A DNA stretch of 24,559 nucleotides from a virus: UHGV virus genome UHGV-0286028. One strand, written 5' to 3'. A model generated the notes under the pieces. It was not told the origin of the DNA and made no database searches. It saw only the letters and a list, made by a program, of their open reading frames with translations. How positions within the stretch are numbered: position 1 is the stretch's first letter; the number at the start of each line of letters is the position of its first letter. Shown in pieces: positions 1 through 24,559 of the stretch. A program made the position numbers and the translations under genes.

Positions 1-48
1 TTAACAGCTAACTCATAGCAACTCATTCCTATTCATATACTAATTTAA

Positions 49-79
49 CCCTCTGTTTTTACAGAGGGTTTTTGTTTTT
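49..79 (+). terminator. Rho-independent terminator upstream of the integrase gene
   Basis: Perfect 7-bp stem CCCTCTG (49-55) / CAGAGGG (62-68), 6-nt loop, followed by TTTTTGTTTTT (69-79). Confidence 0.7.
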
Positions 80-135
80 ATGTATTCATTTCTATTCACT
101 CTACACCATATTTTTCGTCGGTACAGGTGACGGTA

Positions 136-150
136 TTACCTTAAAGGTAT
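136..150. promoter_or_regulatory. Operator-like palindrome TTACC-TTAAA-GGTAT upstream of int (one mismatch to TTACC-N5-GGTAA)
   Basis: Matches the 15-bp inverted repeat found at the other operon starts in this window; lies about 45 bp upstream of the int start. Confidence 0.45.
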
Positions 151-192
151 ACTCTCATACCGTCATGAAAATGGTTTCTATACGGGTGAATT

Positions 193-1443
193 GTGCTTAC
201 CGATACAAAATTAAAAAACCTCAAGCCGCAGGACAAACTGTACAAGGTCTCCGATCGTGACGGGCTGTATGTAGCTGTGCTTACGTCAGGCACGGTCTCG
301 TTTCGCTATGACTACCGTATCAACGGTCGCCGCGAAACACTGGTAATCGGGCAGTATGGGCGTGACGGTATCAGCCTGGCAGAAGCGCGAGAAGAACTGA
401 TTGCTGCAAAGAAGCTGCTTAAAGCAGGCCAGTCACCGGCTGCGGCTAAACGTGACGGTATCAAAAAGATTCGTGGTGCCGAGACGTTTGCGGTACATAC
501 CGACAGTTATATGAAACACGTCATCCTGGCTGACAGTACCCGCGCAATGAAACAGGCGGTGATCGACCGTGACATACTTCCGGTTCTTGGCAATAAAATG
601 ATGGCTGAAATTACCACATCGATGGTTCGTGATTTGTGTGACCGGATTGTCGAACGCGGTGGCCGGGCAACAGCAGTGCAGGCCAGGGAGATCATCAGTA
701 GCGTATACCGTCACGCCAATGACCGTGGTCATGGTTTGTTTAATCCTGCGGCTGACATTAAACCTTCGTCTATCGCCATATTTAAACCACGAGAGCGAAC
801 ACTGACACCAGAAGAAATTGGCCTGTTCTTCCGCACGCTGGATGCCATTGGTGCTATGGGCACTATGAAAATGGCTTTAAAACTGGTGCTTATCACTATG
901 GTTCGTAAGGGCGAATTCACCAATGCAACGTGGGATGAAATAGATTTTAAAAAATGGACATGGACAATTCCTCCAGACCGCATGAAGGGAAGCCGGGCGC
1001 ACGTTATTTACCTGCCTAAACAGGCACAGGATATATTGGTCGGGTTGCAGATGTGCGCTGGTGGAAGTGAATATCTGGTTCCTGGTCGTTACAATTTCCG
1101 GAAGCCATTATCTAATGCCGCGCTGAACTCTCTGATCGACAGAACGGTGAAAATAATAAATGAAGATGGTGAGCATATTCAGGACTTCACTGTACATGAT
1201 ATGCGCCGTACAGCCAGTACGTTGTTGCATGAGGCTGGTTATCCTTCAGACTGGATTGAAAAGGCTCTGGCACATGAGCAGAAAGGTGTGCGCGCCGTAT
1301 ATAACAAAGCGGAATACGCCAGACAGCGCGCCTACATGTTGCAGCAGTGGGCCGATATGATTGATTCATGGATTGACGGGGAGCATACGGATCTGATTCC
1401 GTTCTCCCCGTCGAAGTTTGAGAAGTGGATGGCGGGGGAATAA
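193..1443 (+). CDS. int: Tyrosine site-specific integrase, P4/CP4-57-like family
   Basis: 416 aa; GTG start at 193; N-terminus MLTDTKLKNLKPQDKLYKVSDRDGLYV typical of the P4-type integrase arm-binding domain; C-terminal catalytic region with HDMRRT, LAHE and VRAVYNKAEY (R, H and Y catalytic residues). Confidence 0.93.
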   Translation: MLTDTKLKNLKPQDKLYKVSDRDGLYVAVLTSGTVSFRYDYRINGRRETLVIGQYGRDGISLAEAREELIAAKKLLKAGQSPAAAKRDGIKKIRGAETFAVHTDSYMKHVILADSTRAMKQAVIDRDILPVLGNKMMAEITTSMVRDLCDRIVERGGRATAVQAREIISSVYRHANDRGHGLFNPAADIKPSSIAIFKPRERTLTPEEIGLFFRTLDAIGAMGTMKMALKLVLITMVRKGEFTNATWDEIDFKKWTWTIPPDRMKGSRAHVIYLPKQAQDILVGLQMCAGGSEYLVPGRYNFRKPLSNAALNSLIDRTVKIINEDGEHIQDFTVHDMRRTASTLLHEAGYPSDWIEKALAHEQKGVRAVYNKAEYARQRAYMLQQWADMIDSWIDGEHTDLIPFSPSKFEKWMAGE

Positions 1444-1637
1444 CGTTTAATAGTTCTGCTGATTTTCTTCCATCTCTGCTTCTGCTGCCAGTGATTCAAT
1501 TTTGTTTTCGAATATTGCTGACAGTGTTGCAAATTCAGCATCAGTGACAGCGGGAATTGGAACAAACCTGATCCCGCTGTGTGCAAGCATGTTTGCAGTT
1601 TCAAGGCATTTTCTTAAATCTGCTGGTGATGCCCTGT

Positions 1638-2288
1638 TCATGCAGCACGCTCCCGCCCCTGGTTGTCTGTTGGTGACAGCGGAGCATTGCTGAATGCATT
1701 TGTTAATCCGCCAATATCCAACGCGTATCCAGGGTGTAGTTGCACTGCCGGGTCTTCGCACTGATTACCCCAAACATCGAAGCCATGAGACGTCTGGCGG
1801 GCGAACAGTTCAATGCGAGAAACATCGCCTAATAATTGCACAAGTTTTTCACGAACGATATCTGGCTTTCTTGAATGCTCAAGCCGCGGTGCGGTAAATG
1901 ACTGAACGATCCCTGCATTAATGCGCGTAGGTAGTTTTCCCTTTACCGCAAACAGGCAATCTTCACTATTGGCGCGAGTCATGTGTCCCATACCCATAAC
2001 CAGTTTATCTGGTTGTCGACTACCACATTTTATCCACGTGAAGCCCTTCATCGTCATCAGACGGAATCCCCAGGCTTCAACAACTTTTAGTGCTTCGAGT
2101 GGTTGTGTTGGCACCCACCACATGGCCAACAGACAGTTTTCATCGGCCAAATCCCACACAGGAAGGCGGCAGATATCCAGCACACTCATAACCGGATATT
2201 TAAAACCGGCACCGCGATTACCATCTGCGGCTTTGTCCCGGTATACCCAGGGTGGATCTGCATAGATTAGTGTGTATTTCTTAGTCAT
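1638..2288 (-). CDS. MT-A70 family DNA N6-adenine methyltransferase (orphan, phage Dam-like)
   Basis: ATG at 2288 (MTKKYTLIYADPPW...); DPPW catalytic motif; ATG overlaps the TAA stop of the upstream small ORF (ATGACTAA), indicating translational coupling. The longer ORF-track start at 2300 is a GTG. Confidence 0.8.
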   Translation of the reverse strand: MTKKYTLIYADPPWVYRDKAADGNRGAGFKYPVMSVLDICRLPVWDLADENCLLAMWWVPTQPLEALKVVEAWGFRLMTMKGFTWIKCGSRQPDKLVMGMGHMTRANSEDCLFAVKGKLPTRINAGIVQSFTAPRLEHSRKPDIVREKLVQLLGDVSRIELFARQTSHGFDVWGNQCEDPAVQLHPGYALDIGGLTNAFSNAPLSPTDNQGRERAA

Positions 2289-2580
2289 AAACCACCCCAC
2301 AACATCCTATGCCGCTATAGTCGCCACGGCGAAGGCCGTTACCTTTTGTGATACATTGGTCCCTGCGAACCGCGATCCTTGCACGTTCAACATCACCAGA
2401 AGCAACATCCATACACTGAAGCCAAAGGTGAGCGGCAATGCGGAATTGCCCTTTTTTCTCTCTTTCAATCGCGCGTTTTTCGATCTCTATCGCCGCAGGA
2501 GTAACGGCGACAATCTTTGACGGACTGCGCATTGAAACCTTATTCATGTGATATTTTTCAAGTCGGCTTAACTTTCTCAC
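2281..2580 (-). CDS. Hypothetical small protein translationally coupled to the methyltransferase
   Basis: 99-aa ORF (GTG at 2580 preceded by GAGGG; alternative ATG at 2547); stop overlaps the methyltransferase start. No recognisable motif. Confidence 0.45.
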   Translation of the reverse strand: MRKLSRLEKYHMNKVSMRSPSKIVAVTPAAIEIEKRAIEREKKGQFRIAAHLWLQCMDVASGDVERARIAVRRDQCITKGNGLRRGDYSGIGCCGVVYD

Positions 2581-2689
2581 TTAATCCAACCCTCTCTGAA
2601 AATTAATGCCAGCAGATAAAGCCATGCTGAAACAGAGGCCAGGAATAAGTACCATCCTGACCATTTGCTCCAGTGCCTTAGCAGCGCAC

Positions 2690-2938
2690 TCATGCAGCGT
2701 TGCTCACGGGACGATATACACGTTGCTGAACAGGAGGTTTTTTACCCTGGAACTCTGCCGGGCTTGCTGCCTGACGTTCATCAAGCCAACGCTCAACTTC
2801 GTCACGGTTCCATGCGCAGCGTTTGTCAGTGATATACCAGCGTTTAGGAAATTCCCCTGCGCGCTCCATACGGTCGATAGTGCTCCATGACAGTGGCACC
2901 ACCGCCAGGAGTTCCTTCTTACCTAATGCACCTTTCAT
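2690..2938 (-). CDS. AlpA-family HTH DNA-binding protein (putative excisionase / prophage regulator)
   Basis: 82 aa; KKELLAVVPLSWSTIDRMERAGEFPKRWYI matches the AlpA/Xis-type winged-helix pattern; AGAGAGG SD upstream of ATG 2938; position between recombination genes and int. Confidence 0.75.
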   Translation of the reverse strand: MKGALGKKELLAVVPLSWSTIDRMERAGEFPKRWYITDKRCAWNRDEVERWLDERQAASPAEFQGKKPPVQQRVYRPVSNAA

Positions 2939-2987
2939 AAATACCTCTCTTGGTTGCAGTGCGGCGCGTGTGGCGCCGCGGTGGTGG

Positions 2988-3929
2988 TTACATAGATGTT
3001 TCGTTTAATTCTTCCCGACGAACGCTGTAAACGTCGGTGGCTTTTGCCAGCAGTTCGTCATCATCTGAAAGTTTTTGTGCAATGTATTTGTAAGCCTTAT
3101 CCAGTTCGGAGACAGTGCTGTAATTCATCGCTGCGCTGGTAAAGGCCATCAGCATTTCTTCTGGATCACGGCTATCCGCTTTACGAGTTTGCTCATCAGG
3201 CTTTTTCACTGGTTTAGCGTTGATCAGACTGTTCATTCCCGCAGCAGTGGTCGTTTGCGGAGTAATGTCTCGCTCAACGCGCGGTGCCGTTTCCTGTAAT
3301 TCGTCTGGTGTGTAGACGCCCATGATTACGTCAGGACAGTGCAAGCGAGACCAGCGTTTTGTCGCAAGGTATGCGAGTTGTTGTTTCGGATCACTGGCCC
3401 AAAGTGTGGAGTTTCTTACCTGTGCTTGAGACAGCATTAACTCAAGCACTCGAGGTTGATCCTCGCCCTTCATGGTTGCCCATACGCGAACACCGCAGCC
3501 TTCTTCGTCTTTTAGAGTCCAGCCTGGTGCGATATATGGATTGCCGTTTTTGGATGTTTTCTCAACAAACTTACCGATCACGCGTTCCCACGGCCCGAAC
3601 CACTCGTAGTTGATGCGATCTTTTGTTGGCGACATCGTTGAGATAACTGCGTTTACTAATTGGGCTTCATAACCTAGCGTGCCGTTCACAACATGGGTTT
3701 TCTGAGCCACGGCAAACGGGTTCATTCCCCACTGCGCAGCCTGCATTGCCACGGCCATGCAATCAGCTGGTTTCCCGGCGAGGTGCGCCGGTACCGTTAC
3801 GCGGCTTTGCGCCATTACCTCGGCGAATTTCATCAGTTGGTTCAAGCCGTCTGGGCTGAAAATAGTTGCAGCAGTTCCAGCGATTGCTGTGTCTACTGGT
3901 GCGTTGATGTTTGCGATGTCGTTGCTCAT
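2988..3929 (-). CDS. recT: RecT/Red-beta family single-strand annealing recombinase
   Basis: ATG at 3929 overlaps the exonuclease stop (ATGA); core region (QWGMNPF ... KRWSRLHCPDVIMGVYTPDE) resembles the Bet/RecT fold pattern; immediately downstream of the partner exonuclease. Confidence 0.75.
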   Translation of the reverse strand: MSNDIANINAPVDTAIAGTAATIFSPDGLNQLMKFAEVMAQSRVTVPAHLAGKPADCMAVAMQAAQWGMNPFAVAQKTHVVNGTLGYEAQLVNAVISTMSPTKDRINYEWFGPWERVIGKFVEKTSKNGNPYIAPGWTLKDEEGCGVRVWATMKGEDQPRVLELMLSQAQVRNSTLWASDPKQQLAYLATKRWSRLHCPDVIMGVYTPDELQETAPRVERDITPQTTTAAGMNSLINAKPVKKPDEQTRKADSRDPEEMLMAFTSAAMNYSTVSELDKAYKYIAQKLSDDDELLAKATDVYSVRREELNETSM

Positions 3930-4747
3930 ATGTACATATCCTGTTTGCGTGCCCACTCAGGGCGTTTAATGATTTCCACACCGCCCCATTCATCATTTAT
4001 GCGGCATTCGTGATAGGTATTCAGATCCCGGCGGAACAGAGCGTGCCCGGCATCGACATCCGGCGCATCCAGCTCGAACACGCGTACCGGATACCGACCA
4101 CAATCAATGCTTTCGCTCACGGCAAGAAAGAAAAAACCATGCGGCTGACCAGTAACCCTCATTGCGCCTTCGCGGTACATTGCGTCCTGCACGTGGTAGC
4201 GGAATTCCTCGATGTGGCGTGCAAAACGGTCCATATCTGCAACCTTTTTCACGTCGACGATCACGTTGTGCTCGTTCAGCCATTTGTCTGGACGAATGCG
4301 GCACAACTCACCAGTCTCTTCATCATTCCAGTACATTGATGCTTCGCAGTAACCAGGTGCTTCCAGCATCCAGCGTGCCGCCGGGTGAGCCATTGCGCTA
4401 TCACGCATCAGCTCCAGTTTCCGCCACTGCTCGGCATCAAGTACCGTAATCCCCATATCCGCTACATCACGAAGAAATGCTTCTTCGTCAGCTTTACCTT
4501 GTTTCGTCCGACGATCGAACTTCGGTGAAACAATGAAGCGTTTGTCGAATTCTCCAGGCTCCAGAAGCAGACAGTGCAATGCGGTTCCCATATCCAGTGC
4601 AGACTTTTTCTCTTCGTCTTCTGGTGCTGCCTGGACCCATTTAAGAAGCGCCGGATTCTTGGCAACCATGTCCAGTTGCGACTTACTCACGCCGTCACCG
4701 GCGTGGTAGTCTTCGTTGCTGATGTCGAAATAAATTCCCGGTTTCAT
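3926..4747 (-). CDS. PD-(D/E)XK exonuclease (YqaJ / exonuclease VIII-like), recombination partner of RecT
   Basis: 273 aa; N-terminus MKPGIYFDISNEDYHAGDGVSKSQLDM typical of phage PDDEXK exonucleases; ATGA overlap with the upstream gene stop and with the recT start. Confidence 0.75.
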   Translation of the reverse strand: MKPGIYFDISNEDYHAGDGVSKSQLDMVAKNPALLKWVQAAPEDEEKKSALDMGTALHCLLLEPGEFDKRFIVSPKFDRRTKQGKADEEAFLRDVADMGITVLDAEQWRKLELMRDSAMAHPAARWMLEAPGYCEASMYWNDEETGELCRIRPDKWLNEHNVIVDVKKVADMDRFARHIEEFRYHVQDAMYREGAMRVTGQPHGFFFLAVSESIDCGRYPVRVFELDAPDVDAGHALFRRDLNTYHECRINDEWGGVEIIKRPEWARKQDMYI

Positions 4748-5043
4748 GCCGCGTCCCTCTGTCCATCAAGCTGATCCGCCAGATCCCAGCGGGCGATAAT
4801 TGCCATTGCCTCTCGCCGATAGGCATCCATCAGTTCTTCGAACTCAGGGCTGTCTTTAGCAGCCTCCAGTACTTCCTGACGAACGCCTTTGCCTGTTACA
4901 ACGTCAAAAGTTGAGGACAGTTGATGAAGTCGGATGCTCTCAATCAGTTCAACTTGTCGGTCATATAGCTGTTCTGACAGGCGGTAGTCCTTGTCGAATG
5001 CCAGCATGATTTTTTGAAGATTTTTCTGCTGATTAACGTTCAT
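4744..5043 (-). CDS. Hypothetical early protein
   Basis: ATG at 5043 (MNVNQQKN...) preceded by GGAGGG SD; coupled (ATGA) to the exonuclease gene. Confidence 0.5.
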   Translation of the reverse strand: MNVNQQKNLQKIMLAFDKDYRLSEQLYDRQVELIESIRLHQLSSTFDVVTGKGVRQEVLEAAKDSPEFEELMDAYRREAMAIIARWDLADQLDGQRDAA

Positions 5044-5045
5044 TA

Positions 5046-5198
5046 TCAGCCCTCCCATATCTCGTTATCGTTGGCTACATCGCGAGCTTCTTTGCTGACG
5101 AAAGCCCACTTAATGCCTTCCTGTAAGGTGCGGAACTTCCAGCTCATGAATCCGCATGCAGTAACGCAGTACCAACCGTTGATGATTTTCCACTGCAT
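5046..5198 (-). CDS. Small hypothetical protein (50 aa), first gene of the leftward early operon
   Basis: Below the ORF-track cutoff; I translated it as MQWKIINGWYCVTACGFMSWKFRTLQEGIKWAFVSKEARDVANDNEIWEG; GAGG about 9 nt upstream of the ATG; TGA stop 2 nt before the next ATG. Confidence 0.35.
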   Translation of the reverse strand: MQWKIINGWYCVTACGFMSWKFRTLQEGIKWAFVSKEARDVANDNEIWEG

Positions 5199-5217
5199 AA
5201 CTTGTTACCTCGGTCTG

Positions 5218-5232
5218 TTACCGTTGAGGTAA
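5218..5232. promoter_or_regulatory. Operator palindrome TTACC-GTTGA-GGTAA (leftward-promoter region, site 1)
   Basis: Perfect 5+5 inverted repeat with 5-bp spacer; between the repressor terminator and the leftward operon. Confidence 0.6.
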
Positions 5233-5279
5233 TAATTATGCGTATCTGGTTTGATCTCAATAGGTATGAGTTAAAAAAA

Positions 5280-5294
5280 TTACCCGTTAGGTAA
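5280..5294. promoter_or_regulatory. Operator palindrome TTACC-CGTTA-GGTAA (leftward-promoter region, site 2)
   Basis: Perfect inverted repeat, 62 bp centre-to-centre from site 1. Confidence 0.6.
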
Positions 5295-5305
5295 TCGAAT
5301 AGGCA

Positions 5306-5329
5306 ATAAAAAAGCCGCCATAAGGCGGC
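5306..5329 (-). terminator. Rho-independent terminator downstream of the repressor gene (minus strand)
   Basis: Stem GCCGCC (5314-5319) / GGCGGC (5324-5329), loop ATAA; A-run 5306-5313 on plus = U-run after the hairpin on the minus transcript. Confidence 0.65.
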
Positions 5330-5351
5330 TTACTTACTGAAAAATATGATT

Positions 5352-5936
5352 TTATTGTTTGTTTTTTTCGTTCTGGTTGATGACAAATTCAATGTAACTT
5401 TCGATCTTTGCCTTCTCTGTTTCAGGTAACAATGCGTAGCGCGAGCGGTCATAGTTGATAGTTGCAGGGTCATGCGGATGAATCAGTAGTTCATATCCGT
5501 GACGCCCGAATGCAGATGCAACATTCTCCAGGGTGGAAATGGAAACGCTGACCTCATTGTTTAACAGGCGGCTTATTGTCACCTGGGCGACGCCGGATGC
5601 GCGGTGAAGTTTTCCCTGAGTTGAAAGGTCGCGGCTTTCACTCATCCAGCGTTCCAGGTTGTGAGCTGCCAGCTGACCAATGTCGCTTGGGCCGACAGGC
5701 TGAAAACCTTCCTGAGAAAGCGAGCGATCGATATCAAGCCAGTTACGGGGTTTATTGGCGGCAGCTTCAATTTTTCGCGCAACCTGGTCGCCGATAACCT
5801 TCTTGCCAAGAGCCCAGCGGTTTACCAGATTTGCCTGAGTTCCAAGTTTTTCTGCCATCCGCGTCTGAACACCATTGAATTCACGGTCGATCAAGTCGTT
5901 GAGATTTTGCCTGCGGACGTCCTGGATACTTTTCAT
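5352..5936 (-). CDS. CI-like immunity repressor with two HTH (Cro/C1-type) domains and no peptidase domain
   Basis: 194 aa; N-terminal HTH pattern (TRMAEKLGTQANLVNRWALGKK) and a second HTH-like segment (GVAQVTISRLLNNEVSVSISTLENVASAFG); divergent from a Cro-like gene across a 154-bp region with three palindromic sites; no S24 Ala-Gly/Ser-Lys motifs seen. Confidence 0.6.
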   Translation of the reverse strand: MKSIQDVRRQNLNDLIDREFNGVQTRMAEKLGTQANLVNRWALGKKVIGDQVARKIEAAANKPRNWLDIDRSLSQEGFQPVGPSDIGQLAAHNLERWMSESRDLSTQGKLHRASGVAQVTISRLLNNEVSVSISTLENVASAFGRHGYELLIHPHDPATINYDRSRYALLPETEKAKIESYIEFVINQNEKNKQ

Positions 5937-5991
5937 TTTCTGGAAAATCGCCTCATATATGAATCAGTAGATGATTCAATTTAAAGCAATA

Positions 5992-6054
5992 TTACCCAAC
6001 AGGTAAATGCACCTCATAGGTAACTATCCTTGATTTTTGTTACCTTATGGGTGA
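5992..6054. promoter_or_regulatory. Tripartite operator cluster between repressor and cro-like genes (5992-6006, 6009-6023, 6040-6054)
   Basis: TTACC-CAACA-GGTAA (perfect), GCACC-TCATA-GGTAA (degenerate left half), TTACC-TTATG-GGTGA (one mismatch); spacing 17 and 31 bp, reminiscent of an OR1-3 arrangement. Confidence 0.65.
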
Positions 6055-6090
6055 ATATTTATTATCTGAAATAAATATCAGGCAATAGCT

Positions 6091-6321
6091 ATGAGCGATA
6101 ACGGACATTTCGATTTCAAAAAGCACTGGCTTGCACTTACTCCGGATGAGCGTGAAGCCTTCGCACAGGAAGCCGGAACGACGAGTCACTATATCCAGAC
6201 TCACTTAACAGGTAAGCGCAAAATGCCAGGTAAGGTATTGATGAATGGGCTTTTTAAAGCCTGTAAAACAAGACAATGGCTGCGCTCAAAAGCAGAACTG
6301 GCATACTTCTTCTACTCATGA
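6091..6321 (+). CDS. Cro-like / YdaS-like small HTH regulator (first gene of the rightward early operon)
   Basis: 76 aa; LTPDEREAFAQEAGTTSHYIQTHLTGKRKMP resembles a short HTH; divergent from the repressor. Confidence 0.5.
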   Translation: MSDNGHFDFKKHWLALTPDEREAFAQEAGTTSHYIQTHLTGKRKMPGKVLMNGLFKACKTRQWLRSKAELAYFFYS

Positions 6322-6343
6322 TATCCAGCTACAACCCTCTGTA

Positions 6344-6365
6344 GACCGCCACCCGGCGGTCTTTT
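6344..6365 (+). terminator. Rho-independent terminator after the cro-like gene (tR1-like position)
   Basis: Stem GACCGCC (6344-6350) / GGCGGTC (6355-6361), loop ACCC, then TTTT. Confidence 0.65.
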
Positions 6366-6376
6366 CATATCTATTC

Positions 6377-6391
6377 GTACCTCAAAGGTAA
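6377..6391. promoter_or_regulatory. Operator-like palindrome GTACC-TCAAA-GGTAA just downstream of the post-cro terminator
   Basis: One mismatch to TTACC-N5-GGTAA; 12 bp after the terminator T-run. Confidence 0.45.
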
Positions 6392-6469
6392 TAAAAAACC
6401 AAATCTGGTTGATCAAATTTTCCAATTGTGCAAAATAGCCAATATCAATAACAAAAAGGGGCGGAAAAA

Positions 6470-6682
6470 TTGAAGATAGTAACCAGAATGGAGGCCGCAA
6501 AAGCCGGGTTAAATCGCTATTTCACAGGAAAGCGGTGCCGTCACGGCCATCTCTCTGAAAGGTATGTTCTGAACGGAACATGTGTTGAATGTGCAATGAA
6601 TAGCGCCAACCGCCATCGTAATGAATTTGCTTGTGCACTAAAGAGTGCAAGAGGGGAAACCTATGGCAAGCAGCTGGATTAA
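6470..6682 (+). CDS. Small Cys/His-rich (zinc-ribbon-like) protein
   Basis: 70 aa from a TTG start preceded by AAGGGG; C-x-H-G-H ... C-x-x-C spacing (KRCRHGH ... GTCVECA); 3' end overlaps the start of the O-like gene by 20 nt. Confidence 0.4.
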   Translation: MKIVTRMEAAKAGLNRYFTGKRCRHGHLSERYVLNGTCVECAMNSANRHRNEFACALKSARGETYGKQLD

Positions 6683-7487
6683 GGTTGAAGTTATCACTCC
6701 TGATAAACCTGAAATTTTTCAGATAGCAGAAATTCTGGGTATTGATCCAGATGCTGTTCTTGGAAAGCTGGTTCGTATATGGGCATGGGCTGACCAGCAA
6801 ACAATAGACGGTAACGCTGGCAGCGTTACAAAAGGAGTACTTGATAGACTCGCTTTTATTACAGGATTTGCTGACGCCCTCATTAGCGTCGGATGGCTTG
6901 CTTATCATGACGGCAAACTAATTCTTCCAAACTTTGAGCGACATAATGGAGAATCATCGAAAAAACGTGCACTTACGAATAGAAGAGTGGCAGAGCATCG
7001 AAAACGAGTAACGCAAAAAGTAACGCCAACAGCGTTACAAAAGGAGTTACCAGAGGAAGAGGAAGATATATATAAAACCCCACACATAGCGCACGTGCGC
7101 GAGGGTGCTCCGACCAGTGAAGCGAACGGTATGCCGTTGCAGGTGGCTGAACCTGAATTTCTGGATGGCCTGAGTGAACCCATCGGGAAATTTCCGATGA
7201 CCGATGGCTGGCATCCGTCGCCGGATTTTCGACGGCGTGCTGCGCTGTGGGGAACGGTCCTGCCGGAACCGGAATTTACACCTGCTGAACTTGCTGCATT
7301 CCGGGATTACTGGATGGCTGAGGGCAAAGTGTTCACGCAGGTTCAGTGGGAACAAAAATTCGCCAGGCACGTAAATCATATCAGGGGAAAATCAAAAAAC
7401 GCCGGGAAAAGCGATGAGCTTGACTGGAATAACACTGACTGGATAGAAGGGGTGTGGGATGAAATCAACTCCAGAACTTCTCAATGA
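6663..7487 (+). CDS. Replication initiation protein (lambda O-like role; replisome-organiser N-domain, DnaT-like C-terminal region)
   Basis: ATG 6663 with GAGGGG SD; directly precedes the lambda-P-like helicase loader; C-terminal W-rich segment (FRDYWMAEGKVFTQVQWEQKFARHV). Confidence 0.55.
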   Translation: MASSWIKVEVITPDKPEIFQIAEILGIDPDAVLGKLVRIWAWADQQTIDGNAGSVTKGVLDRLAFITGFADALISVGWLAYHDGKLILPNFERHNGESSKKRALTNRRVAEHRKRVTQKVTPTALQKELPEEEEDIYKTPHIAHVREGAPTSEANGMPLQVAEPEFLDGLSEPIGKFPMTDGWHPSPDFRRRAALWGTVLPEPEFTPAELAAFRDYWMAEGKVFTQVQWEQKFARHVNHIRGKSKNAGKSDELDWNNTDWIEGVWDEINSRTSQ

Positions 7488-8235
7488 GTACGATCGCTTA
7501 CGTGAGCATGGTGTTGCTGTGCATGAAGAGCGGCGTGACAGCAATGGCAAAAAGGAGCAGGTTGCTAGAATTTTCAATGAACTATTTGTCCAGTTACAGG
7601 CTGCATTTCCTGCAAGCGTTTCGACCATAAGGGAGCAGAACAAACTTAATGAATTCCGTAAGCAATGGATGCTTGCGTTTCTGGAGAATGGGATCACAAC
7701 AATGGAACAGGTTAACGCTGGTATGCGCCACGCCCGCGCCAGTGAATCTCCGTTCTGGCCGTCGCCAGGGCAATTCATCAAGTGGTGCAAAGACAGCAAG
7801 ATGGTTCTTGGCGTCACCATTGACGATGTGATGGCGGAGTTTCACCGGTACAGCAAGGAAAAAAGTTTATATCCTGGTGGTCCCGAAAGATTCCCGTGGC
7901 GACATCCGGTTATGTACTGGGTCGTATGTGATACCCGCCGTGCAATGTATCAGCGCCAGCTTAGCGAGATTGAGGTTGAGAAACACGCGCGCAGGCTGCT
8001 CGATGATTGGGCGAAAAAGGTGGCTTCCGGACAGCAGATACCCGATCCGGTGATCAGCATACAGGCAAAGCCAGAGCCCATGAGTACACCTCCGGACACA
8101 GGGAGAGACGTTTACCATCCACCAGGGCGAAGTTTCGGGTGCATGCCTAACGCCGCCACCCTAGGGGGAATAACACCGGCGCAGTGGCTGATGGAGGAAT
8201 ACAGGCGGGGAAAGGCGGCAGGATTTATCAAGTAA
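7459..8235 (+). CDS. Replication protein P-like DnaB helicase loader
   Basis: 258 aa; strong by-eye similarity to lambda P (ours QLQAAFPAS ... RKQWMLAFLENGITTMEQVNAGMRHAR ... PSPGQF vs lambda ATFPAS ... RRQWVLAFRENGITTMEQVNAGMRVAR ... PSPGQF); overlaps the O-like stop by 29 nt. Confidence 0.85.
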   Translation: MKSTPELLNEYDRLREHGVAVHEERRDSNGKKEQVARIFNELFVQLQAAFPASVSTIREQNKLNEFRKQWMLAFLENGITTMEQVNAGMRHARASESPFWPSPGQFIKWCKDSKMVLGVTIDDVMAEFHRYSKEKSLYPGGPERFPWRHPVMYWVVCDTRRAMYQRQLSEIEVEKHARRLLDDWAKKVASGQQIPDPVISIQAKPEPMSTPPDTGRDVYHPPGRSFGCMPNAATLGGITPAQWLMEEYRRGKAAGFIK

Positions 8236-8240
8236 TACCA

Positions 8241-8260
8241 GCGCGATAGCGCATTTTTTT
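8241..8260 (+). terminator. Weak terminator-like hairpin plus T7 run after the P-like gene
   Basis: GCGC-GATA-GCGC followed by ATTTTTTT. Confidence 0.4.
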
Positions 8261-8272
8261 ACGTTTCAATGA

Positions 8273-8287
8273 TTACCTGACGGGTAA
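8273..8287. promoter_or_regulatory. Operator palindrome TTACC-TGACG-GGTAA
   Basis: Perfect inverted repeat in the P / DUF1064 intergenic region. Confidence 0.6.
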
Positions 8288-8335
8288 TAAAATATTCTAA
8301 AATCTATTGATTTCGTGTCTTATGTGGTTTTTAAT

Positions 8336-8350
8336 TACCTTGGAGGTAAA
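8336..8350. promoter_or_regulatory. Operator palindrome TTACC-TTGGA-GGTAA overlapping the Shine-Dalgarno of the next gene
   Basis: Perfect inverted repeat; the GGAGG inside it is the RBS for the ATG at 8353. Confidence 0.6.
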
Positions 8351-8352
8351 TC

Positions 8353-8697
8353 ATGAAAAAACAGATACAGGCTCTTGGTCGACTCAAAACAGGCCAGATG
8401 AACAAAACAGAATCTGCGTATTGCCAGCACCTTGAGCAGCGTAAACGTGCAGGGGAAATCGCCTGGTATCGATTCGAGGGTATCAAGCTGCGGTTAGCTG
8501 ACAACACGTTCTATACGCCCGATTTTGCTGTGATGCTCGCCACCGGCGAGATGGAACTGCACGAAGTGAAAGGTTTCTGGACCGACGACGCCAGGGTGAA
8601 AACCAAAGTCGCCGCAGATCAGTATCCGTTCCGAATCATCGGGGTAACGGTTAAACCAAAGAAAGCAGGTGGTGGCTGGAACATCGAAGAGTTCTGA
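8353..8697 (+). CDS. DUF1064-like protein, predicted PD-(D/E)XK nuclease fold
   Basis: 114 aa; YTPDFAV ... ELHEVKG fits a D ... E-x-K nuclease motif; position equivalent to the nin-region recombination/resolvase genes of lambdoid phages. Confidence 0.55.
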   Translation: MKKQIQALGRLKTGQMNKTESAYCQHLEQRKRAGEIAWYRFEGIKLRLADNTFYTPDFAVMLATGEMELHEVKGFWTDDARVKTKVAADQYPFRIIGVTVKPKKAGGGWNIEEF

Positions 8698-8758
8698 ATC
8701 GACGATCTTTTTAGTTATCAATGTAATCAATAAGTTATGTGGATAATCGAGGGTAAAG

Positions 8759-9253
8759 ATGGAAAGTAATATCAAAGGGTTAGTTGCCGCCGGGCATGAG
8801 ATGGCTTCGGAACTGAAAGCAGAATGTGGTGCCGTTGATATGCGCAGTGTGGCAAAGCTGATCAGCGATTTGGCAACGCAACTGGAAGTGCAACTGGCGC
8901 GTGCTAATGCGCTGGCAGCGGAGAATGCGGCGCTGAAGGCTGCGCACCCTCAACCATTCGGACCTGAGATGATGAAGGCTCTTGATGCGTATGAGAAGTA
9001 TCAGGATGAAGTGCCGGAGACTGGGATGCTCAATGCATTTTTCATCTTGCGCGACAGTATCCGTGTTGACACCCCAGCCACCGATGCTTTCCTGTCTGAA
9101 GTACGGGCGCAGGGGGTGGATATGGCTCGTAACGCGATGATTGATTTTGTTGATGGTGAAGTTGGGCCAAACAAGAACGTTCCGGGGCTGATTAGAGGCG
9201 CAGAGATATGCGTAAGTATTGCTGAACAGCTTCGCAAAGGAGGCAACCAGTGA
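8759..9253 (+). CDS. Hypothetical protein (Ala-rich, probable coiled coil in N-terminal half)
   Basis: 164 aa, GAGGG SD, no recognisable motif. Confidence 0.5.
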   Translation: MESNIKGLVAAGHEMASELKAECGAVDMRSVAKLISDLATQLEVQLARANALAAENAALKAAHPQPFGPEMMKALDAYEKYQDEVPETGMLNAFFILRDSIRVDTPATDAFLSEVRAQGVDMARNAMIDFVDGEVGPNKNVPGLIRGAEICVSIAEQLRKGGNQ

Positions 9254-9816
9254 GCAAGATTAATTATCAGGCACTGCGTGAGGCGGCAGAGAAAGCCGGT
9301 GAAGATAAGTGGCAGGCTAAAAAAATAAATGGTGATTTTTTCGTTATTCGTCACGGTAGTTATACAAGACAGCATGGATACACATCGTATCAACCCATTG
9401 CTGAGATTGATTGTAAGCCAGTCCGTGATTTTGTTGCCAAGGCTAATCCGGCAACCGTGCTGGCGCTTCTGGATGAACGGGAAAGAAACCAGCAATACAT
9501 CAAACGCCGCGACCAGGAGAACGAGGATATTGCGCTAACGGTAGGGAAGCTGCGCGTTGAGCTTGAGGAGACAAAATCAAAACTCAACGAGCAGCGCGAG
9601 TATTACGAGGGAGTTATCTCTGATGGGTGCAAGCGTATTGCTGAACTGGAAGCGCGGGAAGTTCAATTACCGACTCGCTACGACCTTCGATATGGACACC
9701 CGATAAATGAAGGTGAGCGACAAGTCATGATACCTAAAGAAAATGGCAGTTGGCTTTACCTGATTGACCTAGAACACGCATTACGCGTCGCTGGCATTCG
9801 CATCAAAGGAGAGTGA
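9250..9816 (+). CDS. Ead/Ea22-like protein
   Basis: GTG start overlapping the upstream stop; N-terminus MSKINYQALREAAEKAGEDKWQ is the characteristic Ea22-family start; central coiled-coil region. Confidence 0.7.
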   Translation: MSKINYQALREAAEKAGEDKWQAKKINGDFFVIRHGSYTRQHGYTSYQPIAEIDCKPVRDFVAKANPATVLALLDERERNQQYIKRRDQENEDIALTVGKLRVELEETKSKLNEQREYYEGVISDGCKRIAELEAREVQLPTRYDLRYGHPINEGERQVMIPKENGSWLYLIDLEHALRVAGIRIKGE

Positions 9817-9817
9817 G

Positions 9818-10006
9818 ATGAACGGACAAATATCAATTATTCGCCCTGGCGCTTGTGACGAAGAGATAAGGCTGATTATCCGCCTTGCGATGGGTAGAAC
9901 AATAACTGCTCTCATTACTCCAGAAAATCTCGCATTAGCATTAACCGGAAAGTCAGACCTGCCAGTAGAGCTAAAGCTGCGAAATGTTGAGATTAAGGTG
10001 AAATAG
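9818..10006 (+). CDS. Small hypothetical protein
   Basis: 62-aa ORF in tight series with its neighbours. Confidence 0.35.
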   Translation: MNGQISIIRPGACDEEIRLIIRLAMGRTITALITPENLALALTGKSDLPVELKLRNVEIKVK

Positions 10007-10008
10007 CT

Positions 10009-10815
10009 ATGACCACTATTACCAAAGAGCGACTACTGACAATCAAGCAGTGGCGCGAAACATACGGACCTGGTAGCAACGTTGTACTGCCAGCAGAAGA
10101 AGCGGAAGAACTGGCACGAATTGCTCTGGCATCACTGGAGGCAGAGCCAGTGGCAAAAATTATAGCTCACTACCCATTAGGAATTGACGTAGGCAAACAA
10201 AAGTTCGTACAGGCCATTGGAGAGCTTCCTGACTTTGGAGGATATCTATTCGCCGCTCCACCTGTGCCGGTAACACAGGCTAATGTCGCGCAAGCAATTG
10301 AAAATCTCAAGCAGAAGTTAGTGGAATGCAATCGCTATAACTACTGCGCAGATGCAGTTAAGGGCGTAGAGGATGCCTGCCGTGCTGTTAGCTATAGCCA
10401 AGCCGACAATCAACCAGCATCTGGCAACCAGGCTGCCGAATCCAATCGCGGTAATGAGTGGACTGGCAATCCTGATATTGATAACGCCATCATCATGCTC
10501 GACCGCATAGATACGCTGGAAAATTGCGATGATGACCGTATTGAGGCTGTTAAGGCTGTTTTGCGTAGACTGGCTGGCAACTATCCGGTAACTCCGGATG
10601 GTTGGATAAGCTGTAGTGAGCGAATGCCGAATACCAAAACAGCCGTTCTTGTTGCCGTGGAGTTTGACAGGAAAGGTGACTGGCGAATGAAATGGGCTAC
10701 TTACATCCCGGGGCATCCTGACGCTAATGATGGATGGATAATTCCTGGTGCGTCGTGGAAACCGTCACACTGGATGCCGCTACCGGAACCACCGCAGGAG
10801 GTTAACCGTGGCTAA
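10009..10815 (+). CDS. DUF551 domain-containing protein
   Basis: 268 aa; C-terminal W/P-rich segment (WISCSERMP ... WIIPGASWKPSHWMPLPEPP) typical of the DUF551 phage domain. Confidence 0.6.
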   Translation: MTTITKERLLTIKQWRETYGPGSNVVLPAEEAEELARIALASLEAEPVAKIIAHYPLGIDVGKQKFVQAIGELPDFGGYLFAAPPVPVTQANVAQAIENLKQKLVECNRYNYCADAVKGVEDACRAVSYSQADNQPASGNQAAESNRGNEWTGNPDIDNAIIMLDRIDTLENCDDDRIEAVKAVLRRLAGNYPVTPDGWISCSERMPNTKTAVLVAVEFDRKGDWRMKWATYIPGHPDANDGWIIPGASWKPSHWMPLPEPPQEVNRG

Positions 10816-11089
10816 CCTGCAACTTGCCGTTAGATGTGAATACTTCGACGCCATGATTCGCGGAGAGAAAACGGAAGAGTATCGCCTGTGTAATGACTAC
10901 TGGAATAAACGCCTCGTTAATCGTAAGTATGACCGCCTGATTATCACAAAGGGATATCCGAAGCGCGACGATTCCAGCCGCAGAATTGATGTTCCGTATG
11001 ACGGATATGAAATCAAGACAATCACACATCCACACTTCGGTGATAAACCGGTAAAGGTGTTCGCGATAAAGGTGAATATTGATGGCTAA
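10808..11089 (+). CDS. ASCH-domain protein (PUA-like fold)
   Basis: GTG at 10808 with AGGAGG SD 6 nt upstream; IRGEKTEEYR matches the ASCH G-x-K-x-x-E-x-R signature; 93 aa. Confidence 0.6.
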   Translation: MANLQLAVRCEYFDAMIRGEKTEEYRLCNDYWNKRLVNRKYDRLIITKGYPKRDDSSRRIDVPYDGYEIKTITHPHFGDKPVKVFAIKVNIDG

Positions 11090-11420
11090 ATCAGCAGCAG
11101 AGCGCAAAGCCGCTCAGAGAGCCAGACAAGCTGAATCCGGTGTGCGTAAGCTGGAAATTGTGCTTGATGCTCAGGAAATTGAAATGCTGGAGCGTAACTG
11201 TGCCACGCGTCGCCCCGGGCGTGCGCCTTACGAATTTGGTGAGTATATAGCGTTACTGATCCGCCAGGATGATGCACGCGTGCGCGGGCGTATAAAATCG
11301 ATCAGCAGAAAACGTTGCGGTAAGTGCGGCGAGAGCGTTCCTGTGAATTCATGCCCGTGTAATGGTGACTCGCAATGCTGGGTGACCAAAGGCTGGCATG
11401 AAACGAAATTAATAGTGTGA
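11082..11420 (+). CDS. Hypothetical protein with C-terminal Cys cluster (zinc-ribbon-like)
   Basis: ATG 11082; N-terminal basic segment; C-terminus CGKCGESVPVNSCPCNGDSQC. Confidence 0.5.
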   Translation: MAKSAAERKAAQRARQAESGVRKLEIVLDAQEIEMLERNCATRRPGRAPYEFGEYIALLIRQDDARVRGRIKSISRKRCGKCGESVPVNSCPCNGDSQCWVTKGWHETKLIV

Positions 11421-11650
11421 CATGTCACGAAGGTGTTATGCCAAAAATACGCTACGACCTTGAAGATATGAGAGATAACTCAGCAAATTTTCCGAAAGAG
11501 GTTAAATTTCTCATGCATAAGTATGGTTGCGCCAAGAGGGATATAGTTATCGACAGTCAGCACCCTTGCGGCGAGGATGTAATTTTCATTCGCGGTAAAT
11601 GGGAAGGGTATCTTGACGAGAGTTTTTACGATGAATTTGATGGACTTTGA
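11417..11650 (+). CDS. Small hypothetical protein, last gene before the late-operon terminator
   Basis: 77-aa ORF with ATGA-type overlap to the upstream gene. Confidence 0.4.
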   Translation: MTCHEGVMPKIRYDLEDMRDNSANFPKEVKFLMHKYGCAKRDIVIDSQHPCGEDVIFIRGKWEGYLDESFYDEFDGL

Positions 11651-11655
11651 ATACT

Positions 11656-11681
11656 GCCGCCAACTATGGCGGCTTTATTTT
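11656..11681 (+). terminator. Rho-independent terminator between the early/accessory block and the terminase genes
   Basis: Perfect stem GCCGCCA (11656-11662) / TGGCGGC (11667-11673), loop ACTA, then TTTATTTT. Confidence 0.75.
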
Positions 11682-11692
11682 GCATGGTACTA

Positions 11693-11725
11693 TTACCACA
11701 ACGGTAACTATTACCACGGTGGTTA
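11693..11725. promoter_or_regulatory. Twin operator palindromes directly upstream of, and overlapping, the terminase small-subunit start
   Basis: TTACC-ACAAC-GGTAA (11693-11707, perfect) and TTACC-ACGGT-GGTTA (11711-11725, one mismatch); the second ends at the first base of the ATG at 11725. Confidence 0.55.
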
Positions 11726-12321
11726 TGATGCCTGCTGAACCTAAAACCTATAAACGCAAATCAACGCAATTTAAGCCACTAACAGCAATGCAGGAGGCTT
11801 ATTGCCAGTCATACATCAAAACGCCTGAAAACCAGACTCAGGCAGCGATTAACGCAGGATTCTCCCCAAATACAGCGGCAGTTAAAGCCAGTGTCATGAT
11901 GCGCGATGAACGCATTCAAAAACGGATTGCCGAGTTGATGGAGGAGCGCAACAAACGAATGCGCGTCAGTGCTGATTACGTTCTCATGCGCCTGGTGGAG
12001 ATCGACCAGATGGACGTGATCGACATCCTCAACGACGATGGGAGCCTTAAACCAATCCGTGAGTGGCCGAAAATCTGGCGCACTACGCTTAGTGGCTTTG
12101 ATCTGTCATCGACCATCATGAACATGAACGAGGATTCGATAGAGACAATCCTCAAAAAAATTAAATGGCCTGACAAGGTGAAGAACCTCGAACTGATTGG
12201 TAAGCACGTCGACGTCAACGCATTCAAAGAACGCCTGGATGTTAATGTGAATGTGACAATTGCTGATCGCATAGCGGCAGCCAGGAAGAGACTGAAAGAA
12301 CGTCAGGATGGCAATCAGTGA
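11725..12321 (+). CDS. Terminase small subunit
   Basis: ATG at 11725 (MMPAEPKTYKRK...); LTAMQEAYCQSYIKTPENQTQAAINAGFSPNTAAVKASVMMRDERIQKRI matches the small-terminase HTH region; stop overlaps the large-subunit start. The ORF-track start 11647 is a TTG inside the terminator. Confidence 0.7.
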   Translation: MMPAEPKTYKRKSTQFKPLTAMQEAYCQSYIKTPENQTQAAINAGFSPNTAAVKASVMMRDERIQKRIAELMEERNKRMRVSADYVLMRLVEIDQMDVIDILNDDGSLKPIREWPKIWRTTLSGFDLSSTIMNMNEDSIETILKKIKWPDKVKNLELIGKHVDVNAFKERLDVNVNVTIADRIAAARKRLKERQDGNQ

Positions 12322-13793
12322 CAGATACAGCGTTATCTCCTGAAGAGCAGTTAATCGAGGATATTGCAGGGTTCACTCACGATCCGCTTGGCTATGCCCT
12401 CTATGCGTTCCCGTGGGGGGAAGAGGGTACTGAACTGGCATATGCTACCGGCCCACGTCAGTGGCAGGCTGATGCGTTCCGAGAGATACGTGATCACCTG
12501 CAGAATCCAGAGACGCGCTATCAGCCGCTTATGCTGGCACGCGCTTCTGGTCACGGTATTGGTAAATCCGCATTCATCTCAATGCTGATCAACTGGGGCA
12601 TGTCCACTTGCGAGGATTGTAAGGTCGTGGTGACCGCCAACACCGACAACCAGCTACGAACGAAGACCTGGCCGGAAATTATCAAGTGGTCGAACCTTGC
12701 TATCACGAAAGACTGGTTTACCTGTACCGCTACCGCGATGTACAGCAATGACCCTGGGCACGACAAGCGGTGGCGTGCTGACGCAATACCCTGGTCTGAG
12801 CACAACACTGAGGCGTTCGCCGGACTACACAACGAGCGCAAACGCATCATCGTGGTGTTTGATGAAGCGTCGAACATTGCGGATCTGGTGTGGGAAGTTG
12901 CCGAAGGTGCGCTAACGGACGAAGACACTGAGATTATCTGGGTGGCGTTCGGAAACCCGACGCGTAATACCGGACGTTTCCGTGAATGTTTCCGCAAGTA
13001 TAAACACCGCTGGAAAACTGCGCAGATTGACAGTCGGACGGTGGAAGGTACCAACAAACAGCAGTTGCAGAAATGGGTTGATGACTACGGGGAAGACAGC
13101 GACTTCGTTAAAATCCGTGTGCGTGGCATATTCCCTGATGCATCTGAATTGCAGTTTATCCCTACCGGTCTTACTGACGAGGCAATGAAACGGGTGGTAA
13201 CCGCTGCGCAGGTTGCACATGCTCCGGTGATAATCGGCGTTGACCCGGCATACTCCGGCGTTGATGACGCTGTGATATACCTGCGGCAGGGGCTACACAG
13301 TAAGGTGCTGTGGACTGGCAACAAGACTACCGACGATCTGATTATGGCGAAGCGTATCGCTGACTTTGAAGACCAGTATCAGGCTGACGCGGTGTTCATC
13401 GACTTCGGTTACGGAACCGGTTTGAAGTCAATCGGTGACGGCTGGGGTCGTACATGGCAACTTGTTCCGTTCGGTGGCGCGTCTACTGACCCGCAGATGC
13501 TTAACAAGCGTGGGGAGATGTTCAACTCATGCAAGACATGGCTGAGGCTCGGCGGCATGCTGGATGACCGGGAAACAGCGGACGACCTGTCGACGGCAGA
13601 GTACAAAGTTCGCGTGGACGGTAAAATCGTTATCGAACCGAAGGAAGATATCAAAGAGCGACTTGGGCGTTCGCCGGGTAAAGGCGATGCGCTACTGCTG
13701 ACGTTTGCTTTCCCTGTGTCGAAGCGTCTGCGAATTCCTGGGCAGCAGAACCAGCAAGGCAAGGCCATCACAGATTATGACCCGTATGCTTAA
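12318..13793 (+). CDS. Terminase large subunit
   Basis: 491 aa; N-terminal ATPase region with P-loop-like GHGIGKSAF and acidic VVFDEAS (Walker B-like); C-terminal nuclease-like region (IGVDPAYSG ... FIDFGYG); position after the small subunit. Confidence 0.88.
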   Translation: MTDTALSPEEQLIEDIAGFTHDPLGYALYAFPWGEEGTELAYATGPRQWQADAFREIRDHLQNPETRYQPLMLARASGHGIGKSAFISMLINWGMSTCEDCKVVVTANTDNQLRTKTWPEIIKWSNLAITKDWFTCTATAMYSNDPGHDKRWRADAIPWSEHNTEAFAGLHNERKRIIVVFDEASNIADLVWEVAEGALTDEDTEIIWVAFGNPTRNTGRFRECFRKYKHRWKTAQIDSRTVEGTNKQQLQKWVDDYGEDSDFVKIRVRGIFPDASELQFIPTGLTDEAMKRVVTAAQVAHAPVIIGVDPAYSGVDDAVIYLRQGLHSKVLWTGNKTTDDLIMAKRIADFEDQYQADAVFIDFGYGTGLKSIGDGWGRTWQLVPFGGASTDPQMLNKRGEMFNSCKTWLRLGGMLDDRETADDLSTAEYKVRVDGKIVIEPKEDIKERLGRSPGKGDALLLTFAFPVSKRLRIPGQQNQQGKAITDYDPYA

Positions 13794-13841
13794 TCCGCTG
13801 GTGGGGATAATGTCGTTGATATCCTCTGATGAGGATAAAAT

Positions 13842-13872
13842 AAAGCCCGCGCATTTGGCGGGCTTTATTTTT
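13842..13872. terminator. Bidirectional rho-independent terminator after terL
   Basis: AAAGCCCGC / GCGGGCTTT stem with 7-nt loop, flanked by A/T runs on both sides; serves terL (+) and the converging minus-strand gene. Confidence 0.75.
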
Positions 13873-13878
13873 AAATAA

Positions 13879-14226
13879 TTATTTCTTGATAATATTTCCA
13901 GACATTGTGCTGGCGTTTCCACCAACAGTTTCGCAGATTACATCTCCAGACATGGTGTTTACATTTCCCAATACATTGGAACAATGGACATCACCAGACA
14001 TAGTTTTCACATAATGTGCATCACCGCTTACAGTCACTGATCCATTTTCAATCTCAACACCTTCCACGCTTCCATTAATTGTTACGTTAATCTGTCCGTC
14101 AAGATTGCTATTTTTTTCGACACCATCAACGATCACTTTTCCATTGTTAATCGTAATATGATGACCAGTGAAGTCTTCTCCGTTGACGCTAACGCTAGCA
14201 CCACGTACGTTATTGATTTTAATCAT
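13879..14226 (-). CDS. Beta-solenoid repeat protein (bactofilin-like), moron
   Basis: 115 aa; internal repeats (TMSGDV x2, TMSGNI; INVTINGSVEGVEIENGSVTVSGD); GAGGA SD 9 nt upstream of the ATG; flanked by its own terminators; opposite strand to the phage operons. Confidence 0.55.
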   Translation of the reverse strand: MIKINNVRGASVSVNGEDFTGHHITINNGKVIVDGVEKNSNLDGQINVTINGSVEGVEIENGSVTVSGDAHYVKTMSGDVHCSNVLGNVNTMSGDVICETVGGNASTMSGNIIKK

Positions 14227-14334
14227 TATAAATCATCCTCTTTTTGAATCGAGATTAACCTCAGGAGATACTATGACATGTTTTTCATGTATGTCGTAAT
14301 CTGCATCGATATCATAATTGTGACGTATCACGCC

Positions 14335-14359
14335 AAAAAAAATGCCCGGCGAACCGGGC
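14335..14359 (-). terminator. Rho-independent terminator (minus strand) ending the tRNA transcript
   Basis: Stem GCCCGG (14344-14349) / CCGGGC (14354-14359), loop CGAA; A8 run on plus (14335-14342) = U8 on the minus transcript. Confidence 0.7.
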
Positions 14360-14443
14360 GAACTGGAAGCAATGAGTTATGCCTTCCGTGGCTGTACTGG
14401 TTTACAGCATGAAGTCATCGCAATGGCGTCCTGCTGTAAAAAG

Positions 14444-14479
14444 GGCGGTGATGGTTTCCCTTGAAGGACTATCACCGCC
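14444..14479. repeat. Large inverted repeat / stem-loop in the tRNA 3' trailer
   Basis: GGCGGTGAT (14444-14452) and ATCACCGCC (14471-14479), perfect 9-bp arms with an 18-nt spacer that contains a secondary CCTT/AAGG pairing. Confidence 0.5.
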
Positions 14480-14522
14480 AAGCCCCTGGAACTTCTGGCA
14501 TCACGGTCCTTAGGCGTGATTC

Positions 14523-14599
14523 TGGCGTGGCATGCAGGATTCGAACCTGCGACCAACCGCTTAGAAGACGGTTGCTCTGTCCAACTGAGCTAATGCCAC
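14523..14599 (-). tRNA. tRNA-Arg (anticodon UCU), phage-borne, argU-like
   Basis: 77 nt; I folded the reverse complement by hand: acceptor GTGGCAT/ATGCCAC, D-arm GCTC-AGTTGGACA-GAGC, anticodon stem ACCGT/GCGGT with loop CTTCTAA (U33, UCU, A37), T-arm GCAGG-TTCGAAT-CCTGC, discriminator G, encoded CCA. Confidence 0.9.
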
Positions 14600-14880
14600 A
14601 ACGCTGAGAGCACTTAGCCTGTTAAGGCGCCACACTTTGTCGCGGCTCCATAAATGCTCTCATCGTTGTACCCTCGTCTCTTCCGAGGCGTCACACCGAA
14701 TCGCCGGGATGGTGAATCCCCGTGCGCGGAATAAAACCGCTCGACTTGCACATTCCGGCTACCTGGTTCGTTTGCCCGAGCAAGGGAGGGTGCCCCTTAA
14801 ACGTATCCAGACCGCTATCGGCGCATGTGCCATACGCCGTACTGCTCAAAATAAAAGCTCACTCCACCTGTTCAATTTAA
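14600..14880 (-). other. Candidate structured non-coding leader upstream of the tRNA (function unknown)
   Basis: About 280 bp with no credible ORF on either strand (the only ORF, 14637-14900 +, has an R/S/H-rich, non-protein-like composition); several local hairpins (GAGAGCA 14606-14612 / TGCTCTC 14655-14661; CCTCG 14672-14676 / CGAGG 14684-14688). Confidence 0.3.
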
Positions 14881-14921
14881 CGACAAGCCAGTCAGGTTAA
14901 TAACCGGAATGAACCATTTGC

Positions 14922-14936
14922 TTACCTGAAAGGTAA
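14922..14936. promoter_or_regulatory. Operator palindrome TTACC-TGAAA-GGTAA upstream of the structural operon
   Basis: Perfect inverted repeat between the tRNA-leader region and the first structural gene. Confidence 0.6.
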
Positions 14937-15026
14937 TAATTCGTGCGTTAAATGTCAACTATCTACGATAAATAAATCATATGTGGTTAAATTGGTAATA
15001 ATTTAATTGCGTACGGAGTCATTGAT

Positions 15027-15233
15027 ATGTGCATGGGTAGCTCACCATCAGTGCCTGCAACACCAGAAGTTCAGGCAGCACCACAGGAGCAGGATGCCGC
15101 CGTTGTTGATGCCCGCGACGAAGAAACTCGTCGCCGTCGCGCTGCTGCTGGTCGTAGTTCTACGCTGCTTACCGGTTCTCAGGGCGACACATCAACCGCT
15201 AATACCAGCGGTAAAACGCTGCTTGGTCAGTAA
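15027..15233 (+). CDS. Small low-complexity virion-associated protein (T7 gp7.3-like position and composition)
   Basis: 68 aa; GGAG SD 8 nt upstream; Ala/Gln/Arg/Ser-rich; sits immediately before the portal gene, as gene 7.3 does in T7. Chosen over the overlapping 15007-15246 ORF. Confidence 0.4.
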   Translation: MCMGSSPSVPATPEVQAAPQEQDAAVVDARDEETRRRRAAAGRSSTLLTGSQGDTSTANTSGKTLLGQ

Positions 15234-15247
15234 CCGGAGTCATTGAA

Positions 15248-16927
15248 ATGGCGGAAACAACTAAAGAGCGATTGAACAAACAGTTCGCACAACTTGAAAG
15301 CGAGCGTCAGTCGTTCGAGCCGCACTGGCGCGAGTTGAGTGATTACATCAACCCGCGTGGTTCCCGCTTTCTGACTTCTGAGGTCAACCGTAACGATCGA
15401 CGCAATACACGCATTATTGATTCGACCGGGACTATGGCGGCGCGCACTCTCGCCAGCGGCATGATGTCAGGCATCACAAGCCCCGCGCGTCCGTGGTTTC
15501 GCCTGGCTACGCCAGATCCTGAAATGATGGATTATGGCCCTGTTAAGTTGTGGCTTGAGGCGGTGCAGAACCGCATGAACGATATGTTCAATAAGTCGAA
15601 TCTCTATCAGTCGCTGCCGCAGTTATACGGAAGCCTCGGCACATACAGCACTGCCGCAATGGCGGTGCTGGAGGATGACGAGGACATCATTCGTACAATG
15701 CCATTCCCGATAGGAAGTTACTACCTGGCTAACTCACCTCGTGGCAGTGTGGACACCTGTTTTCGCAAGTTCTCTATGACTGTTCGTCAGCTTGTTCAGG
15801 AGTTCGGACTAAATAACGTCAGCGAATCCGTAAAAAGCATGTGGGAAAGCGGCACCTACGAGAAGTGGATTGAAGTGATGCATTCGGTTTACCCGAACAT
15901 TGACCGCGATACATCGAAGCTGGATAGCAAGAACAAGCCATTCAAATCGGTTTATTACGAGGTTGGTGGCGATAACGACAAGTTGTTGCGTGAGTCCGGA
16001 TTCGATGAGTTTCCAATTATGGCTCCGCGCTGGGAAGTTAACGGCGAAGATGTTTATGGATCATCATGCCCGGGTATGCTGGCGCTTGGACCTGTTAAGG
16101 CATTGCAGCTTCTCCAGAAGCGCAAGTCGCAGTTGATTGATAAAGCCACCAATCCGCCGATGGTTGCTCCGACTTCCCTCAAGAATCAGCGCGCCTCCCT
16201 TCTTCCTGGCGACATCACGTATATCGATCAGATTACTGGTCAGGATGGTTTCAGGCCTGCTTATCTGGTTAACCCCAGTACAGCAGATTTGGTGGCAGAC
16301 ATTCAGGACACTCGTCAAATCATTAACAGCGCCTACTTTGTCGATCTGTTCATGATGTTGCAGAACATCAATACCCGCTCGATGCCTGTTGAAGCAGTGA
16401 TCGAAATGAAAGAAGAAAAACTTCTGATGTTGGGGCCGGTTCTGGAGCGTCTGAACGACGAATGTCTTAATCCTCTCATTGACCGCGCTTTCTCGATGAT
16501 GGTGCGTAAAAACATGCTGCCGCCACCGCCTGACGCGATGGAAGGTATGCCCCTGAAGGTCGAATACATTTCCGTCATGGCTCAGGCGCAGAAGTCTATC
16601 GGCCTGTCCAGTCTGGCGTCTACGGTCAACTTCATTGGTCAACTTGCGCAAGCGAAACCAGAAGCTCTCGACAAACTCAACGTTGATCAGGCGATCGATG
16701 CATTCGCTGATATGTCCGGAGTGTCTCCAACCGTCATTGTTCCGCAGGAACAGGTTGAGCAGGCTCGCCAGCAACGGGCACAGCAACAACAGCAGCAACA
16801 AATGATGGCGATGGGGATGGCGGCGGCACAGGGGGCCAAGACGCTAAGCGAAGCTAAAACTTCGGATCCGAGTGTGTTGTCAGCTATGGCGAATGCAGTT
16901 AGTGGTCAGGGTGGGCAATCACAATGA
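15248..16927 (+). CDS. Portal (head-to-tail connector) protein, T7 gp8-like
   Basis: 559 aa, first large gene after the terminase; Gln/Ala/Met-rich C-terminal tail (QQQQQQMMAMGMAAAQG) resembling podovirus connector C-termini; GGAG SD. Confidence 0.78.
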   Translation: MAETTKERLNKQFAQLESERQSFEPHWRELSDYINPRGSRFLTSEVNRNDRRNTRIIDSTGTMAARTLASGMMSGITSPARPWFRLATPDPEMMDYGPVKLWLEAVQNRMNDMFNKSNLYQSLPQLYGSLGTYSTAAMAVLEDDEDIIRTMPFPIGSYYLANSPRGSVDTCFRKFSMTVRQLVQEFGLNNVSESVKSMWESGTYEKWIEVMHSVYPNIDRDTSKLDSKNKPFKSVYYEVGGDNDKLLRESGFDEFPIMAPRWEVNGEDVYGSSCPGMLALGPVKALQLLQKRKSQLIDKATNPPMVAPTSLKNQRASLLPGDITYIDQITGQDGFRPAYLVNPSTADLVADIQDTRQIINSAYFVDLFMMLQNINTRSMPVEAVIEMKEEKLLMLGPVLERLNDECLNPLIDRAFSMMVRKNMLPPPPDAMEGMPLKVEYISVMAQAQKSIGLSSLASTVNFIGQLAQAKPEALDKLNVDQAIDAFADMSGVSPTVIVPQEQVEQARQQRAQQQQQQQMMAMGMAAAQGAKTLSEAKTSDPSVLSAMANAVSGQGGQSQ

Positions 16928-17220
16928 CAGATTACGAAGACGATCAACTGAAAGAAGAAAACGCCCGTAAGCAACGTGACATGGCACAGCGTGAAATTGA
17001 TGACATTCGCTTTGTCATGAGCAGTGAACAGGGGCGTCGCGTTGTCTGGTCGGTGCTGGAGAAAGGCCGTGTGTTTTCCGCTATCTCACCGATGGACGCT
17101 ATGGCAATGGCATTTAATGAGGGGCAACGCAATCTGGCGCTGGAACTGTTTCAGCGCGTTATGGCGCATTGCCCTGAACAGTATTTGAAGATGGCCAAAG
17201 AGGCCAGTGAACAGGAGTGA
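16924..17220 (+). CDS. Hypothetical small head-assembly protein
   Basis: 98 aa, ATGA overlap with the portal stop. Confidence 0.45.
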   Translation: MTDYEDDQLKEENARKQRDMAQREIDDIRFVMSSEQGRRVVWSVLEKGRVFSAISPMDAMAMAFNEGQRNLALELFQRVMAHCPEQYLKMAKEASEQE

Positions 17221-17222
17221 TC

Positions 17223-17918
17223 ATGAATTTATTTGAGCGTTTGCTGTATCGCCGTCTTTGCAATGAGCAACCAGTCGATGGTGGAGCAGCTCCGGCTGCG
17301 TCAGAACCGTCAGCGCCTGCAGGTGATAACCCTGCTCCAGTTGGTGATCCATCACAACAGGAAGGTGATAAGCCACAACCTGTTGCTGATGGCGATAAAC
17401 CTGCTGATGACAAAAAGCCTGAAAATGATAAGCAGGATGAAAAAAAGGGCGGCGATAAACCAGAGGGTGCGCCTGAGAAGTACGAGTTTCAGGCTGCCGA
17501 AGGCGTAGAGCTGGATACAGAAGCGTTGAAGGAATTCGAGCCGGTGGCGCGAGAACTAAACCTGACCAACGAGCAAGCGCAAAAGCTGGTTGATGCTTAT
17601 CCGAAGATTCTGGCAGGTGTGCAGCAGCGCCAGGCAGAAGCCTGGCAGAAAACAACCGAGCAGTGGGCTGCTGATGTAAAAGCTGACAAAGAAATCGGTG
17701 GCGACAAGTTGATTTCTAACCTTAGCGCCGCACAGCGTGCGCTTGACCAGTTCGGGACACCCGAGCTCAAAGAATATCTGAACACCACCGGACTGGGTAA
17801 TCACCCTGATCTGGTCAAAACGTTCGTGAAAATCGGAAAGGCGATGTCTGAAGATGGCATGGTCACCGGTGGTAATGAAGGCCAGCGTAGTGCGGCCGAA
17901 GTGCTCTATGGCAAATAA
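17223..17918 (+). CDS. Scaffolding protein (candidate)
   Basis: ATG 17223 with AGGAG SD; acidic, Pro/Asp/Lys-rich low-complexity N-terminal half and helical C-terminal half; between portal and capsid genes. Confidence 0.5.
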   Translation: MNLFERLLYRRLCNEQPVDGGAAPAASEPSAPAGDNPAPVGDPSQQEGDKPQPVADGDKPADDKKPENDKQDEKKGGDKPEGAPEKYEFQAAEGVELDTEALKEFEPVARELNLTNEQAQKLVDAYPKILAGVQQRQAEAWQKTTEQWAADVKADKEIGGDKLISNLSAAQRALDQFGTPELKEYLNTTGLGNHPDLVKTFVKIGKAMSEDGMVTGGNEGQRSAAEVLYGK

Positions 17919-17932
17919 GAGAGGAAATGACA

Positions 17933-18919
17933 ATGGCTGTTAAAGGCTTAACTGCGCTGACGCTGGCTGACTGGGGTAAGCGCGTCGATCCAAACGGGAA
18001 AGTCGATAAGATTATCGAGCTTCTCGGTCAAACTAACCCGATCCTTCAGGATATGCCTTTTGTCGAAGGGAACCTTCCTACCGGACACCGAACCACCATT
18101 CGTTCTGGTTTACCTTCAGCTACCTGGCGTTTGCTGAACTATGGCGTACAGCCAAGCAAATCAACCACAGTGCAGGTAACCGATTCCGTGGGCATGCTGG
18201 AAACCTATGCTGAAGTCGATAAGTCACTGGCTGATCTGAACGGCAATACCGCCGAATTCCGCCTGTCTGAAGACCGCGCATTTATTGAAGCGATGAATCA
18301 GCAGATGGCGCAGACGCTGTTTTATGGTGATTCCAGCGTTAACCCTCAGCAGTTTATGGGACTGTCCTCCCGCTATTCCAGCCTGTCTGCGGGTAATGCT
18401 CAGAACATCATTGATGCTGGTGGCACGGGTACAGATAACACCTCAATCTGGTTAGTAGTGTGGGGCGAAAACACCGTGCATGGCATCTTCCCGAAAGGGC
18501 AGAAGGCTGGCATCCAGATGGAAGATAAAGGCCAGGTGACACTGGAAGATGCGAATGGCGGCAAGTACGAAGGCTACCGTACCCATTACAAATGGGACAA
18601 CGGACTTGCTCTGCGTGACTGGCGTTATGTTGTTCGCATTGCAAACATCGATGTCAGCAATCTTTCAGAACCTTCCTCTGCCGCAAATATTGCGAAGTTG
18701 ATGGTTAAAGCACTGCATCGCATTCCGAACCGTGGCATGGGGCGCCCGGTGTTCTACATGAACCGCACTGTAGGCCAGGCTCTTGATTTGCAGTCTCTGG
18801 AGAAAACATCTCTGGCGATCAGCGTAAAAGAGACAGAAGGCGAGTGGTGGACTTCATTCCGTGGTGTACCAATCCGTGAAACTGATGCGCTTCTGGAAAC
18901 AGAAGCCCGCGTGGTGTAA
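17933..18919 (+). CDS. Major capsid protein
   Basis: About 330 aa directly after the scaffold gene and before a stem-loop; ATG 17933 has better SD spacing than ATG 17927; size and position fit a capsid gene. Confidence 0.7.
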   Translation: MAVKGLTALTLADWGKRVDPNGKVDKIIELLGQTNPILQDMPFVEGNLPTGHRTTIRSGLPSATWRLLNYGVQPSKSTTVQVTDSVGMLETYAEVDKSLADLNGNTAEFRLSEDRAFIEAMNQQMAQTLFYGDSSVNPQQFMGLSSRYSSLSAGNAQNIIDAGGTGTDNTSIWLVVWGENTVHGIFPKGQKAGIQMEDKGQVTLEDANGGKYEGYRTHYKWDNGLALRDWRYVVRIANIDVSNLSEPSSAANIAKLMVKALHRIPNRGMGRPVFYMNRTVGQALDLQSLEKTSLAISVKETEGEWWTSFRGVPIRETDALLETEARVV

Positions 18920-18935
18920 CGCCTGTTATTAACCT

Positions 18936-18955
18936 GTGGGTCGTAACAGACCCAC
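18936..18955 (+). other. Stem-loop immediately downstream of the capsid gene
   Basis: GTGGGTC (18936-18942) / GACCCAC (18949-18955), 6-nt loop, no T-run. Confidence 0.45.
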
Positions 18956-18970
18956 TAATGGAGAAAGAAG

Positions 18971-19408
18971 ATGATCACCGACAAACTGTTGATGTTCTCC
19001 GAAGCACAGGCGGTAACTGATACCGCGGCTTCTACTGACGTAATCGATCTCGGTCCAATTGACGGAAAACGTCGTGATATCGGCGTTGGTTACCCGCTTG
19101 AGTTTTGGGCGCTGGTTAACACAGCCGCCGCGGCAAGCGGTGATGCAACTGTAAACATCCAGTTGCAGACGAGTGAGAATAACAGCTCATGGTCCACTAT
19201 TTATGATAGTGGCGCACTGGCAAAGGCCACCCTGACAGCAGGTAAGCGAGTTGTTTCTGCAAAGGTGCCAGCCGGTGTTCAGCGATATCTGCGTGTTAAC
19301 TACTCCGTCGCAACTGGCCCACTAACGGCTGGCAAATTCACTGCGGGTATCAATCTTGATGTTGATGCCAATACGCCGTATCCGATCCGCTCAAAAGTAA
19401 CTGGTTAA
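18971..19408 (+). CDS. Hypothetical structural protein (possible capsid decoration / minor head protein)
   Basis: 145 aa, position after the capsid gene; Ala/Thr/Gly-rich. Confidence 0.45.
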   Translation: MITDKLLMFSEAQAVTDTAASTDVIDLGPIDGKRRDIGVGYPLEFWALVNTAAAASGDATVNIQLQTSENNSSWSTIYDSGALAKATLTAGKRVVSAKVPAGVQRYLRVNYSVATGPLTAGKFTAGINLDVDANTPYPIRSKVTG

Positions 19409-19418
19409 GGTGATATTG

Positions 19419-19754
19419 ATGTCAGGTGAGAAACCAAGATACCGCGTTCTGCGCCTCTCTCATATCCATAACACTCTGTGGCCGGAGGGGGCAGAAATCG
19501 AATACGAAGGTGAGCCTGGTAGCGCACTGGAACCTGTTAACGATGCAGCCAGACAGGCAAAAGCAAAAGTTGCAGGAAAGGTGTCAATGGCAGCAACCAG
19601 CACCAAAATCATCAACGATGTGTCAGATGATGGTGAACTGGATAAGCTCCGTGAAGAGTACGAATTGCTCTTTAACGAGAAGCCACACCATAACGCCAAA
19701 GCAGAAACGCTCCGCGAGAAGATCGCAGATAAGCGTAAAGAACTAGGCGTGTAA
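19419..19754 (+). CDS. Hypothetical structural-module protein
   Basis: ATG 19419 with AAGGTGA SD; charged C-terminal half; followed by a terminator. Confidence 0.45.
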   Translation: MSGEKPRYRVLRLSHIHNTLWPEGAEIEYEGEPGSALEPVNDAARQAKAKVAGKVSMAATSTKIINDVSDDGELDKLREEYELLFNEKPHHNAKAETLREKIADKRKELGV

Positions 19755-19770
19755 GCCTCGCGAATCCGAC

Positions 19771-19792
19771 AAGGGGCTTCTGCCCCTTTATT
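19771..19792 (+). terminator. Rho-independent terminator after the capsid sub-operon
   Basis: Perfect stem AAGGGGC (19771-19777) / GCCCCTT (19782-19788), loop TTCT, then TATT. Confidence 0.65.
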
Positions 19793-19804
19793 GCAGGAGT
19801 GTAT

Positions 19805-20128
19805 ATGGAACTCGTAAACCTCAAAACCGGCACTGACAGCTACCAGGATGAGAGCGGAGAAACCAGAACTCGCGATGAATACCCGTGGGGGCTGTGCATC
19901 ACTCTTAATAACGACACATTGAATAAGCTGAAGGCGCAACCTCAGGGCGTCGGAACAGAAGTGATGATAACTGCAAAAGCTGTTATTCGAGGCCTGTCTG
20001 CCAGAGAAACTGACGATGGTGTTAATCGCAGCGCCGATCTGCAGATCACTGATATGGCAATCGCTCCTGTTTCCGGTGATGTAGAAAAATCAGCGGCTGA
20101 AACCCTCTACGGTAACGGGGGTGAGTGA
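19805..20128 (+). CDS. Hypothetical virion protein
   Basis: ATG 19805 with AGGAG SD; 107 aa; precedes the gp11-like gene. Confidence 0.45.
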   Translation: MELVNLKTGTDSYQDESGETRTRDEYPWGLCITLNNDTLNKLKAQPQGVGTEVMITAKAVIRGLSARETDDGVNRSADLQITDMAIAPVSGDVEKSAAETLYGNGGE

Positions 20129-20733
20129 TGGCCTCTGTAGTAGAGATCTGTAATCGTGCGCTGTCCAATATTGGCAACAGCCGCAGCATTAACAGCCTGA
20201 CGGAAGCCAGCAAGGAAGCAGGGGAATGTTCGCTGCACTTTGAGGCCTGCCGTGATGCTGTGCTTTCTGATTTTGACTGGAACTTTGCTACCAAACGCGT
20301 GGCGCTTGCAGATACGAACAATCCACCGCCTGACTGGGAATATGCGTACCAGTACCCGTCCGATTGTCTGCGCATTACTGAAATTATGCTTCCTGGTGTA
20401 CGCAATCCAACAGCAGCAATGCGCGTTCAGTACGAAGCTGGTGCAGACACCAACGGAACAGGAAAGTTGATCTACACAGACCAGCCGCAGGCATGGCTCA
20501 AGTATGTCTCTCGCGTTTCAGATGTGAACATGTTTGATGCCATTTTTATGGAGGCGTTGGCCTGGCGTCTTGCGGCAGCTATTAACATGGCGCTGACTGG
20601 GAATGCAGACCTCGGTACGTTTGCCCTCAATATGTACAATCGCGTGATTCTTAGTGCTGGCTCGCATAGCCAGAATGAATCACAGGAACCACAGCCACCG
20701 GTTGATGAGTTTACCATTGCGAGGTTGTCCTGA
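20128..20733 (+). CDS. Tail adaptor / tubular protein A (T7 gp11-like)
   Basis: About 200 aa (T7 gp11 is about 196 aa); N-terminal pattern ICNRALSNIG ... DFDWNF resembles gp11 (ILASIG ... RGWTF); sits directly before the large gp12-like gene. Confidence 0.55.
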   Translation: MASVVEICNRALSNIGNSRSINSLTEASKEAGECSLHFEACRDAVLSDFDWNFATKRVALADTNNPPPDWEYAYQYPSDCLRITEIMLPGVRNPTAAMRVQYEAGADTNGTGKLIYTDQPQAWLKYVSRVSDVNMFDAIFMEALAWRLAAAINMALTGNADLGTFALNMYNRVILSAGSHSQNESQEPQPPVDEFTIARLS

Positions 20734-23204
20734 TGGCTATCAGTTGGATCCAGCCCAGCTTTGCCGGTGGTGAGATTGGACCGTCGTTGTACGGGCGTAT
20801 TGACATGGCGAAGTACCAGGTGGCATTGCGCAAGTGCGATAACTTTATCGTGCGGCAGTATGGCGGCGTAGAGAATCGACCTGGTACGCGTTTTGTCGGT
20901 GCCGCCAAATACCCAAATCGGAAATGCCGCCTGATCCCGTTCCAGTTCTCGACGGTTCAGACTTATGCTCTGGAGTTCGGACACCAGTACATGCGCGTTA
21001 TCAAAGATGGTGCGTTGGTGCTGAACAGCAGCAATGTTATTTATGAAATTTCCACGCCATATACTGAAGCCGATCTGTTCCGAATTAAATTCACGCAAAG
21101 CGCAGACGTGCTTACGCTGGTTCATCCGGCATACCCGCCGAAAGAGTTGCGCCGCTATGCGCATGACAACTGGCAACTGGTTGATGTGGTAACGAAGAAC
21201 GGGCCATTTGAAGATATCAATATTGACGAGTCAGTGACGGTTTATGCCAGCGCCAGCACCGGGACAATTACGCTAACGGCAAGCGCCTCTATTTTTGGCG
21301 CGGAGCAGGTAGGCAAATTGTTCTATCTGGAACAGCCTGCAGTGGATTCTGTGCCGGTATGGGAAACCAGTAAGAGTACGTCGATTGGCGATATTCGCCG
21401 TGCAGACAGTAACTACTATCGCGCCGTTACAGCAGGCAAAACAGGCACTTTGCGCCCTTCGCATACAGAAGGCACATCATGGGATGGCTGGGGCGGATCC
21501 GGTGATGATGATACCGGCATTGAGTGGGAGTATCTGCACAGTGGTTTTGGCATTGCCCGTATCTCTGCTGCAAATGGAACTACTGCAACTGCCGAGGTGA
21601 TTTCCTATATCCCTTCGCAGGTAGTTGGCGAGGATAATGCCAGCTATAAATGGGCTAAATATGCCTGGAACAGTATTAACGGTTATCCTGGCACTGTTGT
21701 TTATTATCAACAACGTCTTTACTTCGCCGCATCGACAGCGTTCCCTCAGACTATCTGGGCCAGCCGTACTGGGGATTATAAGGATTTTGGCAAAAGCAAT
21801 CCTACGCAGGATGACGACAGAATTATCTACACCTATGCCGGGCGTCAGGTTAATGAGATCCGCCACCTGATTGATGTCGGTTCGCTGGTGGCACTGACTT
21901 CCGGAGGTGAGTACGTCATCACCGGCGACCAGAACAAAGTATTAACTCCATCATCATTTGCATTCAGCTCTCAGGGATCAAATGGTTCGAGCAATGTCCC
22001 ACCAATTGCCGTGGCGAATATTGCTCTGTTCGTCCAGGAGAAAGGCAGTGTTGTCCGTGATCTGGCCTACTCATTCGATGTTGACGGCTATCAGGGGAAC
22101 GACCTTACTATCCTTGCCAATCATCTTTTTCAGAAGCACAGCATTGTTGACTGGTGCTTCTCGATTGTCCCTTACTCCAGTGCCTTCTGCATTCGTGATG
22201 ACGGTAAATTACTGGTGATGACCTATTTGCGTGATCAGCAGGTTTTTGCATGGGCACCACAATCCAGTACCGGAAAATATGAAAGCACATGCAGTATCAG
22301 CGAAGGCAATGAAGATGCGGTGTATTTCGTCGTTAACAGAACCGTTAACGGGCAAACAGTGAGATACATCGAGAGACTGTCCAGCCGTTTATTTACCAGC
22401 GATGAAGATGCTTTCTTTGTTGATTCTGGCCTTAGCTATGATGGAAGAAATACGTCTGACAGAACGATGACCATCACTGGTGGTTCTGGTGAATGGGATT
22501 ACCACGCGGAATATACAATCAGTGTTTCTGGTGGTGCGTACTTCACCAGTAGTGATGTTGGTGCGCAACTACAGTTCCCTTATACCGGAGCTGATCCTGA
22601 TACTGGCGATGAAGTGTCAAAAGAATTACGTTGCGACATTATTTCTGTAACCAGCAATACCGCAGTAGTGGTTCGTGCTAACAGGAACGTCCCGCCATCC
22701 CTCAGGAATGTGGCCACCACGAACTGGCAGATGGCGCGCCGGACATTTGGCGGCTTGTCTCATCTTGAAGGCCAGACCGTAAACATCCTCTCTGATGCGA
22801 ACGTGGAACCACAAAAAGTGGTTTCCGGAGGTGCCGTCACGCTGGAATCACCGGGGGCTGTTGTGCACATCGGCCTGCCAATAACTGCTGAATTCGAAAC
22901 ACTGGATATCAACATTAACGGACAGGAAACGCTGCTGGACAAAAAACAGGTGATCCCGTCCGTTACTCTGGTTGTGAATGCCAGTCGCGGCATCTGGGCG
23001 ACTACGCCCGGCGGTAAATGGTACGAATATCCACAGCGTGAATTCGAGTTCTACGATGATCCTGTTGATGATGCTACCGGAAAAGTAGAAGTGAAACTGG
23101 ACAGTAACTGGGGCAAAAACGGGCGTGTAAAAATCCGTCAGCTTGACCCGTTGCCGCTGTCTGTTCTTGCCGTTATTCCTCGCCTTACTGTTGGGGGATT
23201 CTGA
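20733..23204 (+). CDS. Tail tubular protein B / nozzle (T7 gp12-like)
   Basis: 823 aa (T7 gp12 is about 794 aa); position after the gp11-like gene; N-terminus MAISWIQPSFAGGEIG resembles the gp12 start pattern. Confidence 0.6.
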   Translation: MAISWIQPSFAGGEIGPSLYGRIDMAKYQVALRKCDNFIVRQYGGVENRPGTRFVGAAKYPNRKCRLIPFQFSTVQTYALEFGHQYMRVIKDGALVLNSSNVIYEISTPYTEADLFRIKFTQSADVLTLVHPAYPPKELRRYAHDNWQLVDVVTKNGPFEDINIDESVTVYASASTGTITLTASASIFGAEQVGKLFYLEQPAVDSVPVWETSKSTSIGDIRRADSNYYRAVTAGKTGTLRPSHTEGTSWDGWGGSGDDDTGIEWEYLHSGFGIARISAANGTTATAEVISYIPSQVVGEDNASYKWAKYAWNSINGYPGTVVYYQQRLYFAASTAFPQTIWASRTGDYKDFGKSNPTQDDDRIIYTYAGRQVNEIRHLIDVGSLVALTSGGEYVITGDQNKVLTPSSFAFSSQGSNGSSNVPPIAVANIALFVQEKGSVVRDLAYSFDVDGYQGNDLTILANHLFQKHSIVDWCFSIVPYSSAFCIRDDGKLLVMTYLRDQQVFAWAPQSSTGKYESTCSISEGNEDAVYFVVNRTVNGQTVRYIERLSSRLFTSDEDAFFVDSGLSYDGRNTSDRTMTITGGSGEWDYHAEYTISVSGGAYFTSSDVGAQLQFPYTGADPDTGDEVSKELRCDIISVTSNTAVVVRANRNVPPSLRNVATTNWQMARRTFGGLSHLEGQTVNILSDANVEPQKVVSGGAVTLESPGAVVHIGLPITAEFETLDININGQETLLDKKQVIPSVTLVVNASRGIWATTPGGKWYEYPQREFEFYDDPVDDATGKVEVKLDSNWGKNGRVKIRQLDPLPLSVLAVIPRLTVGGF

Positions 23205-23668
23205 TGATCGATGTTCAAATTATTCCCGCTACCGAAGAGCATCTTCAGATGATTTTGCCGGATGTTCGTCAGGCTGATATTGACGAACTGTATGCGGTAT
23301 CGCTGATGACTACCGAAGATGCGCTGCGCGTTGGTCTTCGCACTGCGACTATGGCCTGGTCAGGGTTCGCGAACGGAGAACTGGTAACCATGTTTGGTGT
23401 ATCTCCGGCGTCAATGATCGGTGGCAATGGTACGCCCTGGCTGGTAGGAACCAGCCGTATTGAAAAATATCAGAAGACATTTCTGCGCCACTGCCGCCCT
23501 GTATTGCAGCAGATGCTGGCAGTTTATCCGCGCCTGGAAAACTACGTCGACGAGCGAAACCATGTTGCCAAAGCATGGCTGCACTGGCTTGGATTCAGGC
23601 TTGAAGAAGCCGCGCCTTATGGTGCTCTTGGTCTTAATTTCCACAGATTTCACATGGAGAGAAAATAA
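23204..23668 (+). CDS. Internal virion protein (gp13-like position)
   Basis: 154 aa, TGATG overlap with the gp12-like stop; order matches T7 gp13. Confidence 0.4.
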   Translation: MIDVQIIPATEEHLQMILPDVRQADIDELYAVSLMTTEDALRVGLRTATMAWSGFANGELVTMFGVSPASMIGGNGTPWLVGTSRIEKYQKTFLRHCRPVLQQMLAVYPRLENYVDERNHVAKAWLHWLGFRLEEAAPYGALGLNFHRFHMERK

Positions 23669-24213
23669 TGTGCGATCCGGTTATTGCTGGTGGCGCAATG
23701 CTCGCCATGAGTGGCATTCAGGCATACACCCAGTACCAACAGGGAAAGTATGCCTCGAAGGTTGCAGAAGCGAACGCAGATATAGCCACAGCTCAGGCAA
23801 ATGATGCAATAAACAGAGGTAACGCTGAAGCTGAGCAACGACGCAGAGAGACCCGACAGCGGCTTGGTACACAGGCGGCGACAATGGGGGCTACCGGCGC
23901 TGATTTATCTACAGGTAACGCGCTGGATATATTTGGCGACACTGCCCAGTTTGGCGCTCTTGATTCGCTGACGACGGTGAATAACGCGCAACGCGAGGCT
24001 TACGGTTATCAGGTTCAGGCTGCCAACTATAAAGCAGAAGCCAGTTCAGCCCGTAAACAGGGGAATGTGGGAGCAGCAACAACATTGCTCACTGCGCCTC
24101 TGAAGGCATACGGTGCGTACCAGATGTTTGGTGGGACGTGGAGTCCGTTTACTCAAAGCACTCCTGCGCCAATCGGGGCAGCAGCAGGAACCAGATTACC
24201 CGGAGGATTATAA
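23668..24213 (+). CDS. Internal virion protein (T7 gp14-like)
   Basis: 181 aa, starts MC ... with Ala/Gln-rich helical sequence, similar in size and start to T7 gp14; TAATG overlap with the upstream gene. Confidence 0.5.
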   Translation: MCDPVIAGGAMLAMSGIQAYTQYQQGKYASKVAEANADIATAQANDAINRGNAEAEQRRRETRQRLGTQAATMGATGADLSTGNALDIFGDTAQFGALDSLTTVNNAQREAYGYQVQAANYKAEASSARKQGNVGAATTLLTAPLKAYGAYQMFGGTWSPFTQSTPAPIGAAAGTRLPGGL

Positions 24214-24559
24214 TGCCAGTCGTACCAACAGTATCCGGACGTCAGGTTGAGAGTCGTGGAGTTCAGTCAGCAGGCTTGCAGACGTTTTCTCAGCAAGGTA
24301 TTGGTGATGCTTTTGTTCGGGCAGGGACAGAGGCAATTGATGTTTTGGGGCAGGCAAAACAGCGTGCCAATATCGCTCTGGCTCAGGAGGCATCTCTTAA
24401 CCTCAGTCAGATAAGCAGCGATCTGCTGAATAATCCTGAAACAGGATTGCTTAACCTGAAAGGGAAAAATGCTATTGGAAAAGGCCATGAGTATACGCAG
24501 CAGTTTGATGCTCAGGTCGAACAACTGGCTATGTCGCTGCCGGATGAACAGGCTCGTAA
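24214..24559 (+). CDS. Internal virion protein (gp15-like), 3'-truncated by the window end
   Basis: ATG 24214 with GGAGG SD; the frame stays open to the last base (MPVVPTVSGRQVESRGVQSAGLQTF ...); absent from the ORF track because it has no stop. Confidence 0.5.

Follow-up and report, generated by a model that had tools for sequence, protein, structure and literature searches.

A prophage whose non-coding gaps repeatedly carry the same 15-bp palindrome, TTACC-N5-GGTAA, raises the question of which regulator reads these sites and how many transcription units it reaches. The window, by which the whole analysed stretch of DNA is meant (24,559 nucleotides, UHGV-0286028), is an E. coli prophage that belongs to Uetakevirus (epsilon15/phiV10-like), sits at guaA, and has approximately 98% identity to ZX5, TL-2011b, and phiV10. 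An earlier note had assigned the palindromes to a single regulator, most plausibly the protein encoded at 5352-5936. Judged by sequence comparison, the 12 sites are very probably operators of this protein, Rep, the master lysogeny repressor of the prophage; Rep homology, the sites between rep and cro, the half-site footprint, and the epsilon15 labels all point to the same assignment. The operator set is already known. It is a correct rediscovery and not a novelty, because the public epsilon15 record already marks the same motif in the same places as repressor-binding sites.

A pattern scan of the window returned seven perfect sites, starting at 5218, 5280, 5992, 8273, 8335, 11693, and 14922. 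Shuffled sequences gave an expectation of 0.02, in agreement with the value stated earlier, and seven or more sites were reached in none of 100 shuffles. Six of the seven perfect coordinates given before were right, and the remaining site starts at 8335 instead of 8336. One mismatch is present at 136 (GGTAT), 6040 (GGTGA), 6377 (GTACC), and 11711 (GGTTA), and two mismatches at 6009 (GCACC), which bears out the claim of at least 12 copies, all intergenic. According to the ORF map and the annotated relatives, all 12 fall in non-coding gaps of more than 75 bp, of which the window has seven; these gaps sum to approximately 1.64 kb (6.7% of the window), and each holds at least one site. The 9.6 kb of structural genes (14937-24559) contain no site with one mismatch or fewer. 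The motif forms a perfect 5-N5-5 palindrome, flanked symmetrically and centred on A/T (Table 1).

The earlier note had also proposed that intergenic prophage DNA be compared with host DNA, and the comparison came out in favour of a prophage-specific motif. No perfect copy was present in 84 kb of E. coli flank, whereas the remaining 16 kb of a sister prophage held four. One-mismatch matches in host DNA amounted to six per 84 kb. The two-mismatch class alone is uninformative, and the 15 other such matches in the window are explained, because the same host flank contains approximately 29 per 50 kb. Site 6009 gains credibility solely from its position, 17 bp from 5992 and equivalent to that of a perfect site in epsilon15, SPC32H, and BUCT711.

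Table 1. Operators, predicted promoters, and related features (window coordinates unless stated; -35 and -10 hexamers are given with the spacer length)
Feature	Position	Strand	Remarks
Non-coding gaps >75 bp	1-192, 5199-5351, 5937-6090, 6322-6469, 8236-8352, 11651-11727, 14227-15026
int-upstream operator-like site TTACCTTAAAGGTAT, 1 mismatch	136..150	.	least certain member
PL-proximal operator, perfect	5218..5232	.	at last base of predicted -10, covers transcription start
Predicted leftward promoter PL	TTGAGA 5260-5255, 17 nt, AATTAT 5237-5232
PL-distal operator, perfect	5280..5294	.	62 bp from proximal
rep, master repressor, 194 aa	5352..5936	-	N-terminal HTH and C-terminal HTH_3-like oligomerisation domain
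Predicted PRM	TTACCT 6006-6001, 17 nt, TAAATT 5983-5978
OR operator, perfect	5992..6006	.	over -35 of predicted rep promoter PRM
OR middle operator GCACCTCATAGGTAA, 2 mismatches	6009..6023	.	17 bp from 5992
OR operator, 1 mismatch	6040..6054	.	inside predicted PR
Predicted PR	TTGTTA 6037-6042, 17 nt, TATTAT 6060-6065
cro-like gene, 76 aa	6091..6321	+	first gene of rightward early operon
Post-cro site GTACCTCAAAGGTAA, 1 mismatch	6377..6391	.	directly past terminator 6343-6362
DUF1064-operon distal operator, perfect	8273..8287	.	upstream of operon
Predicted DUF1064-operon promoter	TTGATT 8307-8312, 17 nt, TTTAAT 8330-8335
DUF1064-operon proximal operator, perfect	8335..8349	.	begins at last base of -10
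First terS-upstream operator, perfect	11693..11707	.	past terminator 11656-11673
Second terS-upstream operator, 1 mismatch (GGTTA)	11711..11725	.	18 bp from first; ends at terS start codon
tRNA-Arg(UCU)	14523..14599	-	minus-strand terminator 14359-14344
Divergent-region operator, perfect	14922..14936	.	between leftward tRNA-Arg unit and rightward portal/structural operon
85-aa gene WP_001188252.1	39688-39945 in L020		sister E. coli prophage, position corresponding to ant

Rep is 100% identical to ZX5 ORF21 and phiV10 p40 and is a homologue of epsilon15 gp38. It matches the SPC32H Rep structure (PDB 5D50) over its full length (residues 1-190, E 4e-42), and its C-terminus matches the SPC32H Rep tetramerisation domain (5D4Z). 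Pfam detects only HTH in Rep, with HTH_3 at residues 106-147, and no Peptidase_S24 domain. In keeping with the domain roles reportedly assigned to the SPC32H Rep by Kim et al. 2016, this HTH_3 presumably belongs to the crystallised C-terminal portion, which serves tetramerisation and Ant binding, and we take the DNA-binding HTH to be the N-terminal one, not the one visible to Pfam. Reps that are only 42% identical share an unchanged putative recognition helix, NLVNRW, which is nearly invariant in 86 homologues. In the vicinity of homologues of the N-terminal domain with a different helix, no motif of the TTACC-N5-GGTAA type was found. Overexpression of ZX5 ORF21 abolished free phage and lowered the mRNAs of holin and endolysin by over 99.9% (PMC9782041). 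The Rep tetramer binds palindromic sites according to a passage in PMC9638917, which cites Kim et al. 2016, and the fold of its tetramerisation domain has been associated with DNA looping (PMC9986798).

The motif is conserved together with its arrangement. In every relative examined (16 genomes, nine genera), it occurs in syntenic places and with the same spacings of 62, 17-18, and 30-31 bp, which were counted 13 times for 62 bp, seven times for 17 bp, six times for 18 bp, and seven times for 30-31 bp. No relative with a different motif was present among those found. Invariant columns make up 92% of the half-sites, compared with 20% of the N5 centres and 33% of other intergenic positions (Fisher p ~1e-27). 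The epsilon15 record NC_004775.2 carries seven features labelled 'protein_bind: repressor, lysogeny' (12-27, 2931-2947, 19895-19911, 32479-32494, 32554-32570, 32616-32632, and 35906-35922). All seven, which may themselves be predictions, coincide with perfect TTACC-N5-GGTAA copies, and terS, the portal operon, the tail fibre, and PL are among the loci that they precede. The window sites share both the core and the flanks of the epsilon15 motif.

The arrangement of the sites suggests how Rep could act. Its N-terminal helix-turn-helix domains would recognise the 17-bp palindrome A-TTACC-TTWAA-GGTAA-T. Between rep and cro, three operators with spacings of 17 and 31 bp overlap the predicted divergent promoters PR and PRM and may work as a lambda-type switch. 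One operator at PL and one at the DUF1064 promoter would sit at the last base of the predicted -10, each with a partner exactly 62 bp upstream, approximately six helical turns away, so that one Rep tetramer could hold the pair through a small loop. The PL spacing is the same in all relatives, and the 8335 site includes the Shine-Dalgarno sequence GGAGG. Upstream of terS, where promoter prediction found no good sigma-70 -35 element, the tandem pair 18 bp apart would cover a -10-like element and the ribosome-binding site; its first member shares its initial base with the end of a TG-extended -10-like TACTAT (11688-11693) and is homologous to the epsilon15 'repressor' site 12-27. Single sites are located past the cro terminator, in the tRNA-Arg/portal divergent region, and before int. 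The first of these, 6377, has a -35-like TTGATC 18 bp downstream and is kept in Tyrion, ZX5, and BUCT711; epsilon15 and SPC32H have CACC versions of it. Because operators stand at separate units, Rep in the lysogen would shut several units directly and not only through a PL/PR cascade.

Induction would not proceed by RecA-stimulated self-cleavage, because Rep has no S24 peptidase domain. It may instead depend on a small antirepressor, Ant, whose gene would be under host LexA control and is placed outside the window, beside the tailspike gene. Both ZX5 and TL-2011b carry an Ant at least 80% identical to that of SPC32H, together with a LexA box, and a sister E. coli prophage carries an 85-aa gene at the corresponding position. 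Prophages of the phiV10 type are induced by a DNA-damaging microcin.

The palindromes had been described as marking every operon start. Each of the seven gaps of the window does hold a site, but 'all operons' is an overstatement, because the E. coli phages have no Rep-type site before their lysis operon, which lies beyond the window. The perfect site 14922 is homologous to the epsilon15 'repressor' site 2931-2947. It had been taken as the mark of the structural operon; it does lie in the tRNA-Arg/portal divergent region, but the best local promoter, whose -10 it overlaps, runs leftward to tRNA-Arg (TTGACA 14958-14953, 17 nt, TACCTT 14935-14930). The site fits this promoter better than a structural-operon promoter, and tRNA-Arg(UCU) is the probable cargo of the leftward promoter. 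Site 136 lies upstream of int and has a single mismatch. Its GGTAT mismatch recurs in epsilon15, SPC32H, Tyrion, and BUCT711 and yields a -10-like TATACT at 148-153. Nevertheless, its membership is uncertain: a 9-bp inverted repeat (TGACGGTAT, 128-136, and ATACCGTCA, 156-164) encloses it, and the region is highly conserved anyway.

Several other readings of the palindromes can be weighed against Rep. They might mainly be sites of the Cro-like regulator, or be shared equally between it and Rep, with the dispersed copies serving the lytic turn-down of early and middle transcription and not the maintenance of lysogeny. The Cro-like product (equivalent to phiV10 p41 and epsilon15 gp39) matches phrog_35 'transcriptional repressor' (E 5.6e-13), its gene adjoins the three OR sites, and in lambda, P22, and 434, Cro and the repressor share their operators. 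However, the epsilon15 record gives the sites to the repressor, the invariant half-site is matched by an invariant N-terminal helix in Rep, and the paired sites are explained by a tetrameric Rep. Rep probably has at least the OR sites in common with the Cro-like protein, which is compatible with the assignment to Rep and not exclusive of it; as an account of the whole set, the Cro reading is unlikely.

It is considerably less probable that the copies away from OR and PL are activator sites or promoter elements of the middle or late programme, read for example by the phrog_536 regulator encoded at 11079-11420. Such a role would suit the missing -35 element before terS, the regulator gene directly preceding terS, and the portal and tailspike sites 50-100 bp upstream of their genes. 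Single sites at that distance from a late operon also count against the Rep reading, being badly positioned for simple occlusion. Nevertheless, these copies have the same sequence and flanks as those at OR and PL. A placement that represses is seen at PL, terS, and the DUF1064 operon, where the final base of the -10 is also the first base of the site and the start lies within it. The role of a late-promoter element would be better filled by CATATnTGGTT, another recurrent motif, which occurs where Rep sites are absent. The idea that the motif is a host-factor site or a non-regulatory repeat for recombination, packaging, or restriction-modification has hardly any probability left. A link to packaging is imaginable, given that the linear records of epsilon15, SPC32H, and Tyrion all have the terS pair at their left end, and methyltransferases are encoded by the phage. 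Against it stand the lack of perfect copies in the 84 kb of host DNA, the strictly intergenic positions beside promoters, the retention of the sites with the Rep family across hosts of nine genera, and the three copies in the rep/cro switch region. We know of no E. coli factor with a TTACC-N5-GGTAA site.

With Rep as the preferred regulator, the closest known system is that of Salmonella phage epsilon15 (NC_004775.2 / AY150271.2; Kropinski et al. 2007, Virology 369:234), which has the identical core and a homologous repressor with 42% identity. Its sites occupy homologous positions before terS, the portal operon, PL, and the operon after the replication genes, with spacings of 62 and 18 bp. 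Of the 11 perfect sites in epsilon15, seven are marked in the record; no feature is given for the OR triplet, the int site, or the lysis-upstream site. In contrast to the E. coli phages, epsilon15 also has an operator ahead of its lysis genes, and its PL region holds a third operator, 76 bp away. The SPC32H Rep/Ant system (Kim & Ryu 2013 J Virol; Kim et al. 2016 PNAS; PDB 5D50, 5D4Z) offers a full-length homologue of Rep and the same motif in the same places, with 10 perfect copies, and its small Ant with a LexA box recurs in the closest relatives of this prophage. However, the two Reps are only approximately 42% identical, with the divergence mostly in the C-terminal Ant-binding part, and ant lies beyond the window here.

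One motif stands before many operons, in seven control regions of the window and more in the whole genomes of the relatives. The design is read as a lambda-like OR with extra promoter operators, because OR keeps the three-operator divergent switch, and it is closer to the P1 C1 regulon or phiC31 CIR than to L5 stoperators. The resemblance to P1 C1 and phiC31 CIR is in logic only. In P1, one repressor acts on many dispersed operators before separate operons and is inactivated by antirepressors, but these operators are asymmetric 17-mers, C1 is presumably unrelated to Rep, and the late genes are turned on by the C1-controlled activator Lpa from late promoters without operators of their own. In phiC31, palindromes of approximately 17 bp in many intergenic regions are bound by the oligomerising c repressor; host and motif are unrelated, as presumably is the protein, and there is no lambda-like three-operator divergent switch. 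The L5/Bxb1 stoperators likewise provide many repressor sites per genome and repression beyond the early promoters, but they are asymmetric 13-mers that point in the direction of transcription, often sit inside operons, either in genes or between them, and block elongation. Multiple asymmetric operators are mentioned for this mycobacteriophage type in a passage of PMC1934351. A stoperator reading was rejected for the window, where the sites are palindromic, lie in promoter-bearing gaps past terminators, and in several cases cover -10, -35, or start sites. Of the logic proposed in the earlier note, the dispersed, phiC31 CIR-like part holds, whereas the stoperator part and the departure from a lambda-type OR do not.

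The likeness to lambda consists of three operators between divergent rep and cro, over PR-like and PRM-like promoters, and of operators at PL. Unlike lambda, the prophage has a Rep without a RecA-dependent self-cleavage domain, operators paired 62 bp apart, operators at five more control regions (136, 6377, 8273/8335, 11693/11711, and 14922), and no recognised N/Q-type antitermination genes. Within OR, the perfect site lies on PRM and a mismatched one on PR, which is the reverse of the lambda affinity order if the match to the core predicts affinity.

Three E. coli podoviruses of the genus Uetakevirus, vB_EcoP_ZX5, TL-2011b and phiV10, match the window at ~98% identity; Salmonella phage epsilon15 is the type phage of this genus. 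Among 5,426 complete genomes of E. coli, 424 carry at least 80% of the window. In one E. coli genome carrying the window, the prophage lies directly after guaA, which is the reported attachment site of ZX5, phiV10 and epsilon15.

An exact search found seven perfect copies of the 15-bp palindrome TTACC-N5-GGTAA (sites 5218, 5280, 5992, 8273, 8335, 11693 and 14922, named by start position), compared with 0.02 expected from dinucleotide shuffles of the window. The repeated palindrome described in the earlier note is therefore real, and its coordinates were borne out except for 8336, which is really 8335. A mismatch search added four one-mismatch copies (136, 6040, 6377 and 11711) and one two-mismatch copy (6009). 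Two-mismatch matches are frequent in ordinary E. coli DNA (~29 per 50 kb), so 15 further ones in the window are regarded as background; the credibility of site 6009 rests solely on its distance of 17 bp from 5992 and on the perfect copy that occupies its place in epsilon15, SPC32H and BUCT711. As had been proposed, all copies are intergenic: 12 of 12 fall inside the window's seven large non-coding gaps, which together make up ~1.64 kb (6.7%) of its length and each hold at least one. The structural genes at the right, 9.6 kb in all, contain neither perfect nor one-mismatch sites. The proposed enrichment over the host also held, with no perfect site in 84 kb of host DNA flanking a sister E. coli prophage; the remaining 16 kb of that prophage contains four, around ant/tailspike and accessory genes. 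The consensus can be extended to A-TTACC-TTWAA-GGTAA-T, with a middle base that is nearly always A or T.

The motif is assigned, as a set of predicted operators, to the repressor Rep on the basis of immunity-region position, homology, conservation and the epsilon15 annotation. The earlier claim that the protein encoded at 5352-5936 acts at many operons is essentially right. The 194-aa Rep aligns in full with crystallised SPC32H Rep (5D50, E 4e-42); 5D4Z is the C-terminal tetramer of the latter. In Pfam, residues 106-147 match HTH_3 and residues 21-61 give a weak HTH-like hit, and no S24 peptidase domain is detected. Rep is 100% identical to phiV10 p40 and ZX5 ORF21, and overexpression of ORF21 abolished free phage and lowered holin and endolysin mRNA by 99.97-99.99% (PMC9782041). 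According to secondary sources, palindromic DNA is bound by a tetramer of SPC32H Rep, with DNA-binding dimers drawn from different dimers (PMC9638917), and the tetramerisation domain adopts the 'TetDloop' fold, which is linked to DNA looping (PMC9986798).

The putative recognition helix, NLVNRW, does not vary among Reps only 42-45% identical and hardly varies among 86 homologues. Invariant positions of the family number 35 of 70 in the N-terminal domain versus 34 of ~100 in the C-terminal part, which binds the small antirepressor Ant. TTACC-N5-GGTAA is the commonest 5-N-5 palindrome in full-length relatives from the homology search down to 54% identity (Serratia, helix NLISRW), and likewise in the 41-45% identical relatives from a locus scan and from phage records. 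A search for Rep relatives in which helix and motif had both changed found none: no other operator motif occurs in the 16 genomes of nine genera (L002-L013, L021-L023), although the Reps diverge to 42% identity, and there is thus no co-variation to exploit. Distant homologues of the N-terminal domain only (Paraburkholderia, Hydrogenovibrio, Thiomicrospira) have another helix and lack the motif, which lends slight weight to the link between Rep and the motif.

The operators have in part been annotated before. The epsilon15 RefSeq/GenBank record holds seven 'protein_bind, repressor, lysogeny' features, and all seven coincide with perfect copies of the motif; the idea of one repressor at many operons is therefore already public for the type phage, and the feature is known and ordinary for Uetakevirus. 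The record is incomplete: missing from it are the three-site group between rep and the cro-like gene (OR), the sites at int and lysis, and the second member of the 62-bp pair. A full-text literature search for the half-sites gave primer noise only, and a literature search on Uetakevirus/phiV10 yielded nothing about operators.

Features of the window and of compared relatives
Feature	Location	Remark
int	193-1443	
leftward early operon	ends 5198	
rep	5352-5936	minus strand
cro-like gene	6091-6321	
replication genes		after cro-like gene, before DUF1064-led operon
DUF1064-led operon	from 8353	
terS/terL	from 11728	
leftward moron, then tRNA-Arg(UCU)		after terS/terL
portal/head/tail operon		last in window gene order
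predicted PR	TTGTTA 6037-6042, 17 nt, TATTAT 6060-6065	contains site 6040
predicted PRM	TTACCT 6006-6001, 17 nt, TAAATT 5983-5978	site 5992 on -35; 6009 just upstream
predicted PL	TTGAGA, 17 nt, AATTAT ending 5232	
predicted DUF1064 promoter	TTGATT, 17 nt, TTTAAT ending 8335	
predicted terS-upstream element	TG-extended TACTAT ending 11693	
Shine-Dalgarno overlap	5205-5211	GAGGTAA
Shine-Dalgarno overlap	8340-8349	GGAGGTAA
Shine-Dalgarno overlap	11718-11730	GGTGGTTA
epsilon15 repressor feature	12-27	before terS
epsilon15 repressor feature	2931-2947	before gp3/portal
epsilon15 repressor feature	19895-19911	between gp19 and tail fibre gene
epsilon15 repressor features	32479-32494, 32554-32570, 32616-32632	PL region
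epsilon15 repressor feature	35906-35922	before operon after replication genes
lysis-upstream regions compared	L002 24704; L004 24782; L005 26408; L007 (ZX5) 5662-5970; L003 38987-39345	

A simple promoter scan gave fewer sigma-70 matches overall than shuffles did, and the promoter assignments therefore lean on where the elements lie and how well they are conserved, rather than on score by itself. A common design is predicted at the leftward early promoter (PL), the DUF1064 promoter and terS, in which the final T of the -10 hexamer is the first T of the operator. At both PL and the DUF1064 promoter, a second operator lies exactly 62 bp upstream; no credible -35 element was seen upstream of terS. 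The control regions of int, replication and terS each follow a terminator (47-70, 6343-6362 and 11656-11673) and form separate transcription units. In three operons, where the leaders are very short, a half-site (GGTAA/GGTTA) overlaps the Shine-Dalgarno of the first gene. The right half-site is part of it at 8335 (GGAGGTAAatcATG) and at terS, and thus the same bases serve operator and ribosome-binding site.

Not every site is equally secure in its proposed role. Site 14922 had been attributed to the structural operon; its intergenic placement stands, but the rightward promoter candidates there are weak, so that its control of this operon is no more than a possibility. The best predicted promoter points leftward, with the consensus -35 TTGACA at 14958-14953, 17 nt, and TACCTT at 14935-14930 inside the operator. 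It would open a predicted unit at 14344-14958 (-) with a ~330-nt leader, tRNA-Arg(UCU) at 14599-14523 and a terminator at 14359-14344. The leader is more structured than shuffles (z -2.8) and has no Rfam match; Rfam found only the tRNA in the non-coding stretch at 14.2-15.0 kb. The sequence TGGTTAAATTGGTAA at 14984 would suit as a half-site partner 62 bp from 14922, but it does not make a general rule, as the element in the analogous tailspike region of ZX5 stands at 50 bp. The site proposed upstream of int, 136, is present with one mismatch, and its operator role is uncertain. It is nested in a 9-bp inverted repeat at 128-164 (TGACGGTAT ... ATACCGTCA), the region is conserved throughout, and the conserved GGTAT mismatch makes a -10-like TATACT. 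The epsilon15 record labels the homologous stretch with integrase-binding and RNase III sites, and 128-164 could be a hairpin of the int 5'-UTR or an arm-type site, either instead of a Rep operator or in addition to one. Salmonella and Enterobacter relatives have a Rep site between leftward O-antigen conversion genes and the lysis operon; the E. coli phages have neither the leftward gene nor a site there, even at two mismatches. Since the site occurs only where leftward genes adjoin the lysis operon, some 'late' sites may serve divergent leftward promoters.

Six whole phages (epsilon15, SPC32H, Tyrion, BUCT711, ZX5 and TL-2011b) have 9-11 perfect sites per genome, and nine more prophage loci (Superficieibacter, Erwinia, Klebsiella, Citrobacter, Scandinavium, Serratia and E. 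coli) have 5-9 per 12-21 kb. Positions are syntenic and spacings fixed: 62 bp at PL and the DUF1064/RuvC operon in 13 of 14 pairs (63 bp in the other), 17 bp and 30-31 bp at OR, and 18 bp upstream of terS. When five intergenic regions from five diverged genomes were aligned blind to the motif, 92% of half-site columns were invariant, versus 20% in N5 and 33% elsewhere (Fisher p 8e-28 and 2e-17). Operator specificity appears frozen across genera. This apparent freezing and the stereotyped 62-bp pairs are the most interesting residue of the analysis. A speculative and rather improbable extension is that, with operators and helix fixed in the 16 genomes and Reps as little as 42% identical, immunity specificity would depend on Ant and on the variable C-terminal domain of the Rep that it pairs with, because ~14 operators would otherwise have to change together; Rep tetramers closing loops of 62 bp would directly gate the operons for packaging and replication, with no need of an antitermination cascade. 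In lambdoid phages, by contrast, immunity specificity comes from repressor-operator recognition.

The window belongs to the epsilon15/SPC32H Rep-operator system. The earlier note had likened it to phiC31 CIRs and stoperators rather than to a lambda-type switch. The first likeness holds in logic, as operators are dispersed over promoters there and in P1 C1; stoperators are asymmetric, orientation-dependent and inside operons, unlike these sites, and OR resembles the tripartite OR of lambda. The LF82 prophage 'Gally' was rejected as a related case, being of a different type (repressor C2, Mnt, Q antiterminator). In a region outside the window, ZX5 and TL-2011b each have a gene for an 85-aa protein that shares at least 80% identity with SPC32H Ant, and a LexA box (CTGTATATTTATACAG) lies upstream of it. 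A DNA-damaging microcin induces phiV10-type prophages.

The observation is real and its interpretation essentially right: epsilon15/phiV10-type prophages, common in E. coli, would be kept silent by one repressor at many promoters, with a highly stereotyped layout of 62-bp pairs and operators fused to the -10 hexamer and ribosome-binding site. This can help in annotating such prophages, engineering phiV10-based reporter phages and predicting cross-immunity. No new question is opened, because public records and papers already contain the motif, its assignment to the repressor and the Rep/Ant mechanism.

Several other elements were observed. The leftward moron (13879-14226 (-), 115 aa, phrog_3163, function unknown) lies between terL and the tRNA with terminators on either side; it has no Pfam match and sits where epsilon15 carries gene p50. 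A second recurrent intergenic motif, CATAT(G/A/C)TGGTT, is found at 5244, 6403, 8322 and 14981 (+) in the window and at 2470 and 5900 in ZX5. Matches to ATNTGGTT number 10 versus 3.6 expected in the window and 18 versus 5.6 in ZX5. The motif lies upstream of the portal, tailspike and lysis operons, including the E. coli lysis operon, where the Rep site is absent, and a -10-like hexamer follows 7 nt after it; it may be a real late-promoter signal or an activator site. Directly ahead of the terminator and the operators of terS lies the gene for a phrog_536 'transcriptional regulator' (11079-11420 (+)), a homologue of epsilon15 gp49 and phiV10 p55 and a candidate for a late regulator.

Follow-up and report, generated by a model that had tools for sequence, protein, structure and literature searches.

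The window analysed here is the whole 24,559-nucleotide stretch of the viral genome UHGV-0286028, and its features are collected in Table 1. Its first base directly follows the guaA stop codon, at the site reported for attachment of TL-2011b/ZX5/PAS61/phiV10-type phages, and its positions 1-2 form the end of a 17-bp att core, ATTGAGTGGGAATGATT. In E. coli HS4, this core is found at both ends of a homologous 39-kb prophage, and guaA stops directly ahead of the base that corresponds to window position 1. For the short-tailed phage ZX5, attP and integration at the guaA 3′ end have been demonstrated experimentally (PMC9782041). The P4-family integrase named in the first-pass annotation is present with both its Pfam domains, and together with the AlpA-type excisionase would recombine the att core.

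Table 1. Features of the window. Several longest-ORF starts are over-extended relative to annotated relatives; paired start coordinates (and paired lengths) reflect both.
Feature	Position	Strand	Basis or content
Left prophage end (attL side)	1-192	+	Window position 1 directly follows the guaA stop codon
Tyrosine integrase, P4-type arm-binding domain, 416 aa	193-1443	+	Arm-DNA-bind_3 PF13356 3.9e-20; Phage_integrase PF00589 1.4e-19
Leftward early genes	1447-2938	-	Pfam matches
DUF1382 gene	1447-1641	-	Pfam
MT-A70 adenine methyltransferase	1638-2300	-	Pfam; PADLOC MTase_II 1.3e-77
PerC-like activator	2281-2580	-	Pfam
AlpA-type excisionase/regulator	2690-2938	-	Pfam
Recombination module	2988-4747	-	RecT and exonuclease
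RecT annealase	2988-3929 (longest ORF to 3956)	-	PF03837 2e-44
PD-(D/E)XK exonuclease	3926-4747	-	PF12684 4.2e-22
Prophage repressor, HTH, 194 aa	5352-5936	-	PF01381 1.2e-9
Cro-like small regulator, 76 aa	6091-6321	+	Divergent from repressor; phrog_35 'transcriptional repressor' 5.6e-13
Replication module	6663-8235	+	Initiator and helicase loader
DnaT-domain initiator	6645/6663-7487	+	PF17948 5.1e-19; phrog_2509 'replication initiation protein'
Lambda-P-family helicase loader	7459-8235	+	PF06992 1.7e-55
Variable accessory region	8353-11650	+	DUF1064, Eae-like, Ead/Ea22, DUF551, small ORFs; Pfam and PHROG
gp49-like regulator, end of accessory region	11079-11420	+	Pfam/PHROG
TerS	11647/11728-12321	+	PF03592 1.4e-29
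TerL	12318-13793	+	phrog_2 1.6e-52
Insert between TerL and portal	13879-14599	-	Repetitive protein and tRNA
115-aa repetitive protein	13879-14226	-	phrog_3163, function unknown
tRNA-Arg(UCU)	14523-14599	-	ARAGORN; Rfam tRNA 71 bits
68-aa protein upstream of portal	15027-15233	+	88% identical to epsilon15 gp3 (homologue)
Portal, T7 gp8 family, 559 aa	15248-16927	+	PF12236 1.4e-187
Bbp19-like protein, 98 aa	16924-17220	+	PF25181 2.8e-17
231-aa protein (longest ORF 233 aa), scaffold position	17217/17223-17918	+	phrog_458 'protease'
Capsid-shell cassette	17933-20128	+	Capsid, cement, gp9-like, staple
Major capsid protein, 328/330 aa	17927/17933-18919	+	GP7 PF20911 2.1e-149
Bbp16-type cement	18971-19408	+	PF21190 6.1e-47
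gp9-like protein	19419-19754	+	Part of capsid-shell cassette
gp10-type staple	19805-20128	+	PF21628 1.2e-51
Tail adaptor (tail tubular protein A, T7 gp11-like), 201/202 aa	20125/20128-20733	+	85% identical to epsilon15 gp11
Tail nozzle (tail tubular protein B, T7 gp12-like), 823 aa	20733-23204	+	Carin-1 nozzle 8ck1_A 3.1e-217
Internal virion (ejection) proteins	23204-24559	+	gp13-, gp14-, gp15-like
gp13-like, 154 aa	23204-23668	+	63% identical to epsilon15 gp13
gp14-like, 181 aa	23668-24213	+	T7_gp14 PF24072 2.5e-7, 31.2 bits (cutoff 27); 78% identical to epsilon15 gp14
epsilon15 gp15-like, N-terminal 115 aa	24213-24559	+	Truncated by window end; 69% identical to epsilon15 gp15

The leftward early genes are 77-85% identical to epsilon15 gp29, gp31 and gp33. 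RecT and the exonuclease are both in place, as had been claimed, and because they have no real similarity to epsilon15 RecT/RecE they are a different allele of this module. Likewise, the repressor/cro switch that had been proposed is there, with the HTH repressor facing the cro-like gene. Pfam found no S24 peptidase domain in the repressor and no match for the cro-like regulator, the latter being 76% identical to epsilon15 gp39. The repressor sequence is reported to be identical among ZX5, phiV10 and phiv142-3 (PMC9782041), a statement that covers those three phages. The peptidase-less repressor, opposed by the cro-like gene, would keep lysogeny, and by analogy with relatives its release may depend on an antirepressor gene in another part of the genome.

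The replication module, in which a 28-nt repeat with a palindrome occurs at 6811 and 7020, would bring in host DnaB through its initiator and loader. The annotated lambda-P-like loader was confirmed; the gene called O-like instead carries a DnaT domain and no lambda O domain. Since the initiator is of this DnaT type, the repressor is without an S24 peptidase domain and DNA-level matches of the replication genes are confined to other Uetakevirus-type phages, lambda and Stx phages giving none, the left half is only loosely lambdoid, a description that suits the loader and not the initiator or the repressor, and no N or Q family was detected. A true lambdoid podovirus, P22-like or Stx-like, could be imagined from the lambda-P-family loader, the Ead/Ea22, Eae and DUF551 accessory genes and the many megablast matches to Stx-converting phages. 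We regard this as very improbable, given not only these DNA matches of the replication genes and the absence of the lambda O, CI-S24, N and Q families from the scanned ORFs of the window, but also a portal of the T7 gp8 family and a nozzle model far closer to T7-type nozzles than to P22 gp10 (1e-23 versus 7e-9, with a lower TM-score for P22). The accessory region at 8353-11650 is mosaic relative to all relatives, and its 8.9-11.1 kb part brings known pieces together in a new combination.

Terminase genes precede the portal, in agreement with the first-pass annotation. TerL has no Pfam match, T7 gp19 belongs to PF22530 and PF03237, and the terminase is, as judged from these families, not T7-type. 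The 115-aa repetitive protein of the minus-strand insert has other alleles in ZX5 and HS4. The 68-aa protein before the portal had been called 7.3-like from its position, a label that is tentative, similarity to T7 gp7.3 being marginal. Over 31 aa it is 58% identical to the C-terminus of BPP-1 Bbp22.

The portal shares its family with T7 gp8, which matches PF12236 at 2.8e-113, and also matches the Carin-1 portal (8ck0_A, 4.2e-179). For the 231-aa protein, named 'protease' in database annotation, searches of Pfam, NCBIfam and PDB gave neither a protease nor a scaffold domain, and it showed no detectable similarity to the T7 scaffold; the earlier scaffold label, taken from position, is likewise tentative. 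Among solved structures in the PDB, the closest capsids are BPP-1 3j4u (9.5e-129) and epsilon15 3j40 (2e-85), and the capsid falls in PF20911 as against PF21703 for T7 gp10. On family membership, the capsid (epsilon15 gp7/BPP-1 family), cement and staple are not T7-type. The one mildly notable point is that this four-gene cassette is swapped relative to epsilon15. TerS and TerL would fill the epsilon15/BPP-1-type capsid with DNA, and cement and staple would strengthen the shell.

The tail is closer to T7. The adaptor matches the Carin-1 connector (8ck1_E, 8.3e-26), and the top 22 Foldseek matches of its AF2 model are all podovirus adaptors; against T7 gp11 (7box_M) Foldseek gave a probability of 0.99 with a weak E-value of 0.024, for a model of moderate pLDDT (63). 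The nozzle model (pLDDT 89) matched T7 gp12 structures in Foldseek (6r21_a, 2.2e-23; 9jyz_P, TM 0.55/0.57), and hhalign aligned the central region to T7 gp12 at E 4e-4. The internal virion protein block matches phrog_308 and phrog_418 'internal virion protein', with PF11090 reaching only E 0.088. As in relatives, the T7-family portal would bear an adaptor of twelve subunits and a nozzle of six, and the gp13-like, gp14-like and larger downstream proteins may be ejected to form a trans-envelope channel, as in T7.

These findings support a distant homology of four proteins to T7, in T7 order: the portal to gp8, the adaptor to gp11, the nozzle to gp12 and the gp14-like protein to gp14. The genes listed earlier are all present where they had been placed and at about the sizes given, and the element does join an integrase, recombination module, repressor/cro pair and lambda-P-type loader to a podovirus virion module. 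The claim of a T7-type virion, however, holds for these four proteins and not for capsid, cement, staple or terminase. Similarly, the T7 order claimed runs from portal through capsid to adaptor, nozzle, gp13-like and gp14-like genes, yet is interrupted, because the cement, gp9-like and staple genes lie between capsid and adaptor and the Bbp19-like gene separates the portal gene from that of the 231-aa protein. Four T7-type proteins in T7 order, and the temperate T7-like phages described in PMC10134795 and PMC9022590, might suggest a temperate phage of the Autographiviridae, truly related to T7 and with an acquired integrase, comparable to LUZ100 and Burkholderia phage Paku. This is scarcely credible: the window and complete relatives are without single-subunit RNA polymerase (in line with the first-pass annotation), T7-type DNA polymerase or primase-helicase, BLASTP found no similarity to any T7 protein, the terminase upstream of the portal is of another type, and the capsid families differ. 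We consider it refuted, barring an RNA polymerase gene in the remainder of the element, which 97%-identical relatives do not have. Host RNA polymerase would do all transcription.

The window is almost certainly the integrase-proximal 24.5 kb (left part) of a ~39-kb epsilon15/phiV10-type temperate podovirus of the genus Uetakevirus, integrated at the guaA 3′ end of E. coli or a close relative, with a virion morphology predicted from related phages. By megablast it is 97.3% identical to TL-2011b (90% coverage), 97.7% to vB_EcoP_ZX5 (88%), 97.3% to PAS61 (83%) and, over the right half, 98.2% to phiV10; the best database record covers at most ~92%. Uetakevirus species in NCBI taxonomy are phiV10, epsilon15, SPN1S and PAS61. 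The phage is of an ordinary, well-described type, and its overall picture, the T7-like portal, tail and injection proteins among it, is already published (Hardies 2016; ZX5 paper 2022), including HMM-HMM evidence for epsilon15 gp12, IVP-A, IVP-B and gp17 (PMC4819975). Integrated podoviruses with a T7-type particle had been called uncommon. This prophage type is not rare but common in E. coli: at least 80% of the window is present in 424 of 5,426 complete genomes of the species.

The structural proteins match podoviruses, not siphoviruses or myoviruses, and complete relatives continue downstream with gp15/16/17-like proteins, a tailspike and a lysis cassette, with no tape-measure or sheath gene. 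The window stops inside the gp15-like gene, short of any attR, antirepressor, tailspike or lysis genes that this copy has, and the copy could be truncated or defective. That it is a remnant no longer able to form particles is nevertheless unlikely: some relatives, such as that in strain HS4, have accessory-region pseudogenes, and just part of the element is visible, but all essential genes in the window are intact and of the same length as in ZX5, PAS61 and phiV10, which were isolated as particles.

Among the known phages compared, T7 (Autographiviridae) shares the PF12236 portal and PF24072 gp14 families, the adaptor and nozzle folds and the order through to large internal proteins; it differs in capsid family, terminase type and position, cement/staple genes, RNA polymerase and the window's temperate lifestyle, and the scaffold-position and adaptor proteins match no T7 family. 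BPP-1 (Bordetella, Rauchvirus), Carin-1 (Cobetia) and LME-1 (Legionella) share the window's set of virion genes, and structures have been solved for them: BPP-1 is 62% identical in capsid and 45% in cement and portal, the Carin-1 nozzle matches at E 3e-217 (TM 0.91), and nozzle and adaptor similarity is detectable in LME-1. In the LME-1 paper, Carin-1 is a T7-like virus and the LME-1 tail complex closely resembles that of T7, both without T7 sequence similarity. These phages differ in hosts and early regions, BPP-1 having its own DNA polymerase, primase and diversity-generating retroelement. The Salmonella phage epsilon15, the Uetakevirus type species, has the same architecture and gene order (integrase 87%, TerL [gp2] 94%, portal 81%, gp6 75%, adaptor 85%, nozzle 88%, gp13 63% and gp14 78% identical), with 72-82% nucleotide similarity over about half of the window. 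It differs in the capsid-shell cassette (38-43% identical, without DNA similarity), an unrelated RecT/exonuclease module, the repressor (42% identical to gp38), a Dcm methylase and RuvC missing from the window, and an annotation that does not list the lambda-P loader. Closest are TL-2011b, ZX5, PAS61, phiv142-3 and phiV10, which have gene order, integrase, guaA att site, capsid cassette and tail and internal proteins in common with the window and are 97-98% identical to it in nucleotides over 83-90% of its length (right half for phiV10). Some of them carry other alleles at 8.9-11.1 kb, in part of RecT (3414-3645) and at the minus-strand ORF (13.9-14.2 kb).

The window encodes a compact phage genome arm, and the element to which it belongs is of a known kind, essentially a known phage. 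Gene content was taken from a six-frame ORF list together with Pfam, PHROG and NCBIfam scans, and is set out in the table. Since these agree with the first-pass annotation of this DNA, its coordinates and sizes are right; some longest-ORF starts are over-extended. It had also called a P4-family integrase, as we do: Pfam matches to PF13356 (3.9e-20), PF22022 (5.8e-12) and PF00589 (1.4e-19) place both an N-terminal Arm-DNA-bind_3 (DUF4102-type) domain and a tyrosine recombinase catalytic domain in this protein. The integrase of phage ZX5 is likewise related to a P4-like integrase gene (PMC9782041).

Features of the window, in order along the sequence
Feature	Coordinates	Strand	Remark
Tyrosine integrase	193-1443		P4-type arm-binding domain
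DUF1382, MT-A70 methyltransferase, PerC-like activator, AlpA-type excisionase, RecT, PD-(D/E)XK exonuclease, two small ORFs			leftward block
HTH repressor	5352-5936	-	faces cro-like gene
cro-like gene	6091-6321	+	
DnaT-domain initiator, lambda-P-family loader			replication genes
28-nt element, two copies	6811-6838, 7020-7047		in DnaT-domain gene
Ead/Ea22, Eae-like, DUF551	8900-11100		variable gene set; coordinates of the Ead/Ea22/DUF551 region
gp49-like regulator, then TerS, TerL			
115-aa protein	13879-14226	-	insert between halves
tRNA-Arg(UCU)	14523-14599	-	insert between halves
68-aa protein	15027-15233		right half
Portal (559 aa), then Bbp19-like protein			right half
231-aa protein	17223-17918		right half, scaffold position
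Capsid protein			right half
Bbp16-type cement (145 aa), gp9-like protein, gp10-type staple (107 aa)			right half, after capsid
201-aa, 823-aa, 154-aa and 181-aa proteins, first 115 codons of large protein			right half, end

The identity of the element follows from several comparisons. By megablast against phage genomes, the closest phages were TL-2011b (90% of the window at 97.3% identity) and vB_EcoP_ZX5 (ZX5; 88% at 97.7%), with further matches to HEMP4, phiv142-3, PAS61 and phiV10; nucleotide identity to PAS61, ZX5 and TL-2011b is 97-98%, and likewise to phiV10 over the right half (98.2%). With epsilon15, nucleotide identity is 72-82% and extends over about 54% of the window. Both ZX5 and epsilon15 are recorded under the genus Uetakevirus, and NCBI taxonomy lists phiV10, epsilon15, SPN1S and PAS61 as its species, so that the window has high nucleotide similarity to recognised members. 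It is also collinear, with reciprocal protein matches, with annotated TL-2011b, epsilon15, ZX5 and the prophage of E. coli HS4, and carries the conserved order of integrase, leftward early genes, repressor/cro, replication genes, TerS/TerL, portal, capsid, adaptor, nozzle and internal proteins. Gene order in epsilon15 is identical, with protein identities of 87% for the integrase, 94% for TerL, 81% for the portal, 85% for the adaptor, 88% for the nozzle, 63% for gp13, 78% for gp14 and 69% for the N-terminus of gp15. The tailspike gene falls outside the window; complete relatives encode a tailspike further downstream, together with a lysis cassette and gp15-, gp16- and gp17-like proteins.

The integration site is that of the genus as well. 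The guaA stop codon immediately precedes position 1 of the window, and the window starts with the last two bases of the 17-bp att core ATTGAGTGGGAATGATT. E. coli HS4 has a homologous 39-kb prophage directly after guaA, with a copy of this core on each side, and integration at the guaA 3′ end through it is a Uetakevirus feature. Integration at guaA has been published for ZX5, phiV10 and epsilon15, and for ZX5, which is 97.7% identical to the window, both this att core and guaA integration were demonstrated experimentally, together with a short tail and spontaneous induction (PMC9782041). Such prophages had been thought uncommon at first pass, which is not true of E. coli: 424 of 5,426 complete genomes (~8%) carry at least 80% of the window. 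As a discovery the element carries little weight, being one more copy of a described, common prophage type. Taken together, the first-pass observation is confirmed, and its interpretation, a lambdoid early half joined to a T7-type virion module, is partly supported.

On the virion side, the T7 reading stands by family and fold for the portal, tail and ejection ensemble, which is T7-type in this sense, but not for pairwise sequence, the head shell or the packaging genes. The portal belongs to PF12236 (1.4e-187), the Pfam family that also holds T7 gp8 (2.8e-113), and the 181-aa protein falls with T7 gp14 in PF24072 (T7_gp14; 31.2 bits, above the gathering cutoff of 27). The 823-aa nozzle shares 44% identity with its counterpart in Cobetia phage Carin-1, a tail nozzle of solved structure (phmmer E 3.1e-217). 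The AF2 model of the 823-aa protein (pLDDT 89.3), for which a diverse alignment was used, matched T7 gp12 chains over the whole length in Foldseek (E 2e-23 to 3e-21, TM 0.50-0.57), a better match than that to P22 gp10 (7e-9). By hhalign, its central region aligns with residues 351-466 of T7 gp12 (E 4e-4), the same central domain that Hardies et al. found to be the only significantly similar part (PMC4819975). Pfam Phage_nozzle (PF25675) was not reached by this protein. Its family is very large, with 18,292 cluster representatives (50% identity) at E <= 0.001, and is without a Pfam model of its own.

The 201-aa adaptor matches the Carin-1 connector, and its AF2 model, which is of moderate quality (pLDDT 63), has podovirus adaptors as all of its best 22 Foldseek neighbours. 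Against T7 gp11 the model gave a Foldseek probability of 0.96-0.99 (E 0.02-0.07, TM ~0.45), so that the gp11 fold is present by structure; at sequence level, hhalign found no match between the adaptor family and T7 gp11. One structure-prediction alignment left out an epsilon15 sequence. Phmmer and profile searches of PDB sequences with adaptor and nozzle reached Carin-1, LME-1 and one other nozzle, and did not reach T7. The 154-aa protein matches the T7 gp13 family PF11090 weakly (E 0.088, 13.6 bits), with fitting position and size, and the gp13-type protein of epsilon15 has been called a standard IVP-A homologue (PMC4819975). Direct sequence kinship with T7 was rejected by BLASTP, in which no window protein gave a significant match to T7 gp6.7 to gp19; kinship holds at the level of profiles and folds alone. 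The paper on LME-1, a more distant relative, reports the same pattern there: genes ordered as in T7 except for one additional decoration gene, and no similarity in sequence. The distant kinship of the tail and ejection proteins with those of T7 is already in the literature, on the basis of sequence profiles and of the solved structures of relatives. What our findings offer in practice is annotation: the 201-aa and 823-aa "hypothetical proteins" can be named tail adaptor and nozzle, and capsid cement and staple can be assigned to the products of 145 aa and 107 aa.

Head shell and packaging genes are of a different kind, in that the capsid is not T7-type and no T7-type scaffold was detected. The capsid protein belongs to Pfam GP7 (PF20911), whereas T7 gp10 (Gp10A-like) is in PF21703, and the nearest solved capsids are those of BPP-1 and epsilon15. 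Nothing in T7 corresponds to the cement and staple genes, which break up the T7 order, and the terminase genes, which lie upstream, are of another type than those of T7. Hardies et al. grouped the terminase and capsid of epsilon15 with siphovirus lineages (PMC4819975). The Autographiviridae feature of a phage-encoded single-subunit RNA polymerase is lacking: Pfam scans found none in the window, bearing out the first reading, and there is none in the complete ZX5 genome or HS4 prophage, whose annotations are also free of tape-measure and sheath genes.

Two proteins near the portal deserve comment. The 231-aa protein is labelled "protease" or "peptidase" in databases, a label with no detectable basis: Pfam, NCBIfam, PDB phmmer and PDB profile searches detected neither a protease nor a scaffold domain, nor any relative in the PDB. 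Comparison with the T7 scaffold was also negative (no PF05396 match; hhalign against T7 gp9), and a literature search for epsilon15 gp6 as scaffold gave nothing relevant. Its N-terminus is acidic and proline-rich, which together with its position fits a scaffold; it is probably one, with the protease label propagated by annotation. The motifs GAPEKYEF, ADKEIGGDKL and TGLGNHP are common to this protein, epsilon15 gp6 and BPP-1 Bbp18. For the 68-aa protein, at first termed 7.3-like, BLASTP against T7 gp7.3 gave E 20 and Pfam no PF11653 match; its C-terminal half aligns marginally with the gp7.3 C-terminus (Smith-Waterman 47 against 27.9 +/- 5 for shuffles, with 1 of 1000 shuffles reaching this score). 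It begins MC, like T7 gp6.7, and has a match in the C-terminus of BPP-1 Bbp22, a protein whose gene likewise immediately precedes that of the portal.

The left half is lambdoid in a loose sense. Its loader is of lambda P type (PF06992, 1.7e-55), but the initiator has the DnaT domain PF17948 as its sole Pfam match and is not of lambda O type, the repressor matches HTH families only in Pfam and so differs from a CI with an S24 autocleavage domain, and the Pfam and PHROG matches of the ORFs scanned included no N or Q family. A gp49-like "transcriptional regulator" (phrog_536) precedes the terminase genes. The nucleotide sequence of the replication genes matches other Uetakevirus-type phages and not lambda or Stx phages. 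In the repressor, a clear HTH lies in the C-terminal half and a weak second HTH-like match (YdaS) N-terminally. As there is no autocleavage domain, induction through an antirepressor is implied, as reported for ZX5 (PMC9782041). The replication gene with the DnaT domain contains two copies, 209 bp apart, of a 28-nt element, each with the palindrome GTAACGC-N5-GCGTTAC; these may be origin elements.

The window and its close relatives differ over a portion of RecT (3414-3645), over the accessory stretch (8.9-11.1 kb) and over the minus-strand ORF (13.9-14.3 kb). The accessory stretch is contiguous in none of the 5,426 complete E. coli genomes; it is pieced together from segments that are each common by themselves, being found in thousands of prophages of E. 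coli and also on plasmids (~95 kb). The many megablast matches to Stx phages probably fall in this Ead/Ea22/DUF551 region. The 115-aa minus-strand ORF between TerL and portal has repeated MSGDV/GNV-type motifs and belongs to phrog_3163, of unknown function, with no Pfam or PADLOC match; its slot is filled by other sequence in ZX5 and the HS4 prophage, and the allele of the window occurs in only 11 complete E. coli genomes. When the accessory ORFs and this ORF were run through PADLOC, the methyltransferase alone scored. The tRNA, the sole result of an Rfam scan of the window, sits in the late region and has been conserved across relatives. AGA and AGG make up 5.7 and 3.5 codons per 1000 in the genes of the window.

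Within the virion module, one segment departs from the rest. In the four genes for capsid, cement, gp9-like protein and staple, a cassette at 17.9-20.1 kb, protein identity to epsilon15 is 38-43%, with no DNA similarity to it over 17883-20118, whereas on either side identity is 75-88% for the portal, the scaffold-position protein, the adaptor and the nozzle. Judged from these identities, the capsid-shell cassette may well have passed between lineages as a whole, in a virion module that is conserved elsewhere, a reading that we moderately favour. If true, one portal and one assembly protein function with capsid proteins that differ at more than half of their residues, which would offer a natural test case for capsid-scaffold-portal compatibility. 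The cassette is not unique to the window, because phiV10, TL-2011b and ZX5 share this feature. The recombination module of epsilon15 is also a different allele from that of the window. In comparison with BPP-1, the capsid protein of the window is 62% identical to Bbp17 and only 43% to the epsilon15 capsid, and epsilon15 gp7 is 46% identical to Bbp17, while the portals of the window and of epsilon15 are each about 45% identical to that of BPP-1; this pattern of capsid and portal identity across the three phages suggests that the cassette was replaced as a whole.

Follow-up and report, generated by a model that had tools for sequence, protein, structure and literature searches.

The locus studied here lies in a viral DNA stretch of 24,559 nucleotides (the window) and raises the question of how a lysogen can be held, and later induced, by a repressor that seems to lack the means of cutting itself. 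From the letters alone it had been read as an immunity switch, with a 194-aa repressor flanked by two operator sites on one side and three on the other, and with an antirepressor or another inducer to be expected if induction is not by autocleavage. We think that the best explanation, and a very probable one, is a switch of the kind found in phage SPC32H, where a non-cleavable repressor (Rep) is controlled by an antirepressor (Ant) that is itself under SOS control. With the same confidence we assign the region, as lysis/lysogeny switch, to a phiV10-type Escherichia coli prophage (genus Uetakevirus, epsilon15-like). This type of switch is already known and was solved earlier in the relative SPC32H; the sequence-only reading was thus correct but ordinary.

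In a region comparison the DNA is 97-99% identical to phiV10, TL-2011b and vB_EcoP_ZX5, and 562 of 5426 complete E. coli genomes contain the region. There is no substantive difference from these three phages in either the repressor (p40, ORF21 and gp10, respectively) or its DNA, and their papers and records do not describe the operators. The genomic setting is that of the SPC32H type, with a divergent cro-like gene, a recET-type left operon, in which the first gene is followed by a 104-aa ORF, an exonuclease and RecT, and with DnaT/P replication genes and Uetakevirus virion genes. SPC32H is a Salmonella phage, whereas the element in the window belongs to E. coli and is integrated at guaA. A tRNA was the only match in the Rfam scan. 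The term immunity switch is well chosen, as the repressor and cro-like genes diverge and predicted operators cover the lytic promoters (Table 1). The cro-like protein had no Pfam match but is assigned by PHROG. As a discovery the locus carries little weight, because the repressor is identical to that of published phages, crystal structures and an antirepressor mechanism have been published for its family, and annotation of the operator motif already exists for epsilon15. Its value lies more in annotation: roughly a tenth of complete E. coli genomes have the switch under no better label than “helix-turn-helix domain-containing protein” or “hypothetical protein”, and its genes could be named Rep, Cro-like and Ant, with a predicted SOS-dependent induction via Ant.

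Table 1. Features of the switch region and further operator-like sites, in window coordinates.
Feature	Position	Strand	Evidence or remark
Doubtful operator-like site, TTACCTTAAAGGTAT	136..150		upstream of integrase gene, inside larger hairpin 129-164
First gene (50 aa) of leftward early block	5046..5198	-	homologues annotated in TL-2011b, phiV10, SPC32H
Left operator, promoter-proximal, TTACCGTTGAGGTAA, 0 mismatches	5218..5232		abuts -10, covers likely transcription start
Leftward early promoter-like site, TTGAGA-17-AATTAT	5232..5260	-	consensus match only; bracketed by left operators 62 bp apart
Left operator, promoter-distal, TTACCCGTTAGGTAA, 0 mismatches	5280..5294		arms invariant, spacer variable in 5 aligned phages
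Terminator-like hairpin and T-run ending repressor transcript	5312..5331	-	rho-independent terminator annotated at same place in phiV10
Repressor gene Rep, 194 aa	5352..5936	-	translation; homology; Pfam; AF2; Foldseek
Parts of Rep (residues)			N-terminal HTH DNA-binding ~1-72; linker 73-83; middle HTH_3-like ~83-151; C-terminal helix ~163-193
Right operator nearest repressor gene, TTACCCAACAGGTAA, 0 mismatches	5992..6006		motif scan; conservation
Middle right operator, GCACCTCATAGGTAA, 2 mismatches, degenerate left arm	6009..6023		conserved position
Rightward early promoter-like site, TTGTTA-17-TATTAT	6037..6065	+	promoter scan
Right operator inside rightward promoter core, TTACCTTATGGGTGA, 1 mismatch	6040..6054		motif scan; alignment
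Cro-like gene, 76 aa	6091..6321	+	PHROG 35 “transcriptional repressor”, E 5.6e-13
Terminator-like hairpin after cro-like gene	6343..6362	+	annotated terminator in phiV10
Extra operator-like site, GTACCTCAAAGGTAA	6377..6391		ahead of replication gene block; conserved in phiV10, Tyrion, L005
Extra operator, distal member of second 62-bp pair	8273..8287		downstream of lambda-P-like gene
Extra operator, proximal member of second 62-bp pair	8335..8349		spacer holds GGAGG RBS of gene starting 8353
Extra operator before small terminase gene	11693..11707		just after terminator-like hairpin 11656-11673
Extra operator, 1 mismatch	11711..11725		ends 3 nt before ATG at 11728
Extra operator before head-gene block	14922..14936		epsilon15 orthologue 2931-2947 annotated repressor-binding

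Translation of the open reading frame gave the 194-aa product that had been proposed. It is 100% identical to phiV10 p40, identical to vB_EcoP_ZX5 ORF21 and 98.5% identical to TL-2011b gp10, and a viral-contig scan returned 80 loci in which it is 100% identical. Among PDB entries phmmer found 5D50_A (“Repressor”; E 4e-42, residues 1-190) and 5D4Z (E 4e-20, residues 89-190), and tblastn matched KC911856, “rep: repressor”. The homology to SPC32H Rep covers the full length at 42% identity, with 53% in the DNA-binding part, 33% in the middle and 46% in the C-terminal part. Pfam places an HTH_3 domain at residues 106-147 (E 1.2e-9) and a weaker, sub-threshold Cro/YdaS-like HTH at residues 21-61. 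The AlphaFold2 (AF2) model, which is of moderate quality (pLDDT 76.8, pTM 0.41), is all-helical with three segments (1-72, 83-151 and 163-193) and no beta-rich domain, and the only top matches of this model in Foldseek were 5D50 and 5D4Z (“Rep-Ant complex from Salmonella-temperate phage”). By sequence and predicted fold, Rep is thus the orthologue of SPC32H Rep, with the same three-part architecture and without an autocleavage domain. The two HTH-like segments that had been noted are both there, but the second one should not be taken for another DNA reader: one paper (PMC9986798) gives the order in SPC32H Rep as DNA-binding domain, dimerisation domain and tetramerisation/Ant-binding domain, and assigns the second HTH-like segment to dimerisation. 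Overexpression of ZX5 ORF21, the identical repressor, abolished free phage and cut lysis-gene transcripts by more than 99.9% (PMC9782041).

Our picture of the mechanism draws on homology to SPC32H and on the literature about that phage. In SPC32H, Rep sits on its DNA as a tetramer, and Ant breaks the tetramer up (PMC9638917). A tetramer of the Rep studied here would bind through its N-terminal HTH domains, and as each pair of domains would read one palindrome, a single tetramer could hold two operators. The left pair, which lies 62 bp apart on the same helix face and around the leftward promoter, may in this way trap the promoter, and the 6009 and 6040 sites around the rightward promoter may offer a second trapping geometry. 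Upon DNA damage LexA would leave the ant promoter, and Ant would bind the C-terminal domain of Rep, so that the tetramer is broken and the DNA released while Rep stays uncleaved. The cro-like protein would probably use the same sites afterwards. The SPC32H switch was described by Kim and Ryu in 2013 (J Virol) and by Kim et al. in 2016 (PNAS), and Kim and Ryu reportedly found that SPC32H Rep is not cleaved on SOS induction and that its Ant is structurally distinct from the Gifsy/Fels-2 antirepressors. Gifsy-1/-3 and Fels-2 also have non-cleavable repressors that are inactivated by small SOS-controlled antirepressors (Lemire et al. 2011, PMC3121763); the likeness is one of logic only, and the phage types are different.

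An antirepressor gene with a LexA box, as the sequence-only reading expected, exists in phages with a 100% identical repressor. In phiV10 the product of p24 (85 aa) is 88% identical to SPC32H Ant and has a LexA box over its promoter. The boxes upstream of ant read TACTGTGTATTTATACAGTT in phiV10 and TACTGTATAAATATACAGTT in L005, a close guaA prophage; the small cognate Ant (about 86 aa) with LexA box that goes with an SPC32H-type Rep is thus seen in both. The ant region was found in 529 E. coli genomes, compared to 562 for the repressor region. That none could be identified in the window also holds; in L005, ant lies about 9 kb past the window end. Pfam gave no Bro-N, ANT or KilA-C domain in the 20 window ORFs scanned, which reach to about 11.6 kb, short of the terminase and virion genes, and LexA-box-like matches in the window are at chance level (8 against 8.55 expected). 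Perfect CTGT-N8-ACAG sequences are seen at 14392 and 18934. A pair of the P22 immI type, with an Arc-like repressor and an Ant of about 300 aa, is found in TL-2011b (gp41/gp42) and is absent from the searched window ORFs and from phiV10, SPC32H and L005.

There is another protein that could be the main inducer, the larger Bro-N “anti-immunity” protein of the phiV10 p23 and ZX5 ORF4 type, whose gene adjoins ant in phiV10, TL-2011b, Tyrion and L005. Overexpression of ZX5 ORF4 lowered the prophage titre from 1e9 to 1e6 and the repressor transcripts by 75% (PMC9782041). The Bro-N gene is however preceded by a Rep-type operator and not by a LexA box (phiV10 20497, L005 35209), so that its expression should have to wait until Rep is off the DNA. 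The protein is also poorly conserved (39% between ZX5 and phiV10) and absent from SPC32H, whereas the small ant, at 88% conservation, is the gene with the LexA box. We consider it improbable that induction goes mainly through the Bro-N protein and prefer the small Ant as the inducer.

The operator consensus is a 15-bp palindrome, TTACC-N5-GGTAA; a version with a 6-bp spacer gave a weak signal and was discarded, the correct spacer being 5 bp. All five sites of the 2 + 3 arrangement were found where they had been placed and match the palindrome, with the 17 and 31 bp spacings in the right trio as claimed and 62 bp in the left pair. There are 11 sites with at most one mismatch in the window, where 0.46 would be expected, and none of 100 shuffles reached 11. 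Among all 5-Nx-5 palindromes the motif ranks first, both in the window and in each of four related phage genomes, and in phiV10, 13 of 15 sites fall wholly within the non-coding 6.5% of the genome (P ~3e-14). Alignments with SPC32H and Tyrion show invariant operator arms with variable spacers and flanks. The spacings are conserved in 10 of 11 genomes, with 62 bp on the left, or 63 in one Klebsiella phage, and 17 + 30/31 bp on the right. The 6009 site is weak, but we accept it because its position is kept in 11 relatives, and it is a perfect palindrome in SPC32H and epsilon15. SPC32H is alike in gene order and in operator motif, numbers and spacings; it differs in its diverged Rep, in having three left operators instead of two, and in the middle right operator, which is perfect there and degenerate here.

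Both promoter-like sites overlap operators in the promoter scan. The position of the leftward one between the left operators is conserved in alignment, and TTGATTTTT at the rightward one is invariant in a five-phage alignment. By eye, the rightward promoter can also be read as TTGATT (6030-6035) with GAATAT (6053-6058). For the repressor gene the scan gave nothing convincing as a promoter; a minus-strand reading by hand, TTTACC-18-TAAATT, which overlaps the 5992 site, is below threshold and is not relied on. The position of the motif is plain, over the leftward and rightward early promoter-like sites and ahead of most other gene blocks, and we take the palindromes as predicted Rep operators.

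It could be argued that Rep binds other DNA and that the main reader of the palindromes is a different protein, such as the cro-like product or a host factor. Four distant Rep homologues (54-65% identity, with variants in the recognition helix) all keep TTACC-N5-GGTAA, and there is no covariation between helix and operator, as relatives with NLVSRW, NLISRW and NLINRW have the same half-site. The half-site is thus constant where the recognition helix of Rep changes, and for that reason the comparative data cannot tell which protein reads the motif. The cro-like protein, 76% identical to SPC32H_042, is also more conserved than Rep (42%), and could be what constrains the motif. On the other side, the DNA-binding domain is the best-conserved part of Rep, N36, R40 and W41 are invariant in 17 homologues, and the placing of the sites, within both early promoters and in front of the late, lysis and tail-fibre genes, is what one expects of a lysogenic repressor. 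It is usual for repressor and Cro to use a common set of operators, as in lambda, 434 and P22, which we count against a separate reader. In the epsilon15 record the bound moiety is given as the repressor, in an annotation that may be computational. Taken together, we find it quite unlikely that Rep is not the main reader of these sites.

The operators are not confined to the switch, and here the 2 + 3 description, correct for its five sites, falls short. Seven further sites are present in the window, at least six of them credible and ahead of other gene blocks and the seventh (136) doubtful, which brings the map to about 12 credible sites, or about 13 with the doubtful one. In the epsilon15 record (gp38 repressor, AY150271.2), ATTACC-N5-GGTAAT is annotated “protein_bind: repressor” at seven dispersed intergenic places, including orthologues of the window sites 5218/5280, 8273, 11693 (12-27 in epsilon15) and 14922; the three sites between the repressor and cro-like genes are without annotation there. 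The region that matches the 136 site is annotated for RNase III and integrase binding, and not for the repressor. P1 C1 has many dispersed operators, one per transcription unit, and is inactivated by an antirepressor (Coi/Ant), but it is an unrelated protein with an asymmetric operator. Tentatively, we suggest that Rep may repress the whole genome, with each unit (left and right early, replication, packaging, head, tail fibre, lysis and Bro-N) at its own terminator-insulated, operator-bearing promoter, and with a spacing of exactly 62 bp in the pairs that would suit the two DNA-reading heads of a single tetramer. The TTACC half-site is common to all Rep relatives, down to 42% identity, and if the suggestion is true, immunity specificity must be set by something besides the half-site, or there is broad cross-immunity across host genera. 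A 2023 paper (PMC9986798) states that how repression works structurally has yet to be characterised in depth, and the operator map, with its 17 + 31 trio and its 62-bp pairs on either side of promoters, may help to model repression by the Rep tetramer.

The resemblance to lambda is found in the divergent repressor and cro genes, in multiple operators at the left and right early promoters, in the potential for cooperativity and looping, and in the lambda P-like replication genes. Rep differs from lambda CI and LexA in having neither S24 domain nor cleavage site, and by analogy it would act as a tetramer and not as a dimer of dimers; this phage type also has operators beyond the switch, in front of its replication, packaging, head, tail-fibre and lysis genes. 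Gene order is all that speaks for a Rep of the CI/LexA type, induced by RecA-stimulated self-cleavage. Peptidase_S24 (PF00717) was absent from Rep in a Pfam search up to E 0.1 and from all 86 clusters of Rep homologues, no S24 structure appeared among the Foldseek matches, and Rep contains no cysteine and neither of the dipeptides Ala-Gly and Cys-Gly. The absence of an S24/LexA-type peptidase claimed from the sequence has stood up, the proposed check by structure prediction and profile search having returned an all-helical protein like SPC32H Rep, and we reject autocleavage by S24 at the level of sequence and fold; self-cleavage of any such kind is extremely unlikely.

That the palindromes are features of the transcript (small hairpins, RNase III sites or parts of terminators) and not protein-binding DNA is hardly credible either: several do come after terminator hairpins, and the 136 site is inside a larger hairpin with an RNase III annotation in epsilon15, but we reject the RNA reading because the arms are invariant and do not covary, and the stems are of 5 bp only, the palindromes stand in either orientation relative to transcription and within promoter cores, and the fixed 62-bp and 17/31-bp spacings are features of DNA geometry.

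The repressor of the switch (Rep, 194 aa, 5352-5936 on the minus strand) belongs to the SPC32H/epsilon15 Rep family, with 100% identity to phiV10 p40 and ZX5 ORF21. In a PDB search its residues 1-190 matched chain 5D50_A, 'Repressor' (E 4e-42), and residues 89-190 matched 5D4Z. The AlphaFold2 model (17 homologues, pLDDT 76.8) is all-helical, with segments 1-72, 83-151 and 163-193 and low-confidence linkers, and its only significant Foldseek matches were 5D4Z and 5D50, the 'Rep-Ant complex from Salmonella-temperate phage'. That the repressor lacks an S24/LexA-type peptidase, as the sequence-only reading had it, is borne out by model and Foldseek, by Pfam, which gave no Peptidase_S24 match in Rep up to E 0.1, and by the homologues, where the domain occurs in 0 of 86 clusters; neither Ala-Gly nor Cys-Gly is present anywhere in Rep. 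A lambda-CI/LexA-type repressor is rejected, and the window repressor differs from that type. The two HTH-like segments of the same reading both have Pfam matches (HTH_3 at residues 106-147, E 1.2e-9, and a weaker Cro/YdaS-like HTH at residues 21-61), but the HTH_3 segment, the second along the chain, is rather a dimerisation domain, since SPC32H Rep, as PMC9986798 states with reference to Kim et al. 2016, has an N-terminal DNA-binding domain, a middle domain that dimerises and a C-terminal domain through which the tetramer forms and Ant is bound.

Over the 1.5 kb surrounding the switch, DNA identity is 97-99% with Escherichia phages phiV10, TL-2011b, vB_EcoP_ZX5 and others, all epsilon15-like podoviruses of the genus Uetakevirus, and of 5426 complete E. 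coli genomes 562 contain the region. One closely matching genome carries the prophage at the 3' end of guaA, the reported attachment site of ZX5, phiV10 and epsilon15 (PMC9782041), and the window begins a short way in from the left prophage end and reaches the internal virion protein genes. With a protein identical to those of published phages, the window repressor would be expected to work like the described Rep-Ant switch. According to PMC9638917, a Rep tetramer binds DNA, one palindrome being read by the DNA-binding domains of two different dimers, and tetrameric Ant splits it. The Gifsy and Fels-2 antirepressor systems (PMC3121763) share this logic and not a demonstrated ancestry.

All five operators claimed around the repressor gene were found in place, and the claimed right-side spacings of 17 and 31 bp held when measured start to start; the left pair is 62 bp apart. 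Their common motif is a 15-bp palindrome, TTACC-N5-GGTAA (a 6-bp spacer was a wrong first guess). When every 5-Nx-5 palindrome was counted, with no prior motif assumed, it ranked first in the window, TL-2011b, phiV10, SPC32H and Tyrion, and when up to one mismatch is allowed the window holds 11 sites where 0.46 would be expected; no shuffle equalled 11. The weakest site, 6009, is confirmed because its position is orthologous: it keeps its 17-bp distance from the adjacent site in 11 genomes, and SPC32H and epsilon15 have a perfect palindrome there. When the window is aligned with SPC32H and Tyrion, spacers and flanks vary but none of the five-base arms does, the footprint of a protein-binding site. 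Among the 11 genomes compared (L001-L007 and the more distant L088-L091) the 62-bp pair (63 in one Klebsiella phage) and the trio of 17 and 30/31 bp are kept in 10, the sole exception being a distant Serratia-type relative, L089, with a left spacing of 75 bp. The observation is confirmed, and its interpretation as an immunity switch is supported.

Features of the switch, the dispersed operators and the antirepressor genes (window positions unless a phage is named)
Feature	Position	Sequence or remark
Integrase gene	193-1443	near left end of window
Left operator	5218	TTACCGTTGAGGTAA
Left operator	5280	TTACCCGTTAGGTAA
Right operator	5992	TTACCCAACAGGTAA
Right operator	6009	GCACCTCATAGGTAA; weakest of the five
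Right operator	6040	TTACCTTATGGGTGA
Leftward promoter-like site	5260 to 5232	TTGAGA-17-AATTAT; between the two left operators
Rightward promoter-like site	6037-6065	core contains 6040 operator
cro-like gene	6091-6321	
Extra operator-like sites	6377-6391; 8273-8287; 8335-8349; 11693-11707; 11711-11725; 14922-14936	
Operator-like site	136-150	doubtful as operator
Terminator-like hairpins beside operators	5312-5331; 6343-6362; 11656-11673	
ant gene, phiV10	20543-20800	
ant gene, SPC32H	19676-19936	

Position, conservation and the annotation of epsilon15 in the database make Rep the putative binder of TTACC-N5-GGTAA. No covariation of recognition helix and operator was seen, as relatives at 54-65% identity all keep the motif; helices NLVSRW, NLISRW and NLINRW (vs NLVNRW) go with an unchanged TTACC half-site, and the comparative data therefore do not separate Rep, as reader of the motif, from the cro-like protein, which probably uses the same operators. 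The latter matches PHROG 35. With TTACC constant despite differing helices, it is not apparent that the half-site accounts for immunity specificity in this family. Identity between phiV10-type and SPC32H proteins is 88% for Ant and 76% for the cro-like protein but only 42% for Rep (DNA-binding domain 53%, middle 33%, C-terminal 46%), and judged from these values Rep appears to evolve much faster than both partners.

The set of two plus three operators is real but not complete, for further sites lie elsewhere in the window. Apart from the doubtful site at 136, they stand ahead of the replication, DUF1064/Ead, terminase and head-gene blocks, in most cases behind a terminator-like hairpin and before the first gene of the block, and the phage looks organised as insulated transcription units, each repressed separately. 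Phage P1 has a dispersed-operator layout in common with it. The whole genomes of phiV10 and TL-2011b have about 14 sites each, some beside ant, the Bro-N gene, the tail-fibre gene and the lysis genes. In phiV10, 13 of 15 sites fall wholly within annotated non-coding DNA (6.5% of the genome, P ~3e-14), and the remaining two are in the 5' part of the small terminase gene, an extension that was probably mis-called. With its start at 11647 (phiV10 and RefSeq annotation), the long ORF would span the 11656-11673 hairpin and two operators; more plausible is window 11728, the start chosen for TL-2011b, SPC32H and epsilon15, and its ATG is 3 nt from the end of the 11711 operator. Sites 8273 and 8335 are exactly 62 bp apart, like 5218 and 5280, which suggests a fixed geometry in which a single repressor tetramer would span two sites flanking a promoter; the spacer of 8335 contains GGAGG, the ribosome-binding site for a gene that begins at 8353. 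Site 136, upstream of the integrase gene, lies within a larger inverted repeat (129-164, GACGGTAT...ATACCGTC). It is doubtful, because for the corresponding stretch of its genome the epsilon15 record gives binding of RNase III and integrase. That GenBank record also lists ATTACC-N5-GGTAAT as 'protein_bind: repressor, lysogeny' in seven scattered positions, which coincide with our motif hits. Dispersed operators are thus already known, and only the fuller map is new.

An antirepressor with a LexA box had been expected, with none identifiable in the window, and both expectations held. Among the ORFs of the early region and left arm, up to about 11.6 kb, Pfam and PHROG searches found no Bro-N, ANT or KilA-C protein. 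LexA-box-like matches in the window are at chance level, so the perfect CTGT-N8-ACAG at 14392-14407 and 18934-18949 are probably meaningless. The ant gene annotated in SPC32H encodes 86 aa and has the genes for internal virion proteins on one side and the tailspike gene on the other, and phiV10, whose Rep is identical, has an 85-aa homologue of its product there. Upstream stand TACTGTGTATTTATACAGTT in phiV10, a LexA box CTGT-N8-ACAG, TACTGTATGTTTATACAGTG in SPC32H and TACTGTATAAATATACAGTT in the guaA prophage of E. coli DSM 103246, against which the window ends about 9 kb short of ant. The ant region occurs in 529 E. coli genomes, near the number with the repressor region. The Bro-N gene is another candidate inducer, and overexpression of ZX5 ORF4, of this type, reduces lysogeny (PMC9782041); it is likelier to reinforce induction downstream than to trigger it, because a Rep-type operator and not a LexA box precedes it. 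TL-2011b has, besides small ant and the Bro-N gene, a P22 immI-like Arc repressor and a 314-aa Ant (31060-32244), so that up to three antirepressor-type modules are stacked in some members of the group.

SOS induction would remove LexA from the promoter of the small ant gene, and Ant would then dismantle the Rep tetramer, Rep leaving all operators uncut. One tetramer may hold two palindromes simultaneously, and a promoter between them would be clamped, since 62 bp (about six helical turns) and 31 bp (about three) would place paired sites on the same DNA face. The proximal left operator covers the start region of the leftward promoter-like site, and the -35-like TTGATT adjoining the rightward one is invariant across relatives. 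For the repressor gene itself, nothing convincing came out of the promoter scan.

RecT and a PD-(D/E)XK exonuclease (2988-4747, minus strand) are separate overlapping ORFs in the window and TL-2011b, whereas the phiV10 record annotates one RecE-RecT fusion. A tRNA-Arg (anticodon TCT, 14523-14599, minus strand) lies in a non-coding gap between terminase and head genes, and is found at the same setting in SPC32H and the guaA prophage.

Follow-up and report, generated by a model that had tools for sequence, protein, structure and literature searches.

The palindrome TTACC-TTGGA-GGTAA, which lies just upstream of a DUF1064 gene, is probably a promoter-proximal operator of the prophage repressor Rep that acts at the level of DNA; from the sequence comparisons described below we would put the probability of this reading at about 0.8. 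The palindrome belongs to a stretch of 24,559 nucleotides of the viral genome UHGV-0286028, which we call the window and to which all positions refer unless another genome is named. From the integrase onward the window runs collinear with Escherichia phage TL-2011b; phiV10, ZX5 and other temperate podophages of the genus Uetakevirus (epsilon15-like) are close relatives. Neither the motif nor its assignment to a repressor is new, as both have been known for years from the GenBank record of epsilon15. The copy discussed here and its orthologues are unannotated elements of a known kind, and the records of phiV10, TL-2011b and ZX5 carry no operator features.

The palindrome and the putative promoter module around it

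Read directly, the left arm TTACC occupies 8335-8339, the spacer TTGGA 8340-8344 and the right arm GGTAA 8345-8349, in the context tggtttttaa TTACC TTGGA GGTAA atc ATG. An earlier note on this DNA had described the same palindrome, placing it one base too far to the right (8336-8350), and had seen in it the Shine-Dalgarno sequence GGAGG of the ATG at 8353. The latter observation stands: GGAGG is composed of the last three bases of the spacer and the first two of the right arm. The identity given there for the gene holds as well, since the open reading frame of 114 amino acids matches DUF1064 in Pfam (PF06356, E 3.4e-7); it also matches phrog_190, 'Holliday junction resolvase' (E 5.9e-43). When compared with a 17-bp consensus built from 37 perfect sites in four genomes, the dyad at 8335-8349 is a perfect match; its left flank is A, and its right flank is A and not T. 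The features that are relevant to the argument are collected in Table 1.

Table 1. Operators and neighbouring features of the window
Feature	Positions	Strand	Remarks
One-mismatch copy TTACCttaaaGGTAT	136..150		Upstream of int; function uncertain
Proximal operator of leftward early (PL-type) promoter	5218..5232		Minus-strand promoter 5260..5232 from scan
Distal operator of PL-type promoter	5280..5294		62 bp from 5218
Rep, prophage repressor, presumed operator binder	5355..5936	-	PDB 5D50 match; Pfam HTH_3
Three operators between rep and cro-like gene	5992..6054		5992 perfect, 6009 two mismatches, 6040 one mismatch
Cro-like gene, 76 aa	6091-6318		Divergent from rep; phrog_35 'transcriptional repressor', E 5.6e-13
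One-mismatch operator	6377..6391		After the terminator of the cro gene
Short terminator-like hairpin, GCGC-GATA-GCGC + T7	8240..8261	+	Ends the replication operon; invariant in 12 phages
Promoter-distal operator, TTACC-TGACG-GGTAA	8273..8287		17 bp with flanks, 8272-8288; its centre lies 62 bp upstream of that of 8335-8349
Putative sigma70-type promoter	8307..8335	+	-35 TTGATT 8307-8312, 17-bp spacer, -10 TTTAAT 8330-8335
Promoter-proximal operator (predicted), TTACC-TTGGA-GGTAA	8335..8349		With flanks aTTACC-N5-GGTAAa, 8334-8350
Shine-Dalgarno sequence GGAGG	8342..8346	+	Inside the operator, 6 nt before the ATG at 8353
DUF1064 gene, 114 aa	8353..8697	+	First gene of the operon behind the putative promoter; ATG 8353-8355
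Operator pair before terS	11693..11725		One perfect (11693-11707), one with a mismatch (11711-11725); 18 bp between centres
Operator before gp3-like/portal operon	14922..14936		Orthologous to epsilon15 2931-2947, annotated 'repressor'

The intergenic region 8236-8352 was aligned in 12 phages from E. coli, Salmonella, Enterobacter and Klebsiella. Its conserved blocks follow one another in the order GCGC hairpin and T7, distal operator, AAAAT, TATTGA (which contains the -35 element), T-TGG-T-T-AA, proximal operator and AAA(0-2)TCATG. The stretch of phiV10 that is orthologous to the hairpin is annotated as a putative rho-independent terminator. The arms of both operators and the TTGA of the -35 element are invariant in all 12 phages, and the spacers of the operators differ. 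There is no insertion or deletion between the operators at 8273 and 8335, hence their centres are 62 bp apart in every one of these phages.

When the PL-type region 5190-5305 is reverse-complemented, no gaps are needed to align it with this region, and the two modules share one layout: distal operator, 19 nt, TTGAnn, 17 nt, -10 element and proximal operator. It is because of this alignment that we read 8307-8335 as a promoter, TTGATT-17-TTTAAT, the last T of whose -10 element (8335) is also the first T of the proximal operator. A promoter scan of the window did not list it, since the second position of the -10 element is T and not the usual A. If the reading is correct, transcription would start inside the spacer of the palindrome, at about 8342. 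Another candidate, an upstream promoter TTTCAA-18-TAAAAT with the 8273 operator in its spacer, was rejected, since epsilon15 and Tyrion do not conserve its -35 part. As a separate observation, the 17-bp stretch between the putative -35 and -10 elements (TCGTGTCTTATGTGGTT, entered under 8313-8334) is almost invariant in 75 close relatives of the window and is partly conserved across genera (T-TGG), which is more than promoter spacers usually need.

Both pairs of operators, 5218/5280 and 8273/8335, are exactly 62 bp apart from centre to centre, and pairs with this spacing are also found in epsilon15, SPC32H and Tyrion. As far as the aligned sequences go, the dimensions of the two-operator architecture do not differ by a single base pair among Uetakeviruses from four genera of hosts. 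Since 62 bp corresponds to about six helical turns, the operators at 8273 and 8335 would lie on the same face of the DNA. The fixed spacing suggests that a tetrameric repressor may bind the two sites cooperatively from that face, or may loop the DNA between them. Against looping it can be said that a loop of 62 bp is short; looping by the phage Rep is suggested here only by the invariant spacing.

The following course of events can be proposed. In the lysogen, the N-terminal helix-turn-helix domains of Rep would recognise the two TTACC half-sites, and Rep would occupy both 8335 and 8273. Since the proximal operator shares its first base with the end of the -10 element and extends over the expected start, Rep bound there would keep RNA polymerase off and so bar it from the -10 element and the start. 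Cooperativity would come from the distal site, either a tetrameric Rep or two cooperating dimers holding both operators with the promoter between them. Inactivation of Rep by an antirepressor, encoded outside the window, would then free the promoter. As only 3 nt separate the operator from the start of the gene, the Shine-Dalgarno sequence comes to lie within the operator; the spacer, free of constraint by the repressor, is used for GGA, AGA or AGG, with GGT of the right arm completing the ribosome-binding site. We read the regulation as transcriptional, and the overlap with the ribosome-binding site as a compact dual use of the same bases and not as a mechanism of coupling. An overlap of this kind recurs at terS, where an imperfect copy with GGTGG abuts the ATG in the window, in epsilon15 and in Tyrion.

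Conservation on a finer scale was followed in the 75 close relatives, taken from IMG/VR, by an ungapped comparison based on anchors; entropy values for the P gene were left out, as they are inflated by mosaic or indel rows. Of 300 arms, 299 are intact. Those of the proximal operator are intact in 74 of the 75 relatives, and all ten of its arm positions are invariant in the 12 orthologues. The spacers occur in 10 haplotypes at the proximal operator and in 28 at the distal one. The last three spacer bases are purines at 29 of the 30 haplotype positions of the proximal operator, compared with 44 of 84 in the distal operator. In Klebsiella phages the proximal spacer is AATAA, and the ribosome-binding site is reduced to AAGGT. 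Two constraints would thus act together on the site, that of the repressor on the arms and that of the ribosome on the spacer and GGT.

The distal spacer (8278-8282) deserves a separate remark. It is the most polymorphic 5-nt stretch in 7900-8697, its 28 haplotypes comparing with a coding maximum of 7, and its nucleotide diversity of 0.44 per site exceeds that of third codon positions in the genes on either side (0.17 and 0.04). The distal PL operator has a similarly variable spacer (5285-5289), with at least 12 haplotypes; the OR operators 5992 and 6040 do not. Among pairs of phages with identical flanking coding sequence the distal spacer differs in just 1 of 17, which means that it is not a rapid switch. 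One may speculate, and we do so with some doubt, that a single Rep tetramer holds each pair as a 62-bp promoter micro-loop, and that the distal spacer owes its polymorphism to a diversifying adjustment of operator strength, or to a mutational hot spot where the DNA is bound by repressor, and not to mere neutrality.

On the other side of the proximal operator, GGTAAA(0-2)TCATG is invariant in the 12 phages and a mosaic joint falls exactly at the start codon (8350-8355). The gene behind the joint is either the DUF1064 gene, with its match to phrog_190, or a gene for a RuvC-type resolvase. In other words, analogous enzymes would seem to have been swapped into one regulated slot.

The probable operator set and its presumed repressor

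There are seven perfect copies of TTACC-N5-GGTAA in the window, where 0.023 would be expected from base composition. With at most one mismatch allowed, there are 11 (the seven perfect copies and four with one mismatch), while 100 shuffles of the window contained 0.46 on average and never more than 4. Another one, with two mismatches, is found at 6009, so that the window holds at least 12. All 11 copies are wholly non-coding in a window that is 88% coding and 11.6% non-coding. They cluster round the repressor gene and precede each operon, and the sites of the immunity region have a consensus identical to that of the sites at other operons. As a class, palindromes of the type 5-N5-5 are unremarkable, with 40 in the window versus about 24 expected; seven of these 40 share the TTACC arms.

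The earlier note had named two of these copies. Besides the one at 8335 it pointed to 11711-11725 as a second copy that ends on the start codon of terS, and it missed the perfect copies at 11693-11707 and at 8273-8287, the latter in the very intergenic region that contains 8335-8349. Having seen only two of at least 12, it missed the genome-wide set of operators, the 62-bp pair and the imperfect status of the terS copy. That copy (TTACCACGGTGGTTA) does touch the start of terS, its last base being the A of an ATG at 11725 that is in frame with the gene; it has one mismatch in the right arm, and it carries the terS ribosome-binding site, GGTGG. The start of terS annotated in TL-2011b corresponds to the ATG at 11728.

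Two sites, 5218 and 5280, fall in the gap that separates the repressor gene from the leftward early operon, and in the promoter scan 5218 falls at the end of the -10 element of a leftward promoter. The same scan puts 6040 between the -35 and -10 elements of a rightward promoter, 6037-6065; the counterpart of the 5992/6009/6040 trio in epsilon15 is 33341/33358/33388. The 337-bp offset of the 6377 site is matched in Tyrion. The sites 8273 and 8335 separate a lambda-P-like replication gene (7459-8235) from the DUF1064 gene. As for the copy upstream of int, TTACCttaaaGGTAT, epsilon15, SPC32H and Tyrion all have the same mismatch, and the stretch of epsilon15 that matches it overlaps annotated integrase and RNase III sites.

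We note a few further peculiarities of the late region. A strong terminator (11656-11673) precedes terS and is followed by the two operators, 18 bp apart; a convincing sigma70 promoter was not found in 11656-11730. This stretch folds at -17.1 kcal/mol (z -2.25) because two palindromes nest in it. Just upstream of terS there is a gene with a match to phrog_536, 'transcriptional regulator' (11079-11417), which may encode a late regulator. Between the terminase and portal operons there is a gene for tRNA-Arg (anticodon tct; 14523-14599, minus strand), and SPC32H has a tRNA-Arg in the same slot.

The record of epsilon15 (AY150271.2) contains seven protein_bind features described as 'repressor; lysogeny', with the 17-bp form ATTACC-N5-GGTAAT. 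They are placed before terS, gp3 and the tailspike gene, three are in the PL region, and one is after the replication gene. Orthologues of 8273, 11693, 14922 and 5218/5280 are among them: 35906-35922, annotated 'repressor', is orthologous to 8273, and 12-27, also annotated 'repressor', is at the slot of the terS operators of the window, where a pair is present in epsilon15 and Tyrion as well. Our scan of epsilon15 found a perfect copy, TTACCTGAGAGGTAAatcATG, at 35969-35983, 62 bp beyond 35906-35922. This is the orthologue of 8335-8349; AY150271.2 has no feature for it, although it has one for its partner, the counterpart of 8273. The same set of sites is present in SPC32H and Enterobacter phage Tyrion, with spacings of 62, 62, 17-18, 30 or 48, and 337 bp.

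The assignment of these operators to Rep goes back to the epsilon15 annotation and to secondary citations, and for 8335 we infer it from them. The paper of Kropinski et al. 2007 (Virology 369:234) is on epsilon15 and is reportedly tied to its repressor-binding sites. A literature search on repressor binding sites of Uetakevirus, whose reach did not extend to the primary papers on epsilon15 and SPC32H, found nothing. The proposal of the earlier note that the palindrome is an operator containing a ribosome-binding site agrees well with the annotation of the motif in epsilon15, the cognate repressor gene in the window, the conserved arms and the variable spacers.

Rep of the window is homologous over its whole length (residues 1-190) to Rep of SPC32H, PDB 5D50, with E 4e-42, and it is 100% identical to the repressor of phiV10 and ZX5. 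The N-terminal domain is its best conserved part across the genus, and NLVNRW is invariant. In the secondary literature SPC32H Rep is described as a tetramer that binds to palindromic sites and is released by the antirepressor (PMC9638917), and a p53-like tetramerisation domain that uses Phe187 and Phe190 is ascribed to it (PMC9986798). At the tetramer interface Phe190 is conserved (F184 in the window), and Phe187 is replaced by Tyr (Y181). When the ZX5 repressor, identical to Rep of the window, was overexpressed, transcripts of lysis genes fell by more than 99.9% (PMC9782041). The mechanism of repression in this family has not been extensively characterised (PMC9986798).

A search of IMG/VR for divergent relatives of Rep, in which co-variation of repressor and operator might be seen, returned only repressors that are 99-100% identical. 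A tblastn search of phage records gave two distant repressors, homologous to Rep in the N-terminal domain only. Just upstream of the cI gene of Pseudomonas phage PseuP_224 there are ATTACC-cgta-GGTAAT and TTACC-tgtt-GGTAA (positions 2421-2474 of that phage), which have the same half-site as the window and a spacer that is one base shorter (N4). In Moraxella phage Mcat9 several TTACC-N5 variants lie beside its own repressor gene. With TTACC palindromes beside both distant repressor genes, the half-site travels with the Rep-type DNA-binding domain.

DNA or RNA, Rep or another binder

The earlier note had suggested that the element could act at the DNA or at the RNA level; the evidence favours DNA. 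If RNA were the target, the arms would pair in mRNA, sequester the Shine-Dalgarno sequence and limit translation of DUF1064, perhaps in read-through transcripts only. Pairing of the 5-bp arms is possible, as the note stated, and the minimum-free-energy fold of a 107-nt context has a 6-bp version of the hairpin. In addition, the upstream terminator is short, which makes it plausible that read-through transcripts from the replication operon would contain both arms. However, the isolated hairpin is weak (-3.5 kcal/mol, z -1.66), its stability being reached by 14 of 200 shuffles. The best fold of a 51-nt context lacks it, and in none of the three contexts folded is the z-score significant (context values of +0.47 and -0.79 were obtained). 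A search of Rfam gave no family at the palindrome, a tRNA being the sole match. The ten arm positions do not vary in the 12 phages and hence offer no compensatory change by which pairing could be judged. Moreover, the arms have the same specific sequence at every paralogous copy, including those upstream of -35 elements and those facing leftward genes; such identity, whichever the direction of the gene, fits recognition by a protein and not pairing of RNA. If the promoter proposed above is right, transcription would start inside the spacer, and the mRNA made from it would lack the left arm. An RNA switch as the main mechanism was rejected, there being no significant stability of the hairpin alone or in the three contexts, and we consider control at the RNA level very unlikely.

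If the palindrome is bound as DNA, Rep is not the only protein that could bind it. In lambdoid phages, Cro and CI share operators. The cro-like gene of the window is divergent from rep, as Cro is in those phages, its product matches a 'transcriptional repressor' family, and the protein may use the same sites later in infection. Were it the main binder, it would turn the operon down in lytic growth and would not silence the lysogen. This seems unlikely: binding of the cro-like protein does not exclude Rep and is likelier an addition than an alternative, and the motif also precedes late operons (terS, portal), where lysogenic silencing is a more natural role. The half-site, moreover, accompanies Rep-type N-terminal domains in distant phages, and it is to the repressor that the authors of the epsilon15 record attributed the sites. 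One could also imagine a late or middle activator, such as the regulator encoded at 11079-11417, or a host protein, in which case the copies outside the immunity region would be sites of activation. The lack of good sigma70 promoters near the sites of terS and the portal operon, and the regulator gene immediately upstream of terS, would fit such an arrangement. We regard it as highly improbable, since the sites of the immunity region and those at other operons share an identical consensus, the proximal copy overlaps the -10 and start region, a position suitable for repression and not for activation, and there is no evidence linking any other protein to the motif.

Finally, palindromes of this general form are common in the window, as the 40 generic ones demonstrate, and one could argue that the palindrome arose by chance and has no function, GGAGG being simply a ribosome-binding site. 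Seven of the 40 having TTACC arms, where 0.023 are expected, and the invariance of the arms in orthologues from four host genera leave virtually no room for this reading, which is already refuted by enrichment and conservation. A block to elongation similar to that of stoperators was rejected too, the sites being symmetric and none of them in coding sequence.

Comparison with known systems

These observations are of use in annotation. They give a regulatory map with at least 12 operators, three of them at OR, and with two PL-type modules that have 62-bp pairs, and according to this map each operon is probably silenced directly by the prophage repressor. From the fixed 62-bp geometry one can derive a testable prediction of how a tetrameric Rep of the SPC32H type engages DNA. 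The value as a discovery is small, the palindrome being an orthologous copy in an E. coli relative.

In epsilon15, as in the window, the paired site is 62 bp downstream and ends 3 nt before an ATG. The repressors of the two phages are 42% identical, and the gene behind the promoter encodes a RuvC-type resolvase in epsilon15, whereas it is the DUF1064 gene here. In SPC32H the motif occupies corresponding places, among them 35972/36034 ahead of the gene in the DUF1064 slot. Its Rep/Ant lysis-lysogeny switch is said to be the subject of Kim & Ryu 2013 and Kim et al. 2016 (PDB 5D50, 5D4Z). The antirepressor gene of the present phage lies outside the window.

The arrangement is similar to OR and OL of lambda and 434 in that dyad sites overlap the early promoters flanking the repressor gene, with several copies side by side; there are three operators at OR in the window. 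The central bases of 434 operators are not conserved, and the same is true of the spacers here. Unlike in lambda and 434, operators of the window also precede replication-distal, packaging and structural operons, and operator pairs bracket a promoter at 62 bp. Another difference, according to the SPC32H literature, is that Rep has a tetramerisation domain and is inactivated by an antirepressor instead of undergoing RecA-stimulated cleavage.

The stoperators of mycobacteriophage L5, which are bound by gp71, are asymmetric 13-mers located within transcribed regions in one orientation, and they block elongation. The window is comparable to L5 in having many repressor sites over the whole prophage, by which every transcription unit would be silenced directly, but its sites are symmetric and are found at promoters and in intergenic regions. 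A further parallel is Rco of plasmid pLS20, a TetDloop repressor that loops DNA between operators 75 bp apart (PMC9986798). Rco is a helix-turn-helix repressor with a p53-like tetramerisation domain that is proposed to be common to SPC32H Rep (PMC9986798). The operators of Rco are arrays of direct repeats, whereas those of the window are dyads.

Follow-up and report, generated by a model that had tools for sequence, protein, structure and literature searches.

Late gene control in phage lambda involves the Q protein, PR', qut and tR', after which come the lysis genes. The C1 repressor of P1 has many operators around the genome, and the late promoters of that phage are activated by Lpa and not directly gated by operators. 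In mycobacteriophage L5 the stoperators recognized by gp71 are asymmetric and orientation-dependent and are located inside transcription units.

Closest to the locus considered here are the systems of Salmonella phage epsilon15 and of SPC32H. The epsilon15 GenBank record (AY150271.2) lists a stem_loop at 39646-39672, homologous to the hairpin that we describe below, as a 'rho-independent terminator', and a site at 12-27, ahead of terS, as 'protein_bind: repressor', along with seven other such sites; one of these, annotated 'repressor' at 2931-2947, is the homologue of 14922-14936 in our DNA. According to a passage in PMC9638917 that discusses Kim et al. 2016, the SPC32H repressor (Rep) sits as a tetramer on palindromic DNA and is disabled by an antirepressor. 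Repressor overexpression in phage ZX5 reduces holin/endolysin mRNA by 99.97-99.99% (PMC9782041). The combination of a terminator with repressor sites is therefore already known, a homologous feature being annotated in epsilon15 and the repressor family having been structurally characterised in SPC32H.

The DNA that we have analysed, referred to below as the window, is a stretch of 24,559 nucleotides from virus genome UHGV-0286028. By megablast, positions 9000-14000 are 96% identical to phiV10, TL-2011b, O157 typing phages, vB_EcoP_ZX5 and others, and ~81% identical to epsilon15, and the segment 11400-11800 is found at 95% identity or better in 502 of 5426 complete E. coli genomes. The gene order is that annotated for TL-2011b and epsilon15: int at the left end, early-left genes on the reverse strand (MT-A70, PerC-like, AlpA-like, RecT and exonuclease), then the repressor, a cro-like gene, DnaT/P-type replication genes and accessory genes, followed by terS, terL and the portal, head and tail genes. 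On the basis of this identity and the matching gene order we assign the window to a Uetakevirus (epsilon15/phiV10-like) prophage, which is not lambdoid; at 11656-11725 its early genes give way to the packaging genes in the manner usual for an epsilon15/phiV10-type prophage of E. coli. An earlier note on this DNA had taken the lambdoid phages as its frame of reference. That frame was the wrong one, since a terminase without preceding Q or lysis genes is the normal Uetakevirus order and the lambdoid expectation (Q, then the lysis genes, ahead of the terminase) is inapplicable to such a prophage. Beyond its value for correct annotation the boundary matters little.

Between the replication genes (6645-8235) and terS there are eight accessory ORFs: DUF1064/resolvase-like, phrog_492, Ead/Ea22, phrog_1222, DUF551, phrog_625, phrog_536 ('transcriptional regulator') and phrog_1541. 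Searches against Pfam, PHROGs and NCBIfam detected no Q-type antiterminator, holin, endolysin or spanin among ORFs 8353-11650, and no Q-family gene is annotated in epsilon15, Tyrion or SPN1S. The earlier note had stated that neither a Q-like antiterminator nor a lysis cassette lies between replication and packaging genes, which these family searches bear out, and that the lysis genes must be elsewhere, which also holds, as in relatives they are found where the prophage ends on the far right. In E. coli 90-3040 the cassette comes after the tailspike and acyltransferase genes, beside yfgI, and the holin, endolysin and spanin genes of epsilon15, Tyrion and SPN1S likewise follow the tailspike/O-antigen genes. 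Further upstream, inside the DnaT-domain gene (6645-7487), 19-bp hairpin-forming repeats, GTAACGCTG...CAGCGTTAC, at 6811-6829, 7020-7038 and 7081-7099 look like origin iterons. The features on which the remainder of this analysis draws are collected in Table 1.

Table 1. Features of the locus and of its surroundings (positions are those of the window except where a relative is named)
Feature	Position	Strand	Remarks
Operator-like copy TTACCTTAAAGGTAT	136-150	.	1 mismatch; upstream of integrase gene
PerC-like small regulator	2281-2580	-	E = 6e-7; early-left operon
AlpA-like small regulator	2690-2938	-	E = 3e-5; early-left operon
Predicted operator pair	5218-5232 + 5280-5294	.	At leftward PL-like promoter; downstream of rep terminator
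Prophage repressor Rep, 194 aa	5352-5936	-	Match to PDB 5D50
Predicted operator pair	5992-6006 + 6040-6054	.	Between rep and cro; second overlaps PR-like promoter
Predicted operator copy	6377-6391	.	1 mismatch; just past cro terminator
Predicted operator pair	8273-8287 + 8335-8349	.	Past replication genes; TTGATT-17-TTTAAT in between
113-aa phrog_536 protein	11079-11420		RHH-like N-terminus, Cys-rich C-terminus; just upstream
Last accessory ORF, 70 aa, phrog_1541	11438-11650	+	Insertion relative to TL-2011b and phiV10
Predicted intrinsic (rho-independent) terminator of early-right transcript	11656-11681	+	Hairpin, U-rich tail, conservation
Candidate extended -10, TGGTACTAT (TGn + TACTAT)	11685-11693	+	Sequence, PWM, conservation
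Predicted operator O1, TTACCACAACGGTAA (TTACC-ACAAC-GGTAA)	11693-11707	.	Perfect dyad
Predicted operator O2, TTACCACGGTGGTTA (TTACC-ACGGT-GGTTA)	11711-11725	.	Dyad, 1 mismatch
terS, small terminase subunit, 197 aa	11728-12321	+	Terminase_2
terL, large terminase subunit	12318-13793	+	Last gene of two-gene unit
A/U-flanked hairpin closing terS-terL	13837-13871	.	-22.4 kcal/mol, z = -4.6
115-aa ORF, phiV10p03-like	13879-14226	-	After terL
tRNA-Arg, anticodon TCT	14523-14599	-	Between terL and portal genes
Predicted operator copy	14922-14936	.	Intergenic, ahead of portal/head genes
GTGACATGTCAC in epsilon15 (L004)	2142, 19517, 39612
GTGACATGTCAC in L006	2174, 19662, 38653
GTGACATGTCAC in L005	2702, 20377
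GTGACATGTCAC in L092	12697, 15252, 24674
GTGACATGTCAC in L011	8730
GTGACATGTCAC in L093	Two copies, ~70-100 nt ahead of terS -10

The hairpin at the end of the accessory block has a 7-bp stem, GCCGCCA/TGGCGGC (11656-11662 and 11667-11673), with six G-C pairs, a 4-nt loop (ACTA) and the tail TTTATTTT at 11674-11681 (UUUAUUUU as RNA), in which seven of the eight residues are U. The last accessory ORF is co-oriented with the hairpin and has its TGA stop at 11648-11650, 6 nt before the stem begins. The calculated folding energy of the RNA is -17 kcal/mol, to be compared with -8.5 +/- 2.2 for shuffled sequences (z = -3.96). There is no variation in the stem among 79 IMG/VR relatives, chosen as having an identical terS protein, and the terminator is kept in epsilon15, SPN1S and Tyrion, where an A->G change preserves a G-U pair. 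A G+C-rich hairpin followed immediately by a U-rich tract, placed after a stop codon and conserved, has the properties of an intrinsic terminator, and we conclude that 11656-11681 is most likely a strong one, predicted to end the early-right transcript. A search of 11000-12200 against Rfam returned no match to a known RNA element, even at E <= 1.

Downstream of the terminator are the two 15-bp dyads, O1 and O2, with centres 18 bp apart, that can also be read as a direct repeat, ACTATTACCAC x2. GGTGG (11718-11722), the Shine-Dalgarno sequence, falls within O2, and only 2 nt separate O2 from the terS ATG. Allowing at most one mismatch, TTACC-N5-GGTAA occurs 11 times in the window with 0.46 copies expected, a number reached in 0 of 100 shuffles, and all 11 copies are intergenic, at operon boundaries. 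In an unbiased count of perfect 5-Nk-5 palindromes the motif comes out on top in the window (7 copies), and it does so as well in a Klebsiella relative (10 copies) and in a Serratia prophage (7 copies). Among the 79 relatives one of the 20 half-site positions of O1 and O2 varies, in a single locus, whereas four of the 10 spacer positions vary repeatedly, as does the 3-nt linker. In distant phages the half-sites of O1 are kept around spacers ACAAC, AAAAC, ATAAC, TAAAA and AAGGA, and spacers differ likewise in epsilon15, Tyrion, Kp4865-1 and Serratia. Half-sites that stay fixed while spacers change are the pattern expected of a protein-binding dyad. Two further statements of the earlier note thus stand: that the accessory block runs straight into a canonical terminator, upheld by stem, tail and folding energy, and that twin palindromic sites precede terS, for which 'operators' is the right word. 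The dyads match the motif flanking the repressor gene.

A direct repeat placed directly 5' of terS might also be read as the pac recognition site of the adjacent small terminase, the more so as the GenBank records of epsilon15, phiV10, SPN1S and Tyrion start within ~100 bp of the ACTATTACCAC repeats. Such starts, however, are conventionally placed at terS and are no proof of physical ends, and the Serratia and Klebsiella relatives carry a single copy before terS. Moreover, a pac site would be unique, and the dyad recurs at nine other intergenic sites, including both flanks of the repressor gene. With the motif dispersed over 11 intergenic positions we have rejected this interpretation as very improbable.

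The preferred reading, in which the dyads are operators, is consistent with their distribution. Copies of the motif lie on both sides of the repressor gene and overlap the divergent early promoters there, and the cognate repressor is encoded in the same element, as expected of Rep operators of the epsilon15/SPC32H type. A promoter consensus scan located a PR-like element at 6037-6065 and a PL-like element at 5260-5232 (- strand), both overlapping dyads. The rep terminator is at 5331-5312 (- strand) and that of cro at 6343-6362, and the layout of a terminator followed by an operator is repeated downstream of rep, cro and the replication genes. In the last of these cases, 8273-8349, the likeness to terS extends to the details, with a hairpin, an operator, a -10 abutting an operator and then a Shine-Dalgarno sequence and ATG. 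Rep aligns over its full length with the SPC32H repressor (PDB 5D50; E = 4e-42, residues 1-190) and is the presumed ligand of O1/O2, which are expected to be operators for the prophage's own repressor. In every relative examined, namely epsilon15, SPN1S, Tyrion, Kp4865-1 (45% Rep identity) and the Serratia prophage (54% Rep identity), the dyad is the same and so offers no covariation of operator with repressor. Full-text literature searches on the genus Uetakevirus found no Rep binding or transcription-start data at the terS sites. A hint comes from ZX5, which is 96.6% identical here and in which the fall in mRNA cited above is consistent with Rep gating, direct and indirect control not being separated by that result. 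No Ant homologue was identified in the window; the 115-aa reverse-strand ORF after terL was considered as an antirepressor of the SPC32H type and rejected, as it has no match in the PDB, nor has it one in Pfam or NCBIfam.

Two observations on the dyads away from this junction may be added. The copy upstream of the integrase gene is ~45 nt before the integrase start and is positionally conserved in epsilon15, Tyrion, SPN1S and Kp4865-1, which suggests that Rep may also act at the int promoter. In addition, three of 80 IMG/VR loci (L057, L040 and L083) are without Rep within 10 kb. In L057 and L040 terS is identical and the twin operators are the same, yet there is neither Rep nor any other dyad in the 10 kb upstream, and in L057 this region encodes DnaC-like, DUF1627, QueH and DUF968-RusA proteins. 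L057 carries a different, longer early region, so that its immunity region is outside reach, and the two loci point to a probable mosaic exchange at or near the terS junction.

Between the terminator and O1 there is a candidate promoter element, TGGTACTAT, the final T of which also opens O1. TGn is directly 5' of a hexamer whose second and sixth bases are A and T, as in extended -10 elements, and a -35 hexamer is absent. The element outscores every other + strand candidate of 11640-11727 in a PWM scan. Its rank among all positions is the 99.6th percentile, a level at which ~190 window positions are equally good. Without a -35 and with a score of this rank the promoter call is weak if made from the sequence alone. 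The TG and the hexamer are, however, kept in phages of E. coli, Salmonella and Enterobacter and have equivalents in Klebsiella (TGGTATTAT) and Serratia (TGTTATGAT), five host genera in all, and this conservation strengthens the call of a putative promoter. Variation in the 79 relatives takes the form of changes at 'n' and of a C->T substitution giving TATTAT, an improved hexamer, with TG kept. The order terminator, TGnTAxxAT, operator, ATG is common to the Salmonella, Enterobacter and Serratia phages; in the Serratia prophage, the terS of which is divergent, it reads terminator, TGTTATGAT, an operator containing the Shine-Dalgarno sequence, and ATG. In Klebsiella Kp4865-1 the upstream gene and the terminator have been replaced by unrelated sequence, and TGGTATTAT and the operator remain. 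A -10 that ends on the first T of an operator is also seen at 8330-8349 (TTGATT-17-TTTAAT) and at PL. The predicted start of transcription is at ~11700, leaving a leader of 27 nt that contains GGTGG. Leader RNA structure sequestering the ribosome-binding site is no better than in shuffled sequences (z = -0.44).

One can ask whether a promoter is needed at all, as terS-terL could be transcribed by partial read-through of the terminator, with Rep at O1/O2 acting as an elongation roadblock in the lysogen. The operators, downstream of the terminator and over the leader and ribosome-binding site, are in a good position for such a role and the promoter-like element is weak, but we consider this improbable. 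The hairpin with its 7/8 U tail looks efficient, and no antiterminator was found in the window. TGnTAyTAT and the operator are conserved even where terminator and upstream gene have been replaced (Klebsiella), the element is improved to TGTTATGAT in Serratia, and the polymorphism in the 79 relatives spares TG and hexamer.

The reading that we favour, with a probability of roughly 65%, is that the terminator insulates the packaging genes and that terS-terL restarts from a weak extended -10 promoter gated by Rep. Transcripts arriving from the replication and accessory genes would be halted at 11656-11681, and transcription would restart ~27 nt 5' of terS at a weak extended -10 promoter for sigma-70 (11685-11693). 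O1 covers the predicted start site and O2 the leader and ribosome-binding site, and in the lysogen Rep would be expected on both, blocking RNA polymerase at the terS promoter as well as any polymerase that leaks through the terminator. When Rep is removed upon induction, for which SPC32H and ZX5 use an antirepressor, the terS promoter would become free, and the terminase genes would in this way be switched directly by the repressor with no Q-type antitermination cascade. The analysis shows the hairpin, the dyads and their genome-wide distribution, the homology of Rep and the conservation across five host genera, whereas we infer the binding of Rep at O1/O2 and an extended -10 promoter with a start near 11700. 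The earlier note had held that late transcription must be started or read through by a mechanism not visible in the window. This is not so: the repressor gene (5352-5936), matching operators and a conserved candidate extended -10 are all visible, so that most of the mechanism (repressor, operators and candidate promoter) is most likely there to be seen. A direct hold of Rep on the terminase genes would be of use in predicting inducibility and in engineering phiV10-type reporter phages.

Since the terminator-then-operator layout recurs, the phage looks as though it were built of insulated units, each with Rep dyads at its start. Simultaneous derepression of all of these would leave no distinction between early and late timing, which counts against simple Rep gating, and late elements that have no -35 could need an activator. 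A promoter of this kind at terS might thus depend on an early phage-encoded activator that provides late timing, Rep on O1/O2 being an additional lock. We regard this as possible, though distinctly less probable than gating by Rep, with which it overlaps in part. Candidates are the 113-aa protein encoded at 11079-11420 and the PerC-like protein (2281-2580, - strand). The lack of a -35 hexamer and the modest promoter score at terS fit the idea, as does the absence of a good -35 from the putative portal, tailspike and lysis promoters. In all relatives the final conserved gene ahead of terS is that of the phrog_536 'transcriptional regulator', and the early-left operon includes PerC-like and AlpA-like regulators, both of which are possible positive regulators of later genes. 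Set against this, no shared activator-type site was found at a fixed distance from the terS -10, and the Serratia element TGTTATGAT is a good extended -10 that should work unaided. The 113-aa protein has homologues, encoded away from the late genes, also in phages with Q-like antiterminators (ZF40, N15), and itself has no established fold, with no Pfam or NCBIfam family, no PDB match by sequence or profile, and an AlphaFold model (pLDDT 57.5) too poor for a fold search. The motif CATATrTGGTT was tried as an upstream element specific to late genes and rejected, being present also in the spacers of early promoters (Tyrion PL and the 8322 site). How promoters with no -35 achieve late timing without an antiterminator is of modest specialist interest.

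Turning to the genes that would be controlled, the 197-aa product of terS matches Pfam Terminase_2 with E = 1e-29, and its first 20 residues show conservation at the protein level in epsilon15. A 224-aa ORF starting at TTG 11647 was considered as terS and dismissed as an artefact that runs through the terminator, the real ATG being at 11728. In the phiV10 and SPN1S records terS is annotated from an upstream start (41-715 in L001, 1-669 in L006) and spans terminator and operators; the annotation should begin at 11728, unlike in those two records. The term 'late operon' used in the earlier note was also an overstatement, as terS and terL form a two-gene unit with a strong hairpin of its own (13837-13871), and the portal/head genes restart past a reverse-strand ORF, tRNA-Arg and another dyad. 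ZX5 has been reported with a single tRNA, with which the tRNA-Arg of the window agrees. On the reverse strand a conserved leftward promoter-like element, TTGACA-17-TACCTT, is found at 14922-14956, pointing to tRNA-Arg and the 115-aa ORF. Its -10 is inside the operator 14922-14936, which may for this reason govern the leftward unit and not the portal genes. The dyads of the portal, tailspike and lysis units are tens of bp upstream of the likely -10 and may serve divergent promoters. With the dyads so far from the -10 at the other late units, we claim direct control by Rep only for terS.

A further conserved element is the perfect 12-bp palindrome GTGACATGTCAC, at 11417-11428 in the window, where it overlaps the stop codon of the 113-aa phrog_536 gene. 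In all relatives examined it marks 3' ends of rightward operons: it occurs at the phrog_536 stop, downstream of terL and downstream of the final head/tail gene, and in several cases it immediately adjoins an intrinsic terminator. The distance from GTGACATGTCAC to the terS promoter ranges from 52 to ~430 nt, so that it is not an activator site of the fixed-distance type; it could be the site of a regulator that tunes termination or late timing. The phrog_1541 ORF sits between this palindrome and the terminator. Kp4865-1 has another small gene in its place, behind a LexA-box-like TACTGT-N8-ACAGTA (L092, ~12738-12757), and 11438-11650 looks like a hotspot for moron insertion. As a speculation, which we regard as doubtful, the whole Uetakevirus lytic programme might proceed without an antiterminator, from insulated operons with promoters of their own and a single Rep-tetramer gate, perhaps with the involvement of a second regulator acting through GTGACATGTCAC.

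Of the known systems the epsilon15 gp49/terS junction is the same in its parts, with a hairpin, TGnTACTAT, TTACC-N5-GGTAA, a second, degenerate dyad and the terS ATG. It differs in having ~80% nucleotide identity and, unlike the window, no 70-aa ORF insertion; of the two dyads only the first is annotated in the epsilon15 record, and no promoter is. The Rep/Ant pair of SPC32H (PDB 5D50/5D4Z) has in the window's Rep a full-length homologue of its repressor, and a tetramer on palindromic sites, as described in the passage cited above, fits the twin dyads 17-18 bp apart.

Lambda likewise has a terminator at the entry to its late genes. In the window, however, the terminator is upstream of the promoter-like element and not downstream, repressor operators follow, and there is no Q gene; in relatives the lysis genes occupy the opposite end of the late region. 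With this gene missing and the order being terminator, promoter-like element, operators and terS, the feature is outside the lambda Q/tR' class and is like any operator-gated promoter behind an insulating terminator. With C1 of P1 and gp71 of L5 it has in common a single immunity repressor with sites genome-wide, including outside the immunity region, whereas the sites in the window are symmetric dyads and are confined to the intergenic starts of operons.

Follow-up and report, generated by a model that had tools for sequence, protein, structure and literature searches.

The block between terL and the portal operon of the window (the whole stretch of DNA analysed, 24,559 nucleotides) is probably an RNA operon of an epsilon15-like prophage, conserved and under repressor control, with a swappable accessory gene behind it. 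The most notable part of this block is the leader of its untranslated unit, which the sequence-only reading had treated as anonymous non-coding sequence and which holds a structured RNA with strong covariation (module A, hereafter the core). The core is a real, non-coding structured RNA and represents a family that is absent from Rfam. All the features that the sequence-only reading had named were found, exactly where it had placed them or a few bases off, and the sequence features bear out a separate minus-strand transcription unit lying between terL and the portal operon. The untranslated unit exists as well, with a length of about 590 nt rather than the 540 nt proposed, when counted from the start near 14923 suggested by the promoter position down to 14335. 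The features of the block are listed in Table 1.

Table 1. Features of the block between terL and the portal operon, from the promoter of the RNA unit downstream (positions are those of the window).
Feature	Position	Strand	Basis
Putative sigma-70-type promoter of the RNA unit	14930..14958	-	inferred; -35 TTGACA at 14958-14953, 17-nt spacer, -10 TACCTT at 14935-14930
Predicted operator palindrome TTACCTGAAAGGTAA	14922..14936	.	overlaps the -10 of the RNA-unit promoter
5' leader with degenerate copy of the module B hairpin (..GUCGUUAAAU..GGAGUGAGCUUUUAUUUUGAG)	14841..14921	-	alignment to intact copies
Core structured RNA (module A), 169 nt	14672..14840	-	covariance model R1, full length, 140 bits, E = 1.8e-38, a match partly by construction with the near-identical relative TL-2011b in the seed
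Module B, long hairpin ACAACGAUGAGAGCA..[variable tip]..UGCUCUCAGCGUUGU, ending in GUUGUGG	14596..14671	-	compensatory variants
tRNA-Arg, anticodon UCU/TCT (reads AGA)	14523..14599	-	ARAGORN; Rfam tRNA (RF00005), 71 bits against a gathering threshold of 29
Hairpin D (AAUCACGCCUAAGGACCGUGAU)	14500..14521	-	92-96% conserved in Uetakevirus-type loci with and without tRNA
Hairpin E, terminator-like, UUGGCGGUGAU..AUCACCGCC then CUUUUUACA	14435..14481	-	conserved, covarying
Hairpin ACAGCAGG..CAUGCUGU	14404..14437	-	predicted fold; conserved in Uetakevirus-type trailers
Hairpin GGAAGGCAU..AUUGCUUCC	14365..14387	-	predicted fold; conserved in trailers
Strong intrinsic terminator T, GCCCGGTTCGCCGGGC (GCCCGG-UUCG-CCGGGC), then A and U8	14335..14359	-	terminator scan
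Spacer, 108 nt, with RBS AAGAGGA and possible TG-extended -10 (TGTCATAGT)	14227..14334	-	by eye
Cargo gene, 115 aa, predicted beta-helix protein, phrog_3163	13879..14226	-	homologue searches, predicted fold
Bidirectional terminator common to the cargo gene and the convergent terS-terL operon	13837..13872	.	-21.2 and -20.7 kcal/mol per strand

The covariance model R1 was built from 27 diverse homologues, and covariation was counted on the same 27 representatives. Sixteen of the 35 core base pairs change on both sides, a count equalled by none of 500 shuffles, and the share of paired cells in the core alignment is 91.5% against 29-46% for slid controls. Against R1 the P1 locus reaches 135 bits, with a P1-like plasmid sequence (L004) also sitting in the seed. 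The fold consists of helices P1, P2/P2a, P3, a variable P4, P5 and P6, together with a pseudoknot in which the P5 loop (CACC) pairs with GGUG. The P6 loop GAAGAGA is invariant, the junction GGUAGCCGGAAUGUGCAAG is unchanged in all the representatives, and more than 60 nucleotides of the core are invariant across unrelated phages. Both the leader (z = -2.6) and the trailer (z = -3.4) fold better than shuffled sequence. A protein-coding leader was ruled out by indels of 3 and 4 nt and by the compensatory pairs, and the lengths of the core across homologues (143-175 nt) differ in steps other than three. Published annotations place hypothetical ORFs over the core, and the CDSs annotated over the leader in mEp460 (gp37), TL-2011b (gp24) and phiV10 (p04) are probably spurious.

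With Rfam 15 at the gathering threshold, the tRNA was the sole family passing in the window, and at E <= 10 nothing was found in 14600-14900, so that the leader was left untouched. Below the threshold, Rfam gave look-alikes of terminators (13800-13940 and 14335-14412) and, over the tRNA, matches to the antisense strand. In the literature searched on phiV10, P1 (other than its genome paper), prophage leader RNAs and the follow-ups of sRNA-17, no account of the core was found.

In most of the non-P1 loci the core is followed by module B, and in the window the last 4 nt of module B are the first 4 nt of the tRNA. We base the pairing of module B on compensatory variants such as GAGAGCA/UGCUCUC, GAGCGCA/UGCGCUC and AAGAGCA/UGCUCUU, because the ungapped count (just 74% paired) is diluted by variant-specific internal loops and bulges. 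Intact copies of module B, to which the degenerate copy of the window was aligned, occur upstream of the core in four loci (L022, L026, L080 and L041). A boxA within module B was considered and rejected as a loose likeness, the 13-mer consensus with up to 3 mismatches giving 7 sense and 29 antisense regions. The tRNA-Arg(UCU), whose CCA end is encoded, lies directly 3' of the RNA in 27 loci, and a tRNA-like domain occupies that place in other loci. Its AGA codon is used 5.3 times per 1000 codons in the genes of the window and about 2 times per 1000 codons in E. coli.

The 9-bp-arm hairpin of the sequence-only reading (arms GGCGGTGAT/ATCACCGCC, 14444-14479) is hairpin E, which was found in 80 of the 135 family hits, lambdoid ones among them, and has five covarying stem pairs. 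An interpretation of E as a merely structural internal loop was discarded, as the flanking GCUGUGU/ACACAGC pairing is present in some types only and the 3' end of sRNA-17 discussed below is a real RNA end. The next hairpin downstream shares three bases of its 5' arm with the U-tract of E. Terminator T closes the unit in 35 unique loci, and phiV10 carries an annotated terminator at the place equivalent to the bidirectional terminator.

The sRNA-17 of E. coli K1 strain RS218 is a RACE-mapped, Northern-positive RNA of 193 nt (Sun et al. 2020; PMC7719688), and it was detected in an uninduced lysogen, which represents sense-strand transcription of a lambdoid homologue (PMC7719688). Its 5' end, GUUGUGG, lies exactly at the 3' boundary of module B in an mEp460-like prophage, and its 3' end as mapped by RACE falls at the U-tract of a hairpin homologous to E. 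Judging from this sequence correspondence, sRNA-17 makes up the downstream portion of this RNA unit in its lambdoid form, on the same strand. The authors credited the 5' end to an ArcA-regulated promoter, and the core and module B are unreported there (PMC7719688). No conserved promoter motif was seen on reading the module B variants, and this 5' end therefore looks like a processing site. The place of sRNA-17 within the unit is equivalent, but the only part that it has in common with the window is hairpin E, homologous to 14435-14481; sRNA-17 lacks the core and module B, and its tRNA-like body is replaced in the window by a genuine tRNA-Arg. A BLAST comparison of the window trailer with the lambdoid region gave no similarity outside hairpin E. 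The lambdoid unit is not fully silent in the lysogen, since leaky expression is documented (PMC7719688), and the virulence-linked sRNA-17 can be re-read as a fragment processed from a larger RNA unit of the phage.

Of 5426 complete E. coli genomes, 1840 carry homologues of the core, and 554 of the places are on plasmids, those inspected being about 90-105 kb in size. The core is also present in P1, P7, D6, SJ46, Stx2a and Stx2c phages, cdtI, mEp460 and Uetakeviruses. A search with nhmmer added six more Enterobacteriaceae genomes, from Kosakonia, Phytobacter, Superficieibacter and Escherichia whittamii; a 16-base degenerate pattern gave mostly chance matches. The range so far covers the Enterobacteriaceae and their phages; beyond these, two Stenotrophomonas phage records gave a match that is weak and partial. 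An intricately folded and strongly conserved RNA of P1, of the Shiga-toxin phages and of roughly one in three sequenced E. coli has apparently gone unreported.

The strand of the RNA is constant relative to the neighbouring genes and tRNAs. Either tRNA-Arg or tRNA-Ile2 directly adjoins the RNA in a third of the loci, with tRNA-Ile2(cat) positioned 14 nt 5' of it in 17 loci. The order in the window is promoter, RNA, E, T and cargo. In lambdoid phages the order is cI, a terminator, a near-consensus operator-bearing PL, the RNA, hairpin E and the early-left genes, and the core starts about 45-50 nt downstream of PL. In P1 the core lies between trnI and ban, inside the C1-controlled ban operon which also contains a dicF-like region and two more tRNAs. 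The P1-type copies are 2.4 kb from the promoter and have neither E nor an adjacent expression platform, and no terminator was seen between the core and ban or the Tad2-like gene when their sequence was read by eye. Three unrelated phage lineages carry the core in early operons under repressor control, so what it addresses is probably a host constraint that they all meet, the candidates being transcription termination, RNA processing, rare-codon translation and defence.

The arrangement TTGRCN-17-TACCTT-N2-4-GGTAA was found upstream of the RNA in 38 of the 135 family hits, including all the Uetakevirus-type loci inspected. A consensus promoter scan of the window did not call the promoter of the RNA unit because its -10 is weak. 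The palindrome that the sequence-only reading had noticed between the RNA unit and the structural operon is present and is one of 11 TTACC-N5-GGTAA sites in the window, where 0.46 are expected by chance and none of 100 shuffles reached 11. Further copies flank the HTH_3 repressor-like gene at 5352-5936, which encodes 194 aa, overlapping its PL-like and PR-like promoters. Since the promoter of the RNA unit is overlapped by an operator that also flanks the repressor gene, we read the unit as probably repressor-controlled and early-lytic, with the putative operator at 14922-14936 mediating its repression in lysogens. Expression specific to lysogens is unlikely for the same reason, and is also disfavoured by the homologous RNA lying behind repressor-controlled early promoters in lambdoid phages and P1.

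The explanation we prefer, with a probability of about 0.45, is an operator-controlled early RNA operon with a hot-swappable accessory gene, the product being a processed, stable phage RNA that acts in trans. A sigma-70 promoter under the prophage's own operator would give an untranslated transcript of about 590 nt carrying in order the 169-nt core, module B, tRNA-Arg(UCU), three further hairpins including E, and terminator T. Upon induction or infection the repressor would leave the operator and the unit would be transcribed. The tRNA-processing enzymes would then cut the precursor, RNase P cleavage at the 5' end of the tRNA setting the 3' end of core-plus-B, and the products would be the tRNA decoding AGA, in its mature form, together with a structured, stable RNA some 250-320 nt long. 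This core-plus-B RNA would act in trans on a conserved host component; both the RNase P processing and the trans action are what we infer. The cargo may be expressed through residual read-through of E and T or from its own promoters, the 115-aa cargo bringing 108 nt of its own upstream sequence. That the RNAs themselves are the product is suggested by the double terminator, E then T, and by units without a cargo gene (L065 and L101). The weak -10 of the proposed promoter speaks against the trans-acting explanation, and to our knowledge the phage RNAs that act in trans are for the most part small and base-pairing rather than pseudoknotted domains of 170 nt. If trans action is borne out, the core would be a phage RNA of a new kind directed at the host.

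More tentatively, and with greater doubt than belief, the core may be the founder of a class of phage RNA with a new function. It could modify the host RNA polymerase as RNA alone, with no relation to put, or it could serve as decoy or sponge for a conserved RNA-handling machine of the host; in either case it would be an RNA which P1, the Stx and other lambdoid phages and the epsilon15-like phages would deploy in the first minutes of lytic growth and deliver through tRNA-type processing.

The main rival, possible although rather unlikely in our estimate, is that the core works in cis as a leader for processive antitermination or anti-polarity, in function an analogue of HK022 put or lambda nut. 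As it emerges, the core would attach to the transcribing RNA polymerase or bring in Nus factors, and early transcription would pass E, T, Rho-dependent sites along the extended untranslated region and later terminators to reach the cargo or the lambdoid early-left operon. In lambdoid phages the RNA sits exactly where nutL or putL would lie, with genes downstream, and a cis role suits this layout equally well. HK022 putL is found at the same place relative to PL (PMC9378689). A scan of the first early-left genes in the lambdoid loci gave no N-like ORF, and hairpin E stands between the RNA and these genes. Among 35 related loci of the Uetakevirus type, 30 have their first ORF of at least 50 aa no more than 25 nt from the U-run of T, which leaves no room for a promoter of its own, and such an ORF must be transcribed through two terminators. 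That more than 60 nucleotides stay unchanged across unrelated phages would suit an RNA bound by a conserved host machine. One locus (L086) carries the sole perfect boxA, of the rrn type and 38 nt past the core, although boxA is not a general feature. The HK022 putL/putR and HK639 putL-like RNAs resemble the core in their leader position just past a repressor-controlled PL and in the terminator-like hairpin downstream, and an RNA-only mechanism is conceivable for the core too. However, put is an RNA of about 70 nt with two stem-loops (PMC9378689) that has no homology in sequence or structure to the core, which is 2-3 times larger, folds into five to six helices plus a pseudoknot and, unlike put, also occurs in P1 and in podoviruses, beside tRNAs. 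R1 has no match in HK639, which has an annotated putL-like RNA. Short strings common to the core and put (CAUGCGUCG and GGAAGAG), which were seen by eye, are not significant as a sign of homology. Furthermore, sRNA-17 ends at E though seemingly derived from core-containing transcripts, so that, in the setting where it was mapped, termination at E is not abolished by the core. The promoter-distant P1-type copies, with no terminator before ban or the Tad2-like gene, and the units that lack a downstream gene also count against antitermination. Should the core prove to antiterminate, RNA would have solved for a second time, and independently, the problem that lambda N and HK022 put deal with, and the core would bear on early gene expression in Stx prophages.

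A signal-sensing leader, resembling a riboswitch or an attenuator, in which the core binds a small molecule, an ion or a tRNA and sets the stopping at E so that early gene expression is tuned to the state of the host, appears improbable. Its conservation is aptamer-like, with invariant junctions, covarying stems and a pseudoknot, and the core is promoter-proximal in two of the three contexts with a conserved terminator-like hairpin downstream, but 200-450 nt of variable modules, a whole tRNA included, separate the core from E, the P1 copies lack both E and an adjacent expression platform, and no riboswitch of Rfam was matched. A specifier of the T-box kind, for which AGA (P6 loop) and ACCA (P5 loop) were considered, was rejected, these loops being the same beside tRNA-Arg, beside tRNA-Ile2 or where there is no tRNA. 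Very unlikely too is the model of the sequence-only reading, a lysogen-expressed moron island at the terL/portal junction in which the leader is a mere 5' UTR and flank of the tRNA precursor that has no role by itself. The ORF slot is indeed variable and bounded by terminators, sRNA-17 shows some expression of the lambdoid homologue in a lysogen (PMC7719688), and the 115-aa gene is also present in another prophage at a different position. Against this, structural selection on the leader is strong and its distribution far wider than that of the island, the promoter carries an immunity operator, and the leader, tRNA and trailer, taken there as an insertion, are instead kept across the Uetakeviruses of E. 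coli, Salmonella, Klebsiella and Enterobacter.

The preferred explanation, a processed RNA acting in trans, can be set beside other phage RNAs. The C4 RNA of P1/P7, the CI RNA of P4 and DicF are excised from phage early operons by RNase P or RNase E/III. The core likewise occurs in repressor-controlled operons with tRNAs and, according to the P1 annotation, a dicF-like region, and the ends of the core unit coincide with tRNA or tRNA-like boundaries. In contrast to these RNAs, the core is much larger, has a more intricate fold and shows no evident antisense target, and it was not detected by the C4 and DicF models. GOLLD and ROOL are large structured non-coding RNAs beside phage tRNA genes. The core shares with them the position adjoining tRNA genes in phage genomes, whereas it is much smaller and without an Rfam match to either.

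A moron in the sense of Hendrix and Juhala is an extra, variable gene of lambdoid phages lying between conserved genes. The 115-aa gene is likewise extra, variable, placed between conserved genes and bounded by terminators, whereas the cargo in most of the related phages has no room for its own promoter and the unit upstream is operator-controlled. Its description as a variable accessory cassette holds, as the same slot contains other cargo in phiV10 and is filled elsewhere by at least nine further cargo families (at least ten unrelated gene families in the related phages). At this junction the 115-aa ORF was found in TL-2011b-like genomes only, and phiV10 and others carry different genes or none. 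Among the related prophages compared, only the ORF slot is a variable cassette, while the leader, tRNA-Arg(UCU) and trailer are constant. The term 'insulated' is true of the window, with 108 nt from terminator to ORF, but not of most relatives, in which this distance is 11-16 nt (U7-AAGGTGAGATT-ATG); the 108-nt spacer is specific to this cargo type. A consensus scan of the spacer found no promoter, leaving the possible TG-extended -10 seen by eye, and a terminator is present behind the gene.

The 115-aa protein is predicted to be a beta-solenoid in the general sense, with a right-handed beta-helix architecture, and has 1096 homologues of about 110-120 aa in diverse bacteria. No Pfam family, those of the bactofilin and DUF4097 type included, was matched at E <= 0.1, no sequence match was found in the PDB, and Pfam, PADLOC, the PDB sequence search and Foldseek gave no functional assignment. 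The slot gathers small accessory genes, Tad2-like anti-defence genes among them, which makes it a practical place to seek new counter-defence genes.

A 169-nt pseudoknotted leader RNA, referred to here as the core, is part of the minus-strand transcription unit between terL and a 68-aa ORF. This RNA family, which is absent from Rfam 15, appears to be the new element of the window. No Rfam family matched the core even at E <= 10, and no description was found in the searchable literature, to which the P1 genome paper and many others behind subscriptions do not belong. Unannotated DNA of the lambdoid phages mEp460, cdtI and 2H10 matches window 14596-14840 (minus strand) at ~83% identity, and the first 165 nt of this stretch are ~80% identical to P1, P7, D6 and SJ46. 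Core homologues were found in 1840 of 5426 complete E. coli genomes, where 554 places lie on plasmids (90-105 kb among those sampled), and true matches also occur in Kosakonia, Phytobacter, Superficieibacter and Escherichia whittamii. IMG/VR contributed 120 loci, corresponding to 106 distinct sequences and 43 clusters at 90% identity. In one lambdoid locus (L023) the core profile matches twice.

The structure was derived from an alignment (A3) of 27 representatives. It consists of a 9-bp hairpin with a GCA loop (P1), a helix enclosing a variable insert (P2/P2a), a helix closing a domain with variable hairpin P4 and hairpin P5 (P3), a pseudoknot in which CACC of the P5 loop pairs with GGUG further 3', and P6 with its invariant GAAGAGA loop. 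Paired cells amount to 91.5% versus 29-46% with slid partners, both sides change in 16 of 35 pairs, and none of 500 shuffles reached the observed values. A pseudoknot pair changes from C:G to A:U in three of the 27 representatives, while the junction GGUAGCCGGAAUGUGCAAG is invariant in all of them, which is partly a product of the 16-mer used for collecting sequences. The covariance model scores 140 bits in the window and 135 bits in P1. A coding reading of the leader was ruled out since indel lengths are not multiples of three. Public hypothetical-protein CDSs on the opposite strand overlie the tRNA, trailer or core RNA and are probably artefacts.

Coordinates of the annotated features (window unless a locus is named)
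Feature	Coordinates	Strand	Remark
TTACC-N5-GGTAA sites	136, 5218, 5280, 5992, 6040, 6377, 8273, 8335, 11693, 11711, 14922		
HTH_3 repressor-like gene	5352-5936		flanked by site pairs
Terminator left of repressor-like gene	5331-5312		
terS	11647-12321	+	
terL	12318-13793	+	
Bidirectional terminator	~13837-13872	both	hairpin ~-21 kcal/mol on each strand
115-aa ORF	13879-14226	-	own ribosome-binding site, AAGAGGA
Terminator T of RNA unit	14335-14359	-	GC-rich hairpin and eight U
tRNA-Arg(TCT)	14523-14599	-	
Core	14672-14840	-	
Palindrome	14922-14936		TTACCTGAAAGGTAA
68-aa ORF	15027-15233	+	opens structural operon; phrog_831
Portal gene	15248-16927	+	
sRNA-17 sequence	L003 (mEp460) 3237-3430	reverse	sense-oriented; equivalent window position 14435-14599
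Opposite-strand CDS	14342-14593		TL-2011b gp24 equivalent
Opposite-strand CDS	L002 2672-2923		phiV10 p04
Opposite-strand CDS	L003 2934-3302		mEp460 gp37
C4 antisense RNA and isrK	L005 (O26 strain 11368 prophage) 1277-1465		
C4 antisense RNA and isrK	L003 5351-5539		
Homologue of 115-aa protein	L250 3501-3848		Enterobacter hormaechei prophage

On the 3' side of the core stands module B, a long hairpin with the 3' end GUUGUGG; it is sometimes duplicated, and in the window a degenerate copy lies 5' of the core. Next comes tRNA-Arg or, replacing it in many loci, a tRNA-like domain (GUGGUGAAUGCGCAGGCUGAUGCGC ... GCCGGAGAUCAGCACCGGCCACCACAAC), and then hairpins D and E. Hairpin E, present in 80 of 135 family matches, consists of UUGGCGGU, five covarying pairs, a loop, ACCGCC and then CUUUUUACA. 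Uetakevirus units add two further hairpins and terminator T; P1 carries the core alone. The tRNA, terminator T, the 115-aa gene with its own ribosome-binding site, the bidirectional terminator and the palindrome had all been listed by the sequence-only reading, and each was found in place. Hairpins bearing a canonical tRNA T-arm sequence, GGTTCGATTCC, recur within module B's variable tip (L009, L097, L157, L101 and L074). A perfect 13-nt rrn-type boxA, TGCTCTTTAACAA, lies 38 nt past the core behind a small hairpin in lambdoid L086, and is not a general trait of the family. Opposite-strand genes follow the core-adjacent sequence in place of modules B-D in L023, L086, L119 and L043.

Window 13700-15100 is 97.7% identical to Escherichia phage TL-2011b, and on its flanks phiV10 and other epsilon15-like podoviruses (genus Uetakevirus) match as well; in Uetakeviruses the core is placed immediately 5' of tRNA-Arg. 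The 68-aa ORF beside the divergent promoter region is kept in all Uetakevirus-type loci; its product begins MCMGSS and has a lipoprotein-like look. The P1 core is separated by 14 nt from trnI, which precedes it, and by ~100 nt from ban, which follows; it is part of the C1-controlled ban operon, along with a dicF-like region and two further tRNAs. An accompanying tRNA, where present, is always on the strand of the RNA, with Arg(tct) 3' of it in 27 loci and Ile2(cat) 5' of it in 17. In lambdoid phages such as the O26 strain 11368 prophage, an intrinsic terminator lies behind the cI-like gene, and after it a near-consensus promoter (TTGACA-16-CATAAT), overlapped by a palindrome also present in the cI/cro intergenic region. 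The lambdoid core begins ~45-50 nt past the inferred transcription start, and the early-left genes 3' of the RNA include yfdP/Q/R, ParB-like and RdgC genes. Strong promoters within 300 nt upstream were found on the sense strand in 20 of 105 unique loci and on the antisense strand in one. C4 antisense RNA and isrK (Rfam, above threshold) were observed within a Rha-family/antirepressor-annotated region of two lambdoid loci, and this C4/isrK region of RNA-bearing prophages looks like the P1 immI module.

All Uetakevirus-type loci inspected have TTGACA, a 17-nt spacer and TACCTT directly 5' of the RNA, with the palindrome overlapping the -10 element. The window contains eleven TTACC-N5-GGTAA sites against 0.46 expected by chance, and such scattered operators recall the C1 operators of P1. 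To the left of the repressor-like gene, its stop is followed by a terminator and then by a PL-like promoter with sites 5218 and 5280 on either side; on the right of the gene, a PR-like promoter contains site 6040. The PL-like and RNA-unit promoters share the motif ATTATTACC..GGTAA. From this operator sharing we infer that the prophage repressor would keep the RNA unit off, with an early switch-on after derepression, and the data speak for an early RNA operon under repressor control. A lysogen-expressed moron island at the terL/portal junction, as the sequence-only reading had proposed, is improbable. One palindrome pair was also seen 5' of a DUF1064 gene, and two further single sites within the start of terS.

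The 193-nt sRNA-17 of E. coli K1 RS218, with RACE-mapped ends and Northern detection in a lysogen (PMC7719688), was found to be the tRNA-like domain together with hairpin E in the lambdoid version of this RNA unit. On mEp460, its supplement sequence begins at GUUGUGGUGAAUGCGC, the first base past module B, and stops at the U-tract of E. The published intergenic coordinates (392 nt upstream, 567 nt downstream; PMC7719688) agree with the distances that we measured, ~393 nt between the cI stop and the start of the sRNA and 567 nt between the end of hairpin E and the yfdQ-like gene, which places sRNA-17 on the sense strand of the unit. The experimental evidence for the lambdoid homologue is thus of sense transcription and of both RNA ends, the 3' end falling at E and the 5' end at the boundary occupied in the window by the tRNA 5' end (PMC7719688). 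Its authors ascribe the 5' end to an ArcA-controlled promoter and do not describe the upstream core (PMC7719688); the published 'promoter region' is the conserved core RNA. As no conserved promoter motif was seen on reading module B variants, the 5' end may be read as a processing site.

The data support precursor cleavage at the edges of the tRNA or tRNA-like domain, and the window precursor would be cut likewise; for this phage we infer when the RNA is expressed, how it is processed and how it acts. Our best reading, tentative at a probability of roughly 0.45, is that the RNA would be processed, stable and acting in trans. Two successive terminators close the unit, some phages have units without cargo genes (genes in the slot behind T), the P1 copy is placed among other RNA genes, and the lambdoid RNA ends at E although the sRNA-17 precursor appears core-bearing. 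The main alternative, a put-like cis antitermination or anti-polarity, would suit the PL-leader position of the RNA, the absence of an N-like gene among the first early-left ORFs scanned in lambdoid loci, and cargo genes reachable only through E and T. However, the RNA has no similarity whatever to put, sRNA-17 ends at E, and P1 copies appear to lack a terminator ahead of the next gene, which makes this mechanism somewhat less likely than trans action. More than 60 positions of the RNA stay invariant in three phage lineages unrelated to one another, and this points to a conserved host partner. A riboswitch-like sensor is an improbable alternative. The tRNA of the unit decodes AGA, which is found at 5.3 per 1000 codons in window genes; E. 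coli usage is ~2 per 1000.

The sequence-only reading had raised the possibility that the island varies among relatives, and this holds for one part: phiV10 and most relatives carry a replacement in the ORF-bearing stretch alone (~13840-14335), and 14336-15100 is ~96% conserved among E. coli phages, with portions aligning at ~75-87% with Salmonella and Klebsiella phages. The same terminator closes the untranslated unit in 35 non-identical related loci, and in 30 of them the first ORF of at least 50 aa begins no more than 25 nt from its U-run, most commonly as U7-AAGGTGAGATT-ATG. The 108 nt that part the terminator from the ORF in the window and TL-2011b are atypical. Cargo proteins belong to at least ten unrelated families, among them Phage_gp49_66, Tad2-like (PF11195, Thoeris anti-defence) and several function-unassigned PHROGs; two loci have no cargo gene, one of which (L065) retains a ribosome-binding site and an 8-codon remnant. 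Two phage backbones that are unrelated to each other have Tad2-like genes immediately 3' of the RNA unit: such genes occupy the slot of Uetakevirus-type L080, L091 and L102, and one is the first gene after the RNA in P1-like L040. The slot may gather counter-defence genes. A slot for accessory genes and phage tRNA-Arg(UCU) genes are in themselves ordinary.

The 115-aa ORF encodes a predicted beta-helix protein (phrog_3163) that matched nothing in Pfam, PADLOC or PDB sequences and has 1096 similar-sized homologues across diverse bacteria. A homologue with 61% identity was found at another position in a podovirus-like prophage of Enterobacter hormaechei, confirming the mobility of the gene; it sits on the structural-gene strand between the major capsid gene and a 280-aa ORF without a Pfam match.

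Follow-up and report, generated by a model that had tools for sequence, protein, structure and literature searches.

A distinct family of predicted right-handed beta-solenoid proteins spread across mobile elements and carried at an exchangeable slot of a temperate podophage

The window that we analysed, a stretch of 24,559 nucleotides from the virus genome UHGV-0286028, comes from a phiV10/epsilon15-type temperate podophage of E. coli, and one small reverse-strand gene within it encodes a full-length member of PHROG 3163. The proteins of this family form a distinct right-handed beta-solenoid variant, set apart from both bactofilins and Toastrack proteins by every threshold, and they stand out by a characteristic motif and by their unusually wide spread among mobile elements. 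We infer, tentatively, that the product may on its own provide a binding or decoy platform and so serve counter-defence or host takeover, and we favour this reading over the others weighed below. The gene itself is already present in GenBank as a hypothetical protein and the only catalogue entry for its family is an unannotated PHROG, which gives no function; nevertheless, this is a large and compact family that crosses very different mobile elements and for which we found no name, Pfam model or literature. The gene is thus a sensible candidate for screening, if not yet surprising in itself, and because the same slot holds a Tad2-like anti-Thoeris gene in sibling prophages, it offers a cheap and concrete candidate for anti-defence and host-takeover screens.

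A reverse-strand gene in an exchangeable cassette

The region surrounding the gene is 97.9% identical to Escherichia phage TL-2011b, and the open reading frame is nucleotide-identical (100%) to TL-2011b gp23, where it is labelled 'hypothetical protein'. The coordinates assigned by the first-pass annotation, 13879-14226, match exactly a minus-strand open reading frame of 115 codons with an ATG start. This frame is placed between terL (12318-13793, plus strand) and the portal gene (15248-16927, plus strand), on the strand opposite to both, and adjoins a tRNA-Arg(UCU) gene. Its product has a mass of 11.9 kDa and a pI of 5.1, and neither a signal peptide nor a transmembrane segment was found in its 115 residues (top 19-residue hydropathy window, 0.62). 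It is a genuine, soluble, mildly acidic, stand-alone cytoplasmic protein under selection. The features of the locus are as follows:

13879-14226, minus strand: coding sequence of the 115-aa protein, a PHROG 3163 member (open reading frame call and profile match)
14236-14241, minus strand: Shine-Dalgarno sequence AGAGGA, 9 nt 5' of the ATG (read from the sequence)
13865-14335, no strand: exchangeable cargo cassette of 471 bp (homology breaks and composition)
13845-13872, no strand: GC-rich hairpin GCCCGC-7 nt-GCGGGC with a T-run, following terL (left joint; also the cargo gene's 3' end)
14227-14335, minus strand: cassette-specific upstream region of 109 bp (sequence)
14335-14359, minus strand: GC-rich hairpin GCCCGGTTCGCCGGGC with a T-run, directly upstream of the cassette (terminator-like; right joint)
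14444-14479, minus strand: 36-nt perfect palindrome followed by CTTTTT, the first terminator-like hairpin after the tRNA (BLAST self-hit and sequence)
14523-14599, minus strand: tRNA-Arg(UCU), the conserved right-side landmark of the slot (ARAGORN; Rfam RF00005, 71 bits)

The borders of the cassette were set by comparison with phiV10 and the prophages of E. coli PD23 and EC0026B: homology to them ends at 13864 and restarts at 14336/14337. The left joint falls in the T-run of the hairpin after terL, whose counterpart in phiV10 is annotated as a rho-independent terminator. Composition changes together with homology, the cassette having a GC content of 0.37-0.40 compared to 0.51-0.56 in its flanks, and the same holds for the cargo gene on its own (GC 0.39, GC3 0.34) when compared to terL and the portal gene (GC 0.52-0.54, GC3 0.58-0.60). 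The cargo is an AT-rich cassette of foreign composition that lies on the reverse strand between two hairpins.

Relatives carry other genes at the same slot:

phiV10: a gene of the gp49/Sf6 gp66 type (PF13876)
E. coli PD23: a Tad2-like gene (PF11195, E=4e-24)
E. coli EC0026B: a phrog_4846 orphan
Some other relatives: no cargo, tRNA only

The gp49-like and Tad2-like genes resemble the gene studied here in sharing its joints, its strand, its size range (98-139 aa) and its status as single-gene accessory cargo. They differ from it in that their sequences are unrelated to it, and a function has been demonstrated only for Tad2, which was shown experimentally to be an anti-Thoeris sponge that sequesters gcADPR (bioRxiv 10.1101/2023.05.01.538930). 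When 5426 complete E. coli genomes were searched, the present cargo was found in 11, while the slot query was partly matched in 507, mostly on the tRNA-Arg side.

The first-pass annotation had proposed that the gene is under independent control. The layout agrees with this, since the gene occupies a reverse-strand cassette between hairpins with T-runs, but no consensus promoter could be put beside it. The 109-bp upstream region, which is identical in TL-2011b and E. coli 2013C-3033, holds an inverted repeat (ACATG-N5-CATGT) and a weak sigma-70 candidate found by eye (ACGACA-18 nt-TAGTAT, 8/12), and a consensus scan of the region returned no minus-strand promoter matching at 9/12 or more. Furthermore, the sibling cargo genes start 11-16 bp past the shared hairpin, and transcription by read-through or from a shared upstream promoter is therefore possible.

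A 16-residue repeat and the predicted fold

Self-comparison of the protein gave a single outstanding offset, at 16 residues, where 24 positions are identical and the BLOSUM62 scores add up to +46. Among 2000 shuffled sequences the best offset averaged -15 ± 11 and none (0/2000) reached +46. The period of about 16 residues near the C-terminus that had been noticed at first pass was thereby borne out, and the units quoted for it were found where expected: TMSGDVHCSNVLGNVN at residues 75-90, TMSGDVICETVGGNAS at residues 91-106 and TMSGNI at residues 107-112. The signal stems from residues ~60-115, the N-terminal 70 residues being beta-strand-like without a strict 16-residue period. Within the C-terminal third, the repeat unit reads T-M-S-G-D-V-x-C-x-x-V-x-G-x-V-x, and it corresponds to the following feature:

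13891-14004, minus strand: three 16-residue rungs with T-M-S-G-D-(V/I)-x-C, residues 75-112 (period test and column conservation)

Tandem Repeats Finder detected no tandem repeat at the DNA level, so that the periodicity is confined to the protein, which argues that the repeat is old and selected and not the outcome of a recent duplication.

Conservation follows the same pattern. Across 60 aligned homologues, residues D34, G35, G52, G78, G87, M92, S93, G94, S109 and G110 are invariant, and T75, S77, D79, C82, T91, D95, C98, T107 and M108 are conserved in at least 90%, as is the T-M-S-G-D-(V/I)-x-C unit over three consecutive rungs; conservation is highest in the terminal rung. The most distant branch, from Bacillus phages, has the SGD turn replaced by TS(V/I)N and keeps both the Cys and the V-x-G-x-V strand. 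Individual family members carry between 2 and 5 copies of the motif [TS]-x-S-G-[DN].

An AF2 run with the 60-sequence alignment returned an all-beta model (mean pLDDT 88.4, pTM 0.77, no residue below 70) whose strands span the sequence from residue 2 to residue 114. Independent BFVD models of family members match at a TM of ~0.9. According to the model, the protein would fold into a right-handed beta-solenoid with some 6-7 rungs of ~16 residues each, where the number of rungs is our reading of the strand spacing in the DSSP string, and the repeat-built right-handed solenoid put forward from the sequence at first pass is supported by it. Structural comparison of the model returned the following matches, given with score, aligned residues and deviation:

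3lyc ('putative pectinase'): 7.2, 86 residues, 2.3 Å
Ca-dependent antifreeze protein 3p4g: 7.1, 86 residues, 2.2 Å
MinC C-terminal domain: 6.9, 63 residues, 2.0 Å
Antigen 43: 6.9, 80 residues, 2.1 Å
Bactofilin 6ria: 6.0, 66 residues, 2.2 Å
4qrk: 5.5, 69 residues, 2.0 Å
BacA 2n3d: 5.3, 66 residues, 2.4 Å

Left-handed helices (GlmU, LpxA) could be aligned only at 9-10 Å. Searches of PDB sequences with the single sequence and with two profiles gave no significant match, and the likeness to the MinC C-terminal domain is one of a generic shared fold, sequence similarity to it being absent in every search.

Relationship to bactofilins and Toastrack proteins

The first-pass annotation had likened the protein to bactofilins. 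The two are alike in architecture, as bactofilins (PF04519; 6ria, 6rib, 2n3d) are right-handed beta-helices of ~110 residues and roughly six rungs, but membership of the family could not be established. No Pfam match to PF04519 was obtained with the protein at E<=10, and Bactofilin was not among the 25 families most often matched by the 60 members. The best PF04519 score of any homologue was 14.9 bits (E 0.033, Bacillus phage BCP78) against a cut-off of 27.9, and the protein lies under every curated threshold. Bactofilins have unstructured N- and C-terminal extensions and often an N-terminal membrane-targeting sequence. The present protein, in contrast, has neither disordered terminal tails nor an N-terminal membrane-targeting segment, its T-M-S-G-D-V-x-C repeat and Cys ladder are absent from the consensus of the bactofilin alignment, and its family travels on mobile elements as a lone accessory gene.

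Profile comparison gave a more graded picture. The bactofilin set comprised 70 diverse sequences, all PF04519-positive, and had been seeded by one protein from a search with a 45-aa fragment of 6ria and then by a representative library. Using hhalign, the close alignment of the family (A1) matched this set at 42% with a score of 28 over 12 columns only, whereas the more diverse alignment (A3) matched at 79% (E 1.6e-5, score 35) over 63 columns spanning residues 29-92 of the protein, with its (V/I)DG aligned to the bactofilin RIDG. Reversed-sequence controls reached 15-39% (score 24-28, 29-30 columns) and column-shuffled controls at most 2.5% (score at most 18). The signal is modestly above the controls, and to judge from these alignments it is largely a generic solenoid pattern; a very remote kinship with bactofilins is possible. 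A bridge search started from the most divergent Bacillus-phage homologue retrieved 12 relatives, none of which had a Pfam domain, and therefore provided no bridge to bactofilins or to Toastrack proteins.

This comparison bears on the first alternative to our proposal, namely that the protein is a bactofilin-like polymer, in which filaments or sheets would arise from solenoids joined end to end and would scaffold something in the cell, for instance the division site, the envelope, or the complexes of replication or partition. Weak in-register phmmer matches to the Thermus thermophilus bactofilin 6ria recurred (E 0.29 and 0.65), a phage protein in BFVD that is named Bactofilin matches at E 5.8e-6, and the probability of the A3 match exceeds that of both kinds of control. 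The polymer reading also agrees with the conservation of the terminal rung, as contact from end to end would predict, and with one plasmid copy that sits just upstream of parA/parG. Against this stand the missing Pfam match, the short A1 alignment, the small margin in score over the reversed controls, the lack of tails and of a membrane-targeting segment, and a motif that bactofilins do not share. We consider polymerisation unlikely on balance. If the protein did polymerise, bactofilin-type cytoskeletons would extend to mobile elements, as the first phage- or plasmid-borne case; we found no literature on phage bactofilins or on beta-solenoid anti-defence proteins.

Toastrack proteins (DUF4097/DUF2807/DUF2154; LiaG, LiaF, YvlB) are defined by fusions to transmembrane, PspC or LiaF modules or by psp/lia neighbourhoods (PMC11237479). 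Weak matches to DUF4097 were seen in 17 of the 60 members (best E 0.0016), all of them below the gathering score of 22.9 bits; a plasmid homologue matched over nearly its full length (16.4 bits, E 0.006), and LiaG and LiaX appeared among the weak matches of the family searches. Such matches were commoner than those to bactofilin and likewise sub-threshold, and the protein itself had no Pfam match to DUF4097. It differs from Toastrack domains in being about half their length; 115 residues leave little room for their characteristic N-terminal seven-stranded intertwined region plus six rungs. Furthermore, no fusion to a PspC, LiaF or transmembrane module and no psp/lia neighbour was found in the ten contexts examined, where the protein was always stand-alone. 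The family is thus an orphan solenoid with Toastrack-like and bactofilin-like architecture for which membership of either family could not be demonstrated, and no confident match to an unrelated, characterised family was found in these searches.

Distribution, genomic contexts and possible roles

The protein matches PHROG 3163 over residues 2-115, on profile positions 6-120 of 121 (E=7.2e-37, 127 bits). One search of a large protein collection returned 1096 homologues, counted as sequence clusters, nearly all of 105-125 aa and none with a Pfam domain; Pfam, NCBIfam and PADLOC searches with the protein itself gave nothing usable. Family proteins are acidic, with a median pI of 5.0 and a median net charge of -3. 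By tblastn, the family was present in 161 phage records, covering Vibrio phages of the KVP40 type, ~145-kb phages of Klebsiella, Erwinia and Proteus such as Hena1 (Vequintavirinae), Bacillus Bastillevirinae, Acinetobacter phages, and ~350-kb phages of Erwinia, Serratia, Yersinia and Cronobacter. It was also present in 151 plasmid records, 109 of them conjugative (101 of these being conjugative enterobacterial plasmids), and in prophages of pathogens, e.g. A. baumannii and STEC. Giant viruses are possibly further carriers. Close copies of the gene are either identical or only 2 codons apart, which makes dN/dS uninformative. Names given by PGAP to plasmid homologues ('tail-associated lysozyme', 'phage tail protein') had no support from any Pfam or NCBIfam match and were set aside, and weak matches to TigB RiPP, YabP/YqfC and Pilin were put down to composition or to a generic beta-strand pattern. 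Literature searches for TL-2011b gp23, KVP40.0139, BCP78_0070, WP_000844302 and PHROG 3163 found none.

The gene occupies different surroundings in different elements. KVP40 and the unrelated Erwinia phage Hena1 carry it among small early genes, between rnlB (RNA ligase 2) and rIIA/rIIB, and Bacillus phage BCP78 within a long run of small uncharacterised genes. The A. baumannii prophages have it two genes downstream of an S24 repressor, on the same strand, in an operon that runs on to RecT and finishes close to the integrase gene. On the 101 conjugative enterobacterial plasmids, among them IncX-type ones such as the IncX4 plasmid pEc45_2, the gene has small genes as neighbours and is located upstream of hicAB-taxA-taxC, a position that we take to be compatible with the leading region; a literature search on the IncX4 leading region found nothing usable. 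Small E. coli plasmids carry it just upstream of parA/parG, and in Fusobacterium it is found in a conjugative-element-like chromosomal region that also encodes TopB, ParA and a DNA methyltransferase. In an Enterobacter prophage whose head genes follow a similar order, a 61%-identical copy sits at another site, between the major capsid gene and the gene for a 280-aa protein, possibly a protease or scaffold, that follows the Bbp19 gene. Its opposite-strand placement here and its location in early regions elsewhere led us to reject a role for the product as a virion protein.

All-against-all BLAST of 28 neighbouring proteins from the ten contexts revealed no conserved partner gene, which suggests that the protein works alone. 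Our preferred proposal builds on this: the protein, needing no partner, would act in a stoichiometric manner and offer a rigid surface for binding or as a decoy. Judging from the i, i+2 alternation in T-M-S-G-D-V-x-C-x-x-V-x-G-x-V, the core of the solenoid would take up M, V and C, and T, S and D would be left exposed as a ladder whose steps recur every 16 residues. This ladder may engage a component of the host or of a defence system, which could be a protein, a nucleotide signal or a metal, and the mobile element would benefit early after entry or in the lysogen, through counter-defence or host takeover. A motif count that ranges from 2 to 5 is easier to reconcile with a periodic surface than with a single pocket, and the early-gene, repressor-adjacent and plasmid positions appear typical of genes for counter-defence or host takeover. 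The slot itself can hold an anti-defence gene, in that the Tad2-like gene of PD23 lies at identical joints; this argument from location is a weak one, since the slot also holds orphans and since hotspots carry defence as well as anti-defence genes. No known anti-defence family matched the protein, and the near-invariant Met, Ser and Cys could instead reflect a polymer contact or a ligand site.

A more far-reaching version of the binding-platform proposal would make PHROG 3163 a new class of mobile-element effectors, in which a Thr/Ser/Asp ladder braced by Cys and Met neutralises a widespread immunity or housekeeping target. This would explain the spread of the family over virulent phages, prophages, conjugative plasmids, conjugative-element-like regions and perhaps giant viruses, and we regard it as somewhat unlikely.

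The gene could also protect the host on behalf of the prophage or plasmid that encodes it, by blocking superinfecting phages or competing elements. Its placement as a reverse-strand moron between terminator-like hairpins of a temperate phage is the classic layout of conversion genes expressed in the lysogen, the position downstream of the S24 repressor in A. baumannii prophages is rexAB-like, and protection of this kind is consistent with the occurrence of the family on plasmids. However, the family is widespread in the early clusters of strictly virulent large phages (KVP40, Hena1, Bastillevirinae, jumbo phages), which argues against exclusion as its main role, exclusion by virulent phages being possible yet less usual. 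Moreover, no PADLOC match was obtained, and a lone soluble solenoid of 115 aa with no enzymatic or membrane domain is unlikely to be a complete defence system. Host protection therefore seems improbable to us.

Least probable is that the Cys/Met/Asp/Ser/Thr ladder acts as a sponge for a metal or for a small molecule used in signalling, with binding perhaps at the interfaces of an oligomer. In its favour, Met, Ser, Gly, Asp and Cys are near-invariant over three successive rungs, which is more than core packing needs, the Cys is kept even in the Bacillus-phage branch with its altered SGD turn, and in a sibling prophage the slot is filled by a Tad2-like sponge. Against it, the alternation puts Met and Cys into the hydrophobic core and would give them a structural role, the number of rungs varies from 2 to 5, and there was no match to a known metal- or nucleotide-binding family. 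Such a sponge would be a special case of counter-defence by sequestration, comparable to Tad1, Tad2 and Acb2, and as such would overlap with the binding-platform proposal.

Cargo exchange between terL and tRNA-Arg

In E. coli prophages of the window's type, comparison with three relatives (L002, L016 and L017) showed that the segment between terL and tRNA-Arg (window 13865-14335) is swapped at identical joints, with the following alternatives as cargo.

Cargo alternatives of the terL/tRNA-Arg slot
Solenoid gene (window)
gp49/Sf6 gp66-type gene
Tad2-like anti-Thoeris gene
phrog_4846 orphan
None (empty slot)

The slot may be a useful hotspot for mining accessory or anti-defence genes. The interval from tRNA-Arg to the cargo gene carries two terminator-like hairpins in tandem.

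Hairpins upstream of the cargo gene
14444-14479, minus strand: terminator-like hairpin, first of the pair, on the tRNA-Arg side
14344-14359, minus strand: terminator-like hairpin, second of the pair, on the cargo-gene side

Since sibling cargo genes begin only 11-16 bp beyond the second hairpin, this element may act as an attenuator or processing site rather than as a full stop.

Two further ORFs lie near the slot. The annotated 84-codon ORF gp24 of the related Escherichia phage TL-2011b runs antisense to tRNA-Arg and corresponds to window 14342-14593 (plus strand), where the ATG at the same position opens only 40 codons; this ORF is probably not a gene. Directly upstream of the portal gene, a 68-codon ORF (15027-15233, plus strand) labelled 'hypothetical protein' is conserved in TL-2011b, in phiV10 (epsilon15p03-like) and in E. 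coli prophages.

Solenoid homologues in other prophages

Among homologues from outside E. coli whose genome context was traced, the closest one (61% identity) belongs to an Enterobacter hormaechei prophage (L015 8001-8348). There it lies on the late-gene strand between the major capsid gene and the gene after Bbp19, possibly a protease or scaffold gene, with gaps of 120 bp and 217 bp. As this prophage has a head-gene order similar to that of the window and carries the homologue at a different site, the two loci indicate separate, independent insertions of the same cargo.

In A. baumannii prophages (L010 6890-8366), the homologue, a protein listed in 96 blocks of the collection, is encoded two genes downstream of an S24-type repressor, on the same strand, and its gene overlaps a 73-aa ORF at the stop codon of the latter. 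This position resembles that of rexAB and would permit the gene to be expressed in the lysogen.

Homologues on conjugative plasmids and possible relatives in giant viruses

The IncX4 plasmid pEc45_2 encodes a homologue with 37% identity (L008 5965-6339), surrounded by small genes upstream of hicAB-taxA-taxC, in what is possibly the leading region; homologues also occur on 100 further conjugative plasmids. PGAP names the plasmid protein 'tail-associated lysozyme' or 'phage tail protein', and these names look wrong because it has no Pfam match and its NCBIfam matches are all sub-threshold. One of them, a weak match of residues 75-121 to the RiPP precursor TigB (E 0.0011), scores 19 bits where the cut-off is 70 and probably reflects repeat composition.

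When the AF2 model of the solenoid protein was compared with BFVD, proteins of 157-175 aa from the giant eukaryotic viruses Sylvanvirus, Fadolivirus and Klosneuvirus were matched at E-values of 6e-9 to 5e-6, with 23-32% identity. Judged from these model-based matches, the family, or its fold, may reach past prokaryotic mobile elements.

Follow-up and report, generated by a model that had tools for sequence, protein, structure and literature searches.

A conserved, pseudoknotted RNA element in repressor-controlled operons of temperate phages of Enterobacterales

GOLLD and ROOL are large structured RNAs borne by phages and prophages, often beside tRNA genes. Species 1 and 2 of phage T4 are stable RNAs of phage tRNA clusters, one end of which is set by RNase P cleavage at a tRNA. 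The boxB loop of lambda nutL is GAAGA, and phage HK022 uses put, unlike the Nus-dependent mEp phages. The put RNA is about 70 nt long and has two stem-loops, and putL of HK022 lies just downstream of PL (PMC9378689).

The element described here resembles the put RNA of HK022 and the putL-like RNA of HK639 in being a structured RNA that opens the early transcript just past a repressor-controlled PL, in lambdoid phages without an N gene. It differs from put, with its two stem-loops and short triplex, in having five helices and a pseudoknot in a core of about 180 nt, and P6 besides. HK022 has putL and putR, whereas the element is present as a single copy in loci spanning cro to cII, with none in the PR operon, and, unlike put, it also occurs apart from any PL, namely in Uetakeviruses and P1. 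Put binds the zinc-binding domain of the beta' subunit of RNA polymerase and needs no protein factors to suppress termination in cis; polymerase binding and antitermination in the manner of put are predictions for this element. The likeness to lambda nut is that of the PL-leader position and of P5, a short GC-rich hairpin whose purine-rich loop, GAAGAGA, is comparable to the GAAGA of boxB. However, the element is far larger, and the order of its parts and its paired boxA-like run do not fit: the boxB of nut is a GNRA-like pentaloop located after boxA, whereas the P5 loop has seven nucleotides and the boxA-like run lies 3' of P5. Like GOLLD and ROOL, the element is phage-borne, highly structured and often adjacent to a tRNA, but it is much smaller and belongs to Enterobacterales rather than to Firmicutes or lake metagenomes. 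It can be set, by description, beside T4 species 1 and 2 as a non-tRNA structured RNA co-transcribed with phage tRNAs; unlike these, most members of its family have no tRNA nearby.

Layout of the locus in the window

The window, meaning the whole stretch of 24,559 nt that was analysed (virus genome UHGV-0286028), is a Uetakevirus of the phiV10/TL-2011b type (98.6% identity across 851 nt). The genes for the large terminase (12318-13793) and the portal protein (15248-16927) flank a block on the opposite strand, whose order is promoter, palindrome, leader of about 80 nt, RNA element, tRNA-Arg, two terminator-like hairpins and an ORF of 115 aa (Table 1). The region between 14600 and 14880, singled out by the initial annotation as a candidate structured RNA, consists of leader, core and P6.

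Transcription from the minus-strand promoter is predicted to start near 14923, and SPN1S has the identical TTGACA-17-TACCTT arrangement (alignment A1). This promoter was absent from the output of a simple, strict promoter scan because its -10 hexamer fits TATAAT at just three of six positions. The site homologous to the promoter is annotated in the epsilon15 record as a binding region for repressor ('repressor; lysogeny') and IHF. Conservation of the 5' leader is restricted to Uetakeviruses. The epsilon15 record also places an 'RNaseIII' processing site in the stretch homologous to this leader.

Table 1. Features of the minus-strand block in the window (positions count from the first letter of the window)
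Feature	Position	Strand	Remarks
Putative sigma-70 promoter	14930-14958	-	-35 TTGACA 14958-14953, 17-nt spacer, -10 TACCTT 14935-14930; by sequence reading
Operator-like palindrome	14922-14936		TTACCT-TTC-AGGTAA, reading TTACCTTTCAGGTAA on the minus strand; overlaps the -10; from sequence
5' leader	14842-14923	-	Predicted start to core; includes hairpin 14907-14888
Conserved RNA core, about 178 nt	14664-14841	-	Covariance model R1: 144 bits, E = 4.5e-43 (14 sources searched)
P1 hairpin	14819-14839	-	CGGCGUAU-GGCAC-AUGCGCCG; 14839-14832 with 14826-14819
P2	14763-14810	-	Base 14810-14808 with 14765-14763; inner 14804-14800 with 14772-14768; variable tip
Invariant 19-mer	14745-14763	-	GGUAGCCGGAAUGUGCAAG
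P3 variable hairpin	14726-14740	-	Here GCGG-UUUUAUU-CCGC; read from alignments
P4 hairpin	14706-14720	-	GGGA-UUCACCA-UCCC; 14720-14717 with 14709-14706
H-type pseudoknot	14694-14714	-	P4 loop CACC 14714-14711 with GGUG 14697-14694
P5 hairpin	14672-14688	-	CCUCG-GAAGAGA-CGAGG; 14688-14684 with 14676-14672
P6	14599-14668	-	CAACGAUGAGAGCAUU (14668-14653) with AGUGCUCUCAGCGUUG (14614-14599); encloses variable insert
tRNA-Arg(UCU)	14523-14599	-	ARAGORN; Rfam tRNA 71 bits; downstream cargo
Two terminator-like hairpins past the tRNA	14336-14479	-	14479-14444 then CUUUUU; 14359-14344 then U-run
115-aa cargo ORF	13879-14226	-	3' of terminators; PHROG 3163, function not assigned

The untranslated tRNA-Arg and the terminator-like hairpins separate the RNA element from the next gene. 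The shorter of the two hairpins (14359-14344) was given by the scan, while the longer one was recognized by reading the sequence and was also seen in homologues by a custom scan. The same scan listed no minus-strand promoter for the 115-aa ORF.

Three further observations concern the neighbourhood. The trailer of about 190 nt located 3' of tRNA-Arg (14336-14522, minus strand) is kept in phiV10-like phages, and its hairpin at 14359-14344 is a canonical terminator. In locus L096 and some other relatives, the long hairpin has a loop that exactly matches the reverse complement of the one in the window, which suggests an inversion across the palindromic stem of this hairpin. On the plus strand, just ahead of the portal gene, there is a small conserved ORF (15027-15233; PHROG 831) that begins with MCMGSS and has the look of a lipoprotein.

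Covariation and fold of the RNA

The covariation analysis proposed by the initial annotation was strongly positive. Alignment A3, of 48 diverse cores, gave covariance model R1, and 85 hits, of which 75 are distinct, were then re-aligned (alignment A4). In these 75 distinct homologues, 94.6% of the cells of the proposed structure pair, and changes on both sides of a pair were found at 17 pairs and in 248 cells. Shuffling of the columns gave 66±12 such cells, with 0 of 500 shuffles reaching 248, and the controls with a slid register gave 14 to 42. The folding energy of the window sequence alone was just mildly unusual (z = -2.2); the decisive evidence for a structured RNA comes from more than 150 homologous loci, through their conservation and covariation, rather than from the folding energy of a single sequence. 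The RNA strand is the minus strand, because the frequent G.U pairs would be A.C mismatches on the other one. The suspicion of a structured RNA was thus borne out by conservation and covariation, on the strand of the tRNA, and the local inverted repeats on which it had been based are real, being helices kept by compensatory changes. Positions 14599-14841 (minus strand) almost certainly form a non-coding structured RNA that is a member of a real, uncatalogued RNA family.

The core is about 165-185 nt long, individual members being of 152-184 nt, and it contains hairpins P1, P2, P3, P4 and P5, an H-type pseudoknot and about 45 invariant nucleotides, most of which are unpaired. Pair 7:19 of P1 (alignment A4) is GC in 37 sequences, AU in 36 and GU in 2, while the U.G pair of P1 that we term invariant was present in 72 of 75 sequences. 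RNAalifold by itself proposed that the invariant GCACAU pairs with AUGUGC and so replaces the top of P1; this was set aside, and the local P1 hairpin was retained because its 7:19 pair covaries. At the base of P2 (columns 33:93), 52 CG and 22 UA pairs were found, and all five inner pairs were changed on both sides. Both-side changes were likewise found at three of the four pairs of P4, where 99% of cells are paired, and at four of the five stem pairs of P5, the loop of which is conserved. The initial annotation had considered GGGA-TTCACCA-TCCC as its best candidate for a T-arm; this is the P4 hairpin, whose loop CACC pairs with the downstream GGUG to form the pseudoknot. Columns 147:167 of the pseudoknot are CG in 65 sequences and AU in 9, with zero exceptions, and this pair was CG in 78 and AU in 22 in a separate scan (n=100 variants). 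P3 varies in length and sequence by lineage and lies outside the modelled structure.

No difference in the 19-mer was seen among the 11 homologues of alignment A1, which BLAST had retrieved without reference to it. The loci obtained by probing with the 19-mer are no test of its invariance, because they were selected by an exact match to it. Its GUGC and the GCAC of the P1 loop (columns 12-15 with 106-109) are paired in 99% of cells with zero variation; a four-base pairing between them may exist, covariation being uninformative where both strands are invariant.

What follows P5 is modular and depends on the lineage, P6, other modules or a convergent terminator being found there. P6 abuts the tRNA in the window, its final G being nucleotide +1 of the tRNA. 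A strict pattern found P6 in at least 97 of 157 loci. Many compensatory variants are seen among 24 distinct pairs of its strands, and the insert has 9 to 98 nt. In SPN1S (L008 1412-1429 and 1467-1481, minus strand) this insert contains the T-arm-like hairpins CUGGUUCAAUUCCAG and GGUCAGUUCGAUUCGGAC, and such hairpins are also present in loci L015, L159 and L106; they may have been left by former tRNA genes or be tRNA-like features. In mEp390 (L012, about 1390-1495), P5 is followed, in place of P6, by a conserved module (..AUCAGCCAUUCAC..GCUUAGCGGGACUGGAAGAGUUACCACUUGGAGACGGUCC..) in which GGAAGAG occurs again, and the same module replaces P6 in PAT1 (L007) and in L038, L039, L067 and L135.

We also considered whether the region could be something other than an RNA, i.e. 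a small protein gene (the 87-aa ORF at 14637-14900, plus strand), a decayed tRNA or a DNA-level site, which is very improbable. The initial annotation had seen no plausible coding frame on either strand. Mechanical ORFs of up to 87 aa are in fact present in 14600-14880 (87 and 52 aa on the plus strand, 52 and 45 aa on the minus strand), but none is conserved across 111 variants. A plus-strand ORF across the element is open in 77 loci, and some records carry annotated CDSs there, such as the hypothetical proteins of mEp460 and Ayreon, which speaks for a gene. Against this, the frame is not conserved: indels between the invariant blocks of the 111 variants occur in all lengths modulo 3, and the open antisense frame lies in all three phases relative to the 19-mer (40/34/32). 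The 19-mer also lacks synonymous variation in the 11 independently found homologues, the compensatory changes and strand-specific G.U pairs are those of an RNA, and the ORF has a PHROG match too poor to be significant (E = 0.0013 across 21 aa). This frame analysis ruled out a protein gene on both strands, and the cluster of 77 ORFs is a by-product of nucleotide conservation. By the same analysis, the gene calls over the element in mEp460 (mEp460_037, L001 2934-3302), Ayreon (L160 3061-3180) and Tyrion (gp54) are spurious. A site acting as DNA (pac, att or operator) was ruled out by the strand-specific G.U pairs and by the unrelated genomic positions of the element. ARAGORN and the Rfam tRNA model found tRNA-Arg alone, at 14523-14599, so that a second tRNA or a pseudo-tRNA was rejected, in agreement with the failed attempt of the initial annotation to fold one.

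The Rfam search that had also been proposed was run and gave zero family matches on the element: with Rfam 15, there was no match to the element at the gathering score, or at E <= 10 in the window, and none to the element in five diverse homologues at E <= 1. GOLLD and ROOL are presumably among the Rfam 15 families, none of which matches the element at E <= 10. The models that scored elsewhere in these searches were C4, isrK, YrlA and tmRNA. In mEp460 (L001 5351-5539), isrK (67 bits) and C4 antisense RNA (84 bits) lie beside the gene for the Rha antirepressor, an arrangement that represents a P1-type immI module carried by a lambdoid phage and has no relation to the element. A text search of the literature with the invariant sequence returned nothing relevant, and nothing about the element was found in the literature on P1 ban, phage transcriptomes and N-independent lambdoid phages.

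Distribution and genomic setting of the element

The results of the BLAST searches showed that 14653-14840 is a module common to unrelated phages. It is carried by other Uetakeviruses, in the same slot, by the lambdoid phages mEp460, cdtI, 2H10, Ayreon, mEp390 and Stx2c and Stx2a phages, by P1, P7, D6, SJ46 and RCS47 of the P1 group, by Klebsiella phage SopranoGao and by one phage deposited as a Stenotrophomonas phage. The invariant 19-mer GGTAGCCGGAATGTGCAAG, used as a probe, was found in at least 120 viral contigs and 24 genome contigs, and the matches with a named host were all in Enterobacterales. The remaining two matches were in MAGs: one is a chance match unconfirmed by the covariance model, and the other is on a 1.7-kb contig that is probably mis-binned. 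The element was detected by BLAST in 1840 of 5426 complete E. coli genomes (about 34%), at up to four places per genome, with no annotated feature under the matches among those listed, and on 582 plasmids, nearly all of which are P1-like phage-plasmids of about 90-100 kb.

No second copy was found in the window or in PR operons. Elsewhere, locus L029 has two same-strand copies about 650 nt apart (3992-4154 and 4799-4959), the downstream one of which is altered at otherwise invariant positions (19-mer, GGUC and UGGCG) and looks like a decaying tandem duplicate. Epsilon15 (L004 2463-2536) retains just 74 nt of the element (38 bits), which cover P1 and the beginning of P2, and lacks a tRNA.

The commonest home of the element is the PL leader of lambdoid phages. 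In 63 of 132 viral loci, the element is preceded on its own strand by a gene for a CI-type S24 repressor, the end of which is about 100-150 nt away, and a short HTH repressor occupies the upstream position in a further 6; the distance from repressor to element over these 63+6 loci is about 100-250 nt. The 132 loci also include 42 of Uetakevirus type and 17 of P1 type, and 59 of the 132 are not lambdoid. Promoter-like sites peak 40-60 nt upstream of P1 (0.43 per 200 nt versus 0.11 in controls). The Ayreon record gives the order cI terminator, promoter and element, the latter two separated by about 50 nt, with a terminator within the downstream operon, and in N-less lambdoid phages the element follows PL by about 50 nt, just downstream of cI. 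In lambdoid phages, the element therefore occupies the 5' leader of the PL transcript, which is the place of lambda nutL and HK022 putL. In P1, it belongs to the ban operon, which C1 controls, and lies between trnI and ban, just upstream of the latter, so that its position in P1, as in SopranoGao, is operon-internal or distal rather than promoter-proximal. In all three phage types, the element is under a promoter or operon held off by the master repressor of the prophage and is therefore an immediate-early RNA, made at once on infection or induction.

A tRNA is adjacent on the same strand in about 50 of 132 viral loci (about 40%), either tRNA-Arg(UCU) downstream or tRNA-Ile(CAU) upstream; P1 has tRNA-Ile(CAU) upstream of the element and not downstream. 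For about 60% of the homologous loci, no tRNA gene lies closer than 600 nt. The initial annotation had taken the region for a tRNA leader. The RNA does lie here between an operator-controlled promoter and the tRNA and would therefore be the 5' part of the tRNA transcript, but it is not tRNA-specific. Adjacency to a tRNA is frequent without being defining, and the element is an autonomous module; the suspicion of a structured RNA was right, while the tRNA-leader reading was too narrow, and the function is what we infer below.

The gene in the cargo slot differs by phage, being of PHROG 3163 in the window, Phage_gp49_66 in epsilon15 and DUF551 in Tyrion. In Klebsiella phage ST512-KPC3phi13.3 (L009 635-1156), a Tad2-like (PF11195) anti-Thoeris gene occupies the slot 3' of the element and tRNA-Arg.

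Candidate functions of the immediate-early RNA

Our best single guess, put forward tentatively, casts the element as a leader RNA that would act in cis to protect RNA polymerase against termination, as a positional analogue of HK022 put. The nascent RNA would act in cis on the transcribing polymerase, alone or with host factors, and the polymerase would become resistant to both Rho-dependent and intrinsic termination. Transcription could then run through untranslated cargo, here tRNA-Arg and the two terminator-like hairpins, into the downstream early genes, and the role proposed is that of put RNA in HK022 and of nut and N in lambda. This cis-acting antitermination or anti-Rho leader was preferred because of the position in the PL leader, the failure to find N, and the untranslated tRNA and terminator-like hairpins. 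The promoter-like peak and the placement of the repressor upstream also count for it. The mEp460 and Stx2a_WGPS2 phages have a Q gene and no annotated N, and no N gene is annotated in the mEp460, WGPS2 or Ayreon records. The first ORFs of PL gave only PHROGs without known function and no Pfam or N-like family, a search that a small or divergent N could escape.

Comparison with put itself gave negative results. With filters off, R1 had no match at HK022 putL or putR, and with default filters it had none in HK639; BLAST with putL found put phages only, and gap-tolerant alignment of the element with put, against dinucleotide shuffles, gave z from -1.1 to +2.2. Strings that seemed homologous to put by eye (ACGGCG...CAUGCGUCG, CGG(C)AAUG(C)UGC and GGAAGAG) were insignificant against dinucleotide shuffles and were rejected. 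The Nus dependence for which the mEp phages were collected (PMC11893012) also speaks against a mechanism like that of put, if mEp460 and mEp390 belong to that collection. The element may work like put, but we do not claim that it is a put RNA.

Several results count against antitermination. Predicted intrinsic terminators are not enriched downstream (0.82 versus 0.90 per 700 nt). Epsilon15 has kept the terminator and the downstream gene while losing most of the element, which is thus dispensable there because terminator and gene persist without most of it. The sites in P1 and SopranoGao are internal or distal in their operons, and the promoter, RNA, tRNA and terminators of the window can also be read as a self-contained non-coding RNA operon. 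On these four grounds, a near-equal rival is a stable trans-acting immediate-early RNA, which is possible although we would not call it probable: it would be processed from the early transcript and would have a host or phage factor as its binding partner. The cut of RNase P at the 5' end of the tRNA would fall exactly at the foot of P6, and one possibility is a decoy for anti-defence or host takeover linked to tRNA biology. Such an RNA would be comparable to other structured RNAs that phages carry beside tRNA genes. The invariant and mostly unpaired nucleotides, together with the pseudoknot, suggest a specific binding surface, and the movement of the module between unrelated phage types, the same-strand tRNA in a part of the viral loci, the T-arm-like hairpins of some P6 inserts and the Tad2-like gene in the cargo slot of the Klebsiella relative are also consistent with action in trans. 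On the other hand, accumulation and processing of such an RNA are predictions, most lambdoid loci are without a terminator or processing signal for its 3' end, so that transcription would enter protein genes, and the strong preference for the PL leader is left unexplained by it.

The position of the element, which is that of nutL, and its P5 hairpin, with its conserved loop and covarying stem, led us to consider a protein-dependent, nut-like antitermination site, in which P5 would be a boxB-like recognition loop for a phage or host protein and Nus factors. We take mEp460 and mEp390, from their names, to be members of the Nus-dependent mEp collection. The phages of this collection were isolated as Nus-dependent (PMC11893012), which would also fit. 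Nevertheless, we find a nut-like site unlikely. An N-like protein was not found among the first PL genes, and about 30-50 nt suffice for a nut site, as against a pseudoknotted fold of 180 nt. We know of no N encoded by P1 or the Uetakeviruses. The boxA-like UGCUCUC is 3' of P5 and paired in P6, and a boxA in this 3' strand was ruled out because the strand varies with compensatory changes; the constraint at UGCUCUC is therefore one of pairing and not of boxA sequence.

The size of the element, its pseudoknot and its many invariant unpaired nucleotides are typical of aptamers, and its 5' leader position would suit a riboswitch-like sensor in the early leader, with the core as an aptamer for a metabolite or a tRNA. 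Complementarities read from the sequence point the same way: UGGCG is complementary to CGCCA-3' of tRNA-Arg(UCU), and AGA occurs within the P5 loop. This is quite improbable, however, as a consistent expression platform is lacking (modules that differ by lineage follow P5, and terminators are inconsistently placed), no Rfam riboswitch matched even at E <= 10, and loci without a nearby tRNA-Arg conserve UGGCG and the P5 loop just as well. As far as we know its hallmark features, none of those of the T-box is apparent in the fold.

More speculatively, the element could represent a new class of immediate-early RNA that either (a) reprograms RNA polymerase or (b) acts in trans on tRNA-Arg(UCU) or on a host defence directed at tRNA; we hold this to be conceivable rather than likely. 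The hints for (b) are the complementarity of UGGCG to CGCCA, the AGA of the P5 loop, the adjacency to tRNAs and the Tad2-like cargo.

The family is outside Rfam and unannotated as RNA in every record examined, and several of its members have been miscalled as hypothetical proteins, although its carriers include P1, Shiga-toxin phages and the phiV10/epsilon15 group, which are among the best-studied temperate phages. Its link to promoters controlled by master repressors places it among the first molecules made on induction or infection. A trans-acting RNA would be a new player in the conflict between phage and host. If (a) is true, the element would add a third kind, with a structure of its own, to the RNAs that reprogram RNA polymerase unaided, and it would explain how the early-left operon runs in the large SfV/cdtI/mEp460/Stx2 group of N-less lambdoid phages. 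If the element is an antiterminator, it would be a second and much larger natural RNA acting on RNA polymerase, and would provide the device for early antitermination that N-less lambdoid phages are missing, among them the Stx2 phages, in which early transcription leads to the release of toxin.
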